Counted from the stretch's first letter, positions 1-64,000 are shown. The stretch: DNA of 64,000 bases from Candidatus Latescibacterota bacterium (GCA_965217585.1 OZ244561.1:6368001-6432000), one strand, 5' to 3'. The notes: generated by a model not told the origin, from the sequence alone. Numbers and translations are program-made.

Positions 1-537
1 CTCTGCGGGCGAAAGAAAGTAATCTCGCTCGGTGACCAGTTCGATGCGCTCGAGCGGCTGGCCGGTATCCTGGACTAAGATCTGGTTGAGCCGGTCGCGC
101 CACTCGACGATTTCGCGGGCGTGGATTTCGATGTCGGCCGCTTGGCCACGGACACCTCCCCAAGGCTGGTGCAGCATGAGCCGAGAATGAGCAAGGGCGT
201 GGCGCTTGCCCTTGGTCCCGCCGGCGAGGAGGATCGCGCTCATGCTGTACGCTTGGCCGATGCAGAGGGTCGCTACGTCGCAGGGGACGTACTTCATGGT
301 GTCGTAGATGGCCAAGCCGGCCGTGAGGCTGCCGCCGGGGCTGTTGATGTAGAGCGAGATGTCTTTCTTGGGATCTTCTGAGGTCAGAAAGAGCAGTTGA
401 GCGATGACGAGGTTGGCTTCGTGGTCGTCGATCGGGGTGCTGATGAAGATGATCCGCTCCTTGAGGAGGCGCGAGAAAATGTCGTAGGCGCGCTCACCGC
501 GGCCGGTCTGTTCGATTACTACGGGTACGATTGCCAT
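1..537 (-). CDS. clpP: ATP-dependent Clp protease proteolytic subunit (3' end runs off window)
   Basis: Not in the ORF track. Manual minus-strand translation from ATG at 537: [31 protein letters not shown]...LYINSPGG...GQAYSM...RLMLHQP...[10 protein letters not shown]; ClpP motifs with catalytic Ser/His/Asp. Confidence 0.95.
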
Positions 538-581
538 GTGCTATTCTGTCGTGAGAAGAGAGTCTATTCGCTGGTTAATGG

Positions 582-610
582 ACTATAGGCGATGCCCAAT
601 ATAGTGTCAA
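582..610 (-). promoter_or_regulatory. sigma70-like promoter for clpP
   Basis: Minus strand TTGACA (610-605), 17-bp spacer, TATAGT (587-582). Confidence 0.6.
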
Positions 611-630
611 TGGGGCACCGCGCAGATTGG

Positions 631-659
631 TTGACCTCGCTATGGAGGCACGGTACATT
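631..659 (+). promoter_or_regulatory. sigma70-like promoter for coaE-gcvT-gcvP
   Basis: TTGACC, 17 bp, TACATT; divergent from the clpP promoter. Confidence 0.45.
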
Positions 660-770
660 TTATCCCGTTCGCAGCACGTCGTTGCCCACCGAAAGTCAAT
701 CCCTTAATCCACTGCAAGGCATAGTGGTACGATTTTTTGAGTTCTGTTGCTTGGCCTTGGCTGGCCGAGG

Positions 771-1397
771 GTGCGCGTGCTCGTAGGCATTACCGGCGGC
801 ATGGGTGCAGGCAAGTCCGCACTGGCGCAGATGCTCACCGGATTTGGTGCGCTGCGGGTTGATGCCGACGAAGTGGCCCGCGAAGTGGCGACAATCCCAG
901 CGGTAATAGAGAATCTGCAAGCGGCATTCGGCCGTGATCTGCTCGGCCCAGACGGGCGCTTGGACCGCCAAGAGTTGGGGCGTCGCGCCCTGCGGTCAGA
1001 CGAGGCGAGCCAGCGATTAGAGGCGATTATGCGGCCGCCACTGGCAGCGGCCATAGAGCACCGGCTGGCGCAGGCTGTGGAGGAAGCCGGCGGTGGGATC
1101 GTGATATTTGACGCGCCGCTGATATACGAGTGGGGAAACGAGGGGAACTTCGACCGGATCGTGGTGGTCGATGCTGAGGAGGAACGATGCGTGTCGAGGG
1201 TGCAGCAGCGCAGCGGTTTACCAGTGTGCGAGATTAGGCAGCGGATGGCCCGCCAGATGGATCCACAAGAAAAAAAGGCCCGCGCCGACTTTGTCATCGA
1301 CAACAACGGAGGCTTGGCCGCGCTTGCCACACAGGCGGAAGTGCTATGGGCCAAATTAGTCAGCGCCGCGCAGGGAAGAGACAGCCATGACAAATGA
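771..1397 (+). CDS. coaE: dephospho-CoA kinase
   Basis: GITGGMGAGKS P-loop, VDAD, LDRQELG, DAPLIYE, ADFVIDN. Start (GTG 771 or 777) is uncertain. Confidence 0.93.
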   Translation: MRVLVGITGGMGAGKSALAQMLTGFGALRVDADEVAREVATIPAVIENLQAAFGRDLLGPDGRLDRQELGRRALRSDEASQRLEAIMRPPLAAAIEHRLAQAVEEAGGGIVIFDAPLIYEWGNEGNFDRIVVVDAEEERCVSRVQQRSGLPVCEIRQRMARQMDPQEKKARADFVIDNNGGLAALATQAEVLWAKLVSAAQGRDSHDK

Positions 1398-2496
1398 ACG
1401 CTTGCGGCGGACGCCCCTCTATGAGGTCACCGTCGCCGAAGGCGGGCGCATGGCGCCCTTTGGCGGGTGGGAAATGCCGGTCCAGTTCGAGGGCATCCGC
1501 CGCGAACACTGGGCGGTGCGCCGAGCGGCTGGGCTGTTCGACATATCGCACATGGGCCGAATCGCCATTTCCGGGGAGCGCGGGTTGGCCTTCCTCGACA
1601 GCCTCTTGCCGGCGCGGGTCCGCGAATTGACGATCGGCCAGATGCTCTACGCACCGCTGTGCAATGAACGGGGGGGATGCGTGGACGATCTGGTGGTCTA
1701 CCGGCTCGCACAGCAGGAGTACCTCTTGGTGGTCAACGCGAGCCGGAAGGCCGCTGACTGGCAGTGGATTACCGCGCACGCAGCGGGTTGGTCGGATGTG
1801 CAAATCGAGGACTTGAGCGATGAACAGGGCATGGTAGCGGTGCAGGGGCCACAGGCCGCCGCCCTAGTCGAAGCACTCGCTGGACCGGCTAGCGTGGCGC
1901 TAAGGTACTATCGCTGCGCAGTGATGGAGATCGCCGGGATACGAGCGTTGCTCAGCCGCAATGGCTACACCGGAGAAGACGGGTTTGAGATCATGTGCCC
2001 GGCCGACCAAGTCGCTGCGTTGTGGGCGAAGCTCCGCGCGGCCGGTGCCCAGCCTTGTGGGCTAGGTGCACGCGACACCTTGCGCGTCGAGATGGGTTTT
2101 TGCCTCTATGGCCACGAATTGAACGAGCAGACAACCCCCCTAGAAGCGGGTTTGGCCTGGACCTTGGACTTGAAAAAAGAGGCGAATTTTGTCGGGGCTG
2201 AAGCGCTGCGGGCGCAGGGCACGGCCGGAGGCTATCGCCGCCTGCGCGGCTTCCGCCTGCTGGAAAGGGGGATTCCCCGGCCGGATTATCCGGTTTTCGA
2301 CCAGCGCGAGGAGCAGGTGGGTACCGTGACCAGTGGGACGCACTCGCCGGTACTCGGCGAAGGGATCGGACTGGCCTATTTGCAGAGCGGTGCCCAAAAA
2401 ATAGGCACTCAGGTGTACATCGGCATGAAGGGCAAGCGGCAACCCGCCGTTGTGGTCAAGCTGCCCTTTGTACCTTCGGCCCTTAAAAAGGACTGA
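1387..2496 (+). CDS. gcvT: glycine cleavage system aminomethyltransferase T
   Basis: [42 protein letters not shown]. Confidence 0.96.
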
Positions 2497-2502
2497 ACTG
2501 CA

Positions 2503-2535
2503 ACGTCTTCACCGCTGCCTTTAGGCAGTGCAACG
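2503..2535 (+). repeat. short palindromic element, family I (intergenic copy)
   Basis: ACGTCTTCACCGCTGCCTTTAGGCAGTGCAACG; stem CTGCCT/AGGCAG; TGCAACG directly repeated at 2499 and 2529. Confidence 0.6.
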
Positions 2536-2543
2536 GAGGTCGC

Positions 2544-5426
2544 ATGAGCGACGAATTTGGACCTAGCGATGTTTTTGTCCGCCGGCATATCGGCCCCACG
2601 GCCGCAGATGTGGCCGCCATGCTCGCAGCCGTGGGGGCCGCCAGCTTGGACGACCTCATGGCTGAGGCCCTGCCGGCGGCGATTCGGATGCAAGGTCCCT
2701 TGGCGATGGGAGAAGGCATCAGCGAGTACGAGCTAATAGGGCGGTTGCGAGAATTAGCCGGCCAGAATCGCATATACCGCAGTTTTATTGGCATGGGTTA
2801 CTCAAACTGCATAACCCCTCCGGTTATCCAGCGCAACATCTTGGAGAATCCAGGCTGGTACACCCAGTACACGCCCTACCAGTCCGAAATCGCCCAAGGG
2901 CGGCTAGAGGCCCTGCTCAACTTCCAGACCATGGTCGGCGACCTGACGGGTTTTTCCTTGGCCAATGCCTCCTTATTGGACGAAGCCACGGCCGCGGCCG
3001 AAGCTATCGCCATGTTGCGGGCGGTGCAAAAGAAAAACGCCAGCCAGCGAGTCTTTGTCTCGTCGGCCTGTCACCCGCAAACTATAGCAGTGGTCAAGGT
3101 CCGGGCCGAGTCGCGGGGGTGGGAGGTTGTAGTAGGCGATCATCGAGAATGGGATTTTGCGGCCGGAGCTTTCGCTGCCTTGCTCCAGTACCCGGCCTCA
3201 GACGGCGCTCTATACGACTATGCCGACTTCTGCGCTCAGGCTCACGCCCATCAGACGCTGGTGTGCGTGGCGGTCGATTTGCTTGCCCTGTGTTTGCTGC
3301 GGCCTCCCGGGGAGTTTGGGGCCGATGCGGCCATCGGGAGCGCGCAGCGCTTTGGCATGCCAATGGGATACGGCGGCCCACACGCGGCCTTTTTGGCGAC
3401 GCGACCTGAGTTCCAGCGGCAGGTACCTGGGCGCATCATTGGCGTCTCCGCAGATGTCCGCGGCCAGCCCGCCCTGCGCATGGCCCTGCAAACCCGCGAA
3501 CAGCACATCAAACGAGAACGGGCTACGAGCAACATCTGCACGGCCGAGGTCTTGCCGGCTGTGGTGGCGAGCATGTACGCGGTCTATCACGGGCCGGACG
3601 GGTTGCGGCGCATAGCCCGCCGCATACACCGCCAGGCGCGGGCGCTCGCCCGCGGGCTGGAGGAAGCCGGCTACCGAGTCGTCCACGACCCCTACTTCGA
3701 CGCGCTGCGCGTTGAGGTGGGGGCGCGGGGAGACACGCTGCTGACACAGGCGCGGGCCGAGGGGATGAACTTTCGCGATCTGGGGGACGGGCACTGGGGC
3801 ATTGCCCTCGACGAAACGACGCATAAGGCCGATTTGCAAGCCATCCTCGCCTTGCTGGGCGGCAAGCTCCCCACCCAAGTCGATGCAGAGACTGCTTGGG
3901 CACCTGTCCACGGCCGCCACTCGCGCTTCATGGAGCATCCGGTCTTTGCCGCGCATCACTCCGAGACCGAGATGATGCGCTACATGCGTCGGCTTGAAGC
4001 CAAGGATATGTCCTTGGTGCACGCGATGATTCCCCTCGGCTCGTGTACCATGAAGCTCAATGCGACCGCGGAAATGATGGCGATTACTTGGCCTGAATTC
4101 GCGGCGCTGCATCCATTTGCACCCGTAGAGCAAGCCCGGGGTTACGCGGCGATTTTCGCCGAAATGGAGGACATGTTGCGCGAAATCACCGGCCTCAAGG
4201 GTATTTCGCTGCAACCCAATGCAGGTTCGCAGGGCGAATACGCCGGCCTACTCATCGTGCGCAAATACCACCGGATGCGCGGAGAAGCCCAGCGGAACGT
4301 CTGCCTCATTCCGGCCTCGGCTCATGGGACGAACCCAGCTAGCGCGGCTATGGCTGGGTTGGACGTGGTGGTCGTCGCCTGTGACGCCGAGGGCAATATC
4401 GACTTGGCAGACCTGCGGGCGAAGGCCGCCACACACCGCGAGCGGCTGGCGGCCCTAATGGTGACATATCCATCAACCCATGGGGTGTTTGAAGAGGCCA
4501 TTGGCGAAATCTGCGCGGTCGTCCACCAAGCGGGCGGGCAGGTCTATATGGACGGTGCCAATATGAATGCCTTGGTGGGATTGTGTCGGCCCGGGGAAAT
4601 CGGCATTGACGTGTGCCATTTGAATTTGCACAAGACCTTTTGCATCCCCCACGGCGGGGGCGGCCCGGGGATGGGGCCTATTGCCGTGGCCGAGCACTTG
4701 GTCGAGTTCCTGCCCTCGCACCCTCTCATTCACACCGGCGGGGCCGAAACGCCCCATCCGCCGCCTTCAGGCGGTGAATCGATTGGCCCCATTGCGGCCG
4801 CTCCGTGGGGCAGTGCCTCGATTCTGCTCATATCTTGGGCGTACTTGCGGCTAATGGGTGGCGCGGGCCTCGCCGAAGCAACGCAGGTAGCGATCCTCAA
4901 TGCCAATTACCTGAGCAGCCGTCTCGCGGATTCCTTTCCCGTGCTATACAAAGGACGCAACGGGCGCGTGGCCCACGAGTGCATCCTCGACCTGCGCTGG
5001 GCGCGGGAGTACGGCATTGGCGTAGAAGACGTAGCTAAACGGTTGATGGACTACGGGTTCCACGCCCCTACGGTATCCTTCCCAGTGGTCGGGACCCTGA
5101 TGGTTGAACCTACCGAGAGCGAGTCCAAGGCCGAATTGGACCGGTTTTGCGAGGCCATGATCGCCATTGGCGGCGAAATCCGGCAAGTAGCTGCCGGGGA
5201 GATGGACCGCGCCAACAACCCGCTCGTCCACGCGCCGCACCCCTTGGATGTCGTGCTGGCCGTCGAGTGGGATCGCCCTTATTCTAGAACCGTTGCCGCC
5301 CTGCCGGCTCCTTGGCTGTTAGAGCGCAAGTTCTGGCCGGCCGTAGGGAGACTGAACGACGCGCAGGGCGATCGCAACCTGATCTGTTCCTGTCCACCTG
5401 TAGAAACGTACTTACAAAAGGAATGA
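2544..5426 (+). CDS. gcvP: glycine dehydrogenase (decarboxylating), P protein, single-chain
   Basis: [33 protein letters not shown]-lysine motif [28 protein letters not shown]. Confidence 0.97.
4749..4781 (+). repeat. family I palindromic element, in-frame inside gcvP
   Basis: ACGCCCCATCCGCCGCCTTCAGGCGGTGAATCG; stem CCGCCT/AGGCGG; encodes [11 protein letters not shown]. Confidence 0.5.
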
Positions 5427-5427
5427 G

Positions 5428-6435
5428 ATGAGTCAGAAACGCGCCTTAATCACCGGCATTACCGGCCAGGACGGTTCGTACTTGGCCGAATTACTGCTGG
5501 AAAAGGGCTATGAGGTCTTTGGGCTAGTTCGTCGCAGTAGCACGGTCAATTTCGAGCGGATCGGCCACTTGCAGGACAAAATCGAGCTGATCTCCGGCGA
5601 TCTGTTGGACCAGAAGTCGCTGGCCTCGGCGCTGCAGGCCGCGCGGCCGCAGGAAGTGTACAACCTGGGCGCCCAGTCCTTTGTGCCGGTCTCTTGGGAG
5701 CAGCCCATGTTGACCGGCGAAGTAACCGGCTTGGGCGTGACGCGGCTGCTCGAAGCCATCCGCTCCTACGACGAGAACATTCGCTTTTACCAAGCCAGCA
5801 CCAGCGAATTGTTCGGCAAGGCGCAGGAGACGCCGCAGAACGAAAAGACGGCTTTCTATCCGCGCTCGCCTTACGGGGTGTCCAAGCTCTACGCGCATTG
5901 GATCACCATCAACTATCGCGAGAGCTACGGCCTGTTCGCCTGCACGGGCATTCTCTTCAATCACGAGTCGCCGCGCCGCGGGCGCGAATTTGCCACCCGC
6001 AAAATCACGTATGGCGTGGCCCGCATCAAATGCGGGCTGGACCAAGAGCTGCGCCTCGGCAACCTCGAGTCCCGCCGCGATTGGGGCTATGCGGGCGACT
6101 TCGTCCGCGCGATGTGGATGATGCTCCAGCAGGACGAACCCGACGATTACGTCATCGCCACGGGCACCACCCGCACCATTGGCGAATTCTGCGAGGTCGC
6201 CTTTGCCCACGCCGGCTTGGACTGGCGGCAACACGTGGTCGTGGATGAGCGCTTTATGCGCCCCGCAGAGGTACATATCCTGTTGGGCGATTCGACTAAG
6301 GCGCGGGAAAAACTCGGTTGGGTACCCGAGGTCGGCTTTGAGGAGATGGTACGGCAGATGGTTGACTGTGACTTAGAGCAGGTGGCCCATCAGTCGGCCC
6401 CAGTACTGAGGCCGGACTGCCCGGCGCGGCGGTGA
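5428..6435 (+). CDS. gmd: GDP-mannose 4,6-dehydratase
   Basis: [53 protein letters not shown]. Confidence 0.96.
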
Positions 6436-7154
6436 TAGCGGCGGCTGAACTTGCGGATCTGGCCGCATATCGTCTGAATCGCCCGCACATCGCGAACTTC
6501 CAAATCGACCTTGTTGAAGAAGCGGCGCAGCACTCGGCCGAAGTGATCCGGCTCGTTGTTGTACGGGGTAAACTCTATCTCGGCAAGGGCTTGCAGGATC
6601 TGGGCGTACATTTGCTCGCGCTCGCTGGCTGTAGCCAGGTGCACAGGCGGGTCCGGCGGCTTTTCGCCCACGGCCGCATACAGGCCATAGGCGAGCAGGA
6701 GCACGGCATGGGAGAGGTTGAGGGAGGGATAGGCCACGGCCGTGGGGAACCTCAGCACTTGGTGGCAGAGTGCGAGTTCCTCGTGCCACAAGCCGTCCCT
6801 TTCACGCCCGAACACGAGGGCAATCCGGCGATGATGTACCTGAGAGGCTAGTTGGGCAATCAGAGGCTCCGGCGCGGAAGTAACCGTGCGGAAGCGGCCC
6901 TGCCGATGGGTGGTGCCGACGACGATGTGGCAATCAGCCACGGCTGCCGCGAGGCAGGGAAATACTTGGCTGCCGTCGAGAATATCGCCCGCGCCGTGGG
7001 CAAAGGCGCGGGCTTCCGGCGTATCCCACGTCCCGGGATTGACCAAGGCCAACTGGCTTATGCCCGTGGTTTTGAGCACGCGGGCTGTAGCGCCGATATT
7101 ACCGGGCGTCGCTGGCTCGACGAGCACGACGCGGATGTTGTCGAGAGGATTCAT
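6390..7154 (-). CDS. trmJ: RNA methyltransferase, TrmJ/LasT (SpoU) family
   Basis: [40 protein letters not shown]. Start reassigned to ATG at 7154. Confidence 0.88.
6391..6419. repeat. family II palindromic element in the gmd/trmJ 3' overlap
   Basis: CAGTCGGCCCCAGTACTGAGGCCGGACTG; CAGTACTG-centred hairpin. Confidence 0.5.
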
Positions 7155-7194
7155 GCGGCTCGCCAAACTAAACCAAGAAGGACACTGCGCGCCA

Positions 7195-8457
7195 ATGTAC
7201 ACCGCAGGCGAACTCACCCGGGTCCAACTCGCAGCCGGCGTCTATTTGCACTTGCATAGCATTAAGTTGTACAAGACGATCCGGGTGGACGTATGTATGA
7301 GCACACCCCTGTGTGCGCCGCGGCATTCGTTCGTGGCCCTGAGCAGCCGACTGCTGGCTCGGGGCACGCACAAGCTGCCCGATGTACAGAGCCTCAACCG
7401 CTTTATCGACGACCTCTACGGGGCGCATTACTCGGTTCAAGTCGATCGCTTAGGCGAGCATCAGTTCATTCACTTGTCTCTAGAGATCATAGACGACAAC
7501 TTCCTCGGGGAGAAAGGAATATTGGTACGTGGTTTGTCTTTCCTCCGCGATGTCCTCCGCGATGGCAGTGGATTCCAGCGCGATTATCTGGAGCGAGAAA
7601 AGTATCGCCTCATGCGGCAAATCACCGATGGCTTCAACGATAAGCTGGGCTACGCACAAAGGCGGTGCAGCGAAGAGATGTGCCGGGGCGAACCCATGGG
7701 TCTGTCGCCGCTGGGCAACCCCGCGGATTTTGCCTCCGTACGGACCGACGAGCTATGGGCTTTCCATCGCGAGCGAACGGCGGCCGACCGCCTAGACCTC
7801 TTCGTAAGCGGCGATCTGCACTTGGAGCAGATTCGGCCCTTGATGGAGTCGCTCTTTACTTGGGAGCGTGCCGCGAGCCAGCCCCAGCCCCAGCCGCCGC
7901 GCCCGCGCATTGCTGGGCCGCCGCGCGAGATTTTTGAATGCCAAGAGGTGCGAGAGGCGAAAATGGTGTTGGGTTATCGCACTCAAATTGCTTATGACGC
8001 AAACTACTATCCGGCTTTGGTACTCCTAAACCTGATGCTCGGCGGCGATGGCCCATCGCGGCTGTTTAAGCACCTCCGCGAAGAGGAGGGCTTGTGCTAC
8101 TACATCGCATCGCATATCGAGTCATTGAGCGGGTTGCTCTTCGTGGCCGCGGGTATTGAGGCCGCCGCGTACCCCGAGGTTCGGGATAGGGTAGAACAGC
8201 AGTTCCAAGCGCTGCGCGCCGGGGCTTTTGAACCCCGGGAAATCGAAGCAGCCCAGCGCTTGCTCAGGGCGCGGCTGTTGGGGCTGGCCGAAGATCGCGA
8301 GGGCTTTTTTCGCTATCAATTGCGGGAAGGGCTGATAGGAGGCGACCAGTCCCCGGAAGCGCTGTGGCAGCGCATCGAGCAAGTCGGCGTCGAGGAACTA
8401 ACTCATGTGGCCGGTGGTATCGCCGCGGACACGGCCTTTCTATTGCACGGGACGTGA
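7195..8457 (+). CDS. M16-family peptidase-like subunit, non-catalytic (YmfF-like)
   Basis: LLARGT, MLGGDGPSRLFKHLREEEGLCYYIAS; no HxxEH motif. Start reassigned to ATG at 7195. Confidence 0.85.
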   Translation: MYTAGELTRVQLAAGVYLHLHSIKLYKTIRVDVCMSTPLCAPRHSFVALSSRLLARGTHKLPDVQSLNRFIDDLYGAHYSVQVDRLGEHQFIHLSLEIIDDNFLGEKGILVRGLSFLRDVLRDGSGFQRDYLEREKYRLMRQITDGFNDKLGYAQRRCSEEMCRGEPMGLSPLGNPADFASVRTDELWAFHRERTAADRLDLFVSGDLHLEQIRPLMESLFTWERAASQPQPQPPRPRIAGPPREIFECQEVREAKMVLGYRTQIAYDANYYPALVLLNLMLGGDGPSRLFKHLREEEGLCYYIASHIESLSGLLFVAAGIEAAAYPEVRDRVEQQFQALRAGAFEPREIEAAQRLLRARLLGLAEDREGFFRYQLREGLIGGDQSPEALWQRIEQVGVEELTHVAGGIAADTAFLLHGT

Positions 8458-8461
8458 GAGC

Positions 8462-9748
8462 GTGATCGCGGATGTGCTATTGGGGGAAGTCGTGTACCGC
8501 AGCCGCTTAGGAGGCGGCCTCGATGTATGGGCGGTGCCGCGGCCAGGCAGTCGGCAAAAAGCGGCGGTGTTGTACATAGACTACGGTTCGGTCGATCTAC
8601 ATGTACGCGCCAGCGACTCCGGGCAAGTACAGACCACACCTGCTGGAACCGCGCACTTTCTCGAACACCGCCTTTTTGCCAAACCCTACGGCGACATTAC
8701 CGAGCAAATCAACCGCCTCGGTGGCGATGTAAACGCCAGCACCAGTTTTACTTCAACCGTCTTTTCCCTGACGTGCATTGAGCATTTTGCCGCCCACCTA
8801 GGTTTGCTCTTCGAACTTGCGTTGGACTTGCACGTCCTGCCGGCTGGCGTCGCTCAGGAGCGCGAAATCATTGACCACGAGCTACAGATAAGCTGCGACG
8901 ACCCGGAATGGGTCGGGTTTTTGCGCGGCCTCGAGGGATTGTACCAGGATGTCCCCTTGGCGTGGGACATGGCCGGCACGCAGGAGAGCATCGGGCAGAT
9001 CGACGCGGCCACGCTAACCTGTTGTCACGAGGTCTTTTACCGGCCTGAATATATGGGGCTGTATTTGTGCGGGGATTTCGACGTCGAGGCCACTTGCGCG
9101 GCCGTCGAGTCCACCTTGCTAAAGTACCACCGGCCCCTCCCCGCATGGGACCGAGTGAAGCGGCCGGTGGTGTTGCCGGCTCCTCAGCCGCTCGGGGCCT
9201 TGGCACTGCCGGTCAGCCGGCCCTATACCTTGCTGTTTTTCGGCGACGACAAGACGGGCCGGTCGGGCCGCGACTTGCTCCTGCGGGAATTGGCCTTAGA
9301 ACTGGCTTTGGACATTGCCTTGGGGCCGGCAAGCGACTTTTTTGCCGCGCATTACGAAGATGGTCTGATCGACGGCGACGCCTTTGGGGCCGAGGTCTAT
9401 GCTGAGCCAACGTTCTGCTTTTGCACGGTGGGCGGATACACCCAGCAGAGCGAGCGATTGTGCGAGGAGATAGGTGCCGCATTGGTCGGCCTCGACGAGC
9501 GCGTTGTGGCCGCGGATCTGGGCCGCGCCAAGCGCAAGGCCTACGGCCTGCTGCTGCGCGCGTGGGAGCAAGCTGAGGATGTGGCCGATATGCTCTGCTC
9601 CGCCGCGGCTAGCGGGGCTGCGCCCAGTGTCTATTTTGACGTACACGAGCAGGTCGCGGTCGGCGACGTCCTCGAAGTGCTGGAGAGCTGCCTGTCGCCA
9701 GCGCACCTGAGCGCGATGCAGATTGTGTCCACGGGACGCGCGGAGTAA
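8462..9748 (+). CDS. M16-family zinc peptidase (YmfH-like)
   Basis: YGSVD, PAGTAHFLEHRLF (HxxEH), NASTSFTST, EREII. GTG start at 8462 is inferred. Confidence 0.88.
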   Translation: MIADVLLGEVVYRSRLGGGLDVWAVPRPGSRQKAAVLYIDYGSVDLHVRASDSGQVQTTPAGTAHFLEHRLFAKPYGDITEQINRLGGDVNASTSFTSTVFSLTCIEHFAAHLGLLFELALDLHVLPAGVAQEREIIDHELQISCDDPEWVGFLRGLEGLYQDVPLAWDMAGTQESIGQIDAATLTCCHEVFYRPEYMGLYLCGDFDVEATCAAVESTLLKYHRPLPAWDRVKRPVVLPAPQPLGALALPVSRPYTLLFFGDDKTGRSGRDLLLRELALELALDIALGPASDFFAAHYEDGLIDGDAFGAEVYAEPTFCFCTVGGYTQQSERLCEEIGAALVGLDERVVAADLGRAKRKAYGLLLRAWEQAEDVADMLCSAAASGAAPSVYFDVHEQVAVGDVLEVLESCLSPAHLSAMQIVSTGRAE

Positions 9749-10734
9749 TGGCCGACAAAATATATCGCTATTGGATCGCGGTGCCGAGCGGGTTGGAGGC
9801 GGTGGCACTCGACGAACTGCGCGAGCACGCGCCCGAGGTGCAGCAGGTCGAAGTCGAACCGGGCGGGCGCGTGGGCCAGATTTTCTTCACGTACAAACGC
9901 AGCCCGGGGCGGCTGCTACAGCTACGCTCGGCCGTGCAGTGTGCTGGTTTAATTGGCCAGATGCACGGTGTTACGGTAGGTCGCCCGGGCCTTGAATACA
10001 TCTGCAAACGCATCGCCCGCTGCGATCTGACGCCAGTCAAAAGCCTCGCGCAGGCCCAGTCCGCTGAGATTGACACCCATGCTTTTGCCCTGAGCGCGAC
10101 GCTGCGGGGTCGGTATCGGTTCAGCGCGGCCGAGCTGACCGCAGCCGTGACCGAGGTTTTGCGCGATAAGCACGGGTTGCGTCTAGGCAAAGGGCCACAT
10201 GTGTTGCGGCTTCACTTACAACTGACCGGGCGACGTGCCCTGTTGGGGCTGCGGCTGGGAACGGGCGCCGCGCCGAATGCGGCCGTGGCGTATTGCTTGG
10301 CCCGCTTGGTGGCCATGCAGCCGGGGGCATGCGTCCTGTGGGCGCGCCGCGATCTTGGCGAGTTGGCCGCGCTACAAGAGGCGTTTGCGCCGCGCCTGCT
10401 AGTAGGTGTCCGAGCACGCCTAATCGCCGCGCTGGATCATCTGCCTCTTGTGGGCGCGCGTCTCGATTACGCGTTCAGCTTGGCCGGAGAAAACCTCGCC
10501 GCTGAACTGGCCGAATTGGCGCGGGTGTTGCGAGCAGGCGGAATCGCCGTGATCCAAGTCGCCGATTTCGATCACTTCATCGCCCTTTTGGAAGCCGGGG
10601 ACTATCCTCTGGAAGTCTTGGCCGACTTGGAGATGCACGAGCGCGGGCGGGCGTATCGGCTGGTCGTTCTCGAACGTTTGGAAGAGGCCGAGCCTCGGCT
10701 CTTACAGGTGGAGCGGTGGAGTTGGGAAGCCTGA
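9748..10734 (+). CDS. THUMP-domain / RNA methyltransferase-like protein (degenerate)
   Basis: N-terminal GLEAVALDEL is typical of THUMP methylases; C-terminal ELARVLRAGG; SAM-binding glycine motif is not clear. Confidence 0.5.
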   Translation: MADKIYRYWIAVPSGLEAVALDELREHAPEVQQVEVEPGGRVGQIFFTYKRSPGRLLQLRSAVQCAGLIGQMHGVTVGRPGLEYICKRIARCDLTPVKSLAQAQSAEIDTHAFALSATLRGRYRFSAAELTAAVTEVLRDKHGLRLGKGPHVLRLHLQLTGRRALLGLRLGTGAAPNAAVAYCLARLVAMQPGACVLWARRDLGELAALQEAFAPRLLVGVRARLIAALDHLPLVGARLDYAFSLAGENLAAELAELARVLRAGGIAVIQVADFDHFIALLEAGDYPLEVLADLEMHERGRAYRLVVLERLEEAEPRLLQVERWSWEA

Positions 10735-10991
10735 AGAGAATTCAGCTATTAGACAAGAGGAGTAGATGATGCGCTTTTGTATATGAGCATCCTTTTTGTC
10801 TTCGTTTGCGGCAGGTTCAGCGGCTTGTCGGCTCGGACGATCACGGTCAGCTAGGTCCTAATCGACAACATAGCCTTGATCCGATGAAGAACGTGGTAGG
10901 GACTCGCCATTATTGCGCATCGGTCGGGTTGGTCGGATATTCATTGAACTGAATACGCTTTTTTCAAGTTAACAGCTTCTGAGATGGACTC

Positions 10992-12281
10992 ATGTCGGTA
11001 CCTAGATCCGCAACAGCCTTCGCCCAAGCACAGCAGGTCATTCCCGGGGGCGTAAACAGTCCGGCCCGGGCTTTCGGCGCGGTGGGCGGTGGCCCTCGCT
11101 TTATCGACCGGGGGGCTGGTTCGCGGCTGTTTGATATCGATGGCCGCGAATACATCGACTACGTGTGCTCTTGGGGGCCGCTCATTTTCGGCCATGCTCA
11201 TCCCCGCGTTGTAAAGGCTGTGCAAGAAGTCTGCGCGAAGGGGACCAGTTTCGGTGCCCCGACCGAACTGGAAATCGCGCTGGCCGAACGTATCGTAGAG
11301 ATGGTGCCCTCCATCGAAATGGTGCGGATGGTGAGTTCGGGGACCGAGGCCACGATGGCGGCGGTGCGCTTGGCCCGCGGCCATACCGGCAGGGACAAAA
11401 TCGCCAAATTCGAAGGCTGCTGGCACGGGCATGGGGACAGCTTCTTGAGCGAGGCCGGGTCTTCGGCCCTGACCTTGGGGGTCCCCACGAGCCCAGGAGT
11501 GCCGCAAAGCGTAGTTGATTCGACCTTGACGCTGCCGTATAACGACGCAGACGCCGTGCGCACGGCCGCGCGGGAAAATAGCGGCCAAATAGCTGCCATC
11601 ATCGTCGAGCCGGTGGCCGGCAACATGGGGACCGTGCCCCCGCGCGAGGGGTTTCTCCCCGCGCTGCGCCAAATAGCCGACGAAGAGGGTATCGTCCTCA
11701 TTTTCGACGAGGTCATTACTGGGTTTCGCGTCGGCCCGGGCGGGGCGCAAGAGCGCTATGGCGTGATGCCCGACCTGACCTGCTTGGGCAAGATCGTCGG
11801 GGGCGGCTTGCCGGCCGCCGCGTACGGCGGCAAGCGGGAGATTATGGAAAACGTGTCGCCGCTGGGCATCAAGGTCTCGCAGGCCGGCACCTTATCGGGC
11901 AATCCCCTCGCTATGGCCGCGGGGTTGGAGCAATTGAACATGCTGTCCGAACCCGGAATTTACGAAACGCTAGAGAGTCGCTGCGCCGACTTGGCGGACG
12001 GCATGGCCGACAACCTGCAAAAACTGGGCTTGAACTACGCGCTAAACCGGGTCGGTGCCATGCTCTGCATGTTTTTTACCTCGTGCCCGGTGGTGGATTT
12101 TGCCAGCGTCGGCACGGTCGATATAGCGCGCTTTAAGCGCTACTTCTGGGCTTGCCTAGAGCGGGGTCTCTATCTGGCTCCTTCCCAATACGAATGCATG
12201 TTCCCCTCGCTCGTCCACGGGGAAGGGGATATCGAAGAAACCCTCCGCGTTCACTTTGATGCGCTCAAGGTCGTTCATTGA
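10992..12281 (+). CDS. hemL: glutamate-1-semialdehyde 2,1-aminomutase
   Basis: [56 protein letters not shown]. Confidence 0.96.
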   Translation: MSVPRSATAFAQAQQVIPGGVNSPARAFGAVGGGPRFIDRGAGSRLFDIDGREYIDYVCSWGPLIFGHAHPRVVKAVQEVCAKGTSFGAPTELEIALAERIVEMVPSIEMVRMVSSGTEATMAAVRLARGHTGRDKIAKFEGCWHGHGDSFLSEAGSSALTLGVPTSPGVPQSVVDSTLTLPYNDADAVRTAARENSGQIAAIIVEPVAGNMGTVPPREGFLPALRQIADEEGIVLIFDEVITGFRVGPGGAQERYGVMPDLTCLGKIVGGGLPAAAYGGKREIMENVSPLGIKVSQAGTLSGNPLAMAAGLEQLNMLSEPGIYETLESRCADLADGMADNLQKLGLNYALNRVGAMLCMFFTSCPVVDFASVGTVDIARFKRYFWACLERGLYLAPSQYECMFPSLVHGEGDIEETLRVHFDALKVVH

Positions 12282-12715
12282 GCACGGTGAATCCCAATAG
12301 GCTGTGGATGCTCGCCTGTATAGTCGTCTGGGCCGGGGGGTGCGCCGACGACGGTATCCGAGAAGACGAACGAGCCCCCGAACCCGAACCCGCTAGCCGC
12401 CGCGAGATAGTCGTCTTAACTCCGGCCGATTCTGTGGCCGCCCCAGCCGATACCAGCGATACCAGCCCGGTATTTTTTGATCCCGAAGGCCAATTCACCG
12501 TTCAAGTCGGCGTCTATCGGGACGCGAAACGAGCTGATCAGAAGGTGCGCGAATTAAAGGACGAGGGCTATCCGGCCTATAGCGTGCAGAGCGATGCCGG
12601 CGTGCGGGTGCGGATCGGCTATTTCGCCAATCACGCCGACGCCGACCGCTTCGGCCGCATTTTTGCCAAGGATCGCGGTGTCGAGTATTGGATAGACCGG
12701 CGCGCCGATGAATAA
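12278..12715 (+). CDS. SPOR-domain lipoprotein
   Basis: Lipobox-like WAGGC; C-terminal FTVQVGVY...VRVRIGYF SPOR pattern. Confidence 0.75.
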   Translation: MSTVNPNRLWMLACIVVWAGGCADDGIREDERAPEPEPASRREIVVLTPADSVAAPADTSDTSPVFFDPEGQFTVQVGVYRDAKRADQKVRELKDEGYPAYSVQSDAGVRVRIGYFANHADADRFGRIFAKDRGVEYWIDRRADE

Positions 12716-13118
12716 AACTCGCGTACTGTGCTGCGGCACTTTTGATTACCTGCACCCGGGCCACCGCTCCTTTATCACGCAGGCGGCTGCGCTGGGCGAC
12801 GAACTGTTCGTCGTGGTCGCCCGCGACGAGAATGTCCGGCGCATCAAGGGGTACTATCCCGACCAATCCCAAGAGGAGCGCAAAGCCGCTATAGAGAAGC
12901 TGCCCGAGGTCCCCGAAGTCCGCCTCGGCCACGAGGGAAGTAATTTTTTGCGCATCGTCGGCGAGATCGCGCCCCACATTATTGCCCTCGGCTACGACCA
13001 AAGGAGGCCAGCGGGCTTGGCCGAAGCCTTCCCTCAGTGCGAGATCGTCGTTCTCCAACCTCATCGCCCCGAACAGTTTAAATCATCTCTCTTCCGGCGT
13101 CAGGAAGGCCGCGCTTGA
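12708..13118 (+). CDS. cytidylyltransferase-family nucleotidyltransferase, RibL-like FAD synthase
   Basis: GTFDYLHPGH (HxGH), VVVARD, IIALGYDQ, C-terminal KSS. Confidence 0.75.
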   Translation: MNKTRVLCCGTFDYLHPGHRSFITQAAALGDELFVVVARDENVRRIKGYYPDQSQEERKAAIEKLPEVPEVRLGHEGSNFLRIVGEIAPHIIALGYDQRRPAGLAEAFPQCEIVVLQPHRPEQFKSSLFRRQEGRA

Positions 13119-13708
13119 ATCCCTTGCCCCAACTCATCCTCTGGTATGGGCGCGAAGCGGCTCCGGCCTCGCCAGAGATGGCCGGGTGCCGACTGCGGAC
13201 GTATCGGCCAGGCGACGAGGAGGGTTGGTTGGCCTTATTGCAGGCCAACGGCGAATTGGGCCGTTGGGACCGACAACGGCTAGAGGACGTACTGGAAGAA
13301 ACCCGAGTCCAGCTCTTTGTCGAGTGCGAGGGGCAGATCGTCTCCTGTACGGGTTGTAACTACCGTACCCCCTTCCACCGCTCAGGCGTCCCGTTGAGCC
13401 CGACGGGAACCCGCGAGTTGCGGCAGTGTTGGGAAATCGGTTGGGTTGCGGTCCACCCGGACTTTCAAGGGCGCGGCTTAGGCAAGTTCATTGTCGGGGC
13501 GGCCGTGGCTCAAGCCAAAGAGCTAGGTCCGTGGCCCATATATTTGCGTACCGACGACTTCCGCATTCCGGCCCTGCGCTGTTACCTCAAGCTGGGCTTC
13601 GCGCCCAATAACAGCCATCCATCCTACCCGCGTCGGTGGGCCGACATCTTTGCCCGTTTGGGGGCGGATTATCAGGCCCTAAAACCCGAGTTCGTCTCCT
13701 CAGCCTAG
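13115..13708 (+). CDS. GNAT N-acetyltransferase
   Basis: VAVHPDFQGRGLG acetyl-CoA motif; ALRCYLKLGF. Confidence 0.88.
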   Translation: MNPLPQLILWYGREAAPASPEMAGCRLRTYRPGDEEGWLALLQANGELGRWDRQRLEDVLEETRVQLFVECEGQIVSCTGCNYRTPFHRSGVPLSPTGTRELRQCWEIGWVAVHPDFQGRGLGKFIVGAAVAQAKELGPWPIYLRTDDFRIPALRCYLKLGFAPNNSHPSYPRRWADIFARLGADYQALKPEFVSSA

Positions 13709-13813
13709 TGGAGTTTTTCTTCTCTGTAGTCTATCTTGTCGGTAGTAGGTCCCCTACCTGCCTAGGCCAACGTTGACGGCTCCTATTACGTTGGCCGGAC
13801 TGTGGAGCAACCC

Positions 13814-15391
13814 ATGATACAGATGGACCCCAGAGCAGGGCAGACGGCTAGGCGCAAACTGCCCATCGGCATTCAGACCTTTCGCGAGATCCGCGAGGAC
13901 CACTGCTACTACGTCGATAAGACCGCCTACATCGGGCGGTTGGTCGCCGAGGGCAAGCACTACTTCCTGTCGCGCCCGCGGCGGTTTGGCAAGAGCCTGT
14001 TTCTCGATACCCTGAAGGAGTTGTTCGAGGGTAACGAGCCGCTGTTTGAGGGGCTGGCCATCCACGATCAGTGGGACTGGTCGGTTGTCCATCCGGTGCT
14101 GCGGCTCGACTTTAGCAGCGGCAATTTCAAGGAGCCGGGCGATCTACACAAGGACGTGATGGAGCAGTTGGACGCCATAGAGAGCGAGGTTTCGGTCCGG
14201 TCCAGCTACGACACGGCCCGGGGGCGTTTCCGGCATTTGATTCAGATGCTGCATCAACAGATCGGCCAGCGGGTGGTGGTGCTGATTGACGAGTACGACA
14301 AGCCGATTCTCGACGCGCTAGAGATGCCGGAGGTAGCCCGGGCTAACCGCGACTACCTGCGTGGGCTGTATTCAACCATCAAGTTTGGCGACGCCCACCT
14401 CAAGTTCAGCTTCCTCACCGGCGTGAGCAAGTTTTCCAAAGTCAGTCTATTCTCCGGCCTCAACAATCTCAAAGACATTACCTTGGACCCGCGCTACTCG
14501 GCCGTCTGCGGCTATACCGAGGCGGACTTAGACGCGGTGTTCGCCCCAGAATTGTCCGGCTTGGATCGAGAGGAAGTCCAGCGCTGGTACAACGGCTACA
14601 ACTGGCTGGGCGAGGAAGCCGTGTACAACCCCTTCGACGTCCTGCTGCTGTTCGACCGCCGCCAGTTCGGGGCCTACTGGTTTGAGACGGGTACGCCGAC
14701 GTTTCTGCTCGAGACATTGCTGGCGCGTGGGATCAGTTCTCTGGCCTTAGACGACATGCTCGGCAGCGAGGAGTTGCTGTCGGCGTTTGACGTGGATCAC
14801 ATTGCGACCGAGGCCCTGCTGTTTCAGACCGGCTACCTGACCATTCGCCGCACCGAACCGCGCGGCGGGCGGATGTATTATCGGCTGGGCTACCCGAACC
14901 GGGAGGTGCAGCAAAGCCTGAATGAGAGCCTGCTGAACCACCTGACGGGCAATCCCTCGCGTCAGGCCGAGCATAGCGCTCGGCTGTACGACCTGCTGCT
15001 GGTCAACGACTTCGACGGCTTGAAAACGCTATTCGAGGCGTTCTTTGCCAGCATTCCGTATCAGTGGCACACCAACAACGAGATTGCCAACTACGAGGGC
15101 TATTACGCCAGCGTGTTTTACTCCTACTTCGCATCGCTGGGGCTGACGATCACGGTGGAGGACAGCAGCCAAGCGGGTCGCTTGGACATGGCGGTGGAGT
15201 TTAATGGGAACGTGTATCTGTTTGAATTTAAGGTGGTGGAACAGGCATCGGTGGGGGCGGCGCTGCGGCAGTTACACGAGCGGGACTACGCGGCCAAGTA
15301 TCGCGGTCGCGGTGAAGCGATTTTCCTAATTGGGGTGGAGTTCAGTCGAGAGACGCGCAACGTGGCCGCCTTTGAGGTGGAACGGGCGTGA
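13814..15391 (+). CDS. AAA-ATPase-like protein with C-terminal PD-(D/E)XK nuclease domain
   Basis: LPIGIQTF, YYVDKT, SRPRRFGKS (Walker A), LIDEYDKP, GRLDM...LFEFK. Start could be 13802, 13814 or 13823. Confidence 0.9.
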   Translation: MIQMDPRAGQTARRKLPIGIQTFREIREDHCYYVDKTAYIGRLVAEGKHYFLSRPRRFGKSLFLDTLKELFEGNEPLFEGLAIHDQWDWSVVHPVLRLDFSSGNFKEPGDLHKDVMEQLDAIESEVSVRSSYDTARGRFRHLIQMLHQQIGQRVVVLIDEYDKPILDALEMPEVARANRDYLRGLYSTIKFGDAHLKFSFLTGVSKFSKVSLFSGLNNLKDITLDPRYSAVCGYTEADLDAVFAPELSGLDREEVQRWYNGYNWLGEEAVYNPFDVLLLFDRRQFGAYWFETGTPTFLLETLLARGISSLALDDMLGSEELLSAFDVDHIATEALLFQTGYLTIRRTEPRGGRMYYRLGYPNREVQQSLNESLLNHLTGNPSRQAEHSARLYDLLLVNDFDGLKTLFEAFFASIPYQWHTNNEIANYEGYYASVFYSYFASLGLTITVEDSSQAGRLDMAVEFNGNVYLFEFKVVEQASVGAALRQLHERDYAAKYRGRGEAIFLIGVEFSRETRNVAAFEVERA

Positions 15392-15404
15392 ATTTCTGAC
15401 CTCG

Positions 15405-15740
15405 TTATCCGTTTAATTCTTCCATCACCGCTTTTGTTATCCGCTTAGCGAGTCTGATCTCCTCCAGCTTTTTTGTCGATAGGTACAGGTAAAATTCTTG
15501 CAATTCTCTGCCCTTTTCCGTTTGCATTTCTTCTTCATATCCTATCAAGTCCACTAACTGCGTCCGCAACGCTTTTGCAATTTTATAAAGTGTTTCTAGG
15601 CTCGGCGTTGCCCTCCGGCCCTCGATCTTCCTGATCCCGTCCACGCTAAGTCCTGCCAGTTCGGCCAGCTTCTCTTGGGTTATCCCTGCCTGCCGGCGCA
15701 ACTGCTGTACCCTGTAGCAGACTTCATTCCTGACATCCAT
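15405..15740 (-). CDS. XRE/Cro-family HTH transcriptional regulator
   Basis: ITQEKLAELAGLSVDGIRKIEGRRATPSLETLYKIAKAL; GGAG RBS before ATG at 15740. Confidence 0.9.
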   Translation of the reverse strand: MDVRNEVCYRVQQLRRQAGITQEKLAELAGLSVDGIRKIEGRRATPSLETLYKIAKALRTQLVDLIGYEEEMQTEKGRELQEFYLYLSTKKLEEIRLAKRITKAVMEELNG

Positions 15741-16196
15741 ACCAGTCTCCCCGTCAAGCTCCACTTCCCCTCAAGCAACCAATTATTTTCTAAATTGTTG
15801 TATTTATTGGATTAAAGACAGGTATTATAAGGCATGTTATTATATTACTTATTGACTTCTATACATGTTTTCTTTATTCATTTACGACTAAAAGGCATTT
15901 TCGCCGGCCAGACCCCCTCGATCTTAGATGCTTTGAACCGAGTGAGAGACCGCAACCCTATTATTAAGACGCCTCTTGGAAAGGAGAGTTGATAGCCGAA
16001 CAGAATCAGTCACAGTCAATTCGCAGTCCGACAACTCTGGCCTTTTGGATCGGAGTTATTTCATACATCAATATCAGTAAAGAATACCACTGCTTTCGTC
16101 GCCTGTTTCGGTAATCAGTTGAAATGGGCAATCACACCGCCAAAGGGTGGTTACTTGAAAATCACTTTATTGGCAAGACTTAGAGGAGGCCTACTT

Positions 16197-17099
16197 ATGG
16201 CTACGTTTAACGGGGGCCGAATGGTTACCCTTTTTCTTTCCGTGTTGTTTGCTCTGAACGTGTCTTTCGCTCAGGATGACTGGGAGACAGTTGTTGTCTA
16301 TATGGTGGATCCTATTGATGAGCAACTTGCCCCGGAAGTGGAGGAGTATATAGCCAAATGGAATGACCCTTTAACTTGGGAGACTTTTGAGGATGATTTT
16401 ACTCCAGCGAGGGAAGGTCAAATGGCTGAGGTGGCTCGGGACAATGAAGCGCGGATTCAAGCAGCTAAGGATTTCTTAATGGACGATCTGAGGGAGCGAG
16501 GAGATGGTACAAGCAGTTGGTATCCGTCTTGGATTCCTTTATCTGCTGCTAAGGCTGCGGAGGACTCGCTTTTCAAGAATATTCTAAGCCTTCCGGGGAG
16601 GACGTACGATGCCGGTGGAAGGGTTGGCCAAGCACAGCTCCTGGAAGAGTTTTTCGAACTGGACGGAGAGGAGCCTTACGGACTGAATGCTGATGGCTCT
16701 CAAAAACTTCGGTCCTGTGAGGATAGAAAGCGGCGCTGTCGCAAGGAGTTTTATAGAGATTTCAGGGTATTGGTTGAAATCCACGACGCGTCCCAAAGCT
16801 CAGAGACTGCTCCTCGCCTTATTTCGTTTACGATTGAGGTGAAGTCTTCTAAAAGCCGCACACCTACTGAGGGTGGTGGTTTTGTGGACGAACTAAATGA
16901 ACAAGAAAGCGCGGAACCAGGGGTAGAGACTACGTACGCGGAATTTCGCTGGGAAAGTATTCGGCTTTTGCAGCCGGCGGTTATGGACCCAGATCCTTAT
17001 GTGATTGATAGTAGCCCTTATAAAACGCCTGCGGCTAAGCCTGTCTCTTCTGAGACTTCCTCTTGGGGCCGTATCAAGGCGACATTCGCCGCCGATTAA
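16197..17099 (+). CDS. hypothetical secreted protein ending in a SSWGRIK motif
   Basis: GGAGG RBS; signal peptide ending SFA-QD; acidic body; lower GC than flanking genes. Confidence 0.7.
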   Translation: MATFNGGRMVTLFLSVLFALNVSFAQDDWETVVVYMVDPIDEQLAPEVEEYIAKWNDPLTWETFEDDFTPAREGQMAEVARDNEARIQAAKDFLMDDLRERGDGTSSWYPSWIPLSAAKAAEDSLFKNILSLPGRTYDAGGRVGQAQLLEEFFELDGEEPYGLNADGSQKLRSCEDRKRRCRKEFYRDFRVLVEIHDASQSSETAPRLISFTIEVKSSKSRTPTEGGGFVDELNEQESAEPGVETTYAEFRWESIRLLQPAVMDPDPYVIDSSPYKTPAAKPVSSETSSWGRIKATFAAD

Positions 17100-17232
17100 C
17101 CTGTGTGATAAGTCCCGGCTGGGCAATAGGTCTGGCCGGGACTTAATAGCGCTCAAAGGCCCGTTTGCTGCTGCCTTTGAGCGCATACAGCATCGCCAGC
17201 TAAGCTAGCTCCATTCCTTCCCCTCACCATCT

Positions 17233-17255
17233 CCCTAAAAAGCGATGGACGACTC
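17233..17255 (+). repeat. 23-bp direct repeat, left copy
   Basis: CCCTAAAAAGCGATGGACGACTC, identical to 20717-20739. Confidence 0.85.
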
Positions 17256-17310
17256 AACTCAAACTAGAAGTAATTTAACCCGAACTCACGTTAGATAGGG
17301 AGATTCTTTT

Positions 17311-20300
17311 ATGAGATTTCTAATGCTATGTCTGATGGGCTTGATGCTTTCTGTTCAAGCGAATACGGCGCAGCAATCCACTGTTTCCGGGCAGGTGCGG
17401 CTTGCCGATGGGCGGCCAGTGGCCGGAGCACAAGTGACGCTCTTTGACTTGGCTGATTTGCATCGAGGCGCGGTGGCACGGGCGATGACCGATGAGTCTG
17501 GGTTTTTCGCGCTGCCGCTGGCGTCGTTGGGCGGGCCGGCATTGCCGCAGGGATTTGCCCTGGGACATAATTACCCCAACCCATTCAACCCTTCGACCCT
17601 GATCCCCTATCAACTGCCCACGGCTACGCACGTGCGGCTCGATGTGTTTAACGTGTTGGGACAGCATGTTGCGACGCTGGTGGACGCGGAGCGGCCTGCC
17701 GGTTTTCACACGGCGAAGTGGGATGCGACCGATGCGGCGGGACAGGCGATGGCAGCTGGGGTGTATCTCTATCGGTTGACGGCGGGTGGACAGCAGCAGA
17801 TCCAGCGGATGGTGCTCATTGACGGGCAGGCGGGGATCGCGGCGGGGGCTTCCTCGTCAGTGGCGGCTATGTCCACGGACGCGGTGGAGCGGAAATATGG
17901 CCTCGTTGTTTCAGGCGAGGGCTTGACGACCTACACGGATGCAGCGTTTGGAGTGCGAGTGGGGATGGCAGCGGTAGAGTTGGTCGTGGATGCGGCACCG
18001 TTGACGAGTGGCAACGCGCTGGCAGAGGACATTTTGGGAGATGTGAATAACGATAGACAGGTGAGTCTGGAAGACGCGATGCTTGTGGGGGTGTCCCGCT
18101 CCAATCCGTCGATTGCCATGCCGAACAACGGCAGTATTCTCTTGGGGGATGTCAACGGCGATGGGGCAGTCAATGGGACGGACGTGCTGGTGATTATGAG
18201 GTATGTATCGAATCCGTTGGATGGGGCACTGCCTGCGGGGATCGGTCAAAGGATAGCGAGCGGGAAACGGGTTTCGGACGGCTCAGATGTGCTCAATCTG
18301 ACCAACCACGAGAAGGCGGATAGGCAGCCTGCTTGGTCTCCCGATGGCCGCCAAATCGCCTTCTCGTCTAATCGCGACGGCGGTGATGGTGATATTTACG
18401 TGATGGACTCGGACGGCAAGAAAGTGCTCAATCTGACCAACCACGAGAAGGCGGATAGGCAGCCTGCTTGGTCTCCCGATGGCCGCCAAATCGCCTTCTC
18501 GTCTAATCGCGACGGCAATTTTGATATTTACGTGATGGACTCGGACGGCAAGAAAGTGCTCAATCTGACCAACCACGAGATGACGAATGAGCAGAGCCCT
18601 GCTTGGTCTCCCGATGGCCGCCAAATCGCCTTCTCGTCTAATCGCGACGGCAATTTTGATATTTACGTGATGGACTCGGACGGCAAGAAAGTGCTCAATC
18701 TGACCAACCACGAGATGACGAATGAGCAGAGCCCTGCTTGGTCTCCCGATGGCCGCCAAATCGCCTTCTCGTCTAATCGCGACGGCAATTTTGATATTTA
18801 CGTGATGGACTCGGACGGCAAGAAAGTGCGCAATCTAACCAAACACGGTAGGCGGGATCATCAGAGCCTTACTTGGTCTCCCGATGGCCGCCGCATCGCC
18901 TTTTCGTCTAATCGCGACGGCGGTGATGATGATATTTACGTGATGGACTCGGACGGCAAGAATGTGCACCGGCTAACCAAACACAAGAAGGAAGATATAC
19001 TTCCTGCTTGGTCTCCCGGCGGCCGCATCGCCTTCTCGTCTGATCGCGACGGCAATGTGGAGATTTATGTGATGGAAGTGGACGTGATGGATGGTGACGG
19101 CGATGGGGGTACACCCAGCTTTGAGGGTGAGCCGGTTGCCGATCGGACGGTTGTTGCAGGGGAAGCGATGCCCCGGCTGGAGTTGCCTATGGCTTTGGGT
19201 GGCGACGGCGATTTGACCTATAGCTTGTCGCCGGAGGTGCCGGGTTTGACGTTTGATGCGGCGACTCGGACGCTTTTGGGCACGCCGACGGAAGCCGGAG
19301 TCTATGCGTTGACCTACCGGGTGGAGGATAGCGACGGCGATGCCGATGAGTTGACCGTCACGGTGACCGTCACGGTGACCGTTGATGAGGAGCCGATGTT
19401 CGCGGTCGCGGACACGGTTGCGGTTGCCGATCGGACGGTTGTTGCAGGGGAAGCGATGCCCCGGCTGGAGTTGCCTATGGCTTTGGGTGGCGACGGCGAT
19501 TTGACCTATAGCTTGTCGCCGGAGGTACCGGGTTTGACGTTTGATGCGGCGACTCGGACGCTTTTGGGCACGCCGACGGAAGCCGGAGTCTATGCGTTGA
19601 CCTACCGGGTGGAGGATAGCGACGGCGATGCCGATGAGTTGACCGTCACGGTGACCGTCACGGTGACCGTTGATGAGGAGCCGATGTTCGCGGTCGCGGA
19701 CACGGTTGCGGTTGCCGATCGGACGGTTGTTGCAGGGGAAGCGATGCCCCGGCTGGAGTTGCCTATGGCTTTGGGTGGCGACGGCGATTTGACCTATAGC
19801 TTGTCGCCGGAGGTACCGGGTTTGACGTTTGATGCGGCGACTCGGACGCTTTTGGGCACGCCGACGGAAGCCGGAGTCTATGCGTTGACCTACCGGGTGG
19901 AGGATAGCGACGGCGATGCCGATGAGTTGACCTTTACCTTGGAAGTCGATGGCATACCCAGCTTTGAGGGTACGGCGGAGCTTCTAGGGGGTGCGTCGAT
20001 GGAGTTTGTGTGGATCGAGCCGGGGGTGTTTCAGATGGGGTCGAATACGGGTCGGAAAGATGAAAGTCCGGTGCATGAGGTGGAGATTAGTCGTGGTTTT
20101 TGGTTGGGAAAGTATGAGATCACGCAGGGTCAGTGGAAGTCGGTGATGAATGATGAGCCTTGGTCTGGTCGGGACAAAGTTGAGCCAAATCCATCTCATC
20201 CGGCGGTGATTATTTCTTGGGATGAAGTGCATGAGTTTATCGGTCGTCTGAATGAGGAAGCGGGCGAGGATTTGTATCGTCTTCCAACGGAGGCGGAGTG

Positions 20301-20685
20301 GGAGTATGTGTGTCGAGCGGGGACGCAGACGCGGTGGTCGTTTGGGGATGACGAGAGCCTACTGACGGATTATGCGTGGTATCATGGTAATAATTATCCT
20401 ACTAAAGGAGCAAAAGCGGTAGGTGGTAAGTTGCCGAATCCTTGGGGCCTGTATGATATGCACGGGAATGTTTGGGAGTGGGTTTGGGATTGGTATGACG
20501 AGGAGTATTATAATAGGTCGGTTCGGGAAGACCCTCTGGGACCTACATCCGGCCTTGGTCGCGCCATCCGGGGTGGCCATTTCGGCCATAACGACGGTGT
20601 GCGGTCGGCGTATCGCCACTTCCACTCGCCCGACTCCCGCAGCTATACCATTGGCGCACGCCTGCTCAGGATCGCGGGGGATTAA
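17311..20685 (+). CDS. large modular secreted protein: signal peptide, FlgD-Ig/T9SS-CTD-like domain, dockerin-like domain, TolB-like PD40 repeats, Ig-like repeats, C-terminal FGE-sulfatase (CLec-fold) domain
   Basis: NYPNPFNPST...GVYLYRL; GDVNND/GDVNGDG; PAWSPDGRQIAFSSNRDG x6; LTYSLSPEVPGLTFD x3; FQMGS, RLPTEAEWEY, PNPWGLYDMHGNVWEW. Confidence 0.9.
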   Translation: MRFLMLCLMGLMLSVQANTAQQSTVSGQVRLADGRPVAGAQVTLFDLADLHRGAVARAMTDESGFFALPLASLGGPALPQGFALGHNYPNPFNPSTLIPYQLPTATHVRLDVFNVLGQHVATLVDAERPAGFHTAKWDATDAAGQAMAAGVYLYRLTAGGQQQIQRMVLIDGQAGIAAGASSSVAAMSTDAVERKYGLVVSGEGLTTYTDAAFGVRVGMAAVELVVDAAPLTSGNALAEDILGDVNNDRQVSLEDAMLVGVSRSNPSIAMPNNGSILLGDVNGDGAVNGTDVLVIMRYVSNPLDGALPAGIGQRIASGKRVSDGSDVLNLTNHEKADRQPAWSPDGRQIAFSSNRDGGDGDIYVMDSDGKKVLNLTNHEKADRQPAWSPDGRQIAFSSNRDGNFDIYVMDSDGKKVLNLTNHEMTNEQSPAWSPDGRQIAFSSNRDGNFDIYVMDSDGKKVLNLTNHEMTNEQSPAWSPDGRQIAFSSNRDGNFDIYVMDSDGKKVRNLTKHGRRDHQSLTWSPDGRRIAFSSNRDGGDDDIYVMDSDGKNVHRLTKHKKEDILPAWSPGGRIAFSSDRDGNVEIYVMEVDVMDGDGDGGTPSFEGEPVADRTVVAGEAMPRLELPMALGGDGDLTYSLSPEVPGLTFDAATRTLLGTPTEAGVYALTYRVEDSDGDADELTVTVTVTVTVDEEPMFAVADTVAVADRTVVAGEAMPRLELPMALGGDGDLTYSLSPEVPGLTFDAATRTLLGTPTEAGVYALTYRVEDSDGDADELTVTVTVTVTVDEEPMFAVADTVAVADRTVVAGEAMPRLELPMALGGDGDLTYSLSPEVPGLTFDAATRTLLGTPTEAGVYALTYRVEDSDGDADELTFTLEVDGIPSFEGTAELLGGASMEFVWIEPGVFQMGSNTGRKDESPVHEVEISRGFWLGKYEITQGQWKSVMNDEPWSGRDKVEPNPSHPAVIISWDEVHEFIGRLNEEAGEDLYRLPTEAEWEYVCRAGTQTRWSFGDDESLLTDYAWYHGNNYPTKGAKAVGGKLPNPWGLYDMHGNVWEWVWDWYDEEYYNRSVREDPLGPTSGLGRAIRGGHFGHNDGVRSAYRHFHSPDSRSYTIGARLLRIAGD
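18289..19077 (+). repeat. six tandem near-identical PD40 coding repeats (132-138 bp)
   Basis: Unit starts at 18289, 18424, 18556, 18691, 18826 and 18964. Confidence 0.9.
19135..19933 (+). repeat. three tandem near-identical Ig-like coding repeats (288-bp period)
   Basis: Units start at 19135, 19423 and 19711 (GTTGCCGATCGGACGG...). Confidence 0.92.
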
Positions 20686-20716
20686 TTGCCTATTGCCACC
20701 AACCTAAAAAAACCGG

Positions 20717-20739
20717 CCCTAAAAAGCGATGGACGACTC
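20717..20739 (+). repeat. 23-bp direct repeat, right copy
   Basis: Identical to 17233-17255; both copies are followed shortly by AACTAGAA. Confidence 0.85.
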
Positions 20740-20828
20740 CAACTAGAATCGACATTTCACCTCCTTGACAAGAGGGCATATAGGGGACAAGAAGGGAAGT
20801 ACCTTCATCTCTTCGCGGCAGATCAACT

Positions 20829-20871
20829 GAGCCCTCGGGCGGCCTTCGCGGCGTCCAAGGGGTCTTTTTTT
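20829..20871 (+). terminator. intrinsic terminator-like hairpin with T7 tract
   Basis: GAGCCCTCGGGCGGCC-TTCGC-GGCGTCCAAGGGGTC-TTTTTTT. Confidence 0.55.
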
Positions 20872-20947
20872 AGAGTCCTAATAAAAGGCGGGGTCTGCTC
20901 CTAATTCGATTCGGGCGTCTGCCCGACCAGCGGGCGAGGCGCCCGCG

Positions 20948-21017
20948 GTAGGGGCAACCTTTGTGGTTGCCCACATCTCGACCGAACCTCCGGGGCATCC
21001 ACTAGGGGTCCCCCTAC
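20948..21017. repeat. GTAG-type REP pair (REPIN-like)
   Basis: GTAG-GGGCAACC-TTTGT-GGTTGCCC, followed by an inverted degenerate copy ending CCCCTAC. Confidence 0.65.
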
Positions 21018-22121
21018 TCAATCCAAATAACCCAACCTCCTCAGCCGCTGCTCTAACACCTCGCGGTCGGCGTCCGGGGAGAACCCCGCTTGTACATAGC
21101 TAGAAGCCGTTCTGAGTGCCGCGTACGCTTGGTGGTATGGGCGCGTGTCCAGCGCCGCGAGTGGCCGCTCGCTAAACGTTTCGACCAAGGTCTCGCGCTG
21201 GGTCGATTGATCACAGGTGAATTTGACGCTGGCATCGAAGAGAGACCATTGGCGGCCGTGTTGTGCGGCTGGGCCGGGGTCAATTTCGGCTAAGTAGTAC
21301 TTGGGTGGGGAAGGGGTGCGGATGTCGCGGGCAAAGCCGTCGTAGGGATAATCCAACTGCAACAGCGATAAAAAAGTCGGGAATAGATCCATCAGCGAGA
21401 TGAGGTTGCGCCCGACAGGTTCTTCCGAGGGAAGTCGGTAGTACAAAGGCACCCGTAGCACGTCGTTGCACAAGGTCTGGCCGTGATAGGGTTCGTCGGC
21501 TCGCCAGCTCTGGCCGTGGTCGCTGATGATGAAAACGGCCCACGTGCTCAGGTCCAAGGCGGCCAACAGCCAAGCGATGTGCCGCTCAAAGAGCTGTTCA
21601 ATGGCAGCGCGATAGCGCGTCTGCACCGCGTCAATGCGCCCAGCCGCTAGTAGCTGGCCCACCTCGCCAAAGGCCAACCCGTCTGCGGCGCCGTAAGGGG
21701 GATGAACGCTCCAGTAATGAACAAAGAGAGCGGTCGGCTCGCGGCGTTGTAGCCAGCCGGCGAGTTGCTCGTCGGCTGGCAAGGGGGCGATGTGGTCGGC
21801 GTAGCTCAGGCCGGTGAAAATGTCCGGGGCCTCTGAGAACGCGCCGACCGCATAGCCGGCTCGACGGCAAAGGGCGAAGAGGTCGGCAAAGCCCTGCCGC
21901 ATAGCGGGCGACTGCTGGCCTTCGATGCCGTGTTCAAACGGGTACAGCCCGGTAAAAAGCGAAGTGTGGACCGGACGAGTCGCCGAAGAAACCGAAAAAC
22001 AGTGCTGGCAAATGCGAAAATCGCTCGTCAAAGCGGAAAATCGGGGCGTGCGCACGGCCGCACTGACGCCAGGGGCAAAATCCAAGCGCAGGCTATCGAC
22101 CGAAATCAACAGCAGGTTCAT
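21018..22121 (-). CDS. sulfatase / alkaline-phosphatase-superfamily protein
   Basis: LLISVDSLRLD, TRPVHTSLFTGLYPFEHG, ISDHG, LRRLGY. Confidence 0.85.
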   Translation of the reverse strand: MNLLLISVDSLRLDFAPGVSAAVRTPRFSALTSDFRICQHCFSVSSATRPVHTSLFTGLYPFEHGIEGQQSPAMRQGFADLFALCRRAGYAVGAFSEAPDIFTGLSYADHIAPLPADEQLAGWLQRREPTALFVHYWSVHPPYGAADGLAFGEVGQLLAAGRIDAVQTRYRAAIEQLFERHIAWLLAALDLSTWAVFIISDHGQSWRADEPYHGQTLCNDVLRVPLYYRLPSEEPVGRNLISLMDLFPTFLSLLQLDYPYDGFARDIRTPSPPKYYLAEIDPGPAAQHGRQWSLFDASVKFTCDQSTQRETLVETFSERPLAALDTRPYHQAYAALRTASSYVQAGFSPDADREVLEQRLRRLGYLD

Positions 22122-22402
22122 GGTTGGTGTTGGACGATTCTGCTCTTTACGGCGTTAGAGGGTTTTAAGGTCGGGGTTTTGCGCCTGGGGATTGCGATGG
22201 TCGCACCGGCTTTGGGATTGCGGCCGGTGCGCGGTGCGCGCTCCACGACCTTGAAGGTGCCAAAGCCGCGGATTTCGACGTGGTCACCCGCTTCCAACGC
22301 TTGGGCTATGGCTTCGATGAAACCCTCGATAACGGCCGTGGTGTCCACTTGGGAGAGTCCAGTGCTCTGGGCTAGCTGCTGAGCGATTTCGGCTTTAGTC
22401 AT
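22118..22402 (-). CDS. HU/IHF-family DNA-binding protein
   Basis: MTKAEI, VEIRGFGTF, RTGRNPK. Confidence 0.93.
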   Translation of the reverse strand: MTKAEIAQQLAQSTGLSQVDTTAVIEGFIEAIAQALEAGDHVEIRGFGTFKVVERAPRTGRNPKAGATIAIPRRKTPTLKPSNAVKSRIVQHQP

Positions 22403-22430
22403 GTGCTTTCTCCGTTGTGGTTAGTCGGCA

Positions 22431-23528
22431 TCAGCGCAAGAGGCCCCGCGCCGAGATGTCCCATATTTTCTCCACGCGCCCCTTGCGGATGGCGACGAAG
22501 TAATTGTGGAGGAAAGTTGTCGAATCCGAATAGCCGACGAGCAATTCGATCCGCTCGCCCAAGGCCGGCCCGGCTTGGCCTTCTGCGATGTCGAAGATGC
22601 CGTGTTCAGCAGACAGGCCGCGCAAGCGCAGATCGTCTCGACCCAGCACCTCCGGTGGCTGGTGGCCGGAAGACAGCGTCTTAAAGCCGGCATCGACGAC
22701 GACTCGGTCAGCCGCGCGACTGGTGACCGAGGTGAGCACCGTTAAGGCGGGGGTGAGCGCTTCGACGTGACATTTCCGGCGATACATGACGTCCATGAAC
22801 ACGCCACCGCCGGCTTGGAGTTCAGTGACCCCGTCGTGAAGGGCGCTGAGCTCGTATGAGCCCGTGCCGCCGGCAGTGACGATCTCTACCGACATGCCAT
22901 TGTCTTCCAATAAGTTGCGCGATTCCACTAATATATCCAGTGCTTGGTAACAGGCCTTTTGCTTGGCCGGGAGTGGCCAGCAGTCGAGCACGTGGCCCTC
23001 GTAGCCCATCAGGCCCCTGAACGCCAGCCCAGGTTGGTCGCTAATGGCTTTGGACAAGGCGAGAAGAGGGGGGCCAGGCTCCACGCCGACCCGCTTCATG
23101 CCAATGTCGATCTCCACGACCACGGGGATGCGGATTCCCTCGGCGTCGGCGGCTGCGGCCATAGGTTCAACGACGGCGATATTATCGACTGCGGCAATGA
23201 CTTCGGCTTGGTGTTGCAGGCGGGCTAGGGCGGCGAATTTCACCGGACTGACGATCTGGTTGGCTAGCAAGATGGAGGATACGCCATGTGCGACCATCCA
23301 CTCGGCTTCGCTCAATTTGGCGCAGGTGATGCCACAGGCCCCATTAGCCAACTCGATGTGGGCTATGGCCGGGGATTTGTGTGCCTTGCTGTGGGGCCGC
23401 CATGCCTTGCCGTTGGCGCGGCAATACGCGGCCAAGTGCCGCACATTGGATTCAAAACGCTCGAGATCGAGCAGCAGCACTGGGGTCTCTAAATCGTCAA
23501 TTGCTTGGCCAGGTGCGGGTATATTCAC
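22431..23528 (-). CDS. DSD1 / D-threonine-aldolase-like PLP enzyme (alanine racemase fold)
   Basis: LETPVLLLD, WRPHSKAHK, GLMGYEGH, GGTGSY, DAGFK, SAEHG. Confidence 0.88.
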   Translation of the reverse strand: MNIPAPGQAIDDLETPVLLLDLERFESNVRHLAAYCRANGKAWRPHSKAHKSPAIAHIELANGACGITCAKLSEAEWMVAHGVSSILLANQIVSPVKFAALARLQHQAEVIAAVDNIAVVEPMAAAADAEGIRIPVVVEIDIGMKRVGVEPGPPLLALSKAISDQPGLAFRGLMGYEGHVLDCWPLPAKQKACYQALDILVESRNLLEDNGMSVEIVTAGGTGSYELSALHDGVTELQAGGGVFMDVMYRRKCHVEALTPALTVLTSVTSRAADRVVVDAGFKTLSSGHQPPEVLGRDDLRLRGLSAEHGIFDIAEGQAGPALGERIELLVGYSDSTTFLHNYFVAIRKGRVEKIWDISARGLLR

Positions 23529-24469
23529 GGTGTAGATAGCCTCCAGTTGCCGGGGTTGAGCAGGGTTGAATCCGCGACCGAGATTGCGCGCACGGCTGCT
23601 ACTATATCGGGTGGTAGGGGACCGGCCTCGACCGCGCGGATATTGGCTTCGAGTTCGGAGACACTCGTAGTGCCGAAGATAGCTGAATGAGCGCCGGGAG
23701 CAAAGGCGGCAAAGCGCAAAGCCAGTTCGGCCAGCCCCATGCCTGCGTCCTGTGCTAGCCGTAGCAAGGGAGCGGCCAAGGGGGACAGACCAGCCAACGT
23801 GGCCGGGAGCGAGTCGAGCCGATGAGACAGGACGCCTTGGAGGAAGATGGAGCGCAGGAGGACGCCCGTGCCCTGCGCTCGGGCGCGGGGGAGCACCTTG
23901 CGTTCCATCCGGCGGTCGAGCGCGCTATACGGTATTTGCAGCGTGCAAATTAGCTCGGGATAATCTAAGGCATCGAGCGGTGCCTCTTCGCCGTACGTCG
24001 TAACGCCCCAATAGCGCACCCAGCCGCGTTGGCTGTACTGCGCTAGTAGGTCCAGCAGTTCCGGGGTTGCAAAGCGCGTGTCGAGGCTGTGCAACTGTAC
24101 GAGTTCGAGCACATCGACGCCGAGCGTCTGCAAGCTCTGGCGCAGCGACTGCTCGACGGACTGGCGCAACGCCTGCCCGGTCAACAGCCGAGCGCTGTCG
24201 GCATCGCGGATGGAGAGCTTGGTCGCAATCACGGGCCGCCGCTGCAGCCCGGCACACGCGCGGCCCACGAGACTTTCACTGCGGCCGTACATCGCGGCCG
24301 TGTCGATGTAGTTGATGCCTAGCTCCAGGGCGCGGCGGATCAGGCCAATCACACGGTGATCCGGCGGCGGCGGCTGGTGGTCCCAGCCATACGCCATGCC
24401 CAATTGCACGGTGCCAAGGCCCAAGGCGGACAGGCGCAAATTCGTGCGGCCTAGGTTTGCGTATTGCAA
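23525..24469 (-). CDS. aldo/keto reductase
   Basis: LGLGTVQLG, GINYIDTAAMYGRSE, IATK, QIPYS. TTG start at 24469 with GGAG RBS. Confidence 0.9.
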   Translation of the reverse strand: MQYANLGRTNLRLSALGLGTVQLGMAYGWDHQPPPPDHRVIGLIRRALELGINYIDTAAMYGRSESLVGRACAGLQRRPVIATKLSIRDADSARLLTGQALRQSVEQSLRQSLQTLGVDVLELVQLHSLDTRFATPELLDLLAQYSQRGWVRYWGVTTYGEEAPLDALDYPELICTLQIPYSALDRRMERKVLPRARAQGTGVLLRSIFLQGVLSHRLDSLPATLAGLSPLAAPLLRLAQDAGMGLAELALRFAAFAPGAHSAIFGTTSVSELEANIRAVEAGPLPPDIVAAVRAISVADSTLLNPGNWRLSTP

Positions 24470-25377
24470 GGGGCTGCTCCGGTAGCGAGGGTGGCGGCCT
24501 TGACGCTCCCACCGCAGGCATCGAGGAGATGCTGTGCTTGGGCGCGATCGAGTTGGCACAGTTCCATGACCAGCGCCAGCTTCAAACCGCCTTCGGCCGC
24601 TTGCAATCGGGCGGCGGCCACTTGCGGCGAGGCCCCGGTCAGCGTCGCAAAGATGCGCTCGGCGCGGTCTCGCAGCTTGGCATTGGTGGGTTGCAGATCG
24701 ACCATGAGGTTGCCGTATGTCTTGCCCAATTTCACCATGGTGCCAGTGCTGATCATGTTGAGCACCAGCTTGGTCGCCGTTCCGGCCTTCATCCGCGTCG
24801 ATCCGGTGATGACTTCCGGGCCGACCTCGGGGACGATCTTGATCGACGCTGCAACGGATTCGGCGGCTGTGGGGCTACACGTAAAAAAGATCGTCGGACA
24901 ACCCTGCTGCGCTGCGTACTCCATGCCGCTGATAACGAAAGGGGTTACGCCGCTAGCGGCAATGCCCATGACCACGTCGGCCGGTCCCAAACCTCGCCGG
25001 GCCAATTCGCTGGGTGCGGTCTCGCGGTCGTCCTCTGTGCCTTCTACGGCTTGGTACAGCGCCGCTGGCCCACCGGCGATCAGGCCCTGCACCAACTGGG
25101 GGTTCGCACCAAAGGTTGGGGGGCATTCAGCGGCATCCAACACGCCGAGCCGACCGCTGGTACCCGCGCCGAGGTAGAACAGGCGGCCTCCGTTTCCGAG
25201 TTGGCTGGCCACCAAGTCAACCGCCTCGGCGATGGGGGCCAATTGCGTGGCGACCGCGGCCGACACAAGGGCGTCTTCTCGATTAATGATCGCCAGCATC
25301 TCTAGCGTCGAGACCTCGTCGATGTGCTCAGTGGCTGGATTGCGCTGCTCGGTTTGCAGCTTGGACCAGTTGCCCAT
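24451..25377 (-). CDS. murQ: N-acetylmuramic acid 6-phosphate etherase
   Basis: TEQRNP, GAGTSGRLGVLDAAECPPTF, GPEVITGSTRMKAGTATK. Confidence 0.95.
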   Translation of the reverse strand: MGNWSKLQTEQRNPATEHIDEVSTLEMLAIINREDALVSAAVATQLAPIAEAVDLVASQLGNGGRLFYLGAGTSGRLGVLDAAECPPTFGANPQLVQGLIAGGPAALYQAVEGTEDDRETAPSELARRGLGPADVVMGIAASGVTPFVISGMEYAAQQGCPTIFFTCSPTAAESVAASIKIVPEVGPEVITGSTRMKAGTATKLVLNMISTGTMVKLGKTYGNLMVDLQPTNAKLRDRAERIFATLTGASPQVAAARLQAAEGGLKLALVMELCQLDRAQAQHLLDACGGSVKAATLATGAAPCNTQT

Positions 25378-25510
25378 ATTGCATCGCCTAGCACCAGTAA
25401 AATGAATTGGACACAAAATAGACAGCCGAGCGCGGCGAGCAAAATTGTCAGAGCAGGGGAAAGGGTTATATTTTTCACCTTCATATTAAACATAAGGATA
25501 AGGACGCGGC

Positions 25511-28270
25511 ATGACGGAAGAATTGGCCAAGACGTACGATCCCGTGGCGATTGAAAAAAAATGGTATGATTTCTGGGAGCAAAACGGTCTTTTTAACGCG
25601 GGGATCAACCCGGATAAGCCCCCCTACTGCATAGTGATTCCTCCGCCCAACGTGACGGGCGAGCTGCACATGGGCCACGCGATCCAACACGCCATCCACG
25701 ACCTAGTGGTGCGGTGGAAGCGGATGCAGGGCTTTGAGACGCTCTGCCTGCCCGGCACCGATCACGCGGGCATTGCCACTCAGATGAAGGTTGAACAGGA
25801 GCTTTTGCAGGTCGAGGGCAAGAATCGCTACGATTTGGGGCGCGCCGCCCTGCTCGACCGGATTTGGCAGTGGAAAGAAAAGTACGGGGACGCCATCTAC
25901 CACCAATTGCGCCAACTCGGGGCCAGCTACGATTGGCGGTGGGAGCGGTTCACGCTCGACGAGGAGTACGTCGAGGCCGTATTGCAGGCCTTCGCACACT
26001 TTGCCGAGAAAGGGTGGATTTACCGCGGCACCCGCATGATCAACTGGTGCCCGCAGTGCCGCACGGTCATTTCCGACCTAGAGACCGAAGAGCGCGAGGT
26101 CGCCAGCCACTTGTGGCACATTCGCTACCCGGCCCAAGAGGGCGCGCTGCAAGTCGTGGTCGCCACCACGCGGCCGGAGACCATGCTCGGGGACACGGCC
26201 GTGGCCGTCCACCCCAACGACGACCGCTGGCGCGAGGCCATAGGCTTGCAAGTCGAGCTGCCGCTGACGGATAGAGCCATCCCCATCGTCGCCGATGAAT
26301 ACGCTGATCCCGAGCTGGGCAGTGGCGCGGTCAAGGTCACGCCGGCCCACGATCCCAACGACTACGAGCTAGGCCTGCGCCACCACCTAGCGCAAATCCA
26401 AGTCATCGGCTTTGACGGAGTCATGACCGAGGCGGCCGGCCGCTTTGCCGGATTGGATCGCTACGCGGCCCGCGAGGCCGTGGTGGCCGCGTTGGAAGCC
26501 GAGGGGCTGCTGGCAAAAATAGAGGATCACCAACACGCCGTACCTCACCACGACAAGTGCGGCACAGTCGTCGAACCCCTGCCGATGGAGCAGTGGTTTA
26601 TGAACATGAAGGAGCTGGCGGCCAAGGTGAGGCCCGTGCTCGTGCAGGAAGAGATCCAATACGCGCCCGACCGCTTCCGCCACTATGCCATCGAGTGGTT
26701 GGACCAAATACGCGATTGGGCCTTGTCGCGGCAGATTTGGTGGGGGCATCGCATCCCCGCTTGGTATTGCACCCATTGCAGTGCCGATGGGCTGATCGCC
26801 ATGGGCGACTTGGACCGGGAGCAGGCTCTGCACGAGGGCAACTTCAGGGTCTCGGTGGCGGCCGGTGCCAAGCCCGTAGTTAGCGCGGCTAAGCCAGCCG
26901 CCTGCGCCGAATGCGGCGGCCGGGACTGGGTGCAAGACCCAGACGTGCTCGACACGTGGTTTTCTTCCGCCCTGTGGCCCTTTGCCACCCTCGGCTGGCC
27001 GCAGCGCCGCGACGCGCTGGAGTACTTTTACCCCACGGATTTGCTCATCACGGCCCGCGACATTCTCTATTTATGGGTTTTGCGGATGGCCATGACCTCG
27101 CTAGAGTGCGTGGAGAAGATTCCCTTTAAGACGGTGCTGGTTCACCCGACGATTCTGACCCAAGATGGCCGCCGCATGAGCAAGAGCTTGGGTACGGGCC
27201 TCAACCCGCTCGACTTGGTCGCGCGCTATGGCGCGGATGCGACGCGCTATTGTCTGTTGGCGCAGGCCGGGGCCGTGCAAGACGTGCGCTTCGATGCCGC
27301 GGTCGCCAACAACCAAGTGCAGGCTTCGGCCAGCGCGGAGGCCGGCCGCAACTTTGGCAACAAGCTGTGGAATGCGACCCGCTTCGTGCTGATGAATATC
27401 GATGGATACGAGTCAGGCTCCTGCGAGCGGAGCGAGTTGGCCGACCGTTGGATCTGGAGCCGGTTGCAGGTGGCCGTGCGCGAGATGACCGAAGCCATGC
27501 AATCCTATCGCTTCAGCGACCTGACGCGGGCGATCTACGACTTAGTCTGGCGCGACTATTGCGATTGGTACCTCGAATTGGCCAAGGTGCGCTTGCAGGG
27601 AGGCGACCCCCAAGCACGGCGCGTGGCCCAAGAGCATCTCGTGCGGGTGCTCGAAACCGCCCTGCGGCTGCTGCACCCCATTATGCCCTTTATCACTGAG
27701 ACCTTGTGGCAGGCCCTGCCGCACGGCTCGTCGGCTAACAGCATCATGGTTGCGGATTGGCCGGAATGCGATGCCGCGTTGATAGATCAAGAGGCCGAAG
27801 CACAAATGCAGTGCCTGCAGGAGGTGGTGACTGGGGTACGGATCATTCGCGGCGAGATGAATGTCCCACCAGGGCGCAAAGTCGAGGTCTTGATTTCGGC
27901 CGCCTCGGACGAGGTGGAACAGACCCTGCGCCAAGCCGTACCCTACATCGCGCTGTTGAGCCGGGCCGCATCAGTGCAAGTCGGCCAAGGGCTCGTCCGG
28001 CCGCCGGCTTCGGGTAGCGCGATGACGGCCGCGGCCGAGATTTTCGTTCCCTTAGAGGGGTTGATTGACCTAGCCGCAGAGCAGCAGCGGCTCAAACGAG
28101 AAATCCAGAAGATGGACGGTCTGCTCAAGAGCCTAGACGCCAAACTAGCCAATGAGCGCTTCCTTACCAAAGCCCCACCCGAAATCGTCGCCCAGGAGCG
28201 CCAGCGCCAAGCCGAATACCGCGCCACCCAGGAGAAACTGAACGCCAGCCTCAAGCTCGTCGAAGCCTAG
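25511..28270 (+). CDS. valS: valine--tRNA ligase
   Basis: PPPNVTGELHMGHA, PGTDHAGIATQ, ATTRPET, SRQIWWGHRIP, RMSKS, C-terminal coiled coil. Confidence 0.97.
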   Translation: MTEELAKTYDPVAIEKKWYDFWEQNGLFNAGINPDKPPYCIVIPPPNVTGELHMGHAIQHAIHDLVVRWKRMQGFETLCLPGTDHAGIATQMKVEQELLQVEGKNRYDLGRAALLDRIWQWKEKYGDAIYHQLRQLGASYDWRWERFTLDEEYVEAVLQAFAHFAEKGWIYRGTRMINWCPQCRTVISDLETEEREVASHLWHIRYPAQEGALQVVVATTRPETMLGDTAVAVHPNDDRWREAIGLQVELPLTDRAIPIVADEYADPELGSGAVKVTPAHDPNDYELGLRHHLAQIQVIGFDGVMTEAAGRFAGLDRYAAREAVVAALEAEGLLAKIEDHQHAVPHHDKCGTVVEPLPMEQWFMNMKELAAKVRPVLVQEEIQYAPDRFRHYAIEWLDQIRDWALSRQIWWGHRIPAWYCTHCSADGLIAMGDLDREQALHEGNFRVSVAAGAKPVVSAAKPAACAECGGRDWVQDPDVLDTWFSSALWPFATLGWPQRRDALEYFYPTDLLITARDILYLWVLRMAMTSLECVEKIPFKTVLVHPTILTQDGRRMSKSLGTGLNPLDLVARYGADATRYCLLAQAGAVQDVRFDAAVANNQVQASASAEAGRNFGNKLWNATRFVLMNIDGYESGSCERSELADRWIWSRLQVAVREMTEAMQSYRFSDLTRAIYDLVWRDYCDWYLELAKVRLQGGDPQARRVAQEHLVRVLETALRLLHPIMPFITETLWQALPHGSSANSIMVADWPECDAALIDQEAEAQMQCLQEVVTGVRIIRGEMNVPPGRKVEVLISAASDEVEQTLRQAVPYIALLSRAASVQVGQGLVRPPASGSAMTAAAEIFVPLEGLIDLAAEQQRLKREIQKMDGLLKSLDAKLANERFLTKAPPEIVAQERQRQAEYRATQEKLNASLKLVEA

Positions 28271-29968
28271 ATGGCGTTTGATTACTTCACCATTCAGGCC
28301 CTCGCTCAGGAGCTGCGGGTGCGCTTGCAAGGGGCGGTCATCGAGCGGGCCTATGCCCAGCCTACGGAACTTGCCTTCGCGGTTGACGAGGGCGATTGGC
28401 TGTACGGCGCGAGCGGCAGGGAAGGATTGCTCTGCCTGCGGTGCGAGGCTTGGCCGCGGCCTTGGCGGGCGGGCGATGGCCCGGAAAAGTACTTGGTGCA
28501 GGCGCGGATCGTGGCCGTCGAAGCCGAGCGCCACGAGCGCATCTTGCGCTTGCGCCTAGAGCGCCGGGACCGCGACGGTCGCGCGAGCTTTGGCGTCTTA
28601 GTGTGCGAACTCATTCCCAACAAAGTGCGGTTTATTCTCCATCGCCAAACCGATGGCACGATTTTGGGCTACTGGGGAACAGCCAAGGACAAGTCACCCG
28701 TGGGCGCACCGTACCAGCCACCCGAGCCATCCGGCCGACTGCTGCCCGGTACGGACGCACCCAGTGCGTGGCGCGACCGGCTGGCGAGCGCGGATGCGGT
28801 CTTGGAAAAGGCAGCGAGGCGCTGGTTGGCCGGAGCAGACGCCTCGCTGGTGCGCGAGTTGATCTTCCGCAGCCAGGAGTGCGGGGCGCTTCCTGTCAGC
28901 AGTATTGCTGACACAGACGAGCCGGCCACAGCCTTGTGGACCGTGGCCACGGAGGCGTACACCAGCGCGGCGGCTGGCCGCAGCTACGTGTGGCAAGAGG
29001 CGGGCCGGTTCCACTTTTCCGCCCTTGAACCGCGTCGTTTACAAGGGGCCTACGAGCAGTTTGACGCGGTCAGCGCAGGGATATGGGCGGCGTGCCAAAA
29101 GGAGCGGGCACAGCGCCGGGCGCAGCGGGCGCAGCAACAGATCCGCAGGCGGCTGGTCCAAACTTTGAAAAATGCTCGGCGGCGTTTGGCCGCCATGCAG
29201 GTCGAATTCGACGAGGCCACGCGTGCCGAGGAGTACAAGCGAAAGGGCCACGCGCTATGGGCCAACATGGGGCAGCTATCCGGTCGGCCCGCGCAAGTAG
29301 AGTTGGCCGACCTCTTCGATTCAGAGGGGGAATCGACCCTGTCGATTGACTTGGATGCAAACCGCAGCTTGGCGGAAAACGCCGCATCCTATCTAAAGAC
29401 CGCGCAAAAATACGAGCGTCGCCAACAAGTCCTGCCGCAGCGCTTAGCCGAGCTCGGCCGCCAGTGTGCCCAATACGAGGATTGGATCGGCGCGGTGGAT
29501 GCCGGTACTTGGGAAACTAACGACGCGCTACAAAAATGGTTGGAGAGTAAGGTGACAAGCACCGGCAAAATGGCAAGCAAGCAGCCCCAGGCCCATCCCC
29601 GGCGCTATAGGACATCTACGGGGTGGTCGGTGTGGGCCGGGCGCAACAACAAGGAAAACGACGTGCTGACGCACAAAATGTCCGCCCAAAACGATCTGTG
29701 GTTTCACGCCCGGGGGTACTCAGGCTCGCACGTCGTCCTCCGGAGCGAAGGCCGCAAAGAAGCCCCCAGCAAGCAGACGATTGAAGAGGCCGCGGCCTTA
29801 GCCGCGTATTGGAGCAAGGGCAAGACAGCGAAAAAGGTCTCCGTGGCGTACACCATGGTAAAACACGTCACCAAGCCGCGTGGAGGCGCGCCCGGGCAGG
29901 CGCTGTTGCGCCGCGAGAAAACAATCATCGTGGAGCCGGCCTTGTTAAAGAAAGAATTAGCTGAATAG
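28271..29968 (+). CDS. rqcH: NFACT/RqcH (FbpA-like) ribosome quality-control protein
   Basis: MAFDYF N-terminus, ENA..Y, GRNNKENDVLT, DLWFHARGYSGSHVVL, AAYWSK, KPRGGAPG. Confidence 0.85.
   Translation: MAFDYFTIQALAQELRVRLQGAVIERAYAQPTELAFAVDEGDWLYGASGREGLLCLRCEAWPRPWRAGDGPEKYLVQARIVAVEAERHERILRLRLERRDRDGRASFGVLVCELIPNKVRFILHRQTDGTILGYWGTAKDKSPVGAPYQPPEPSGRLLPGTDAPSAWRDRLASADAVLEKAARRWLAGADASLVRELIFRSQECGALPVSSIADTDEPATALWTVATEAYTSAAAGRSYVWQEAGRFHFSALEPRRLQGAYEQFDAVSAGIWAACQKERAQRRAQRAQQQIRRRLVQTLKNARRRLAAMQVEFDEATRAEEYKRKGHALWANMGQLSGRPAQVELADLFDSEGESTLSIDLDANRSLAENAASYLKTAQKYERRQQVLPQRLAELGRQCAQYEDWIGAVDAGTWETNDALQKWLESKVTSTGKMASKQPQAHPRRYRTSTGWSVWAGRNNKENDVLTHKMSAQNDLWFHARGYSGSHVVLRSEGRKEAPSKQTIEEAAALAAYWSKGKTAKKVSVAYTMVKHVTKPRGGAPGQALLRREKTIIVEPALLKKELAE
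28894..28913. repeat. family II-like palindrome in-frame in rqcH
   Basis: TGTCAGCA-GTAT-TGCTGACA. Confidence 0.4.
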
Positions 29969-29993
29969 TCATATAATCTATAATATGTCAAAT
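29966..29993 (+). other. dif/XerCD-like site A
   Basis: TAGTCATATAA-TCTATA-ATATGTCAAAT; contains the rqcH stop and the miaA ATG. Confidence 0.7.
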
Positions 29994-30958
29994 AAATCTC
30001 TCATCCTAATCACCGGACCCACCGCCACAGGCAAAACAGAAATAGCCCTCAAAACAGCCCAACACTTGCCCAAAGTGGAAATCATCTCGGCAGACTCGCG
30101 GCAAATCTACCGCTACATGGACATCGGCACGGCCAAGCCAACCGCTGAACAGCAGAACCAATGCGCCCATCACTTGCTCGATGTGCTCGGTCCCGAGGAA
30201 AACTACAGCGCGGGAGCGTATGCTCGAGCCGCGCGGCGTATCGTTGGGCAGATTTGGAACAGGGGGGGGCTGCCCGTCATGGTGGGAGGGACGGGCCTGT
30301 ACTGGCAGAGTGCATTGGACGGCTGCTTTGAGACGACTTCACCGCGACTTTAGGCGCGACAACCGAATACGCGCCGATCCGCGCCGAATTGCAAAATCGC
30401 CTGCATTGCGAGGGTCTTGCATCCCTATATGAGGAGTTGGGTCGTTGGGATCCGGTGGCGCAAGCGCGTTTGCAGCCGGGCGATGCGCAGCGGATCCTGC
30501 GGGCGTTGGAGGTAGCGCTGGCCGGAAAGAGCACGCTCAGCGCACTATGGCGGGAACGCAAAGGGCGGCCCCTTGTGCAGCAGCCGCAGATGATCAGCCT
30601 GACCATGGCGCGCAGCCGGCTCTATGAGCGGATCGACAAGCGGGTCGAGCAGATGGTGGAACGGGGATGGGTCGAGGAAGTCCGCGCCTTGCGTGAAAAG
30701 GGATACGATCCAGGTGCCAGCGCCTTGGGAACCCTAGGCTATCTCGAAATGTGCAGTGCGCTGGCAGGGCATTGCCCTTGGAAGGAAGCCGTTGAGCGAA
30801 CCAAACAGCGCACCCGCCACTTGGCCAAACGACAAATGACCTGGTGCCGCCGCGACCGTCGCTTGCGCGAATTAGACCTCGACGTATGGGGAAAGGCCGG
30901 CGTCGTCCAGCGCATCGTCGTCGGGTGGGAGTATCGATGGGGCAGTAGGCTGGGTTGA
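29985..30958 (+). pseudogene. miaA: tRNA dimethylallyltransferase, frameshifted (29985-30353 plus ~30359-30958)
   Basis: GPTATGKT, SADSRQIYRYMDIGTAKP and VGGTGLY in one frame; QRILRALEV, LGY and AKRQMTW in another. Could be an assembly error. Confidence 0.85.
30333..30364 (+). repeat. family I element at the miaA frameshift
   Basis: ACGACTTCACCGCGACTTTAGGCGCGACAACC; aligns with the copies at 2503 and 49400. Confidence 0.6.
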
Positions 30959-30983
30959 CAGCGGTTGGGGCCTCTCCTACCTT
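30955..30983 (+). promoter_or_regulatory. sigma70-like promoter for tRNA-Gly
   Basis: TTGACA, 17 bp, TACCTT. Confidence 0.6.
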
Positions 30984-30998
30984 AGGACCGCAAAATTA

Positions 30999-31073
30999 GC
31001 GGGAGTAGCTCAGGGGTAGAGCGCAAGCTTCCCAAGCTTGATGTCGCGGGTTCGATTCCCGTCTCCCGCTCCA
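30999..31073 (+). tRNA. tRNA-Gly (anticodon CCC)
   Basis: Full cloverleaf: acceptor GCGGGAG/CTCCCGC, anticodon arm CAAGC-TTCCCAA-GCTTG, TTCGATT loop, encoded CCA. Confidence 0.97.
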
Positions 31074-31074
31074 T

Positions 31075-31110
31075 AATCCGCCTGGCCAACTTGGTCGGGC
31101 GGATTTTTTA
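31075..31110 (+). terminator. intrinsic terminator after tRNA-Gly
   Basis: AATCCGCCTGGCCAA-C-TTGGTCGGGCGGATT followed by a T tract. Confidence 0.75.
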
Positions 31111-31211
31111 TTTCTTCCCAAGGTATTGCCGCCAGCGTAATATCCATATACCTTTACCGATAGAACATCTTGCCCCACACTATGATACGTAGATTAATTG
31201 CTTAGTTCACT

Positions 31212-32570
31212 ATGGTTGTCGTAAAACAGATTGAGCCCAACAGCCTCGGCGCACGTGCGGGATTTTGCATTGGCGATCGCATTTTGCGCATCAATGGCGA
31301 AGAAGTGCGCGATTTGATCGACGTTCAGGTCAGCAGCGCCGAGGAAGTGATCTGCGTAGAAATCGAGCGCGGCAAAGATCTGTACGAGGCCGAAATTGAG
31401 CGCCGGAGCGGCGAGTCCTTAGGGCTCGTCTTCGAGGATATGCGCTTGCGTAGCTGCAATAACAAATGCGTCTTCTGCTTTATCCACCAAATGCCCAAGG
31501 GCATGCGGCGCAGCCTGTATTTTGAGGACGACGATTTTCGACTCTCCTTTCTCCACGGCTCGTACGTGACCCTGACCAATGTCCGCGAAAGCGATATTGA
31601 CCGCATCATTGAACAAGGGCTAACGCCGCAATACATCTCAGTCCACGCGACCGACCCCGAGCTGAGGCAAGTCATGCTCGGGCGCACGAAGGCGACTGTA
31701 GATATCAACGAGCGCTTGCGCAAACTAGCCACCAACGGCATTGAAATGCACACCCAGGTCGTGCTCTGCCCGGGCTGGAACGACGGGCCGCACCTAGAGC
31801 GCACGGTGGCCGATCTGTCGGCGTACTATCCTGCGGTCCGCTCGGTGGCACTCGTGCCGGTGGGGCTGACCGATCATCGGCACAAGCTCGTCCAGCTCGA
31901 TCCGGTGACCCCGGCTAAGGCCGCTGAGTACGTGGCCGCAGCCGAAGCGTGGGGCTTGCAATTCAAAGCGCGTTTTGGCGAGCGGTTCGTCTATCCGGCG
32001 GACGAGATCTTCCTGCTGACGGGTCGGCCTCTGCCAGAGGCGTCGTATTACGATGCGTTTCCCCAGCTAGAAAACGGCATCGGCATGGTCCGCTCCTTTC
32101 TCGACACTTGGGACGGGGCCAGCAAGAGGCTGCCGATCCGCACTGCCGAGGCCGTGCGGATCGGCCTGCTGACCGGGCGCTTGGCCGAGCGAATCCTCGT
32201 GCCCCTAGTGGCTAGGCTGAATGCCATTGAGAACGTACAGATCGATCTCCTGCCGGTAGATAACGACTTTTTCGGCCACGGCATCACCGTGTCGGGCCTG
32301 CTGACGGGCCGTGATATGGTGGCGAGCGCGCGCGACGGAATCCAGCGGGATTTGGTCTTGCTGCCGCCCAATTGCGTCAATGGCGAGGGCCTGACGCTGG
32401 ACGACATGACCGTGCCTCAACTTGCGGAAGAGGTCGGCGTCCCCCTCGCGGTAGGGGGGTACGACTTGGTCGAATCGCTCGAGCGCTTTTGGGCTGATCG
32501 GCACGTGAAAGTGCAAGGGGAGGGGCGGCAGCTAACCGAGCTGGGTTATTACATAGGGCGCGAAAAATGA
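31212..32570 (+). CDS. PDZ + radical-SAM-like DUF512 protein
   Basis: PDZ-like N-terminus, CNNKCVFCF (CxxxCxxC), DDDFRLSF, YISVHATDP, QLENGIG. Confidence 0.88.
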   Translation: MVVVKQIEPNSLGARAGFCIGDRILRINGEEVRDLIDVQVSSAEEVICVEIERGKDLYEAEIERRSGESLGLVFEDMRLRSCNNKCVFCFIHQMPKGMRRSLYFEDDDFRLSFLHGSYVTLTNVRESDIDRIIEQGLTPQYISVHATDPELRQVMLGRTKATVDINERLRKLATNGIEMHTQVVLCPGWNDGPHLERTVADLSAYYPAVRSVALVPVGLTDHRHKLVQLDPVTPAKAAEYVAAAEAWGLQFKARFGERFVYPADEIFLLTGRPLPEASYYDAFPQLENGIGMVRSFLDTWDGASKRLPIRTAEAVRIGLLTGRLAERILVPLVARLNAIENVQIDLLPVDNDFFGHGITVSGLLTGRDMVASARDGIQRDLVLLPPNCVNGEGLTLDDMTVPQLAEEVGVPLAVGGYDLVESLERFWADRHVKVQGEGRQLTELGYYIGREK

Positions 32571-33922
32571 GCACCCAAACCGTCGAGAGCCATCGCCGGC
32601 CCATCGTGGCGATTGTCGGGCGCCCCAACGTGGGCAAATCGACCCTTTTCAACCGCATCTTGGGGACCCGGTGGGCCATAACCGACGGCCAGCCCGGGGT
32701 CACGCGCGATCAGATATTCGCCGCGGCCGAATGGGGAGGGCGGTCCTTCACTTTGGTGGATACGGGGGGCTATATGCCCAGTGCCAAAGATGCGCTATCC
32801 ACGGCCGTGTTCTCCCAAGCGGCAAAGGCACTGGCAGAAGCGGATATAGCGATTTTTCTTTGCGACGGGACCACGGGAGTGACCGATCTCGACCAAGAGA
32901 TGGGGGCCATGCTACGCAACGGAGGTGGGAAGTGCTTGCTGGTCGTCAACAAGGTCGATGGGGTGGGGCCGGTTGCTTCGCTCGACGAATTCTATCGGCT
33001 CGGCTTGGGGGATCCCCTGCCGGTTTCAGCCGTTACCGGGCGGCGTTCCGGAGACCTACTCGACGCGCTCATTGCGCTCTTCGACGAGGCCGGGGTTTAT
33101 GGGTCGGAATGGGACGAGGAGGCGATTCGGGTCGCTTTGGTCGGTCGGCCCAACGTGGGCAAATCCACGCTGATCAACCGCCTCGCAGGCTATCAGGTTT
33201 CCATCGTTCACGACCGGCCCGGTACGACCCGGGACCCAACCCAACTGCGCTTGGCTTGGCAGGATAACCACCTGCTGTTCGTGGATACGGCCGGTTTGCG
33301 GAGGCGATCTAAGGTCGATGATCCGGTGGAATTCTACAGCACGCGCCGGGCGGCCAACAGCATCACTCAAGCCGATGTGGCGGTCGTTCTCCTAGATAGC
33401 GCCGAGGGGTGGGTCATGCAGGACGCCCGCATCATGGAGCAGGTGATAAAGTCTGGATGCGGCTTGGTGGTGGCGATCAATAAATGGGATTTAGTCGCCG
33501 AGAAAACCGCAGCCGAGTACCGCCGCGAGCTGCGCGACCGCTATCCTTTTTTGCGCGACTATCCGGTGCTGTGCATATCGGGCTTGACCGGGCGGCGGGT
33601 TCATAAGTGTCTCGAAGTGGTGGCCGCGGTGGGCAACAAGCGCCGGACGAGGATTCCCACCGCGCGCTTGAATAAGATCATTCAGCAACTCTCCGGCGAG
33701 TACTTGGCGACTCAAGATGGCCGAGATATCCGCCTACTTTACGCCACCCAACACGCGATCAACCCGCCGGCGTTTACAATCTTTACGAATCTGCCCCGCT
33801 CCGTGCCGGGGAATTATCGACGCCACATCGAAAATCGACTGAGGTCGGAGTTTGATTTCGAGGGAACGCCCTTACGCATCGTCTGGCGTCGTCGCAAGGG
33901 GTACAGGGAAATGCGATCGTGA
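32567..33922 (+). CDS. der: ribosome biogenesis GTPase Der
   Basis: Two GRPNVGKST G-domains, DTGG/DTAG, NKVD/NKWD, FDFEGTP. Confidence 0.96.
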   Translation: MSTQTVESHRRPIVAIVGRPNVGKSTLFNRILGTRWAITDGQPGVTRDQIFAAAEWGGRSFTLVDTGGYMPSAKDALSTAVFSQAAKALAEADIAIFLCDGTTGVTDLDQEMGAMLRNGGGKCLLVVNKVDGVGPVASLDEFYRLGLGDPLPVSAVTGRRSGDLLDALIALFDEAGVYGSEWDEEAIRVALVGRPNVGKSTLINRLAGYQVSIVHDRPGTTRDPTQLRLAWQDNHLLFVDTAGLRRRSKVDDPVEFYSTRRAANSITQADVAVVLLDSAEGWVMQDARIMEQVIKSGCGLVVAINKWDLVAEKTAAEYRRELRDRYPFLRDYPVLCISGLTGRRVHKCLEVVAAVGNKRRTRIPTARLNKIIQQLSGEYLATQDGRDIRLLYATQHAINPPAFTIFTNLPRSVPGNYRRHIENRLRSEFDFEGTPLRIVWRRRKGYREMRS

Positions 33923-34341
33923 AGAACCCATTGCAAAACAAGCTGTATTACAGCATCAGCGAAGTCGCAGAACTCACACAGCTGCAACCCTACACGCTCA
34001 GGGCGTGGGAGAAGGAGTTTGCCTGTTTGCGGCCGCGGCGAGCGCGCGGTGGGAAAAACAGGGCCTATAGGGAGCGCGATATAGGGATCATCCTATTGCT
34101 CAAACGCCTCCTCTACGAGGAGCGCTACACGACGCAGGGCGTAAAGAAGAAGCTCAAAGACGAACCCGAGCTCCTGAGTCAGGTCGGAGAGCAAGTACCT
34201 GTTTTGCGCGCTAAACAGCAGAGCAGTCCCGCTCCAGTAGTGGAGCGGACGGACCTCGAAACCGCACAGAACCGGGAGGCCGCATTCAGAATGATCAAAG
34301 AGGCCAAAAAGGAGTTGCGCGAGATTTTGCGCTTTCTCTAG
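33919..34341 (+). CDS. MerR-family HTH regulator
   Basis: KLYYSISEVA, LRAWEKEF, LLYEERYT. Confidence 0.88.
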   Translation: MKNPLQNKLYYSISEVAELTQLQPYTLRAWEKEFACLRPRRARGGKNRAYRERDIGIILLLKRLLYEERYTTQGVKKKLKDEPELLSQVGEQVPVLRAKQQSSPAPVVERTDLETAQNREAAFRMIKEAKKELREILRFL

Positions 34342-34412
34342 CGTTGGCATTTGGCGGGGGCTGTTAAGTCGTCTTGCCTAAATCAATATAATCCCATATT
34401 TTATAATCCCAG

Positions 34413-34437
34413 AGTGGGCGTCATAGCCCACTTTTTT
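34413..34437 (+). promoter_or_regulatory. rimP leader hairpin/attenuator
   Basis: AGTGGGC-GTCATA-GCCCACT-TTTTT directly before rimP, as commonly seen upstream of rimP-nusA. Confidence 0.65.
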
Positions 34438-34438
34438 C

Positions 34439-34909
34439 TTGAGGGAGAAAGCGCGTATTTCCGCCGTAGATAAATTCGCATTAAAGGCCGATATAGTAGT
34501 TCTTGTCGAACCCATTATCCGCGAGCACGAGGCTGAACTCGTCGATATCGAACTCAGCGGTGCCCAAGGCAATCAACTAGTCCGATTATTGGTTCACAAA
34601 AACTGCGGCATAACGCTGGCCACCTGTGAGTTAATCAGTCGCGAAGTGGCCGATCTTTTCGACATAGAAGATCCCATTGCCGGACGGTATCGACTCGAAG
34701 TTACCTCGCCGGGATTGGACCGGCCCCTAGAGACCGATGGGGATTTCACCCGTGCCCGTGGCCGTTTGCTAAAAGTCGTGCTCACGTCCGGCCGAGTTGT
34801 CAAAGGTCGGCTGGTCGCTTGGGAAGCCGACCAGATTCAGCTCGACAGCCCAGCCGAGTCCGTGGCGCGGGCCGATATTGCTAAAGCCAACATCGAACCA
34901 GAATTGTAA
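34439..34909 (+). CDS. rimP: ribosome maturation factor RimP
   Basis: YRLEVTSPGLDRPL; synteny with nusA-infB. Start uncertain. Confidence 0.92.
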   Translation: MREKARISAVDKFALKADIVVLVEPIIREHEAELVDIELSGAQGNQLVRLLVHKNCGITLATCELISREVADLFDIEDPIAGRYRLEVTSPGLDRPLETDGDFTRARGRLLKVVLTSGRVVKGRLVAWEADQIQLDSPAESVARADIAKANIEPEL

Positions 34910-34932
34910 GCAGCGAAGGTCGAGCAAAAAAC

Positions 34933-36339
34933 ATGAATAACGCGAACATTGTCGAAGCCTTGGGGCAGATTGCCCGCGAAAAAAACGTCGACCGAGAATT
35001 GGTGGTGCAAACCCTCGTCGACGCCCTGATTTCCGCCGCCAAGAGGCACTACGGCAATACCGAGAATTACGAAGTTGACATCGACGCGGCCCAAGGCAGG
35101 ATGGCCGTGTACGCCCGCAAGACCGTCGTCGAAGAAGTGGTCGAGCCGTCCATGGAGATTCTCCTCGCCGACGCCCGCGACATCGACCCCCATGCCCAAC
35201 TAGGCTCCGTGCTGGTGCAGCAGCTCAATTTCGCCGACTTTGGCCGCAACGCCATACAGACCGCAAAGCAAATTCTCATTCAGCGGGTCCGTGAAGCCGA
35301 GCGCGAGCGGATATACGACGAATTTATCAGCCGGGTTGGCCTCGTCGAATCCGGTACCGTACAGCAGATCAGCCACGGCGACATCGTCCTCAACCTCGGA
35401 CGGGCCGAGGCGGCCGTTCCATACAAAGAGCAAATCCGCCGCGAGCGTTACCGCCAAGGCGATGCCGTGCGGGGCTATATATACGAAGTGCTCAAGTCGA
35501 GCCGGGGGCCTCAGGTCTTACTCTCCCGCACTCGGCCCGAATTCCTCAGGAAGCTCTTTGCCACGGAAGTGCCGGAGATAGCCGAAGGTATCGTCGATAT
35601 TCACGGCGTGGCCCGCGAGCCAGGTGAGCGGGCAAAGATCGCGGTCAGTAGCAGTGATGAACGCGTCGATCCGGTGGGGGCCTGTGTCGGGGTGAAGGGG
35701 TCGCGGGTGCAAGCCATCGTCAGAGAATTGAGCGGCGAGCGCATAGATATCGTTCCTTGGATCGACGAGCCGGATATATTCATAAGCCGGGCGCTAAGCC
35801 CGGCCACTGTGGTGCGCTGCATCACGGATTCGCGCCGCCGGCACGCCGTCGTGCTCGTCGAAGAAGATCAGTTATCGCTGGCCATTGGCAAGGGCGGACA
35901 AAATACCAAACTCGCCAGCCAGCTCACGGGTTGGGGTCTCGATATCATCACCGACGAGCAATACCAAGAGCGCCGCGCCAAGCAGGAGAAGTACCAGCAA
36001 GTATTCCGCCAGATAGATGGTATTAGCGAACTGATTGCCCTGAGTTTGACCACATCCGGTTTCGACTCCATTGCCTCGGTCGCCGAGGCCGATTTGGAGC
36101 TATTGCAGACCGTGCCAGGCCTAGAGCTAGCCGAAACCGCCCACGGGATAAAGGCGGCAGCAGCAGCGTATCTTGCCGAACACGGCGAGGTCGATATCGA
36201 GGCATTGGTCGCTGCTGAGGGGGAAGAGGCCGCTGAGCAAGAGAAGGAAGAGATGGCTGAACAAGAGGGGGAAGAAGTGCTCGCCACGCCCGCTGCGGGC
36301 ACGAGTGGAGAAGATGAGGCAGACCAAAGGGCCGAGTAG
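34933..36339 (+). CDS. nusA: transcription factor NusA
   Basis: FGRNAIQTAKQ, AREPGERAKIAV, VDPVGACVGVKGSRV, LAIGKGGQN. Confidence 0.97.
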   Translation: MNNANIVEALGQIAREKNVDRELVVQTLVDALISAAKRHYGNTENYEVDIDAAQGRMAVYARKTVVEEVVEPSMEILLADARDIDPHAQLGSVLVQQLNFADFGRNAIQTAKQILIQRVREAERERIYDEFISRVGLVESGTVQQISHGDIVLNLGRAEAAVPYKEQIRRERYRQGDAVRGYIYEVLKSSRGPQVLLSRTRPEFLRKLFATEVPEIAEGIVDIHGVAREPGERAKIAVSSSDERVDPVGACVGVKGSRVQAIVRELSGERIDIVPWIDEPDIFISRALSPATVVRCITDSRRRHAVVLVEEDQLSLAIGKGGQNTKLASQLTGWGLDIITDEQYQERRAKQEKYQQVFRQIDGISELIALSLTTSGFDSIASVAEADLELLQTVPGLELAETAHGIKAAAAAYLAEHGEVDIEALVAAEGEEAAEQEKEEMAEQEGEEVLATPAAGTSGEDEADQRAE

Positions 36340-36355
36340 CTGAGGGAGTAGGTTT

Positions 36356-38710
36356 TTGGAAAAGCGCCGGGTTTATCAAGTAGCCAAAGAACAGAAGCTA
36401 TCCAGCGATGCGCTCATATCCATGCTCAAGGGCATGGATATGGAAGTCAGAAGCCATATGAGCGTAGTTACGCCCGAGATGCTGGAGGCGATCAACCGCA
36501 AGCTGGCTGAAGAGAAGAAGAGCTCGATAGAGGAAGTAAAGCGGCAGAAGGCCAAAGAAGATAGCCGCAAACAGGCCGATGGCTCCCGGCCCGAGCGCCG
36601 CGAAAAGGGGCCGGGGACCCGCAAAAAGAGCACCGGGGAGGTAGCCGGGGAGCGCACCGCGCCGCTGCCCGATAAGGCCGAAGGAGGTCGTCGTCGCGGC
36701 CGCCGCCGCGGCAAGGGCCAGGAAGGCTTGGAAAGCGTCCGCGAGGAATTGGGCGAAAAGCGGGAAGTAACCGCTCAGGCCAATTTGCCTGGAGCGCCTA
36801 CAAAGCGCCGACGGGGGAAGCGGCGCAAAGGGACGCCCGACGCCAAGGCCGTCCAAGAAAGCGTGCGGCGGACCTTGAGTCAGCTCAACGAAGGCCGGGT
36901 GCGCCGCCGCTATGAGCGCGGGCCGCGTGAAGACGGCGCCGGGGAAGATGGTGAGATTCGCCAGATCAAGGTCAGCGAGTTTATCACGCTCGGTGAATTT
37001 GCCGAACAAGTCGGCGTCAAGGTCAGCGAAGTGATCGCCCTGTGTCTGCAAATGGGCGCAATGGCGACCATCAATCAACGCCTCGATATGGACACCATGC
37101 AGACGCTGGCCGACGAGTTGGGCTGCGAAGTGATCCCGCTGGAGGCCGAAGAAGTCGAGTTGGAAGAGATCGTCGAGGAGGAAGAGATCGGCGAACCCGA
37201 GCCGCGTCCGCCGGTCGTCACCGTCATGGGCCACGTCGATCACGGCAAAACCTCGTTGCTCGACTACTTGCGCGAAAGCAAGGTGGCCGAAGGCGAGTCT
37301 GGAGGCATTACCCAGCACATCGGGGCGTACGTGATCAACATGGAAGACGGTCGCGGTGTGACGTTTCTCGACACCCCAGGGCACGCGGCCTTTACGGCGA
37401 TGCGGGCCCGCGGTTCAAGGGTAACCGACATCGTGATTTTGGTGGTGGCGGCTGACGACAGCGTTATGCCGCAAACCATTGAAGCGATCGACCACGCCAA
37501 GGCTGCGCAGGTTCCCTTAGTCGTCGCGATCAACAAAATAGACTTACCTACGGCCGACCCAGACAAAATCAAGCGGGAGCTGGCAGAAAGGGGGGTCTTA
37601 GTCGAAGAGTGGGGAGGCCAAGTTCCCTGCGGCGAAATTTCCGCCAAGACCGGACAGGGCATAGATCACTTGCTGGAAATTCTCCTCATCGTGGCCGAGT
37701 TGCTTGAGTTGCAAGCCAACCCCTATAAGAAAGCCCGTGGGACGATCGTCGAAGCCCACCTCGACAAGGGGCGGGGCCCCGTGGCTACGGTCTTGGTGCA
37801 AGAGGGGACGCTCCGCGTCGGTGAGCCTTTTATTACCGGAGTCTACAGCGGCAGGATTCGCGCCCTTCTCGACGAGCATGGTCAACGCGTCCAAGAAGCG
37901 AAACCCTCCGTGCCCGTCCAGGTGCTCGGGTTGCCCGGGGTCCCGCAAGCTGGGGATGTTTTCGCCGTTGCCAATTCCGAGCGCGAGGCCAAGGACCTGA
38001 GCCAGCGGCGGCAGCTCATCAAGCGCGAGCAGGATCACCGCAAGCTGCGCACGGTCACGCTCAGCGATTTACATGATCAGATCCAGCAGGGCCACATCCA
38101 AGAACTGCGGGTGGTGGTCAAAGGCGATGTCGATGGGTCGGTCGAGGCCATAGCCGAAGAGCTGGGCCGCATAACCCACGAAGAAGTGCGGGTTAACGTC
38201 ATTCACAGCGCGGTGGGGGCCATCTCGGAATCGGATGTGCTGCTGGCGGCGGCCTCCAGCGCCATTTTGCTCGGTTTTCACGTAAGCACCCAACCCTCTG
38301 CCCGCGACCTCGCCGCACAGGAGGGCGTGGAAATTCGCAACTACCGGATCATCTACGAGGTCATCGAGGATGTGCGGGCCGCCTTGGCTGGCCTCTTGGC
38401 CCCGACGACCGAAGAACAGGTGGTCGGTCGAGCCGAAATCCGCCAAATCTTTACTTCGTCCCGCATGGGGACTATCGGCGGTTGTTTGGTGCAAGACGGC
38501 ACCATCGCCCGCAGCAATCAGGTGCGGATTTTGCGCGATGGCCAAGTCGTCTTTACCGGGGAGCTTACCTCGTTGCGGCGGTTCAAGGACGACGTGCGGG
38601 AGGTCTCCGAGGGATTCGAGTGCGGTATGGGCTTTGCGGGGTTCGACGACATCGCAGAAGGCGATATCGTCGAGTCCCTTGTTGTAGTGGAGACCGAGCG
38701 GACGCTCTAG
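36356..38710 (+). CDS. infB: translation initiation factor IF-2
   Basis: [42 protein letters not shown]. Confidence 0.97.
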
Positions 38711-38726
38711 CGGCGGTTGACTTGTT

Positions 38727-39008
38727 TTGATCGTTATGAGCTGTGCGGTGCAAATCTATATCGGCGATAGCCATTCACTCAAAGACAAGCGGCGAGTCCT
38801 CAACAGCCTCAAGGAGCGCATCCGCAACCGCTTTAACGCGGCCGTGGCCGAAGTAGATGACCACGCGCTTTGGCAGCGGGCGGTGCTGGGGATTGCCGTG
38901 GTGAGTTCGGCCGTTGAACACTGCGACGAGATGCTAACCAAAATCGTCAACTTCGTCGAAGGCGATCCCCGGGTGCATATCCTCGACTACCAAATGGAAG
39001 TACACTGA
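38727..39008 (+). CDS. DUF503 (YlxP-like) protein
   Basis: SLKDKRRV, RFNAAVAEV, LWQRAVLG; conserved position. Confidence 0.88.
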   Translation: MIVMSCAVQIYIGDSHSLKDKRRVLNSLKERIRNRFNAAVAEVDDHALWQRAVLGIAVVSSAVEHCDEMLTKIVNFVEGDPRVHILDYQMEVH

Positions 39009-39014
39009 GCGCAG

Positions 39015-39368
39015 GTGGCCTCCCCTCAACGAATTAGCCGAGTGCGCGGGCAGTTGCTACGCGAGCTGACCGACATCGTAGGGCGGATGAAGGATCCGAG
39101 GCTGCTGCTGGTCCAAATCGTTGATGTAGAACTCTCCGCCGACATGAGCTATGCCACGATCTTTGTCAGCACACTCGGCAACGCAGACGACAAAAAGCAG
39201 GTGCTCCAAGGAATGCACCGGGGCTTGGGTTTTATGCGCCGAGAAATCGCCCAGCGCATGCGCTTGCGCTACGCACCCCAGTTGCGGGTTGCATACGATG
39301 ACACCACCGAGCGCGCCGCGCGCGTCACGGCCCTGATCGATAGCCTCGGTGGAGCGCAGCATGGCTGA
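39015..39368 (+). CDS. rbfA: ribosome-binding factor A
   Basis: MKDPRL, VELSADMSYA, LRYAPQL..AYD. Confidence 0.92.
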   Translation: MASPQRISRVRGQLLRELTDIVGRMKDPRLLLVQIVDVELSADMSYATIFVSTLGNADDKKQVLQGMHRGLGFMRREIAQRMRLRYAPQLRVAYDDTTERAARVTALIDSLGGAQHG

Positions 39369-40257
39369 TCCGGCCTTGACCGGGGTTTTGGTCATCGACA
39401 AAGCCAAAGGCCCCACTTCCCACGACGTAATCGCCTCGCTCAGACGCCTATTGCAGTTGCGGCGCATTGGTCATTGCGGCACGCTGGATCCTTTGGCCAG
39501 CGGCGTCTTGGTCGTTTGCCTGGGTCGCTATACCCGGCTCAACCGGTGGCTCAGCGGCGCGGATAAGGAATACGAGGCCGAGATTTGTCTGGGAGCTATA
39601 AGTGCTACGGGCGATGCTGAGGGTCCGATCCGCCACCAAGCGGATTGCGCGTCTCCTACCGACCAAAGCGTGGCCCAAGCCCTGAGCGATTTTACGGGTG
39701 CCATAGACCAAGTGCCGCCGGCGCATTCAGCGGTAAAGGTAGCCGGAGTACGCTCGTACAAGCGGGCACGTCGAGGGGACAAGGTCGTTCTCAAATCCCG
39801 CCGGGTCCACATTCACGCAATGGAGTTGCTCGGCTACGATTTCCCCAGATTAGGCGTGAGAATCCACTGCTCGGCGGGAACGTACATTCGCTCGTTGGCT
39901 GCCGATATGGGACGCGCCTTGGGGCCCGGTGCCTACTTGGCTGAATTGCGTCGACTGCGCGCCGGTGGTCTCGGGCTGGACAAAGCCCTGACGTTGGAGC
40001 AAGTAGCAAGCCTTAGTAGAGCGGGCCAAATTGAAAAAGCCCTCGTCCATCCGCGCTTGGCGTTGAGCGAGTTGGCGGCTGTCGAGCTGAACGAGGTCAA
40101 GCTGGTCGACTTCGCCCATGGGAAGGTGATCGAGTACCCGGCTGGTGCAGGCCCGCGCGAGGTTTGCGCGGTTTTTGACGCCACAGAAACCTTGTTTGGC
40201 CTCGCACGGTGGGAGAAGGGGGCGTTGCGGCCCCTTTGCGTTCTGCGCCAACCTTAG
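39361..40257 (+). CDS. truB: tRNA pseudouridine(55) synthase
   Basis: IDKAKGPTSHDV, GHCGTLDPLASGVL, CSAGTYIRSL. Confidence 0.95.
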   Translation: MADPALTGVLVIDKAKGPTSHDVIASLRRLLQLRRIGHCGTLDPLASGVLVVCLGRYTRLNRWLSGADKEYEAEICLGAISATGDAEGPIRHQADCASPTDQSVAQALSDFTGAIDQVPPAHSAVKVAGVRSYKRARRGDKVVLKSRRVHIHAMELLGYDFPRLGVRIHCSAGTYIRSLAADMGRALGPGAYLAELRRLRAGGLGLDKALTLEQVASLSRAGQIEKALVHPRLALSELAAVELNEVKLVDFAHGKVIEYPAGAGPREVCAVFDATETLFGLARWEKGALRPLCVLRQP

Positions 40258-40677
40258 ATGGCGGGCGCTGGCGTTCATTTTTCCGGCTGCGTCACGAGGG
40301 GCCAAGGACGCGGTAGAACACTAGGGTTTCCCACTGCGAATTTGCTGCCCCAAGGCGGTGAGCCTTTGCCGCAGGGGGTATTTGCTGCCGCAGTGCAATA
40401 CCCCGGCAGTCGGGTATTGCAGGCCGTGGCCCATATCGGCCCCCGGCCCACATTCGCCGAAGCAGCCCTAGTTGTCGAGTTGCACATACTCGATTTTGCC
40501 GGCGACCTCTACGGACAAGACCTACAGGTCGCCCTCGTAAAGAAGCTGCGCGACCATCGCGCATTTGCCTGTCCAGACGAACTGGTAGGGCAAATCCGCA
40601 GAGACATTCACCAAGCACGTGCCCTGTTCGCCTCCAGTGCTGAAGGCGGAAAACGCGACGCGAAATACGGAGGTTGA
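40258..40677 (+). CDS. stand-alone riboflavin kinase (RibF C-terminal domain only)
   Basis: GRTLGFPTANL, GPRPTF, ELHILDF.GDLYG; no N-terminal FMN-adenylyltransferase domain. Confidence 0.88.
   Translation: MAGAGVHFSGCVTRGQGRGRTLGFPTANLLPQGGEPLPQGVFAAAVQYPGSRVLQAVAHIGPRPTFAEAALVVELHILDFAGDLYGQDLQVALVKKLRDHRAFACPDELVGQIRRDIHQARALFASSAEGGKRDAKYGG
40627..40657 (+). repeat. family II element in the riboflavin kinase 3' tail
   Basis: TTCGCCTCCAGTGCTGAAGGCGGAAAACGCG; 28/31 identical to 45970-46000. Confidence 0.7.
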
Positions 40678-40946
40678 AGGTGTCAATAACAACTGAACGC
40701 AAGAAAGAACTAATCGAAAAATTCGGCCAGGAGGGTGGCCCTGGATCCGCCCCGGTGCAGATTGCCATTCTCACCGAGCGCATCCAGAACCTGACCGAAC
40801 ACCTCAAAGACCAGCAAAAAGACTTTGCCACGCGGCGGGGATTACTCGTACTCATAGGCAAAAGGAGGCGATTGCAGAACTACTACCAAAAGAAAAACCC
40901 GCAGGAATATGCGGCGTTGATCCACGAGCTTGGATTGCGTCGCTAG
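40674..40946 (+). CDS. rpsO: 30S ribosomal protein S15
   Basis: GSAPVQIAILTERI..LTEHL, RRGLL..IGKRRRL, LGLRR. Confidence 0.95.
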   Translation: MKVSITTERKKELIEKFGQEGGPGSAPVQIAILTERIQNLTEHLKDQQKDFATRRGLLVLIGKRRRLQNYYQKKNPQEYAALIHELGLRR

Positions 40947-41035
40947 CTCGTACTGAGCTACTCACCGCGGTGTCCGCTGGCGCGGGTGCTGCACAGAATT
41001 CAAAACCTCAAAGGAAAGAGCAAAAGATATATCTA

Positions 41036-43105
41036 ATGAATAAACTCGAACATGAAATAGGTGGACGGACTCTGTCGATCGAAACGGGCAGAATCGCCAA
41101 ACAAGCCAACGGGGCCGTGTGGCTGCAATACGGGGAGACCGTAGTGCTCGTCACAGCCTGTCGGACCAGCACCCCGGAGGACCGGGGCTTTTTGCCCTTG
41201 ATCGTCGATTACCGGGAAAAGGCCTACGCTGGCGGCAAGATACCGGGCAACATCTTCAAGCGCGAAGGGCGCCCCTCTGAAAAGGAGACCCTGAGTGCCC
41301 GGTTAATAGATCACCCCATTCGGCCGATGTTTCCCAAGAAGTTCCCCTATGAAATCCAAGTCTATGTTTCGGTGTTTTCGTACGACGGAGAAAACGACGC
41401 CGATGTCTTGGGTTTGCTCGGGGCCTCGGCAGCCCTGAGCATCTCCGACATTCCCTTTGCTGGCCCCATGGGGGCCGTGCGGGTCGGTCGGATCAACGGC
41501 GAGTTCGTCGCCAATCCGACCCTCTCCGAGCTAGATGATTCCGACCTCGAAATCATAGTCTGCGGCACGGCCGATTCCATCGTCAGCGTCGAAGGGGGTG
41601 CCCACGAAATTGCCGAGCAAGATCTGGTGGATGCGTTGGCCTTTGGCCACGAGTGCATCGCCGAGTTGGTCGAGCTACAGGAGCGGCTGGTCGCCGAAGC
41701 CGGCAAGGAGAAGATCGCCCTCGAGATCGAGGAAGCCGATCCCGAGCTGGTCCATGCCGTTGCCGAACTGGCGCAAGAGCGGATCGCAGAGGCCAACAGA
41801 AACCCGCTCAAAGAAGAGCGGCAGGAGCGCATTGACGCGATTAATGCCGATGTCTTGGAGGGCTTGGCCGAGCGCTTCCCAGACGCGGAAAAGTTCATCA
41901 AGGCCGAGCTGGAGGCGCTGCTCAAGGCCGACATGCGCACCATGATCCTCCAGGATAAGCGGCGCATCGACGGCCGCGCGCTCGACGCCGTGCGCGCCGT
42001 CACCTGCGAGAGCACCGTGCTGCCGCGCACCCACGGCTCGGCGCTTTTTACGCGCGGACAGACGCAAGCGCTCTGCGTGGCGACGCTGGGCACCAAGCTC
42101 GACGAGCGCATGGCCGACGACCTGCAGGGCAAGCGGTTTAAGTCCTATTACTTGGATTACAACTTTCCCCCGTATTCGGTCGGCGAAGTGCGCTTTGAGC
42201 GCGGTCCGGGGCGACGGGACATCGGCCACGGCCATCTGGCCGAGCGCGCCCTAGAGCCGGTTATCCCATCGGTCGAATCCTTTCCCTATACGATTCGGTT
42301 GGTGTCCGATATTACCGAGTCGAGCAGCTCTAGCTCCATGGCCACGGTGTGTGGCTGCTCCCTCGCCTTGATGGACGCTGGAATTCCCGTCAAAACCGCA
42401 GTGTGCGGTACGGGCGTGGGCTTAGTCAAGGAAGGGGACCAGTACGAGCTGCTAACCGACATCCGCGACGCCGAAGATTTTCTCGGCGACATGGACCTCA
42501 AAGTCGCCGGCACCAAGGACGGGATTACCGCGATCCAGATGGACATCAAGATCCAAGGCTTGCAGCTAGACATTCTCAGGGAGGCCCTCGATCGCGCCAA
42601 GGAGGGCCGTGACAAGGTCTTGGCCCTTATGAACGAATGTCTGAGCGCGGCGCGTCCCGAACTCTCGCGCTGGGCACCGCGCATTGAGTTTATCAAGATC
42701 GACCAGAGCAAAATCGGCGCAGTCATCGGCCCGGGTGGCAAGACCATCCGCGAAATCGAAAAGACCGGTGCCACGGTCAATGTCGATGAAGACGGTACGA
42801 TTACCATTGCCTCGGTTGAAGCCGGCCCAGCCGAAGAGGCGCGGCGCATGATTGAGGGAATCACCGCCGACGCCGAGGTAGGCAGGGAATACGACGGGGT
42901 GGTCAAGCGGGTCATGCCCTTTGGGGCCTTCGTCGAGATCCTGCCCGGCAAGGAGGGCCTGTTGCACATCTCCGAGTTGGCGCATCGGCGCGTGGACAAG
43001 GTCGAGGACGTCGTTGGACAAGGGGACAAAATCGCCGTCAAGGTCCTCGAAATCGACACCGGCGGCAAGATGCGGCTCAGCCACAAGGCCCTACTAAAGA
43101 AGTAA
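41036..43105 (+). CDS. pnp: polyribonucleotide nucleotidyltransferase
   Basis: ETGRIAKQANG, HGSALFTRGQTQ, GDMDLKVAGT, KH (IGPGGK) and S1 domains. Start reassigned to ATG at 41036. Confidence 0.97.
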   Translation: MNKLEHEIGGRTLSIETGRIAKQANGAVWLQYGETVVLVTACRTSTPEDRGFLPLIVDYREKAYAGGKIPGNIFKREGRPSEKETLSARLIDHPIRPMFPKKFPYEIQVYVSVFSYDGENDADVLGLLGASAALSISDIPFAGPMGAVRVGRINGEFVANPTLSELDDSDLEIIVCGTADSIVSVEGGAHEIAEQDLVDALAFGHECIAELVELQERLVAEAGKEKIALEIEEADPELVHAVAELAQERIAEANRNPLKEERQERIDAINADVLEGLAERFPDAEKFIKAELEALLKADMRTMILQDKRRIDGRALDAVRAVTCESTVLPRTHGSALFTRGQTQALCVATLGTKLDERMADDLQGKRFKSYYLDYNFPPYSVGEVRFERGPGRRDIGHGHLAERALEPVIPSVESFPYTIRLVSDITESSSSSSMATVCGCSLALMDAGIPVKTAVCGTGVGLVKEGDQYELLTDIRDAEDFLGDMDLKVAGTKDGITAIQMDIKIQGLQLDILREALDRAKEGRDKVLALMNECLSAARPELSRWAPRIEFIKIDQSKIGAVIGPGGKTIREIEKTGATVNVDEDGTITIASVEAGPAEEARRMIEGITADAEVGREYDGVVKRVMPFGAFVEILPGKEGLLHISELAHRRVDKVEDVVGQGDKIAVKVLEIDTGGKMRLSHKALLKK

Positions 43106-43130
43106 GGACGGTCTTGAGCCACAGAATGAG

Positions 43131-43164
43131 AAGGCTATCGAGGCTATCTCGATAGTCTTTTCTT
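43131..43164 (+). terminator. intrinsic terminator after pnp
   Basis: AAGGCTATCGAG-GCTAT-CTCGATAGTCTT followed by TTCTT. Confidence 0.7.
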
Positions 43165-43176
43165 ATTATATGGTAT

Positions 43177-44481
43177 ATGGATGAGCAAATGGAGTCGATT
43201 CAGGTGGCTGATATCGGCCGCTATGAGGGCCGAGAAGTGGTGCTGCGAGGTTGGTTGTACAACAAGCGATCGAGTGGCAAGCTGCATTTTCTGCAGCTAC
43301 GCGACGGCAGTGGTGTGGTGCAATGCGTTGTTTTTAAAGGGGATGTCGAGGCCGAGTTGTTCGAGCGCTGCGATCACTTGCCGCAAGAATCTTCGCTCGT
43401 AGTCCGCGGTCAAGTGCGGCGGGAGGCGCGCTCACCCATCGGCTATGAGGTGGGAGTCCGCCACCTCGAAGTCGTGCAGGAGGCCGAGCCATATCCCATC
43501 ACACCTAAGGAACATGGGGTGTCCTTTCTCCTAGACCACCGCCACTTGTGGCTGCGGTCTATGCGGCCTGGGGCCATCCTCAAGATCCGCAGCGAAATCT
43601 GCAAGGCTTGCCGCGACTTTATGGAAGAGCGCGACTTTGTCCTCGTGGATGCGCCGATTTTTACACCCGCGGCCTGCGAAGGGACCTCGACTCTGTTCGA
43701 AACCGCGTATTTCGACGACACGGCTTATTTGACCCAGAGCGGTCAGCTTTATATGGAAGCGGCCGCTATGGCCTTGGGTAAGGTCTATTGTTTTGGGCCG
43801 ACGTTCCGCGCTGAAAAGTCCAAGACCCGTCGGCACCTGACCGAGTTCTGGATGATCGAGCCGGAGATGGCGTATTGCGATCTAGAGGGTGCCATGGCCT
43901 TGGCCGAGGACATGGTCTTGTACGTACTCGACCGCGTGCTCGACCGCCGCCGCGAAGAGCTAAAGCTGCTCGACCGAGATACCGCCAAGCTGGAACGGGT
44001 CAGCCGGCCCTTTCCGCGCATGACCTACGGTGAGGCTACCGAGCGCTTGACAGCCCTCGGTAGCGACATCGCATGGGGGAGCGATCTGGGTGGGGACGAC
44101 GAAACCGTCCTCACCTCCGAGTTCGAATCGCCAGTTTTCGTCCACCGCTATCCCAGCGCGGTCAAAGCATTCTACATGAAGGAAGATGCCCAAGACCACC
44201 GTTTAGCCCTGTGCATGGACCTGTTGGCACCCGAAGGATACGGGGAAATCATCGGGGGCGGGCAACGCGAAGACGATCTGGCCGTCTTGCAGCACAAGAT
44301 CGCCACGCATCAATTGCCCCAAGAAGCCTTTAGCTGGTATCTCGACTTGCGGCGCTACGGCTCGGTTGAGCACGCCGGCTTTGGCATGGGAATCGAGCGG
44401 GTGGTCGCTTGGTTGTGCGGCGCCAAGCACGTGCGCGAGACCATTCCATTTCCGCGCATGATGCAGCGCCTCTATCCATAA
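43177..44481 (+). CDS. asnS: asparagine--tRNA ligase
   Basis: [61 protein letters not shown]. Confidence 0.96.
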
Positions 44482-44509
44482 ATGTCTTATAAGGATTTTT
44501 ATGTCAACC
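44482..44509 (+). other. dif/XerCD-like site B
   Basis: ATGTCTTATAA-GGATTT-TTATGTCAACC; begins immediately after the asnS stop and contains the leuS ATG. Confidence 0.72.
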
Positions 44510-47407
44510 GAAACAAAAAAAGGCCAATACAACTTCCAAACCATCGAAACCAAATGGCGATCCTGTTGGGAACAGGAGAAGACCTATCAAACGCTGGGAC
44601 CGGGGGATCCCGGTTTCGATGGCAGCAAACCCAAGTGCTACATCCTCGATATGTTTCCCTATCCAAGCGGCGCGGGGTTGCACATCGGCCATCCCAAAGG
44701 GTATATCGCCAGCGACATCTACAGCCGCTACAAAAGGATGCAGGGATTTAACGTCCTGCATCCGATGGGGTTCGACAGTTTCGGGTTACCGGCCGAGCAA
44801 TACGCTATCGAACACAACATTCATCCAGCGACCGTTACCGAGCAGAATATCGATGCAATGCGCGGCCAATTGCAGTTTCTCGGGCTGTCGTTTGACTGGG
44901 CCCGCGAAGTGGTCACGTCGCGGGCGTCGTACTACCGCTGGACCCAGTGGATTTTTGTCCAGCTATTCGATAGCTATTTCGACGCAGACGATATCTGGGA
45001 AGACAGCAATGGACGCCAAATAAAGGGGCGGGCCAAGTCCATCGCCGATTTAGAGGCCCAATTTGCTGCTGGCAGGGCGTTGTCGGCAGCAGATCGCCAA
45101 AGTCTTGGCACCGACGCGGCCTGGTCCGCACTAACCGCGGCTGAGCGGCAAGCTGTGCTGAACAACTACCGGCTGGCGTACCAGCAAGAAGCCGTCGTCA
45201 ACTGGTGCCCTGGCTTGGGTACTGTGTTGGCCAACGAGGAGGTGACTAGCGAAGGCCGCAGCGAGCGGGGCGATTTCCCTGTGTATCGCAAACCGTTGCG
45301 GCAGTGGACGATGCGCATAACAGCCTATGCCGAGCGGCTCTTAGAGGATTTGGACTTCGAGCTGGAGGACCGCAATGGTGAGCCTTTCCGGCTCGATTGG
45401 CCAGAACCCATCAAGCGGATGCAGCGCAACTGGATCGGCCGCAGCGAAGGGGCCGAAGTGTGCTTCGATGTTCTCAATCCGCAAAGCGACGCGGTCGCCG
45501 AGCAGTTACCCGTGTTCACGACCCGGCCCGACACGCTTTTTGGGGCGACCTTTATGGCCATTGCCCCTCAGCATCCGCTGGTGGATTCCGCCAAGGAATC
45601 CTATTTGGTCCCTAGTGATTGGCCCGACGGGACGCCTGAGCAGTGGAAGGGGAGAGGGGGTTCTATCCGGGAAGCCGTAGAACATTACGTAGTTGGGGCT
45701 GCTCTCTCCACTGCGGATGAGACCAAGGAGAAAACGGGCATCTTTTCCGGCATCTACGCCCGTAATCCAGTCAATGGACAGAAAATTCCAATTTTCGTCG
45801 CCGATTACGTCAGCATGGACTACGGCGCGGGAGCCATTATGTCCGTGCCGGCCCATGACGAGCGCGATTTCGCCTTCGCCACGGCTTATAACTTGGATAT
45901 TGTGCGGGTGGTTGATGGAGGCGAAGGGGAGTCCACAGGATGGTATGCGGGGGAGGGGACCGCGATCAATTCGCCTTCAGTACTGAAGGCGGACAACGCG
46001 CCGGCCACCGGCGATAATCCATACGCCATCACTGGGTTGGCAACGGCCGCGGCCAAAGCCCAGATCGTCGCTGCCCTCGCTGCCCAAGGACGAGGCCAAG
46101 CTGCGGTAAACTACAAACTGCGCGACTGGACCTTCGCTCGGCAGCGCTATTGGGGAGAACCTTTTCCACTGGCTACGCATCCCGATGGATATTCCATCGA
46201 GGTCCCGCCTCCGGTGGAGCTGCCGGATCTAGAGGATTTCAGGCCAGAGACCTCCGACGATCCCACCCAACCCGTTTCGCCGCCACTGCACCGGGCCGGA
46301 GCGGAGTGGACAACGGTGGAAATTAACGGGGTGGCCTGCCAGCGCGAGCTCAACGTCATGCCCCAATGGGCTGGTTCTTGCTGGTACTATCTCCGCTTTA
46401 TCGATCCGCACAACGAAGAAGCCTTCTGCGACCCGGCCAAGGAAGGCTACTTCATGCCTGTTGATCTCTACATTGGCGGCGCGGAACACGCGGTGTTGCA
46501 CTTGCTCTACGCTCGGTTTTGGCACAAGGCCCTCTACGACCTGGACCACGTATCCACACCCGAGCCGTTTAAGAAGCTGTTCAACCAAGGCATGATGACC
46601 GCCGATGCCTTTCAGGACGATCGCGGCGTGTATATCGACATCCGCGAGGTCGAGTTCCGCGACGGGGAGCCTGTTGAGATGGGGACGGGAAAGATGCTGC
46701 GCCGGTCCTCCGGCAAGATGGGCAAACGCTACAAAAACGGATTGCCGCCCGAAGAAGTCGGCGAGGAATTTGGCGTGGATACTCTGCGGCTGTACGAAAT
46801 GTACATGGGGCCGCTCGAAGCGAGTGCGCCGTGGAGCATGGAAGGCATTCGCGGGATGCAGCGCTTCTTGCAGCGCGTTTGGCGCAACTTTGTCGATTCA
46901 GATCGACTCGTAAAAATAGGGGAGCGCGCTGCGTTGACGACGGATCTGGAACGCAAGCTGCACCAAACCATCCAAAAGGTAACCGATGACATAGAGGGGC
47001 TGCGGTTTAATACGGCCATTGCCGCCTTGATCGAGCTAAACAATCTGTTGGTGTCCTTAGAGGAAGTGCCGCAGGCCGTCGCCAAACCCTTCTTGATCCT
47101 GCTAGCACCCTTTGCTCCGCATATTGCCGAGGAGCTATGGGAAATGGCGGATTGGGGGACGGGAGACCTCAGTCACCAAAGCTGGCCGAAGTGGGATGTA
47201 GCTAAGGCCGCCGAGGACATGATCGTAGTGCCCATTCAGGTCAATGGCAAAATGCGCGGCCAAGTCGAAGTACCGGTCCGTACTGGAGAAGACAAGATAA
47301 AGTCCTTGGTGCTCGACATGGAGAGCATCCAGAAATACGTGGCCGATGAGACAGCGATAAAGCGATTTATCTGGGTGCCGAATAAGATCGTCAATATTGT
47401 GGTGTAG
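44501..47407 (+). CDS. leuS: leucine--tRNA ligase
   Basis: MFPYPSGAGLHIGH, FTTRPDTLFG, RQRYWGEP, GGAEHAVLHLLYARF; KMSKS variant KMGKR. Confidence 0.97.
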   Translation: MSTETKKGQYNFQTIETKWRSCWEQEKTYQTLGPGDPGFDGSKPKCYILDMFPYPSGAGLHIGHPKGYIASDIYSRYKRMQGFNVLHPMGFDSFGLPAEQYAIEHNIHPATVTEQNIDAMRGQLQFLGLSFDWAREVVTSRASYYRWTQWIFVQLFDSYFDADDIWEDSNGRQIKGRAKSIADLEAQFAAGRALSAADRQSLGTDAAWSALTAAERQAVLNNYRLAYQQEAVVNWCPGLGTVLANEEVTSEGRSERGDFPVYRKPLRQWTMRITAYAERLLEDLDFELEDRNGEPFRLDWPEPIKRMQRNWIGRSEGAEVCFDVLNPQSDAVAEQLPVFTTRPDTLFGATFMAIAPQHPLVDSAKESYLVPSDWPDGTPEQWKGRGGSIREAVEHYVVGAALSTADETKEKTGIFSGIYARNPVNGQKIPIFVADYVSMDYGAGAIMSVPAHDERDFAFATAYNLDIVRVVDGGEGESTGWYAGEGTAINSPSVLKADNAPATGDNPYAITGLATAAAKAQIVAALAAQGRGQAAVNYKLRDWTFARQRYWGEPFPLATHPDGYSIEVPPPVELPDLEDFRPETSDDPTQPVSPPLHRAGAEWTTVEINGVACQRELNVMPQWAGSCWYYLRFIDPHNEEAFCDPAKEGYFMPVDLYIGGAEHAVLHLLYARFWHKALYDLDHVSTPEPFKKLFNQGMMTADAFQDDRGVYIDIREVEFRDGEPVEMGTGKMLRRSSGKMGKRYKNGLPPEEVGEEFGVDTLRLYEMYMGPLEASAPWSMEGIRGMQRFLQRVWRNFVDSDRLVKIGERAALTTDLERKLHQTIQKVTDDIEGLRFNTAIAALIELNNLLVSLEEVPQAVAKPFLILLAPFAPHIAEELWEMADWGTGDLSHQSWPKWDVAKAAEDMIVVPIQVNGKMRGQVEVPVRTGEDKIKSLVLDMESIQKYVADETAIKRFIWVPNKIVNIVV
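45970..46000 (+). repeat. family II element, in-frame inside leuS
   Basis: TTCGCCTTCAGTACTGAAGGCGGACAACGCG; perfect 20-bp palindrome core; encodes SPSVLKADNA. Confidence 0.7.
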
Positions 47408-47454
47408 GAGTGCTAGGCTGCAATGGGACTTGATCGTTTCAATAGGAGAAAAAA

Positions 47455-47811
47455 ATGACTTGCTACTATACAAACAGATATAACGAACAATTCATACAAA
47501 TTGAACATTACCGACGATATCCTCAAATGATGCCGTTTGTCGGAAAAGAATATGAGGCAGGCGGCATACTTTTATTGTTAGAAAGCCACTATCTACCCGA
47601 GAGAAGTCGGGTTCATCTTGACGCAGATCATTGGTATAGCGGAAATTCGGATTCACTTAGCGAGGAAGAAAAGATATGGATACATACTAGAAATATAACC
47701 AACGATAAATTGCATTGGGAAGATGGAAGAGGATCCATAGGAAAAATAAATTTAGCATTGATAGAAGCGTTAGGGCAAGAAAGGGAAGAGAGGGATAATA
47801 TGTTTCAATAA
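47455..47811 (+). CDS. AT-rich hypothetical protein, probably truncated
   Basis: GGAG RBS; much lower GC than neighbours; MMPFVGKEY...ESHY; stop abuts dif-like site C. Confidence 0.55.
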   Translation: MTCYYTNRYNEQFIQIEHYRRYPQMMPFVGKEYEAGGILLLLESHYLPERSRVHLDADHWYSGNSDSLSEEEKIWIHTRNITNDKLHWEDGRGSIGKINLALIEALGQEREERDNMFQ

Positions 47812-47839
47812 ATGTCTTATAATTTTTAATATGTAAATA
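47812..47839 (+). other. dif/XerCD-like site C
   Basis: ATGTCTTATAA-TTTTTA-ATATGTAAATA. Confidence 0.72.
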
Positions 47840-47854
47840 AAAAAACAAAAATCC

Positions 47855-48829
47855 TCAACTACCAATCCCAATATAATCAGACGCATTATCGAGCAGCCTC
47901 TCGCGGTTTTCGTAGTAACGCATCGTCGTCTTTAGATCCTTGTGGCGCAAATGGGCTTGCACTTGCTGAGGTTTAGCTCCGCCTTCAATCGCCAGAGTGC
48001 AGCACGTGTGGCGGAACATGTGCGCGGTGACGTTTTGCGGAAGGCCGGCGCGCAGGGCGTACTTCTTGACGATGTGATTTACCGATTGATCGGTCAGCGG
48101 CTGGCCGCGCGAATGGTTGCGCGACAGGCTGATGAAGACCTTGCCGGTCGTCGGCCAGCCCGCCACCTGTAGTTGTTGTTTGTATAGTTCGAGATGATGT
48201 AGGACGACGCTTTGTAGTTTGATCTCCTGCGCCACGCCCGATTTAGTCTGGGGCAGGTGCAGGATGTAAAAGACGCCCTCCAAGGATATATCCTCCCAGG
48301 CGACGCCCGCCACTTCGGAGCGGCGCAGCCCGCCGAAAGTGAGCAACTGAAAGATGGCCGCATCCCGCGTGCGGACCAAGTCGTCTTTTTCCTCGGCAAT
48401 AGCTTGCTGCATCTTGCGCAGCACCTCATTGGAAAGCGCTTTGCCGGCCAGTGTTTCGTCCACCTTGTAGCCACGCACCAAGGTGGAGTCGGCGGGATTC
48501 TTCTCGATGTGGCCTAGGGCCACCAACATCTTGAACAACGATTTCAGGCTGGACAATTTTCTGTTGATGCTGCTGCGCTTGTAGCCTTCGCCGGCGAGCT
48601 GATTTCTAAAGGCGACCACATGCTCAAAGGTGATTGACTGTAAGACGGCGAGGGAGACGTCATTTAGCTCTAGGCCGATGGATAAAAAGAAATGCTGGAG
48701 ATCGGCGTAATAAGCGCGCCGGGTGCGCTCGCTAAGCTGGCCGCTGAGAAATTGTTCCAAGGGATCGTCCGACACCAACGCTGGTGTTGGCGTCAGCCTG
48801 CGGACGACCGGATTGAGTGTTTCGCTCAT
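47855..48829 (-). CDS. tyrosine recombinase/integrase (N-terminal SAM-like domain plus catalytic domain)
   Basis: TRRAYYADL, GLRRSE (R), TK (K), HMFRH (HxxR), HLRH, TTMRY (Y). Confidence 0.93.
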   Translation of the reverse strand: MSETLNPVVRRLTPTPALVSDDPLEQFLSGQLSERTRRAYYADLQHFFLSIGLELNDVSLAVLQSITFEHVVAFRNQLAGEGYKRSSINRKLSSLKSLFKMLVALGHIEKNPADSTLVRGYKVDETLAGKALSNEVLRKMQQAIAEEKDDLVRTRDAAIFQLLTFGGLRRSEVAGVAWEDISLEGVFYILHLPQTKSGVAQEIKLQSVVLHHLELYKQQLQVAGWPTTGKVFISLSRNHSRGQPLTDQSVNHIVKKYALRAGLPQNVTAHMFRHTCCTLAIEGGAKPQQVQAHLRHKDLKTTMRYYENRERLLDNASDYIGIGS

Positions 48830-48925
48830 AAATACTCGCTGGGGCTTAATTGGTATCTAATGTCCCAAATATAGCGAACATCGCGACATTTTGCCGCTGC
48901 ATATCACATGGGATTCGCCTAGTTT

Positions 48926-48961
48926 TTATACTATTGATAATGCCTGTTATCGTTAGTATAA
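48926..48961. promoter_or_regulatory. inverted repeat with 6-bp spacer upstream of the recombinase (candidate recombinase site)
   Basis: TTATACTATTGATAA-TGCCTG-TTATCGTTAGTATAA; arms match 13/15. Confidence 0.65.
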
Positions 48962-48979
48962 TGACCAAAATTGAAGAAA

Positions 48980-50743
48980 CTAGAATTTTCGCAATAAACG
49001 CTCCATATCGCTCAATTTCATCCTCGCCATAATCGGCTTGTCCGTCGGGCTTATGTGCGGCGAGTCAACCTTTAGCAATTCGTTGATTAAGTGCGCCATT
49101 TCCTCGGCGTTCAGTTTCTGCCCCTTCTTGATGCTCGCTTTACGCACGTAAGCCAAGACGAGTGCTTCGCGCCAAGATCGGCCCGAATGCTGGCCATCCC
49201 GCACGTCGTTCAATAGCTGATAAAAAACATCGCCTTCGCCCCAGCGATCCAATTCGGCGGGAACAGCTTCCACTAGCACCGTCCGCGCGCCAAAATCCCG
49301 CACCACAAAGCCCAGCTTGGCAATGTCAGCCCGCACTTGGTTGAAGACCGCAAAATCCGCTGCGCCCATCTCTAGCTGTATGGGAAAGAGCAATTGCTGG
49401 CTTGTCTCGCCAAGGCGAGGTGAAGCGCTGGCCACGCCGTCCATTTGCGCCATAGCCCGATCGTAGTTGATGCGCTCGTGCGCGGCCTGCTGATCGACGA
49501 AGAGCAAGCCATCGGCTACCTCGACGAGGATGTACTGGTTGTGGACCTGCCACATCGCGGCGTCTTCGGCTAAGGCGACTTTGGCCGCGGCTGGTGCGAC
49601 GAAGGCCATCGCGAGTTGGTCATCTGCATCATGGGTTGTTGTCTCGGCCGCTCCGGGCGCAGGCAAGCTGTGCAACACCGGCGACGTCGGTTCGCCCACC
49701 CGGACCGAGACCGGCGCGACGCCCGCAGCACTGCTGTCATAGACAAAGGATTGCGTATCGGGCAGCCTGAGCTTCTGCCGGACGCTGTTCTCTATGGCCG
49801 CGATGACCTGCCCTTCGTTGGCCAAGCGAATCTCCCGTTTTGTCGGATGGACGTTGACGTCGATTTTCTTGGGATCCATATCGATCCAGAGCATGAATAC
49901 CGGATGATGCCCATCGGGCAGCAGTCCCCCAAAGCAGCGCTGTACAGCACTGGCCATGAGCCGCGAATAAATGGGCCGCCCCTGAACGATGAGGTACTGC
50001 TTGCCTTTGCTCCGACCGCAGTGTTCGGGGCCAGCCAAGACCCCTTCGATTTTGAGGCCCTCCTCCTCGTGAGCGAGATCCAACAGTTCGGCGGCTGGAA
50101 TGCCCAACAACTCGGCCGCCCGTTCCCGACGAGATGCCGGCGTGTAGCTCAATACCTTGCGATCTTGGTGCTCTAGTTCAAAGCTGAGGGCCGGGTAGCT
50201 GGCGGCTAAATGGATGATGGTCTGTGCCACATGGCGGGCTTCCGTATCGACGGGCCGCAGGAACTTACGCCGCGCCGGCGTATTAAAAAACAGGTTCCTC
50301 ACCACGATGGTCGTGCCGCGTGCTCGACCCATACTGTGCATCTCTCGCTCTATCCCCCCTTCCACGACCAAGCGCGTCCCGGCTTCGTCTTGCTGCGCGC
50401 GCGATTCTATCGCCAAGTGAGCTACCGCCCCAATACTGGCTAGGGCCTCGCCGCGAAACCCCAGCGTCTGAATGTGAAATAGGTCGGCCACCGAGGCCAT
50501 CTTGCTCGTGGCATGACGGCGCACGCACAAAGCAATATCCTCTCTGTTCATGCCCGAGCCATCGTCGGTCACGACAATCGACTGCTTGCCGCCGGCCTTG
50601 ATTTCCACGCGGATCTTAGTGGCACCCGCATCGATCGAGTTTTCGACCAATTCCTTCACGACCGAGGCCGGCCGTTCCACTACCTCACCGGCGGCGATTT
50701 TTCCAATGAGACTTTCGTCGAGAACGCGAATGGTACTCGCCAT
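48980..50743 (-). CDS. mutL: DNA mismatch repair protein MutL
   Basis: KIAAGEVVERPASVVKELVENSIDAGA, TLGFRGEAL, DVNVHPTKREI, DQQAAHERI. Confidence 0.96.
   Translation of the reverse strand: MASTIRVLDESLIGKIAAGEVVERPASVVKELVENSIDAGATKIRVEIKAGGKQSIVVTDDGSGMNREDIALCVRRHATSKMASVADLFHIQTLGFRGEALASIGAVAHLAIESRAQQDEAGTRLVVEGGIEREMHSMGRARGTTIVVRNLFFNTPARRKFLRPVDTEARHVAQTIIHLAASYPALSFELEHQDRKVLSYTPASRRERAAELLGIPAAELLDLAHEEEGLKIEGVLAGPEHCGRSKGKQYLIVQGRPIYSRLMASAVQRCFGGLLPDGHHPVFMLWIDMDPKKIDVNVHPTKREIRLANEGQVIAAIENSVRQKLRLPDTQSFVYDSSAAGVAPVSVRVGEPTSPVLHSLPAPGAAETTTHDADDQLAMAFVAPAAAKVALAEDAAMWQVHNQYILVEVADGLLFVDQQAAHERINYDRAMAQMDGVASASPRLGETSQQLLFPIQLEMGAADFAVFNQVRADIAKLGFVVRDFGARTVLVEAVPAELDRWGEGDVFYQLLNDVRDGQHSGRSWREALVLAYVRKASIKKGQKLNAEEMAHLINELLKVDSPHISPTDKPIMARMKLSDMERLLRKF
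49400..49426 (-). repeat. family I element, in-frame inside mutL
   Basis: GCTTCACCTCGCCTTGGCGAGACAAGC; stem CTCGCC/GGCGAG; encodes ASPRLGETS just before QQLLFP. Confidence 0.6.
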
Positions 50744-50749
50744 ATATCC

Positions 50750-51274
50750 TCACAACTCGGCCCAGAGCCGCTCGGCCTGCTGCCGGAATTCGGCTTGGGT
50801 AATTTTGCCTTGTTTGAGCGCGGTTTCGAGGTCGCGCAAGCGGCGGCGTGGCCCCCCTCCCCCTTTAAGATCCAGCCGTATTTGGGACCAGATGTGCCAC
50901 CCCCCCACGCCGAGCAACAAGGCGATAAAGACCGCACCACCCCACCACGAATCATCTTGCTCTTGGCGCACCACTCCCCCCTTTTGTCGCCAATCTTCGG
51001 CCACGGCTGGGTCGGGCTCGGCTAGTGCGATCCGCTTGGCCATCGTCGTGCCGTTGGTCCCTTGGACGCGCACGGCCCTTTTGAGCTGCCAAGTAAATCC
51101 CCGGGGTTGCACGATTAAATGCTCGATGAGATCGGCCTCTCTTATCTGATCGAACTGCTCCTTGGTAACCGGCACAGCCATAGGACTGAGCAAGTTGAAC
51201 AGCAACACGATCGCCAACAAGAAAGATGCTAACGAAAGAGCGAAGTACGTGGGTGGTGTGGATGGTTTGTCCAT
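50750..51274 (-). CDS. two-TM membrane protein with SHOCT-like C-terminus
   Basis: Two hydrophobic segments; C-terminal QGKITQAEF. Confidence 0.6.
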   Translation of the reverse strand: MDKPSTPPTYFALSLASFLLAIVLLFNLLSPMAVPVTKEQFDQIREADLIEHLIVQPRGFTWQLKRAVRVQGTNGTTMAKRIALAEPDPAVAEDWRQKGGVVRQEQDDSWWGGAVFIALLLGVGGWHIWSQIRLDLKGGGGPRRRLRDLETALKQGKITQAEFRQQAERLWAEL

Positions 51275-51291
51275 ATGTTTCTTTTATTTTT

Positions 51292-51319
51292 TATTTACAT
51301 ATTATATTTTATAAGACAT
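51292..51319 (-). other. dif/XerCD-like site D
   Basis: Minus strand ATGTCTTATAA-AATATA-ATATGTAAATA; arms identical to site C; 1 bp after the upstream stop. Confidence 0.75.
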
Positions 51320-51320
51320 T

Positions 51321-52121
51321 TTATTTTGATTGTCTGCGGTTCAAGACCGCGTCTTGTCTTGCCGACGTACGCATCCATTCCAAGAGACGATAGCTTTCGG
51401 CCACCTCTCCCAAACCCAACAGCGGCTGGGCACGCCCTTGGATACAGGCGACGAAATTGCGATAGTACGCCGCCAGATCGTCCGCTTTCCATACCCAAGG
51501 CCAAGACGTATCGACTATTTCGTCCTGTGCATACGAGCGGATCCGCAAAGCCGGGGCCACAGCCGGAAAGTCGAGGAGCGCAATCGAGCCTTCGACGCCA
51601 TTGCGCATCCTCAGCAGGGCGACCGACACGTCCTCCATGCGCCCGTGATGAAAAAAGTTGCGCATCCTGCTGTACAGCACATCTACCGACCCCCAAGTGC
51701 TCAGTAGCAGGTCGCATACGTCCAAGGCCGCTTGATTGCAGATCGTCTCGCGATCAATAGGATCGAATAAAGCCGAATCAAAAGAAAGTTCCAAGGAGTA
51801 ATGCGCTACACCCTGCTGGGCGGCCAGAGCCGTGCAAAAGTGCGTATGTCTCCCTAAGGACAGCGCACACGCATTGGGATGGCTATTTGCAAACGGCTCC
51901 TGTACGGGATGGGTCGCCATAACGTGCAGACCGGCCGCCACGGCCACGCCCATCCAATGCGATTTATCGTCCACGTGTAACAGCACCAGCCCATCTATTT
52001 TTTGTTCCAAGATCGCGGCGCAGTCGGCTTGGTGTACGAGCTGGATATCGCGGCAGTTCCGCAAGGCATCCCGATGGGCGGCCACCTCGCGGGCATGGCC
52101 TGCCACGCCGAGCGTCATCAT
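51321..52121 (-). CDS. Gfo/Idh/MocA-like oxidoreductase (divergent)
   Basis: N-terminal LGVAG, AGLHV, EDVSVALLRMRNGVEG; weak family similarity. Confidence 0.5.
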   Translation of the reverse strand: MMTLGVAGHAREVAAHRDALRNCRDIQLVHQADCAAILEQKIDGLVLLHVDDKSHWMGVAVAAGLHVMATHPVQEPFANSHPNACALSLGRHTHFCTALAAQQGVAHYSLELSFDSALFDPIDRETICNQAALDVCDLLLSTWGSVDVLYSRMRNFFHHGRMEDVSVALLRMRNGVEGSIALLDFPAVAPALRIRSYAQDEIVDTSWPWVWKADDLAAYYRNFVACIQGRAQPLLGLGEVAESYRLLEWMRTSARQDAVLNRRQSK

Positions 52122-53059
52122 GGTTTCTTGCTCGCCTTAATCCGCTCGCGGAGCCGCTCGCTAAACGCATGTGCCGCGTATTCCCCATCCAAGCGCAAGA
52201 GATAATCCATCGCTATGGTCTCGGCGAGTACCGTGATATTTTTGCCGGGAAACAGCGGTATGAAGACCTCGGGCACCTCGACACCGAGGATTACCACCTT
52301 GTTGTCTTCGAAGCCAAGGCGTTCGTAGGCATATTTTTCGTCCCAATCGACTAGGTTGACCAATACCTCCACCCGCTTCTGCCGCCGCGTCCCCCACACG
52401 CCGAACATCTTTTTTACGTCTAGGATGCCGATGCCGCGAATTTCGATGTGATCTTGGAGCATCTCCGAGCTACGCCCCACCAAAATGCCTTGGGGCTTGC
52501 GATTGATGATGACCATATCGTCGGCCACTAACCGATGCCTGCGCTCGACCAAATCCAAGGCGACCTCGCTTTTGCCAATGCCGCTGCGACCGCGAAAGAG
52601 CAGCCCTACCCCAGAGACATCGACTAGCGTTCCATGCATGGACACTTGGGGTGAGAACACCTCGTCGAGGTAATAGCGGAGGAGATGGGTAAATTCGGCC
52701 GTATTGAATCCAGACTTCAAAAGCGGAACCGCGCACTCATCGGCTAGCTGCCGTAGCTCGGAGTGTATGCGCCCCCGACCGGTCAACACCACGCATGGAA
52801 TATCGAATTGATACATGATTTTGAGGGCTTGTCGCCGTCGGTCTGGGGACAGACTGCGCAGGTACTCCATTTCGGTATTGCCCAAGAGCTGCACTTGATC
52901 CAAGGTAAACAGCTCGACGAAGCCCGTCAGAGCCAAGCCGGGGCGATGGATGTCGCTGTTGTTGATGGTCCGCTGTAGCCCCTCGGTGCCGGCGATGAGC
53001 TTCAGCCGTAGTTGCTGCCCGTAGGTCGCTAGTAGATCCTTGATGGCCAGTTCACTCAT
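52118..53059 (-). CDS. hprK: HPr(Ser) kinase/phosphorylase
   Basis: HRPGLALTG, HGTLVDV, GRSGIGKSE, LVADD, IEIRGIGI. Confidence 0.96.
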   Translation of the reverse strand: MSELAIKDLLATYGQQLRLKLIAGTEGLQRTINNSDIHRPGLALTGFVELFTLDQVQLLGNTEMEYLRSLSPDRRRQALKIMYQFDIPCVVLTGRGRIHSELRQLADECAVPLLKSGFNTAEFTHLLRYYLDEVFSPQVSMHGTLVDVSGVGLLFRGRSGIGKSEVALDLVERRHRLVADDMVIINRKPQGILVGRSSEMLQDHIEIRGIGILDVKKMFGVWGTRRQKRVEVLVNLVDWDEKYAYERLGFEDNKVVILGVEVPEVFIPLFPGKNITVLAETIAMDYLLRLDGEYAAHAFSERLRERIKASKKP

Positions 53060-53957
53060 CGTTACTCAAGCTTTCGAAGATGCGCCGGTACCCTTCGTAG
53101 CGCACCGATGCCACACGACCGGCAGCCACAGCCGCGCGAACCGCGCAACCGGGTTCGTGCAAGTGGCTGCAATCGCCGAATTGACACTGGCCACGCAGGG
53201 GTTCTAGCTCGGGGTAATACGCCGCTAGCTCAGCGGGTTTTACCCCCCACAAGCGGAGCTCTTTAACCCCTGGTGTATCAGCCACATAGCCGCCTTGTTG
53301 CAACTTGAACAAATGCACGACCGTGGTTGTGTGCCGACCCCGGTTGTGGCGCTTCATTATTTCCTTTGTCTTGAGTCCCAATCCCGGTTCGATGCCGTTG
53401 AGCAAGGTCGATTTGCCGACCCCAGACTGGCCGACCACGGCCGTGCTGCGATTGATCAGGGCTTCTTTGAACGCGCCCATGCCGTCGCCTCGTAGAGCAC
53501 TGGTGCGATAGATTGGATAACCGAGGACTTCGTAAGGCGAGGTCAGGGTGCCCACGGCCGCTGGGGAGACTAAATCGACCTTATTGATGCAGATCACGGG
53601 CTGGAGATTCCCCTTGATCGCCATGACAATCGCTCGGTCGATAAAGCCGCGGCGGGGGCTTGGTTGGCAAGCGGCCACGACGACGACCAATTGCTCCATA
53701 TTGACAAAGAGGATCTGCTCAAATGGGCGTGTCCCACTGGCTCCACGCGAGAACTTGGAAGATCGGGGATGCACCGCTTCGATGACGCCCGTCCGTTCGG
53801 CCGTAGGCACCACCTCGACCCAGTCGCCGGCGACAACCGGGGAGCTGGTCTTGCGGCACCCGGCCTTGAGACGGCCCCGAATCTCGCATTGCCAGTGGCT
53901 TCGCCCGACCTCGACGAGGCACCGTAGCCCAGAAACTCTGATGATGCGGCCCTGCAT
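53052..53957 (-). CDS. rsgA: ribosome small-subunit-dependent GTPase A
   Basis: NKVDL, GQSGVGKSTLLN, GRHTTT, DTPG, zinc finger CQFGDCSHLHEPGC. Confidence 0.96.
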   Translation of the reverse strand: MQGRIIRVSGLRCLVEVGRSHWQCEIRGRLKAGCRKTSSPVVAGDWVEVVPTAERTGVIEAVHPRSSKFSRGASGTRPFEQILFVNMEQLVVVVAACQPSPRRGFIDRAIVMAIKGNLQPVICINKVDLVSPAAVGTLTSPYEVLGYPIYRTSALRGDGMGAFKEALINRSTAVVGQSGVGKSTLLNGIEPGLGLKTKEIMKRHNRGRHTTTVVHLFKLQQGGYVADTPGVKELRLWGVKPAELAAYYPELEPLRGQCQFGDCSHLHEPGCAVRAAVAAGRVASVRYEGYRRIFESLSNDE

Positions 53958-53973
53958 GCGCGCCCGCCCCTGC

Positions 53974-54696
53974 CTACTCCCCTTTAGCGAGGCGCTCGGC
54001 TAGGTAGTTGGGGTAGCCGAGGTTGTCGATCTTCTGTTGGGTCAGCTTGACTGGGTATTCGACGCGCTGGAGTTCGATCCATTGTTCGTCGGTATCCCAC
54101 AGGGTGTACGCCGACCGCCAGTCGCCATCGCGGGGTTGGCCGACGCTGCCGACGGAGACCAAGTATTGATGATCCCCTATGGCGGCCGTGGCCGAGGTCA
54201 GGGGCATGGGCTTGTCGCGCATCTTGCAGTAAATGCGCGCTTCGTGGGTGTGGCCGACAAAAGCCAATGGCCATTTGAGGTGGCTCATGCACCAAGTGAC
54301 GCGATCGTACATGAGTAGGGGCTCCCATTCTTCGGGTTTGAGGGGATTGGCATGGGACAACGCCGCATTGCCCTCCACGCGCCGAAAGACCCCTTGCCGC
54401 AAAAAGTCGCGTTCTTCCTCCCCGAATACCTCACATGCTTGGTAGAGCGAGGGACGAGCCAGCAGGTTAAAAGACTGGATGCGCACCGGCTCCAATACAG
54501 CTTGGTCGTGATTGCCCAATACGATCTGTGCCTCTACCTCCTTGAGGCGATAGAGGCAGCCCAAAGGATCGGGACCGTACCCCACGATGTCCCCCAAGCA
54601 GATAATGCGCTCGGCACCGGCGTTGGCCGCAGCGATCAATACGGCCTCTAGCGCTTCGAGATTGGCGTGGATATCGGCGAGCACTGCGATCTTCAA
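53974..54696 (-). CDS. metallophosphoesterase
   Basis: DIHAN, GDIVGYG, GNHD, GHTH, GSVGQPRDGD. Confidence 0.92.
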   Translation of the reverse strand: MKIAVLADIHANLEALEAVLIAAANAGAERIICLGDIVGYGPDPLGCLYRLKEVEAQIVLGNHDQAVLEPVRIQSFNLLARPSLYQACEVFGEEERDFLRQGVFRRVEGNAALSHANPLKPEEWEPLLMYDRVTWCMSHLKWPLAFVGHTHEARIYCKMRDKPMPLTSATAAIGDHQYLVSVGSVGQPRDGDWRSAYTLWDTDEQWIELQRVEYPVKLTQQKIDNLGYPNYLAERLAKGE

Positions 54697-54707
54697 AGGG
54701 CCCCGCC

Positions 54708-55634
54708 TCAGTTGAATAGTGCGCTAATGGAGGTTTCTTCGTGGATAGCGCGTATGGCGCTGGCAAAGAGAGAAGCCACAGAGCACACCTGCATCATGGG
54801 TGCGCGGGCGTCCGCCGGCAAGGGAATCGTATCGGTGATGGCGAGGGCTTGGAGGCTGGATTGATCCAGCCGCGCTATCGTCTCCTTGGTTAAGGTGCCG
54901 TGGACGCAACCAGCGTAGATTTTGCGTGCCCCGCGCTCCTTGACGGCGGCGGCGCCCTTGAGGATGGAAGTGCCGGTAATGATCGCGTCGTCGAAGAATA
55001 CGACATCGCGGTCGGCTACATCGCCAATAACCCTGTTTTCCCCGGCGCCCTGATCAACCACGACGAGGGGCAACCCCAACCGCTGGGCATAGGTCTCGGT
55101 GACCTTGGCGCGGCTGATGTCTGGCGCGGCCGCGACCAAGTTGTCTCGGTCGAGGTCGGCGTAATAAGCGCATATCGCCGGGACGCCACTCAGTTGGTCC
55201 ACTAGGATCCGGCTAAAGCCCATAGTCTGCGGGCTGTGTAAGGTCATGGTGAGAATGCGGTCCGCCCCGGCTTCGGCGATCAGATCTGCCACCAAGCGGC
55301 CGGCCACGGAAATCCTCGGCTCGTCCTTGCTGTCGGCCAGAGCATACGGATAGTACGGCAAGACGGCGGTGATGCGGCCAGCCGAGGCGTATTTTAGGGC
55401 GTCGAGGGCTATGAGTAGCTCCATCAAGTAGTCGCTAACGGGCGGACACGAGGTTTGAATAAAGAACACATCGCGGCCGCGCACGTTTTCACAGATCTTT
55501 ACCTTTATATTTTCGTTGCTAAAGTCGATAAACTCGATGCGCCCTGGCTCAATGGCCAGCGACTGGTAAATGCCCTTAGCCAATGTGGGATTGCTCCGCC
55601 CGGCGAAAACCTTGAGATCCGTACTACCCATCAA
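54708..55634 (-). CDS. prs: ribose-phosphate pyrophosphokinase paralog (degenerate motifs)
   Basis: ENVRGRDV, ASAGRITAVLPYYPY, TDTIP; KRR loop absent. Confidence 0.85.
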   Translation of the reverse strand: MMGSTDLKVFAGRSNPTLAKGIYQSLAIEPGRIEFIDFSNENIKVKICENVRGRDVFFIQTSCPPVSDYLMELLIALDALKYASAGRITAVLPYYPYALADSKDEPRISVAGRLVADLIAEAGADRILTMTLHSPQTMGFSRILVDQLSGVPAICAYYADLDRDNLVAAAPDISRAKVTETYAQRLGLPLVVVDQGAGENRVIGDVADRDVVFFDDAIITGTSILKGAAAVKERGARKIYAGCVHGTLTKETIARLDQSSLQALAITDTIPLPADARAPMMQVCSVASLFASAIRAIHEETSISALFN

Positions 55635-55642
55635 TAGGCCCC

Positions 55643-56311
55643 TTAGAACATGGCTAGTGCGGCGCGGGCTTGAGCGGCAATCGGGTACTGGGTGAACGTG
55701 CGACTGACCTCTTTGAGTAGGGCCTGTTGCTTGTCGCTCTCGCCGGCCAACCCATATATGCGAGCTGCTTCCATCCGCGCCATGGCCTCGCGGATGGTAC
55801 CCGCTTGTTGGGCCGCATAGGATTCGTAGTGCTGGGCCGCGGCCAAGAACTGCCCTTCGGCTTCGAGACAGGCACCAAGACCGCTCTGGGCCGCGTAGGC
55901 CAGGACATCCAAAGGCTCGTAGTTGTCCAAATAGCTCTGGTAGTAGCCCCGGGCCTCGACATAGCGGCCCTGTGCGTAGTGGAGATTGGCCAAGAGCACG
56001 ACCCCTTGGGCTGCGGCCGGGGTCCCGGCATAAGAGGACACTAGCTCTTCGGCCAAGCGGATTGCCTCGGTCGGCTCTCCGCCCTGCTCGACCATCAGCA
56101 CATCGCCGAGTAGGGCCGCAGCTTTGAGCCTATTAGCCTCTTTGGACTCGATAAAATAATTGATGGCCATAATGACCACTATCACTGCGACGACCCCACC
56201 GCCAAAGAGATTGGCGCGCTCTTTGACGTACTCGACTGCCTGCATGATCCATTCGACGAACTCGTCTTCGCGGAGTTCGCTCTTGCTCAGTTTACGGCGT
56301 TCACTCGACAT
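55643..56311 (-). CDS. membrane-anchored TPR protein (YfgM-like)
   Basis: ELREDEF, a TM segment, then TPR helices. Confidence 0.75.
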   Translation of the reverse strand: MSSERRKLSKSELREDEFVEWIMQAVEYVKERANLFGGGVVAVIVVIMAINYFIESKEANRLKAAALLGDVLMVEQGGEPTEAIRLAEELVSSYAGTPAAAQGVVLLANLHYAQGRYVEARGYYQSYLDNYEPLDVLAYAAQSGLGACLEAEGQFLAAAQHYESYAAQQAGTIREAMARMEAARIYGLAGESDKQQALLKEVSRTFTQYPIAAQARAALAMF

Positions 56312-56347
56312 GAAGGTATGGCGTCTCCATCGTTTTGGGTTCTGGTT

Positions 56348-56860
56348 TCAATAGACGATAGCGCTTTCCAATTTGTACCCGTGCAAGAGGTCGCGGCCCG
56401 ACAGAAAGCTCAACTCAGCCAAAACGCTGATGCCTGAGATAACAGCCCCTAGTTTTTCGAGCACTTGACACGTCGCCGCCAAGGTCCCACCGGTGGCCAA
56501 AACATCATCCACGACCAATACCTTTTGCCCCGGTGCGATGGCATCGGTGTGTATTTCTAAGGCCGTCTCACCGTATTCGAGCGCGAAGTCGCGGCGCAGC
56601 GTGGCCGCCGGTAGCTTACCCGGCTTGCGCACCGGCACAAAACCGCATCCCAATTCGAGTGCTATCGGCGTCGCGAACACAAATCCGCGGGCCTCTATAC
56701 CGGCTACTAAGTCCACTTCGGCGTCCGCAAAGGGTTCGAGCATGATTTGGACCGCGGCCGATAAACCAGCGGGGTCTTTGAGCAGCGGCGTGATGTCTTT
56801 GTATAAGACACCGTCTTGCGGGAAATTGGGGATTTCGCGGATTAGGTCTTTTAGGTTCAT
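56348..56860 (-). CDS. apt: adenine phosphoribosyltransferase
   Basis: KDITPLL, GIEARGF, RKPGKLP, LEYG, VDDVLATGGT. Confidence 0.96.
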   Translation of the reverse strand: MNLKDLIREIPNFPQDGVLYKDITPLLKDPAGLSAAVQIMLEPFADAEVDLVAGIEARGFVFATPIALELGCGFVPVRKPGKLPAATLRRDFALEYGETALEIHTDAIAPGQKVLVVDDVLATGGTLAATCQVLEKLGAVISGISVLAELSFLSGRDLLHGYKLESAIVY

Positions 56861-56886
56861 TTTACATATTATATTTTATGAGTCTT
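56859..56886 (-). other. dif/XerCD-like site E
   Basis: Minus strand AAGACTCATAA-AATATA-ATATGTAAAAT; overlaps the upstream stop and the apt ATG. Confidence 0.68.
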
Positions 56887-57046
56887 AAAACAGCGCATAA
56901 ATAAAGGGGGCCACGGCCGACCCTTGGGTTGTGACAATTAACAGCCCTAACAGAATCAAAGTAGCGAATATCGGCCCCAACCACCACTTTTTGCGAACCT
57001 TCATAAAATCCCATAACTCAGAGAAAATACTCAATTTACTTGGCAT
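56885..57046 (-). CDS. small membrane protein, DUF5989/SxtK-like (53 aa)
   Basis: Not in the ORF track. MPSKLSIFSELWDFMKVRKKWWLGPIFATLILLGLLIVTTQGSAVAPFIYALF; RKKWWL.P and APFIY.LF motifs. Confidence 0.85.
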   Translation of the reverse strand: MPSKLSIFSELWDFMKVRKKWWLGPIFATLILLGLLIVTTQGSAVAPFIYALF

Positions 57047-57049
57047 TAC

Positions 57050-58000
57050 CTAGCCCTCCCACTCAATCAAGCGGCTCACTGATTCGCCGTGGTGAATGGC
57101 TTTGATCGCATCCCCCAACAACCGGGCGACGCTCAACACGGCGATTTTGCGCCTCGGCTTGCCCGTGGGTAAGGGAATGGTATTCGTGGTGGCGAACGCC
57201 TCCACCGAGGAAGCATCGATCCTCTCTAGGGCGTGCCCGGAAAAAACGCCGTGCGTACAGCCGGCCAGTATTCGGCGCGCGCCCTTTTCTTTGAGGACCC
57301 GTATCGACTCCATCATGGACCCCCCTGTCAGCACCTCTTCGTCGAAGAGCAAGGCGTCGCGGCCTTCGACCTCGCCGATCATGTTTTTGATTTCGGCCTT
57401 TTCGTCGTCCGCGTGGCGGCGCTTGTCCATAATGGCCAGCGGCAAGCCGAGCCGGCGCGCATACGCGCTGGCTTCATCGGCACCCCCCACGTCGGGCGAC
57501 ACCACCACGGCGTTGCTGAGATCTTTCATCCGCATAAAATTGCACAGCAGGCTCGTAGCCCACAGTTGGTCAACCGGAATGCGTGAGAACGCCACGATTT
57601 GCGGGCTGTGCAAGGTAATGGTCAAGATCCGGTCGGCCCCGGCCGCTTGGAGTAAGTCGGCGACGAGGCGGGCGCTAATAGAAATGCGGGGTTCGTCCTT
57701 TTTGTCGGCGCGCACATAAGGATAATAGGGTAGTACGGCCGTAATCCGGCGCGACGACGCGTACTTAAGTGCGTCGATTAGCAGCAGGAGTTCAACAAAA
57801 TGATGGTTGACCGGGGATGCTGACGTCTGGATGACGAAGACGTCGTCTTCGCGCACGTTTTCCTCAATTTTAACCTTTATATTGTCGTTGGGCTCGCGGA
57901 CGATCTGGCGGCGAGTGGGCACAATGGCCAAGTAATCACATATTTCCTGGGCCAGTTCTGGATTGCTCGAACCCGACAATATTTTCAGGTGATTTTTCAT
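57050..58000 (-). CDS. prs: ribose-phosphate pyrophosphokinase
   Basis: ENVREDDV, PYVRADKK, VVSPDVGG, DKRR, THGVFS, TNTIP. Confidence 0.92.
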   Translation of the reverse strand: MKNHLKILSGSSNPELAQEICDYLAIVPTRRQIVREPNDNIKVKIEENVREDDVFVIQTSASPVNHHFVELLLLIDALKYASSRRITAVLPYYPYVRADKKDEPRISISARLVADLLQAAGADRILTITLHSPQIVAFSRIPVDQLWATSLLCNFMRMKDLSNAVVVSPDVGGADEASAYARRLGLPLAIMDKRRHADDEKAEIKNMIGEVEGRDALLFDEEVLTGGSMMESIRVLKEKGARRILAGCTHGVFSGHALERIDASSVEAFATTNTIPLPTGKPRRKIAVLSVARLLGDAIKAIHHGESVSRLIEWEG

Positions 58001-58057
58001 GCTCTAATCCCAATTGTAACATTAAAGACCGGCCCAAACTAAGGCAAGAGGGCCGCC

Positions 58058-58086
58058 TTGACAGCCTGTTGGTCCAAAACTAACTT
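58058..58086 (+). promoter_or_regulatory. sigma70-like promoter of the TA pair
   Basis: TTGACA, 17 bp, TAACTT. Confidence 0.5.
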
Positions 58087-58129
58087 GGCGACTTTACGCC
58101 CGCTTGTCAGACGTAACGAAAGGGGCTTT

Positions 58130-58387
58130 ATGGCGCGCGTAAATATCATGCTGCCGGACGATCTGCTCGAACGCATCGATCAAGTTGCGCAGCAGGAGGG
58201 TGTAAGCCGCAGCAAACTCCTGCGTTTGGCCTTTATGGCGTACTGCCAACAAAGGGAAGCAACATACGAGTCCCAGCAGAAACAGGCGGCTATCGAACAC
58301 GGAATGACGCTCCAAGACAGTCTGCGCCAAAAGGCACTGCCTTGGGATCCGCTCAAGATACTGCGCACGGAACGGCAAGCGCGGTGA
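58130..58387 (+). CDS. ribbon-helix-helix (CopG-like) antitoxin
   Basis: RVNIMLPDDLLERID...SRSKLLR; overlaps the PIN gene (GTGA). Confidence 0.8.
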   Translation: MARVNIMLPDDLLERIDQVAQQEGVSRSKLLRLAFMAYCQQREATYESQQKQAAIEHGMTLQDSLRQKALPWDPLKILRTERQAR

Positions 58388-58812
58388 TCCGCTACGCGCT
58401 AGATACCTCCGTTATGCTGAGGTGGTTTTCTCCAGTGCACGAGGTGGATTCCCACAAGGCCCTTGGACTTCGCCAAGAGCAGCTAGCGGAAAGGGTCGAG
58501 CTAACCGTGCTCGACCAATCTATATACGAGCTAGCCCATGTCCTCAAGGAAAGCCAGCAATTCGAGCGGACCCATATAGACGACGCCTTGGCCAGCTTGG
58601 AGTACATGCACTTGGATATCGTGCCCTACAACCCCGAAATTACCCGCAAAGCCACGCAAATCGCCTTTGAGCATTCCATCAGCATGTACGCCGCCGGTTT
58701 CATTGCCTTAGGTGCCCATCTCCGCTGCCAAGCCGTGACCAGCGACAGCGACCTGTACCGCAAAGTCGCTTCCCTGCCTTGGACCGTGCTTTTGGCCGAC
58801 TTGAACTTCTGA
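58384..58812 (+). CDS. PIN-domain (VapC-like) toxin
   Basis: ALDTSV..RW, IYEL, VTSD. Confidence 0.8.
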   Translation: MIRYALDTSVMLRWFSPVHEVDSHKALGLRQEQLAERVELTVLDQSIYELAHVLKESQQFERTHIDDALASLEYMHLDIVPYNPEITRKATQIAFEHSISMYAAGFIALGAHLRCQAVTSDSDLYRKVASLPWTVLLADLNF

Positions 58813-58816
58813 TCCC

Positions 58817-60004
58817 TTAGACCTCCGCAAGCGCCCTCTCTATATCGCCGACGAGCTCAGCGGCGTCCTCGATGCCCACTGCATAGCGCACCAATTGGTC
58901 GGTGATGCCGATGGCCAGCCGCTCCCTCCGGCTCAAATCGTAATAGGAAACGGTCGCCGGATGCGAGACCAGCGTCTCCACCCCCCCTAAACTCGGCGCG
59001 ATATAAGGCACGGCTAGACGATGGACAAAATTCCGCGTCTGCTCGAGGGTGCCGTCGATGTCAAAGCTGATCAGCCCGCCAAAACCGCGCATTTGCTCTT
59101 TGGCGACGCGGTGATCGACGTGGCTTTCGAGGCCCGGGTAAAAGACCTGGCGAACCTTGGGATGAGCTGCTAGGAACCGGGCTACCGTCAGGGCTGTATC
59201 GTTTTGCCGCAGAACACGTAATGCGAGTGTCTTTAATCCTCGGATCAATAAATACGAGGTATTGGGGTCAACGATCCCGCCGGTGATTCGTTGGTATTCG
59301 CCAATGGCCTCGACTAAAGGAGCCTTGCCGCAGACTACACCCGCCATCAGATCGTTGTGCCCGCCGAGGTATTTGGTGGCACTGTGGATGACCAGATCAA
59401 CCCCGAAATCGAGCGGCCTTTGATTAACCGGCGTAGCCAAGGTGCTGTCGATGAGAACCTTGAGACGTCGCTGTTTGGCAAAAGCGACGAGCTGTTCCAA
59501 GTCGAGGACGTGCAGGTGGGGATTGGTCGGGGACTCAGTAAAGAGCAAGCGGGTCTCCGGGCGCACCGCAGCCGCCAACGCATCCATATCACCGGGTTTA
59601 ACTAGGGTGGATTCAATACCGAATCTGGCCAAGACCTCGCAGAACTTGGCCGTCATGCGATAGCAGTCTTCCATGAGCACCAAGTGTTGCCCACTGCGCA
59701 GCATCGCATAGAGCACCGAGGTAATCGCGCTCATGCCCGACGGAAAGAGCAAGGCGGCTTCGGCATTTTCCAAGGCGGCTATTCTGCGTTCGGCTGCTCG
59801 CTGGGTCGGATTGCCATAGCGCCCGTATTCATAGAGCGATTTTTCTCCCGCCTTAAAGGCGGCAAATTCATCTAGATCGGCAAAAGTATAGGTGGCCGTC
59901 TGGGCAATGGGGTCGATGAGGGACTGGGCAAACTTATCTCGTTCCACTCCCCCGTGTACGGAACGGGTCGATTCGCCTGCAAAACCATCGTCGGTGCGGT
60001 TCAT
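58817..60004 (-). CDS. cystathionine gamma-synthase/lyase-family PLP enzyme
   Basis: YGRYGNPT, SGMSAI, ESPTNP, HSATKYLGGHND, SLGGVETL, VGIED. Confidence 0.92.
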   Translation of the reverse strand: MNRTDDGFAGESTRSVHGGVERDKFAQSLIDPIAQTATYTFADLDEFAAFKAGEKSLYEYGRYGNPTQRAAERRIAALENAEAALLFPSGMSAITSVLYAMLRSGQHLVLMEDCYRMTAKFCEVLARFGIESTLVKPGDMDALAAAVRPETRLLFTESPTNPHLHVLDLEQLVAFAKQRRLKVLIDSTLATPVNQRPLDFGVDLVIHSATKYLGGHNDLMAGVVCGKAPLVEAIGEYQRITGGIVDPNTSYLLIRGLKTLALRVLRQNDTALTVARFLAAHPKVRQVFYPGLESHVDHRVAKEQMRGFGGLISFDIDGTLEQTRNFVHRLAVPYIAPSLGGVETLVSHPATVSYYDLSRRERLAIGITDQLVRYAVGIEDAAELVGDIERALAEV

Positions 60005-60017
60005 TGTGTTTGCTCTT

Positions 60018-61382
60018 TCAGTGGCGGGCACTGGCCAGCGTCCGCTGCTCTACGGCCTCGAGGACGGCCCGATGCACGGCCTCGTATTCAGCTTCGACCT
60101 CAATGGGCAGATTGCGATGCCTAGGCTCAACGTGGAACTCTCGCAATTGGTCTTCGTGGTATTTCACTTTGAAATCTGGAAACTTCAGTCCGTGCGCCGT
60201 GGATATTACGATCACCCGACTCTTGGGATCGACGTGCCCGGCTGCGATCATTTTGCTTAGAGCTGCTAAGGCGACGCCCGTGTGCGGACAGGTGAACAGC
60301 CCATTGTGGTCGGCCCTTGCACAGGCGTTGGCCAATTCGTCTTCCGTGGCCTCTTCGACGATGCCGTCGAAGTGCTGCAAGGTGCGAACGGCCCGCTCCC
60401 TGCTTACGGGGTTGCCGATCTTTATGGCACTGGCTAAGGTGTCGCGGGCCGTTTGCGGCTCAAAGGTGCGGAACCCGTCGAGATAACTGCGATAGAGCGG
60501 ATTGGCCTGGGCTGCTTGGGCGACGGCAAGGCGCGGCAGCTTGTCTATAAGCCCCATCTTCTTGCCCTCGATAAACCCTTTCCCCAAAGCACTAACGTTG
60601 CCCAGATTGCCGCCCGGGATAATGACCCAATCGGGGACCTCCCAGTGAAATTGCTGTAACAACTCAATCGCTATGGTCTTCTGCCCTTCAATGCGGAGTG
60701 AATTCATCGAGTTGGCCAGATAGATGTGGTCGCGGCGACAGATTTCCTGCACCAAGGCCATGCACCCGTCGAAATCGGTGCGCAGGGCGAGCGTCAGCGC
60801 GCCGTTGGCTATGGGCTGGATGAGTTGGGCGGTGGAGATCATATTTTTGGGCAACAACACGATCGCCGGAATGCCGGCGGCTGCGCAATACGCGGCCAAC
60901 GCCGCCGAAGTGTCCCCGGTTGAGGCGCAGGCTACCGCGGGTATAAACTGGCCCTCGGCAATCATCTGGTTGACCATGGAAACCAATACGGTCATGCCCA
61001 GGTCCTTAAACGAACCCGTATGACTATTACCGCACTGCTTGATCCACAGATCCTCCATGCCCAGTTCGGCACCCAAGCGCTCGGCCCACAGCAGATTGCT
61101 CCCCCCCTCGTACATAGAGACCACGTTCTCGTCTTCGACGAGAGGGCAAACCATCTCTTTTTTGCCCCAAACCGAACTCCCATACGGATGCACCGAACTC
61201 ATGTAGCGCTGATCAAATAGCGTCCTCCACTCGCCGCCCGAGCGCCGCTGTAAGGTTTCCATATCGTGGCGTACTTCGAGCAGCCCCCCACATTTTTGAC
61301 AGTGATAGACTATTTCGTTTAGCGGATAGCGCTCGTCGTCGCAATCGATACACTGGAACCAGGCATTATAGGAATAGGGCAT
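60018..61382 (-). CDS. thrC: threonine synthase
   Basis: [49 protein letters not shown]. Confidence 0.95.
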
Positions 61383-61417
61383 GCCAACTCGCTCTATTGG
61401 GGTGAATCAGGGCTTGT

Positions 61418-61888
61418 TCAGCCAAAAAGGGCATCTATTTCGTCCTCGTTTTTCGACTCTTCTTCATCGCTTGCCGGTTTGCTTGCCTCCTCTTGCTCGT
61501 CGCCGTGCAAGGCCTCAATGTTTTCCTCGGCGTCGGCATGGGTGTCATCGGACTCGGGTGCGGCGATTTCTCCTACGACTTCCGCATCGCTCTCTGCTGT
61601 GATAAAACCTTCGTCTTCGACTTCCCGCTGTAGAAGCGCCTGTGCCAATTCCACAAAATTTTCTTGGACACCCTCCCCTGCAGCGAGTGCTGGGGCATTT
61701 TGGCGCACGAATTCGACGACGTGATCCATCCCGGGAAAGGCATCGTCAAAAACCGTCAAATAGGCTCTTATTTTCTCGTCCTGTATCTGGTTCTTGACGT
61801 AATCGAGCCATGAATTTCCAAACAGCTTGGCCAGCGACTCCAAGGCTTCGAGCCGCTCCGCCACGTCGCGCAAGTCATCCGCGTTCAT
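61418..61888 (-). CDS. hypothetical protein with acidic C-terminal tail
   Basis: Open frame with plausible RBS; ends DEIDALFG. Confidence 0.6.
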   Translation of the reverse strand: MNADDLRDVAERLEALESLAKLFGNSWLDYVKNQIQDEKIRAYLTVFDDAFPGMDHVVEFVRQNAPALAAGEGVQENFVELAQALLQREVEDEGFITAESDAEVVGEIAAPESDDTHADAEENIEALHGDEQEEASKPASDEEESKNEDEIDALFG

Positions 61889-62053
61889 CCTTGCTGCCTC
61901 TGGAGATATTGAACATCGAAAAAAATATTACTAATGTGGAACCCCGCTCTTTTCGGGGAGTTTAATCTATGCGAGCCATTCCGGTCATGGTTCGTATCCC
62001 TCCCAAGCGGTCAGGCGCATCCAAGGATGCCCTGGCCGCTACTTTTTCATTTT

Positions 62054-63052
62054 TTAGTTCAATCTCTGCACTACGATATAGCCCATGGGTACTTCCACGA
62101 TTGGACTCAGTTCCCCAACCTTCAGTTTCACTACGACTTCCTCAATTTCGGGCATGAGCTCACCCAGGCCAAAAAACCCCAAATCCCCGCCTTGATTGGC
62201 GTTGGGCGCAATGGAGAGCTGCTGCGCTAGCTGGGAAAAATCGGCTCCTTGAGCCATTTTTTCGAGGACTTTGAGTGCGGACGCTTCTGTTTCGACCAAT
62301 ATGTAGCGCGCCCGCATCTCACCGGCCATAATCGCCTGCACCTCTTCGATTTTGGCCGAGATCGCCTGGGCTAGGTAGGGATCCTGCGCCCGATCTTTAG
62401 CCAATTTGTAGTACTCGAGCGCTTCGGGATAGCGCTCGGCTCCGGCGAGGAGGAACGCGATGTTGTTGTAGGCTTCGACATTCTCCGGCGATAATTCCGC
62501 CAACTTTTGATAGTATTCAATGGCTCGATTTACCGAGTCCTTTTGCGCGTAGTAATACCCATATAGGCGATAGGCTTCCGAGTTTTTGTCGTCCAGTGCC
62601 AAGGCCCGGTCGAGGCGTTCGCACGCCCTTTCGCTATGCCCGGCCTGCATGTAGAGATAACCGAGGGTGCTGTGGACTTTAGTTGAGGAAGGGGCTAGAA
62701 TACTCGCTTGTTCAATGTAAAAAATAGAAGAATCTAGCTGGCCCATCGCCAAAAAGGCATCCCCCAACGCCGAATATACAGGTAGCTGCCTAGGGTCTTC
62801 TGCGAGCGATTGTTGCAGCGATTCGGCCGCCTGCTTATAGCCGCCGGTCTGCATGTAGAGGCTGGCCAAGCGATTGAGAAACATCGCGCTGCCAGCGCCC
62901 AGTTCGCGGGCCTTTTCGTATTCGGCTAACGCCAGCTTAGGCTGCCCTTGCTCCAATAGCGCATCTCCGCGCTGGACCGCCTCGACGATGTCTTGGCCGC
63001 TCGCCGGAGTTGCTATCCCTATTACAGCGGCGATCAGTCCTATAAACCTCAT
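62054..63052 (-). CDS. secreted TPR protein with C-terminal parvulin (PpiC) domain
   Basis: Signal peptide, multiple TPRs, RARYILV...GGDLGFF...SPIVEVPMGY. Confidence 0.85.
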   Translation of the reverse strand: MRFIGLIAAVIGIATPASGQDIVEAVQRGDALLEQGQPKLALAEYEKARELGAGSAMFLNRLASLYMQTGGYKQAAESLQQSLAEDPRQLPVYSALGDAFLAMGQLDSSIFYIEQASILAPSSTKVHSTLGYLYMQAGHSERACERLDRALALDDKNSEAYRLYGYYYAQKDSVNRAIEYYQKLAELSPENVEAYNNIAFLLAGAERYPEALEYYKLAKDRAQDPYLAQAISAKIEEVQAIMAGEMRARYILVETEASALKVLEKMAQGADFSQLAQQLSIAPNANQGGDLGFFGLGELMPEIEEVVVKLKVGELSPIVEVPMGYIVVQRLN

Positions 63053-63075
63053 ACTCCCTCACATCGCGTACTGAG

Positions 63076-63798
63076 CTAGCGCAGTTGGCGCAGGACTTCC
63101 TCGGTAATCCGCTCGACTAGATCGCTTTCTCCGGCCGGCTCACAGGACGGCCGATCTCCAATCCCAAAGCGCTTCCTCAGGTTCGTGAGATCTTCTACAT
63201 CTTTACCCCCAAGCGTGCGTATCCCGCCGAGTTGGTGCGCCACCAAGGCGATTTGGGCAAAGTGTTCGACGGTCTCCATCTTGAAATGGGCGTCCATGAC
63301 GTGTTGGCCCACGGTTACCACCCCGTGATTGGCCATTAGAACGGCGTCGTATTGTCGCAAAAGTGGCTTCATCGGCTCGACGATATCAGGGCCGCCGGGC
63401 GTGCCGTAGTCCGCCAGCGGAACGCCCCCGAGGCTGACGATCACTTCGGGCAACACGCACTGAGTCAGCTCAATGCCAGCGACGGCAAAACCGGTCGCTG
63501 TCGGCGGATGCGCATGGACGACGGCGCGGACATCGGACCGCAACTTGTAGATTTCGAGGTGCATGCGGATTTCCGACGATATTTTCATCGCGCCCGCTAC
63601 TTGCCGGCCCTCCATACTGCAGGTGGCCAGCATGTCTGCACTCAGATAGCCCTTGCTCACCCCAGTCGGCGTACACAGCACTAGGTCGTCCTCTATGCGG
63701 ACGCTGATATTGCCGTCATTGGCCGCTACGTACCCGCGCTGATAGACCCTGTGCCCTACTTCGCATATTTCTTTTTTAATCGCATACGCCGAATTCAT
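63076..63798 (-). CDS. class II aldolase/adducin-family protein
   Basis: NDGNISVR, TPTGVSK, SSEIRMH, VHAHP, ANHG. Confidence 0.92.
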   Translation of the reverse strand: MNSAYAIKKEICEVGHRVYQRGYVAANDGNISVRIEDDLVLCTPTGVSKGYLSADMLATCSMEGRQVAGAMKISSEIRMHLEIYKLRSDVRAVVHAHPPTATGFAVAGIELTQCVLPEVIVSLGGVPLADYGTPGGPDIVEPMKPLLRQYDAVLMANHGVVTVGQHVMDAHFKMETVEHFAQIALVAHQLGGIRTLGGKDVEDLTNLRKRFGIGDRPSCEPAGESDLVERITEEVLRQLR

Positions 63799-64000
63799 AA
63801 GGCGACCTTTCCCATCGTCCGCAGTCGGCGGCTACCAATCCACAGCCATCCCAAGCCAGCCGGCAAGCACACATTAGAGGCAAAAATCAGGATGCTGGCC
63901 ACAAAAGCGGGTTGCGGCTCTAAGCCGAGGCTGCTAAATACCAAGATGGCCGCCGCCTCGCGGACCCCTAGATCCAAAAACCCCAAGGGCAACAAGGTTT
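63795..64000 (-). CDS. lysylphosphatidylglycerol-synthase-like membrane protein (3' end only)
   Basis: LGVREAA motif plus TM segments; 5' part lies outside the window. Confidence 0.65.
   Translation of the reverse strand, partial: TLLPLGFLDLGVREAAAILVFSSLGLEPQPAFVASILIFASNVCLPAGLGWLWIGSRRLRTMGKVAL

Follow-up and report, generated by a model that had tools for sequence, protein, structure and literature searches.

Sites and genes at the locus

The window is a stretch of 64,000 nucleotides from an uncultured Candidatus Latescibacterota bacterium (GCA_965217585.1, OZ244561.1:6368001-6432000). It carries five 28-bp sites, named A to E here, and a sixth site, F, lies beyond its end (Table 1). The genes between the sites are core genes, namely leuS, a class II aminoacyl-tRNA synthetase gene, miaA and mutL. 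Coordinates, strands and sequences of sites A to E agree throughout with an earlier sequence-only reading of this DNA. Each site consists of two 11-bp arms and a 6-bp spacer; the left arm ends in TCTTATAA, the right-arm core reads TATGT(A/C)AA, and sites A, D and E contain the hexamer TATAAT.

Table 1. Sites, genes and segments of the array (window coordinates unless marked otherwise).
Feature	Position	Strand	Description
Site A	29966..29993	+	outermost, left replichore side
Site B	44482..44509	+	spacer GGATTT
Orphan 118-aa ORF	47455..47811	+	between leuS and site C
Site C	47812..47839	+	inner site, between convergent genes
Invertible segment C-D, 3.5 kb	47812..51319		bounded by sites C and D
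Terminus Xer (third, divergent Xer-like tyrosine recombinase, 324 aa)	47855..48829	-	Pfam Phage_integrase + SAM_1
mutL	48980-50743		within C-D segment
174-aa membrane-protein ORF	50750-51274		within C-D segment
Site D	51292..51319	-	inner site, faces C
Site E	56859..56886	-	upstream of phosphoribosyltransferase gene
Site F	genome 6,442,301	-	found by position weight matrix (PWM), ~10 kb past window end

The sites were said to start at, or within 1 bp of, an upstream stop codon, and inspection ORF by ORF bears this out for A to E. The first three bases of site A are the stop codon TAG of an NFACT-family gene (ORF 28271-29968), sites B and C start on the base after the stop of ORF 43177-44481 and of the orphan ORF, respectively, site D starts 1 bp past the stop of ORF 51321-52121 (minus strand), and the first two bases of site E are overlapped by the stop of a 53-aa ORF (56885-57046, minus strand). 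Several sites also reach into the start of the following gene, which had escaped the earlier description: the start codons of miaA (ATG at 29985) and leuS (ATG at 44501) fall within the right arms of A and B, respectively, and the ATG of the phosphoribosyltransferase ORF (56348-56860) opens with the final two bases of E. The spacer of site B includes an SD-like GGA. Site C lies 15 bp from the stop codon of the terminus recombinase gene. The orphan ORF sits in about 400 bp of 37%-GC DNA in the gap between leuS and site C; it is missing from the other aligned loci of the genus and is thus an insertion beside site C, outside the conserved system.

Genome-wide distribution and replication terminus

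In the 7.32 Mb of the genome, a PWM built from sites A to E finds only six strong matches; they score 37-50, the runner-up scores 23.6, and the sites are thus far beyond chance expectation. This genome-wide scan, proposed earlier as a check, thus returned A to F and nothing comparable. The same six sites, and no others, reach the full value of a core score that uses no PWM, the left arm ATGTCTTATAA occurs three times in the genome, each time inside the window, and the 19-nt IUPAC core read backwards has no match in the genome. The six sites span 44 kb in the order +++/---. Between C and D, where the polarity switches, lies the maximum of the cumulative GC skew (genome 6,416,853, window 48853; minimum at 2.66 Mb), which represents the replication terminus. 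The earlier inventory therefore holds for its five sites and had missed the sixth, the position at the skew maximum and the mirrored polarity. This polarity is confounded with gene orientation, since all genes likewise converge on the terminus. A canonical chromosome carries one dif. The array lies at the terminus, as a dif site does, in six copies in this genome and four to six in other genomes of the genus.

A third Xer recombinase beside the array

The gene next to site C encodes a tyrosine recombinase by its Phage_integrase domain, its SAM-like N-domain and its R-K-H-R-H-Y residues, with the catalytic R, K, HxxR, H and Y all intact. Assignment of this terminus Xer as an XerC or XerD equivalog was rejected, as its scores with the XerC model (129 bits) and the XerD model (116 bits) fall far short of the curated NCBIfam cut-offs (335 and 330, respectively). 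With the XerC-type protein and XerD of its own genome it shares 26% identity. These two are encoded elsewhere (XerC-type protein 313 bits; XerD 347 bits, above the cut-off). The genome also encodes FtsK with its gamma domain and SMC (1035 bits). Within the family, 52 of 66 other genomes have an orthologue of the terminus Xer, against none of 84 genomes from 13 other families. In all 36 loci having both flanks, the orthologue lies at the skew drop with converging ORFs.

Conservation in relatives

In each of nine relatives lacking the terminus recombinase, a single matching 11-6-11 site is present (20 kb examined per locus); the skew falls from left to right at this site in nine of nine, and from positive to negative in six of nine. 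Sites A to F have the same layout as these single-copy sites and share their inner arm motifs (..YATAA N6 WTATGTMA..). The interpretation of the sites as dif/Xer-type, made earlier from the sequence, is backed by this single dif of the relatives, by the terminus position and by the adjacent Xer-like gene. The co-occurrence of the array and the third Xer is drawn from related genomes, among which few without this gene were checked.

Up to 16 other genomes of the genus carry the array at these same junctions. Site A is recognisable at its junction in 12 of 16 other genomes, site B is present in all 23 instances collected, and site E was collected in 22. Other genera follow the same mirrored polarity rule (genome G068 and loci L026, L029, L030, L032 and L054); G068 has a five-site array (++/---) with a weak outermost site. 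In several genera the terminus recombinase is bracketed by an inverted pair of dif-like sites. Variable DNA occurs right beside site C in three genomes and at site A in three (an insert in G148, a replacement in G005, an altered flank in G007), and no second flanking site was found for the inserts beside C and A.

Constraint on arms and spacers

Across 92 site instances, positions 2-9 of the right arm show 100% majority match within each site class, and positions 4-11 of the left arm 85-100%, for sites chosen by a PWM threshold, which favours conserved arms. Both stretches reach 100% at site B (23 instances), and right-arm positions 2-9 do so at site E (22 instances). For comparison, the same genomes are invariant at only 12% of 242 four-fold degenerate leuS sites. 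The arms are thus under strong purifying selection. The spacers of the inner sites drift (mean majority match 0.73 versus 0.83 at neutral sites), so that the contrast of conserved arms and varying spacers seen in the single genome extends to the genus, with arms near-invariant.

Identical spacers were found in 1 of 43 same-orientation pairs versus 6 of 85 facing pairs, and all six of the latter are inner pairs (6 of 22 genomes, 2.2 expected, P about 0.009). The same-orientation case is the AATATA spacer common to D and E, which is peculiar to the present genome. This shared spacer counts against an argument from site-private spacers.

Inversions between facing sites

Among 25 loci of the genus the C-D segment is inverted in 10 and collinear in 14, with one locus lacking an orientation call and no mixed loci; these states are taken from consensus assemblies of metagenome-assembled genomes. 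On a leuS tree with 23 rows they require at least five state changes, and four strongly supported nodes split close relatives with opposite states. The flank swaps fall exactly at the 28-bp sites. Contigs from four sequencing runs show the C-D orientation of the window only, and contigs are blind to minority forms. In G009, one of 16 other genomes checked at the outer junctions, the entire A-F array is inverted, with breakpoints within A and F. A further flip is seen in L026/G068, which belongs to another genus: its recombinase segment runs opposite to that of all other distant loci aligned with it, and both bracketing sites fall within the breakpoint intervals. Facing pairs have thus recombined repeatedly in evolution, flipping the intervening DNA. 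Both the C-D inversion and the synteny breaks that the sequence-only reading had suggested looking for are therefore present, the latter as C-D and A-F inversions coinciding with sites.

These inversions aside, the genus keeps the same order of genes across all sites, and in the genus loci compared no same-orientation pair showed excision or an exchange of modules. Sites B and E were never observed as breakpoints in these loci, and may therefore be binding-only. The positions of the breakpoints point indirectly to strand exchange within sites C, D, A and F. In flipped sister genomes the spacer has stayed with its right arm, so the exchange probably takes place where the spacer meets the left arm.

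Interpretation and alternatives

Taken together, this data makes it probable, in our judgement, that the locus is a multiplied and mirrored dif locus, with six Xer-type sites facing each other across the terminus and an Xer paralogue of its own. It shares with canonical XerCD/dif the 28-bp 11-6-11 site at the skew-defined terminus and the presence of genes for an XerC-type protein, XerD and FtsK-gamma, and differs from it by six mirrored copies, a third Xer paralogue at the site, and recombination among copies that leads to inversions. With six copies able to recombine around essential genes there is a risk of deletion, which counts against such a locus, and any answer provided by the spacers is a conjectural one.

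Invertible DNA with its own recombinase is known from the H-segment, which carries the serine recombinase Hin between inverted sites. Here, too, inverted sites bracket a recombinase-bearing segment which flips recurrently, whereas the enzyme is a tyrosine recombinase, the place is the replication terminus, and no switched promoter or phase-variable output was identified. In the XerS/difSL, XerH/difH and archaeal XerA systems, a single recombinase is encoded beside its site (PMC1914069, PMC5357621, PMC11840125). The present recombinase gene likewise adjoins the presumed site at the terminus, family-wide. Those systems, in the same accounts, replace XerC/XerD and use one site, whereas here an XerC-type protein and XerD are retained and the terminus Xer gene is bracketed by inverted sites. 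A single-recombinase Xer system of this type was rejected on the presence of both the XerC-type and the XerD gene.

The outer sites, and perhaps all six, might instead serve mainly as protein landmarks, at which XerD unloads SMC and recombination is a side effect; we consider this unlikely, and yet it is the alternative to be taken most seriously. XDS of Bacillus subtilis are reportedly XerD-only sites that are bound without recombination. The mirrored polarity would suit any machine moving from origin to terminus on both arms, the genome encodes SMC, and the silence of B and E as breakpoints fits such a role. The precedent is established: citing papers describe dif-like sites scattered in the B. 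subtilis ter region, where bound XerD unloads origin-derived Smc-ScpAB (Karaboja et al., 2021, via citing papers). Our genome resembles this in having several dif-like sequences dispersed across the terminus region, besides the dimer-resolution site, together with SMC. As far as those papers describe XDS, the array is unlike them in that both arms are conserved at every site, at least four of six sites have recombined, a dedicated extra recombinase is present and the sites span only 44 kb. Sites A, C, D and F, all of them inversion breakpoints, are at odds with binding only.

A replication-fork trap is improbable. In Tus-Ter and RTP-Ter systems asymmetric sites form two opposed groups around the terminus, and the tus and rtp genes adjoin the innermost sites. 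The Xer-like protein would then be a polar barrier, so that forks could enter the terminus and not leave it. Two opposed groups of asymmetric sites indeed flank the skew switch here, other genera (the G068 and L-numbered examples above) obey the same rule, and the gene of the candidate binding protein adjoins the innermost sites. However, a search of the genome with the Tus and RTP profiles (PF05472, PF02334), to which control genomes responded, gave no match, the sites are dif-type and recombining, and no tyrosine recombinase is known to us to block forks in a polar manner. Normally dif coincides with a skew switch even where there is no fork trap, the polarity of the sites is confounded with gene orientation, and a trap has no need of recombination at its sites.

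As AT-rich, TATAAT-like elements before gene starts, co-oriented with the genes, the sites could also be read as promoters or operator boxes of one regulon, a reading to which we give very little credence. It draws on the hexamer in A, D and E, on the placement directly upstream of or over start codons, and on site orientation, which follows that of the genes. Against this, the six sites are confined to the terminus, site C points towards the 3' end of a convergent gene, leaving it no gene to drive, and only one of four sites in the scanned stretch was called sigma-70-like, in a region with no excess of such calls (8 found versus 6.9 +/- 3.1 expected). The sites furthermore match the dif of relatives and have inversion breakpoints inside them. 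Incidental promoter activity, as a dual role, is possible.

The sites could also be relics or attachment sites of mobile elements that exploit Xer (IMEX), or belong to pdif modules, with the DNA between them as present or past mobile cargo; this is a still more remote prospect. IMEX arrays and Acinetobacter dif-module islands (PMC12907356) typically have multiple dif-like sites, the latter also clustering many of them within tens of kb of chromosome, and variable DNA does occur beside C and at A. According to that report, chromosomal dif modules are situated apart from the main dif, border accessory or resistance genes and IS elements, alternate as C/D-D/C, are shared with plasmids and are considered inactive in dimer resolution (PMC12907356). 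Unlike those islands (PMC12907356), the present array holds core genes at the terminus, with mirrored sites and vertical conservation. The genes between sites keep a conserved order across the genus, the orientation is a strict +++/--- block and neither alternating nor a direct-repeat att arrangement around cargo, the inserts come without a second site, and the array stays at the same junctions from genome to genome. Inter-site segments were seen neither in other genomic contexts nor as circles. The array is thus neither a cassette-shuffling system nor a promoter set. The earlier proposal of shufflable modules, in the pdif/IMEX sense, gives way to the conserved core-gene order and the absence of same-orientation exchange among the loci compared; that of docking points for cassettes finds only few inserts, at C and A, none with a second flanking site.

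That RecA-type homologous recombination acted between short inverted repeats, the sites themselves being inert, is scarcely credible. Some genomes do have inner sites that are almost identical 28-mers, yet there were at least seven independent events at 28-bp sites (at least five C-D, one A-F, one in another genus), several positions distinguish A from F, purifying selection acts on the arms, and the intact recombinase gene next to the sites is conserved family-wide.

Implications for chromosome maintenance

For the mirrored dif locus favoured here, we hypothesize that the terminus Xer, alone or with the canonical XerC/XerD, would bind and cut sites A to F. Each site would still recombine with its own sister copy and so resolve chromosome dimers, and site-private spacers would block the same-orientation deletion of the essential genes in between. 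Any inversion between facing sites is symmetric with respect to the terminus; the polarity of genes and sites would therefore be preserved, and the inversion tolerated. Possible reasons for keeping six copies are that they act as orthogonal dif copies, as XDS-like barriers or as a fork trap.

Sites in the window and in the genome

The sequence-only reading had placed five AT-rich 28-bp sites of dif/XerCD type at gene junctions, and its coordinates proved exact for all five (A to E in the table). Each site fills or nearly fills a tiny intergenic gap, with its left arm abutting or overlapping the stop codon of the preceding gene. The right arms of A and B contain the ATG of miaA and of leuS, respectively, and the final two bases of E form the start of the next gene's ATG. 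The spacer of B provides a GGA just 5' of the leuS ATG. In 23 of 23 instances from the genus this spacer starts with GG(A/T/G), 5-8 nt before the leuS ATG within the right arm, and a single sequence appears to double here as recombinase site and ribosome-binding region. The miaA gene 3' of A is split into two ORFs, the first of which covers the N-terminal third of the IPPT domain only; either a frameshift or an assembly error accounts for this.

A PWM built from A to E was run over the whole genome, a single 7.32-Mb contig with 59.5% G+C. Only six places score above 37, the next best reaching 23.6, and the sixth place defines site F. A PWM-free core score gives full marks to A to F and to no other place in the genome. 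Since these are the only strong matches genome-wide and all of them are local, the motif represents a local family of six rather than a promoter type in general use. All six fall within a span of 44 kb, with A, B and C on the plus strand followed by D, E and F on the minus strand. The cumulative GC skew of the genome is lowest at 2.66 Mb and peaks between C and D, where genes also converge; hence, the array straddles the replication terminus as two facing groups.

Coordinates of the sites and of neighbouring features in the window (w), the genome (g) and related loci (L-numbers)
Feature	Position	Strand	Remark
Site A	w 29966-29993	+	
miaA, split	w 29985-30958		ORFs 29985-30353 and 30389-30958
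Site B	w 44482-44509	+	
Low-depth stretch in run X23	w 47340-48941		orphan ORF and recombinase gene
Orphan ORF	w 47455-47811		118 aa, 37% GC
Site C	w 47812-47839	+	
Terminus recombinase	w 47855-48829	opposite to C	324 aa, gene end 15 bp from C
Maximum of cumulative GC skew	w 48,853; g 6,416,853		
mutL	w 48980-50743		
Two-pass membrane protein (predicted)	w 50750-51274		174 aa, in the invertible segment
Site D	w 51292-51319	-	
Site E	w 56859-56886	-	
Site F	g 6,442,301	-	10 kb beyond the window end
Site C of the closest relative	L002, about 11011-11039		7-bp spacer
Insert at A, G148	L117 11891-12554		660 bp, 141-aa ORF
Replacement at A, G005	L103 3033-3138		105 bp
Insert beside C	L049 11020-12150		313-aa ORF
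Insert beside C	L021 10960-11680		decayed remnant of that ORF
Close inverted pair, G074	L085 9946-10026		

Relation to dif and to single-site relatives

Nine relatives without the terminus recombinase (three in the family, six in two further families) were compared over 20 kb around a pattern match. Within these 20 kb each of them has one 11-6-11 site with the inner arm motifs of the window sites, and across this site the skew falls from left to right in all nine, changing from positive to negative in six. One of the nine, G074, displays a second, inverted copy 25 bp from the first. In this member of the family our query found no terminus recombinase, which 7 of 8 genomes in its genus possess; the close pair looks as if a gene formerly between the sites had been lost. 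Genome-wide, the three same-family relatives hold exactly one pattern match each, and the six from other families hold one to six, the extra ones being scattered away from the dif candidate. The 19-nt pattern had no match in G073, G097, G114, G090 and G130, which may reflect divergence of the motif rather than its absence.

Direct comparison with these relatives identifies A to F as dif-type sites, because they closely match the same-family single-site versions, and the earlier assignment to the Xer/dif type was right in this respect. Among the genome's own proteins, XerD reaches 347 bits and passes its curated cut-off; a XerC-type protein reaches 313 bits with the XerC model and passes the cut-off set for the general Xer subfamily. 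FtsK with a gamma domain and SMC are encoded as well.

A third, terminus-encoded Xer

The protein encoded between C and D is a tyrosine recombinase that combines a SAM-like N-domain with a catalytic domain, as is usual for Xer proteins. Its scores on the XerC and XerD models fall far short of their cut-offs, and its sequence identity to the XerC-type protein and XerD of this genome is 26%; the catalytic residues (R, K, H-x-x-R, H and Y) are all kept. This terminus Xer is a candidate for the protein that binds or cuts A to F. At E <= 1e-40, 52 of the 66 other genomes of the family hold one orthologue each, and none was found in a sample of 84 genomes from 13 further families in the phylum. In each of the 36 related loci that extend 6 kb or more to either side, including relatives only 58-68% identical, the orthologue sits at a left-to-right drop of the skew (positive to negative in 34), and long ORFs converge on it. 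In sequencing run X23, the summed contig depth declines from about 50-80 to 5-10 across the orphan ORF and the recombinase gene, where the X23 population may differ at the 95% identity level.

Several other genera have the recombinase gene bracketed by two inverted dif-like sites. A PWM-free search recovers such pairs in loci L026, L027, L036, L048, L050 and L053, and the genus PWM adds L025, L038 and L046; most other distant loci have a recognisable site only just beyond the stop codon, or none. With the genus PWM (threshold score > 14) no site was found near the recombinase in L033, L034, L042, L051 and L052, and several loci (e.g. L040, L041, L044, L045 and L048) gave only matches below 20. 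A PWM-independent inverted-repeat search returned noise-level matches only for most low-PWM loci, with the exception of the dif-like pair of L048. One genome of another genus, G068, has a mirrored ++/--- array across 49 kb, in which the outermost minus-strand site is weak. The same polarity rule is obeyed by the extra outer sites of L029, L030, L032 and L054, with L035 as the one exception.

Inversions between facing sites

Synteny breaks do occur at the sites. In 25 loci of the genus aligned to the window (relatives, hence not independent samples, and taken from MAGs, so that their orientation is that of the assembly consensus), the 3.5-kb D-to-C block with the 174-aa ORF, mutL and the recombinase is collinear with its flanks in 14, inverted in 10 and uncallable in one; no other arrangement of the block was seen among the 25. 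Locus L023 (3.3 kb) is too short to classify, L015 and L002 are without a PWM-scored site C, and two of the inverted loci, L005 and L022, were called from one flank only and are absent from the leuS tree. In this tree (23 rows; leuS lies outside the block) the C-D state changes at least five times, and four strongly supported nodes split close relatives into opposite states. At base level, the flank beyond the left arm is exchanged between the sites in those pairs and the flank beyond the right arm is not, which places the breakpoints inside the 28-bp sites. As the spacers travel with the right arm, an exchange at or left of the boundary between left arm and spacer is the simplest reading.

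The outer pair has recombined as well: the entire A-F array is inverted in G009, one of 16 other genus genomes checked, with breakpoints inside A and F. In G068 (L026) the recombinase segment is flipped relative to every other distant locus aligned with it, and the breakpoint intervals include its two bracketing sites. This gives a total of at least seven independent inversions, every one between facing sites, and no sign of deletion, excision or exchange between sites of like orientation. The proposal of shufflable modules or cassette docking points therefore holds only in the form of symmetric inversions between facing sites; gene order is otherwise conserved and the inserts are without paired sites. 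Logan contigs of the runs X19, X20, X21 and X23 (window 42000-58000) that bridge C and D all have the orientation of the window, and no strand-changing joint is among those listed; such contigs drop minority forms. The inverting block carries mutL in this genus and only the recombinase in other genera. For its 174-aa ORF the only close atlas cluster is its own small family, and neither this nor a 266-aa ORF matched an informative family.

Constraint on arms and spacers

Constraint was assessed on 92 site instances (23 of B, 47 of the inner sites and 22 of E) in 25 genomes; as these were picked by a PWM threshold, the sample is biased towards conserved arms. Agreement with the majority of the class is 100% at right-arm positions 2-9 and 85-100% at left-arm positions 4-11; of 242 four-fold degenerate leuS sites in the same genomes only 12% are invariant. 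The inner spacers have a mean majority match of 0.73, versus 0.83 at four-fold degenerate leuS sites, and are nearly pure A/T (6 G/C letters of 264).

Spacers are private to each site. Among 43 same-orientation pairs a single one has identical spacers, namely D and E of this genome, the shared spacer to which the sequence-only reading had drawn attention. Facing pairs have identical spacers in 6 of 85 cases, all of them inner pairs; the inner sites share their spacer in 6 of 22 genomes, where shuffling would give 2.2 (P about 0.009, for genomes related to one another). This pattern fits an exchange of DNA between facing sites, and we infer that recombination is blocked where deletion would follow.

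Variation at individual sites and neighbouring inserts

Site F is present in all 16 other genus genomes checked. Site A is recognisable in 12 of them. It has diverged in G150, and unrelated DNA takes its place in G148, G005 and G007, where the right arm (the miaA start) is retained wholly or partly; in G148 and G005 the left arm and spacer are the parts replaced. In the closest relative (L002) one extra base in the spacer of C caused the PWM to miss this site, which may be weakened or altered.

Between leuS and C, about 400 bp with the orphan ORF are found in this genome only among the aligned genus loci, and the ORF has no Pfam or NCBIfam match. Two other loci, L049 and L021, carry a different insert at the same spot; the 313-aa ORF of L049 may resemble putative transposases of the Rpn/PD-(D/E)XK type. 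No second or degenerate site was found in the inserts beside C (this genome, L021, L049) or at A (G148, G005, G007).

Alternative explanations

An XDS-like role of the sites in SMC unloading would be compatible with a recombining dif array, and XDS, as described in citing papers, provide a precedent; A to F, however, keep both arms and recombine. An array acting as a fork trap would agree with the observed geometry, but neither Tus nor RTP is detectable in the genome. Mirrored polarity is what any machine travelling from origin to terminus would select for, and it is confounded with gene orientation. A bolder proposal, which we regard as rather improbable, is that the array is a terminus-defining device derived from a domesticated Xer: bound to polar dif-derived sites, the Xer would form a one-way barrier to forks, FtsK or SMC arriving from either arm, i.e. 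a fork trap or terminus insulator of independent origin, and the innermost segment would flip as a side effect, or might even serve as a regulatory switch.

The sites may have incidental promoter activity besides. As promoters or operators in the first place they are disfavoured, given that they are confined to the terminus, that C has no gene to drive, and that a consensus scan displays no enrichment, calling one of four sites in the scanned stretch. IMEX or pdif-like modules would explain multiple Xer sites on a chromosome; this is disfavoured by the core genes in conserved order between the sites, by a polarity that is mirrored and not alternating, and by inserts beside A and C without paired sites. 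RecA-type exchange between short repeats appears unlikely as a source of the inversions, considering the many events at imperfect 28-mers, the constrained arms and the intact recombinase adjoining them.

Conclusions

The feature is a variant of the Xer/dif system in which six dif copies form a conserved, mirrored array, a third Xer specific to the family is encoded at the terminus, and a segment of the terminus flips recurrently. The textbook bacterial chromosome has one dif, and relocation or duplication of dif is thought to be harmful. In contrast, arrays of four to six dif copies, strictly mirrored in polarity, surround essential genes in at least two genera of this family, and a third, terminus-encoded Xer recombinase is kept across a family of uncultured bacteria. 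Our literature searches turned up no account of mirrored arrays with several dif copies at a terminus, of a third Xer encoded there, or of Xer/dif in Latescibacteria. The closest case described is the dif-module island of Acinetobacter (PMC12907356).

Judged by sequence comparison, the copies appear recombination-proficient, yet only symmetric inversions are seen. The array thus offers a natural case of mutually incompatible ("orthogonal") recombination sites told apart by their spacers, with deletion presumably blocked, and the set of sites and recombinase might be a source of new orthogonal recombination tools. The system provides a way to study the limits on recombination between dif copies, to ask about structural roles of Xer at the terminus outside Firmicutes (SMC unloading, barriers to forks or FtsK), and to ask how a terminus flips without cost.
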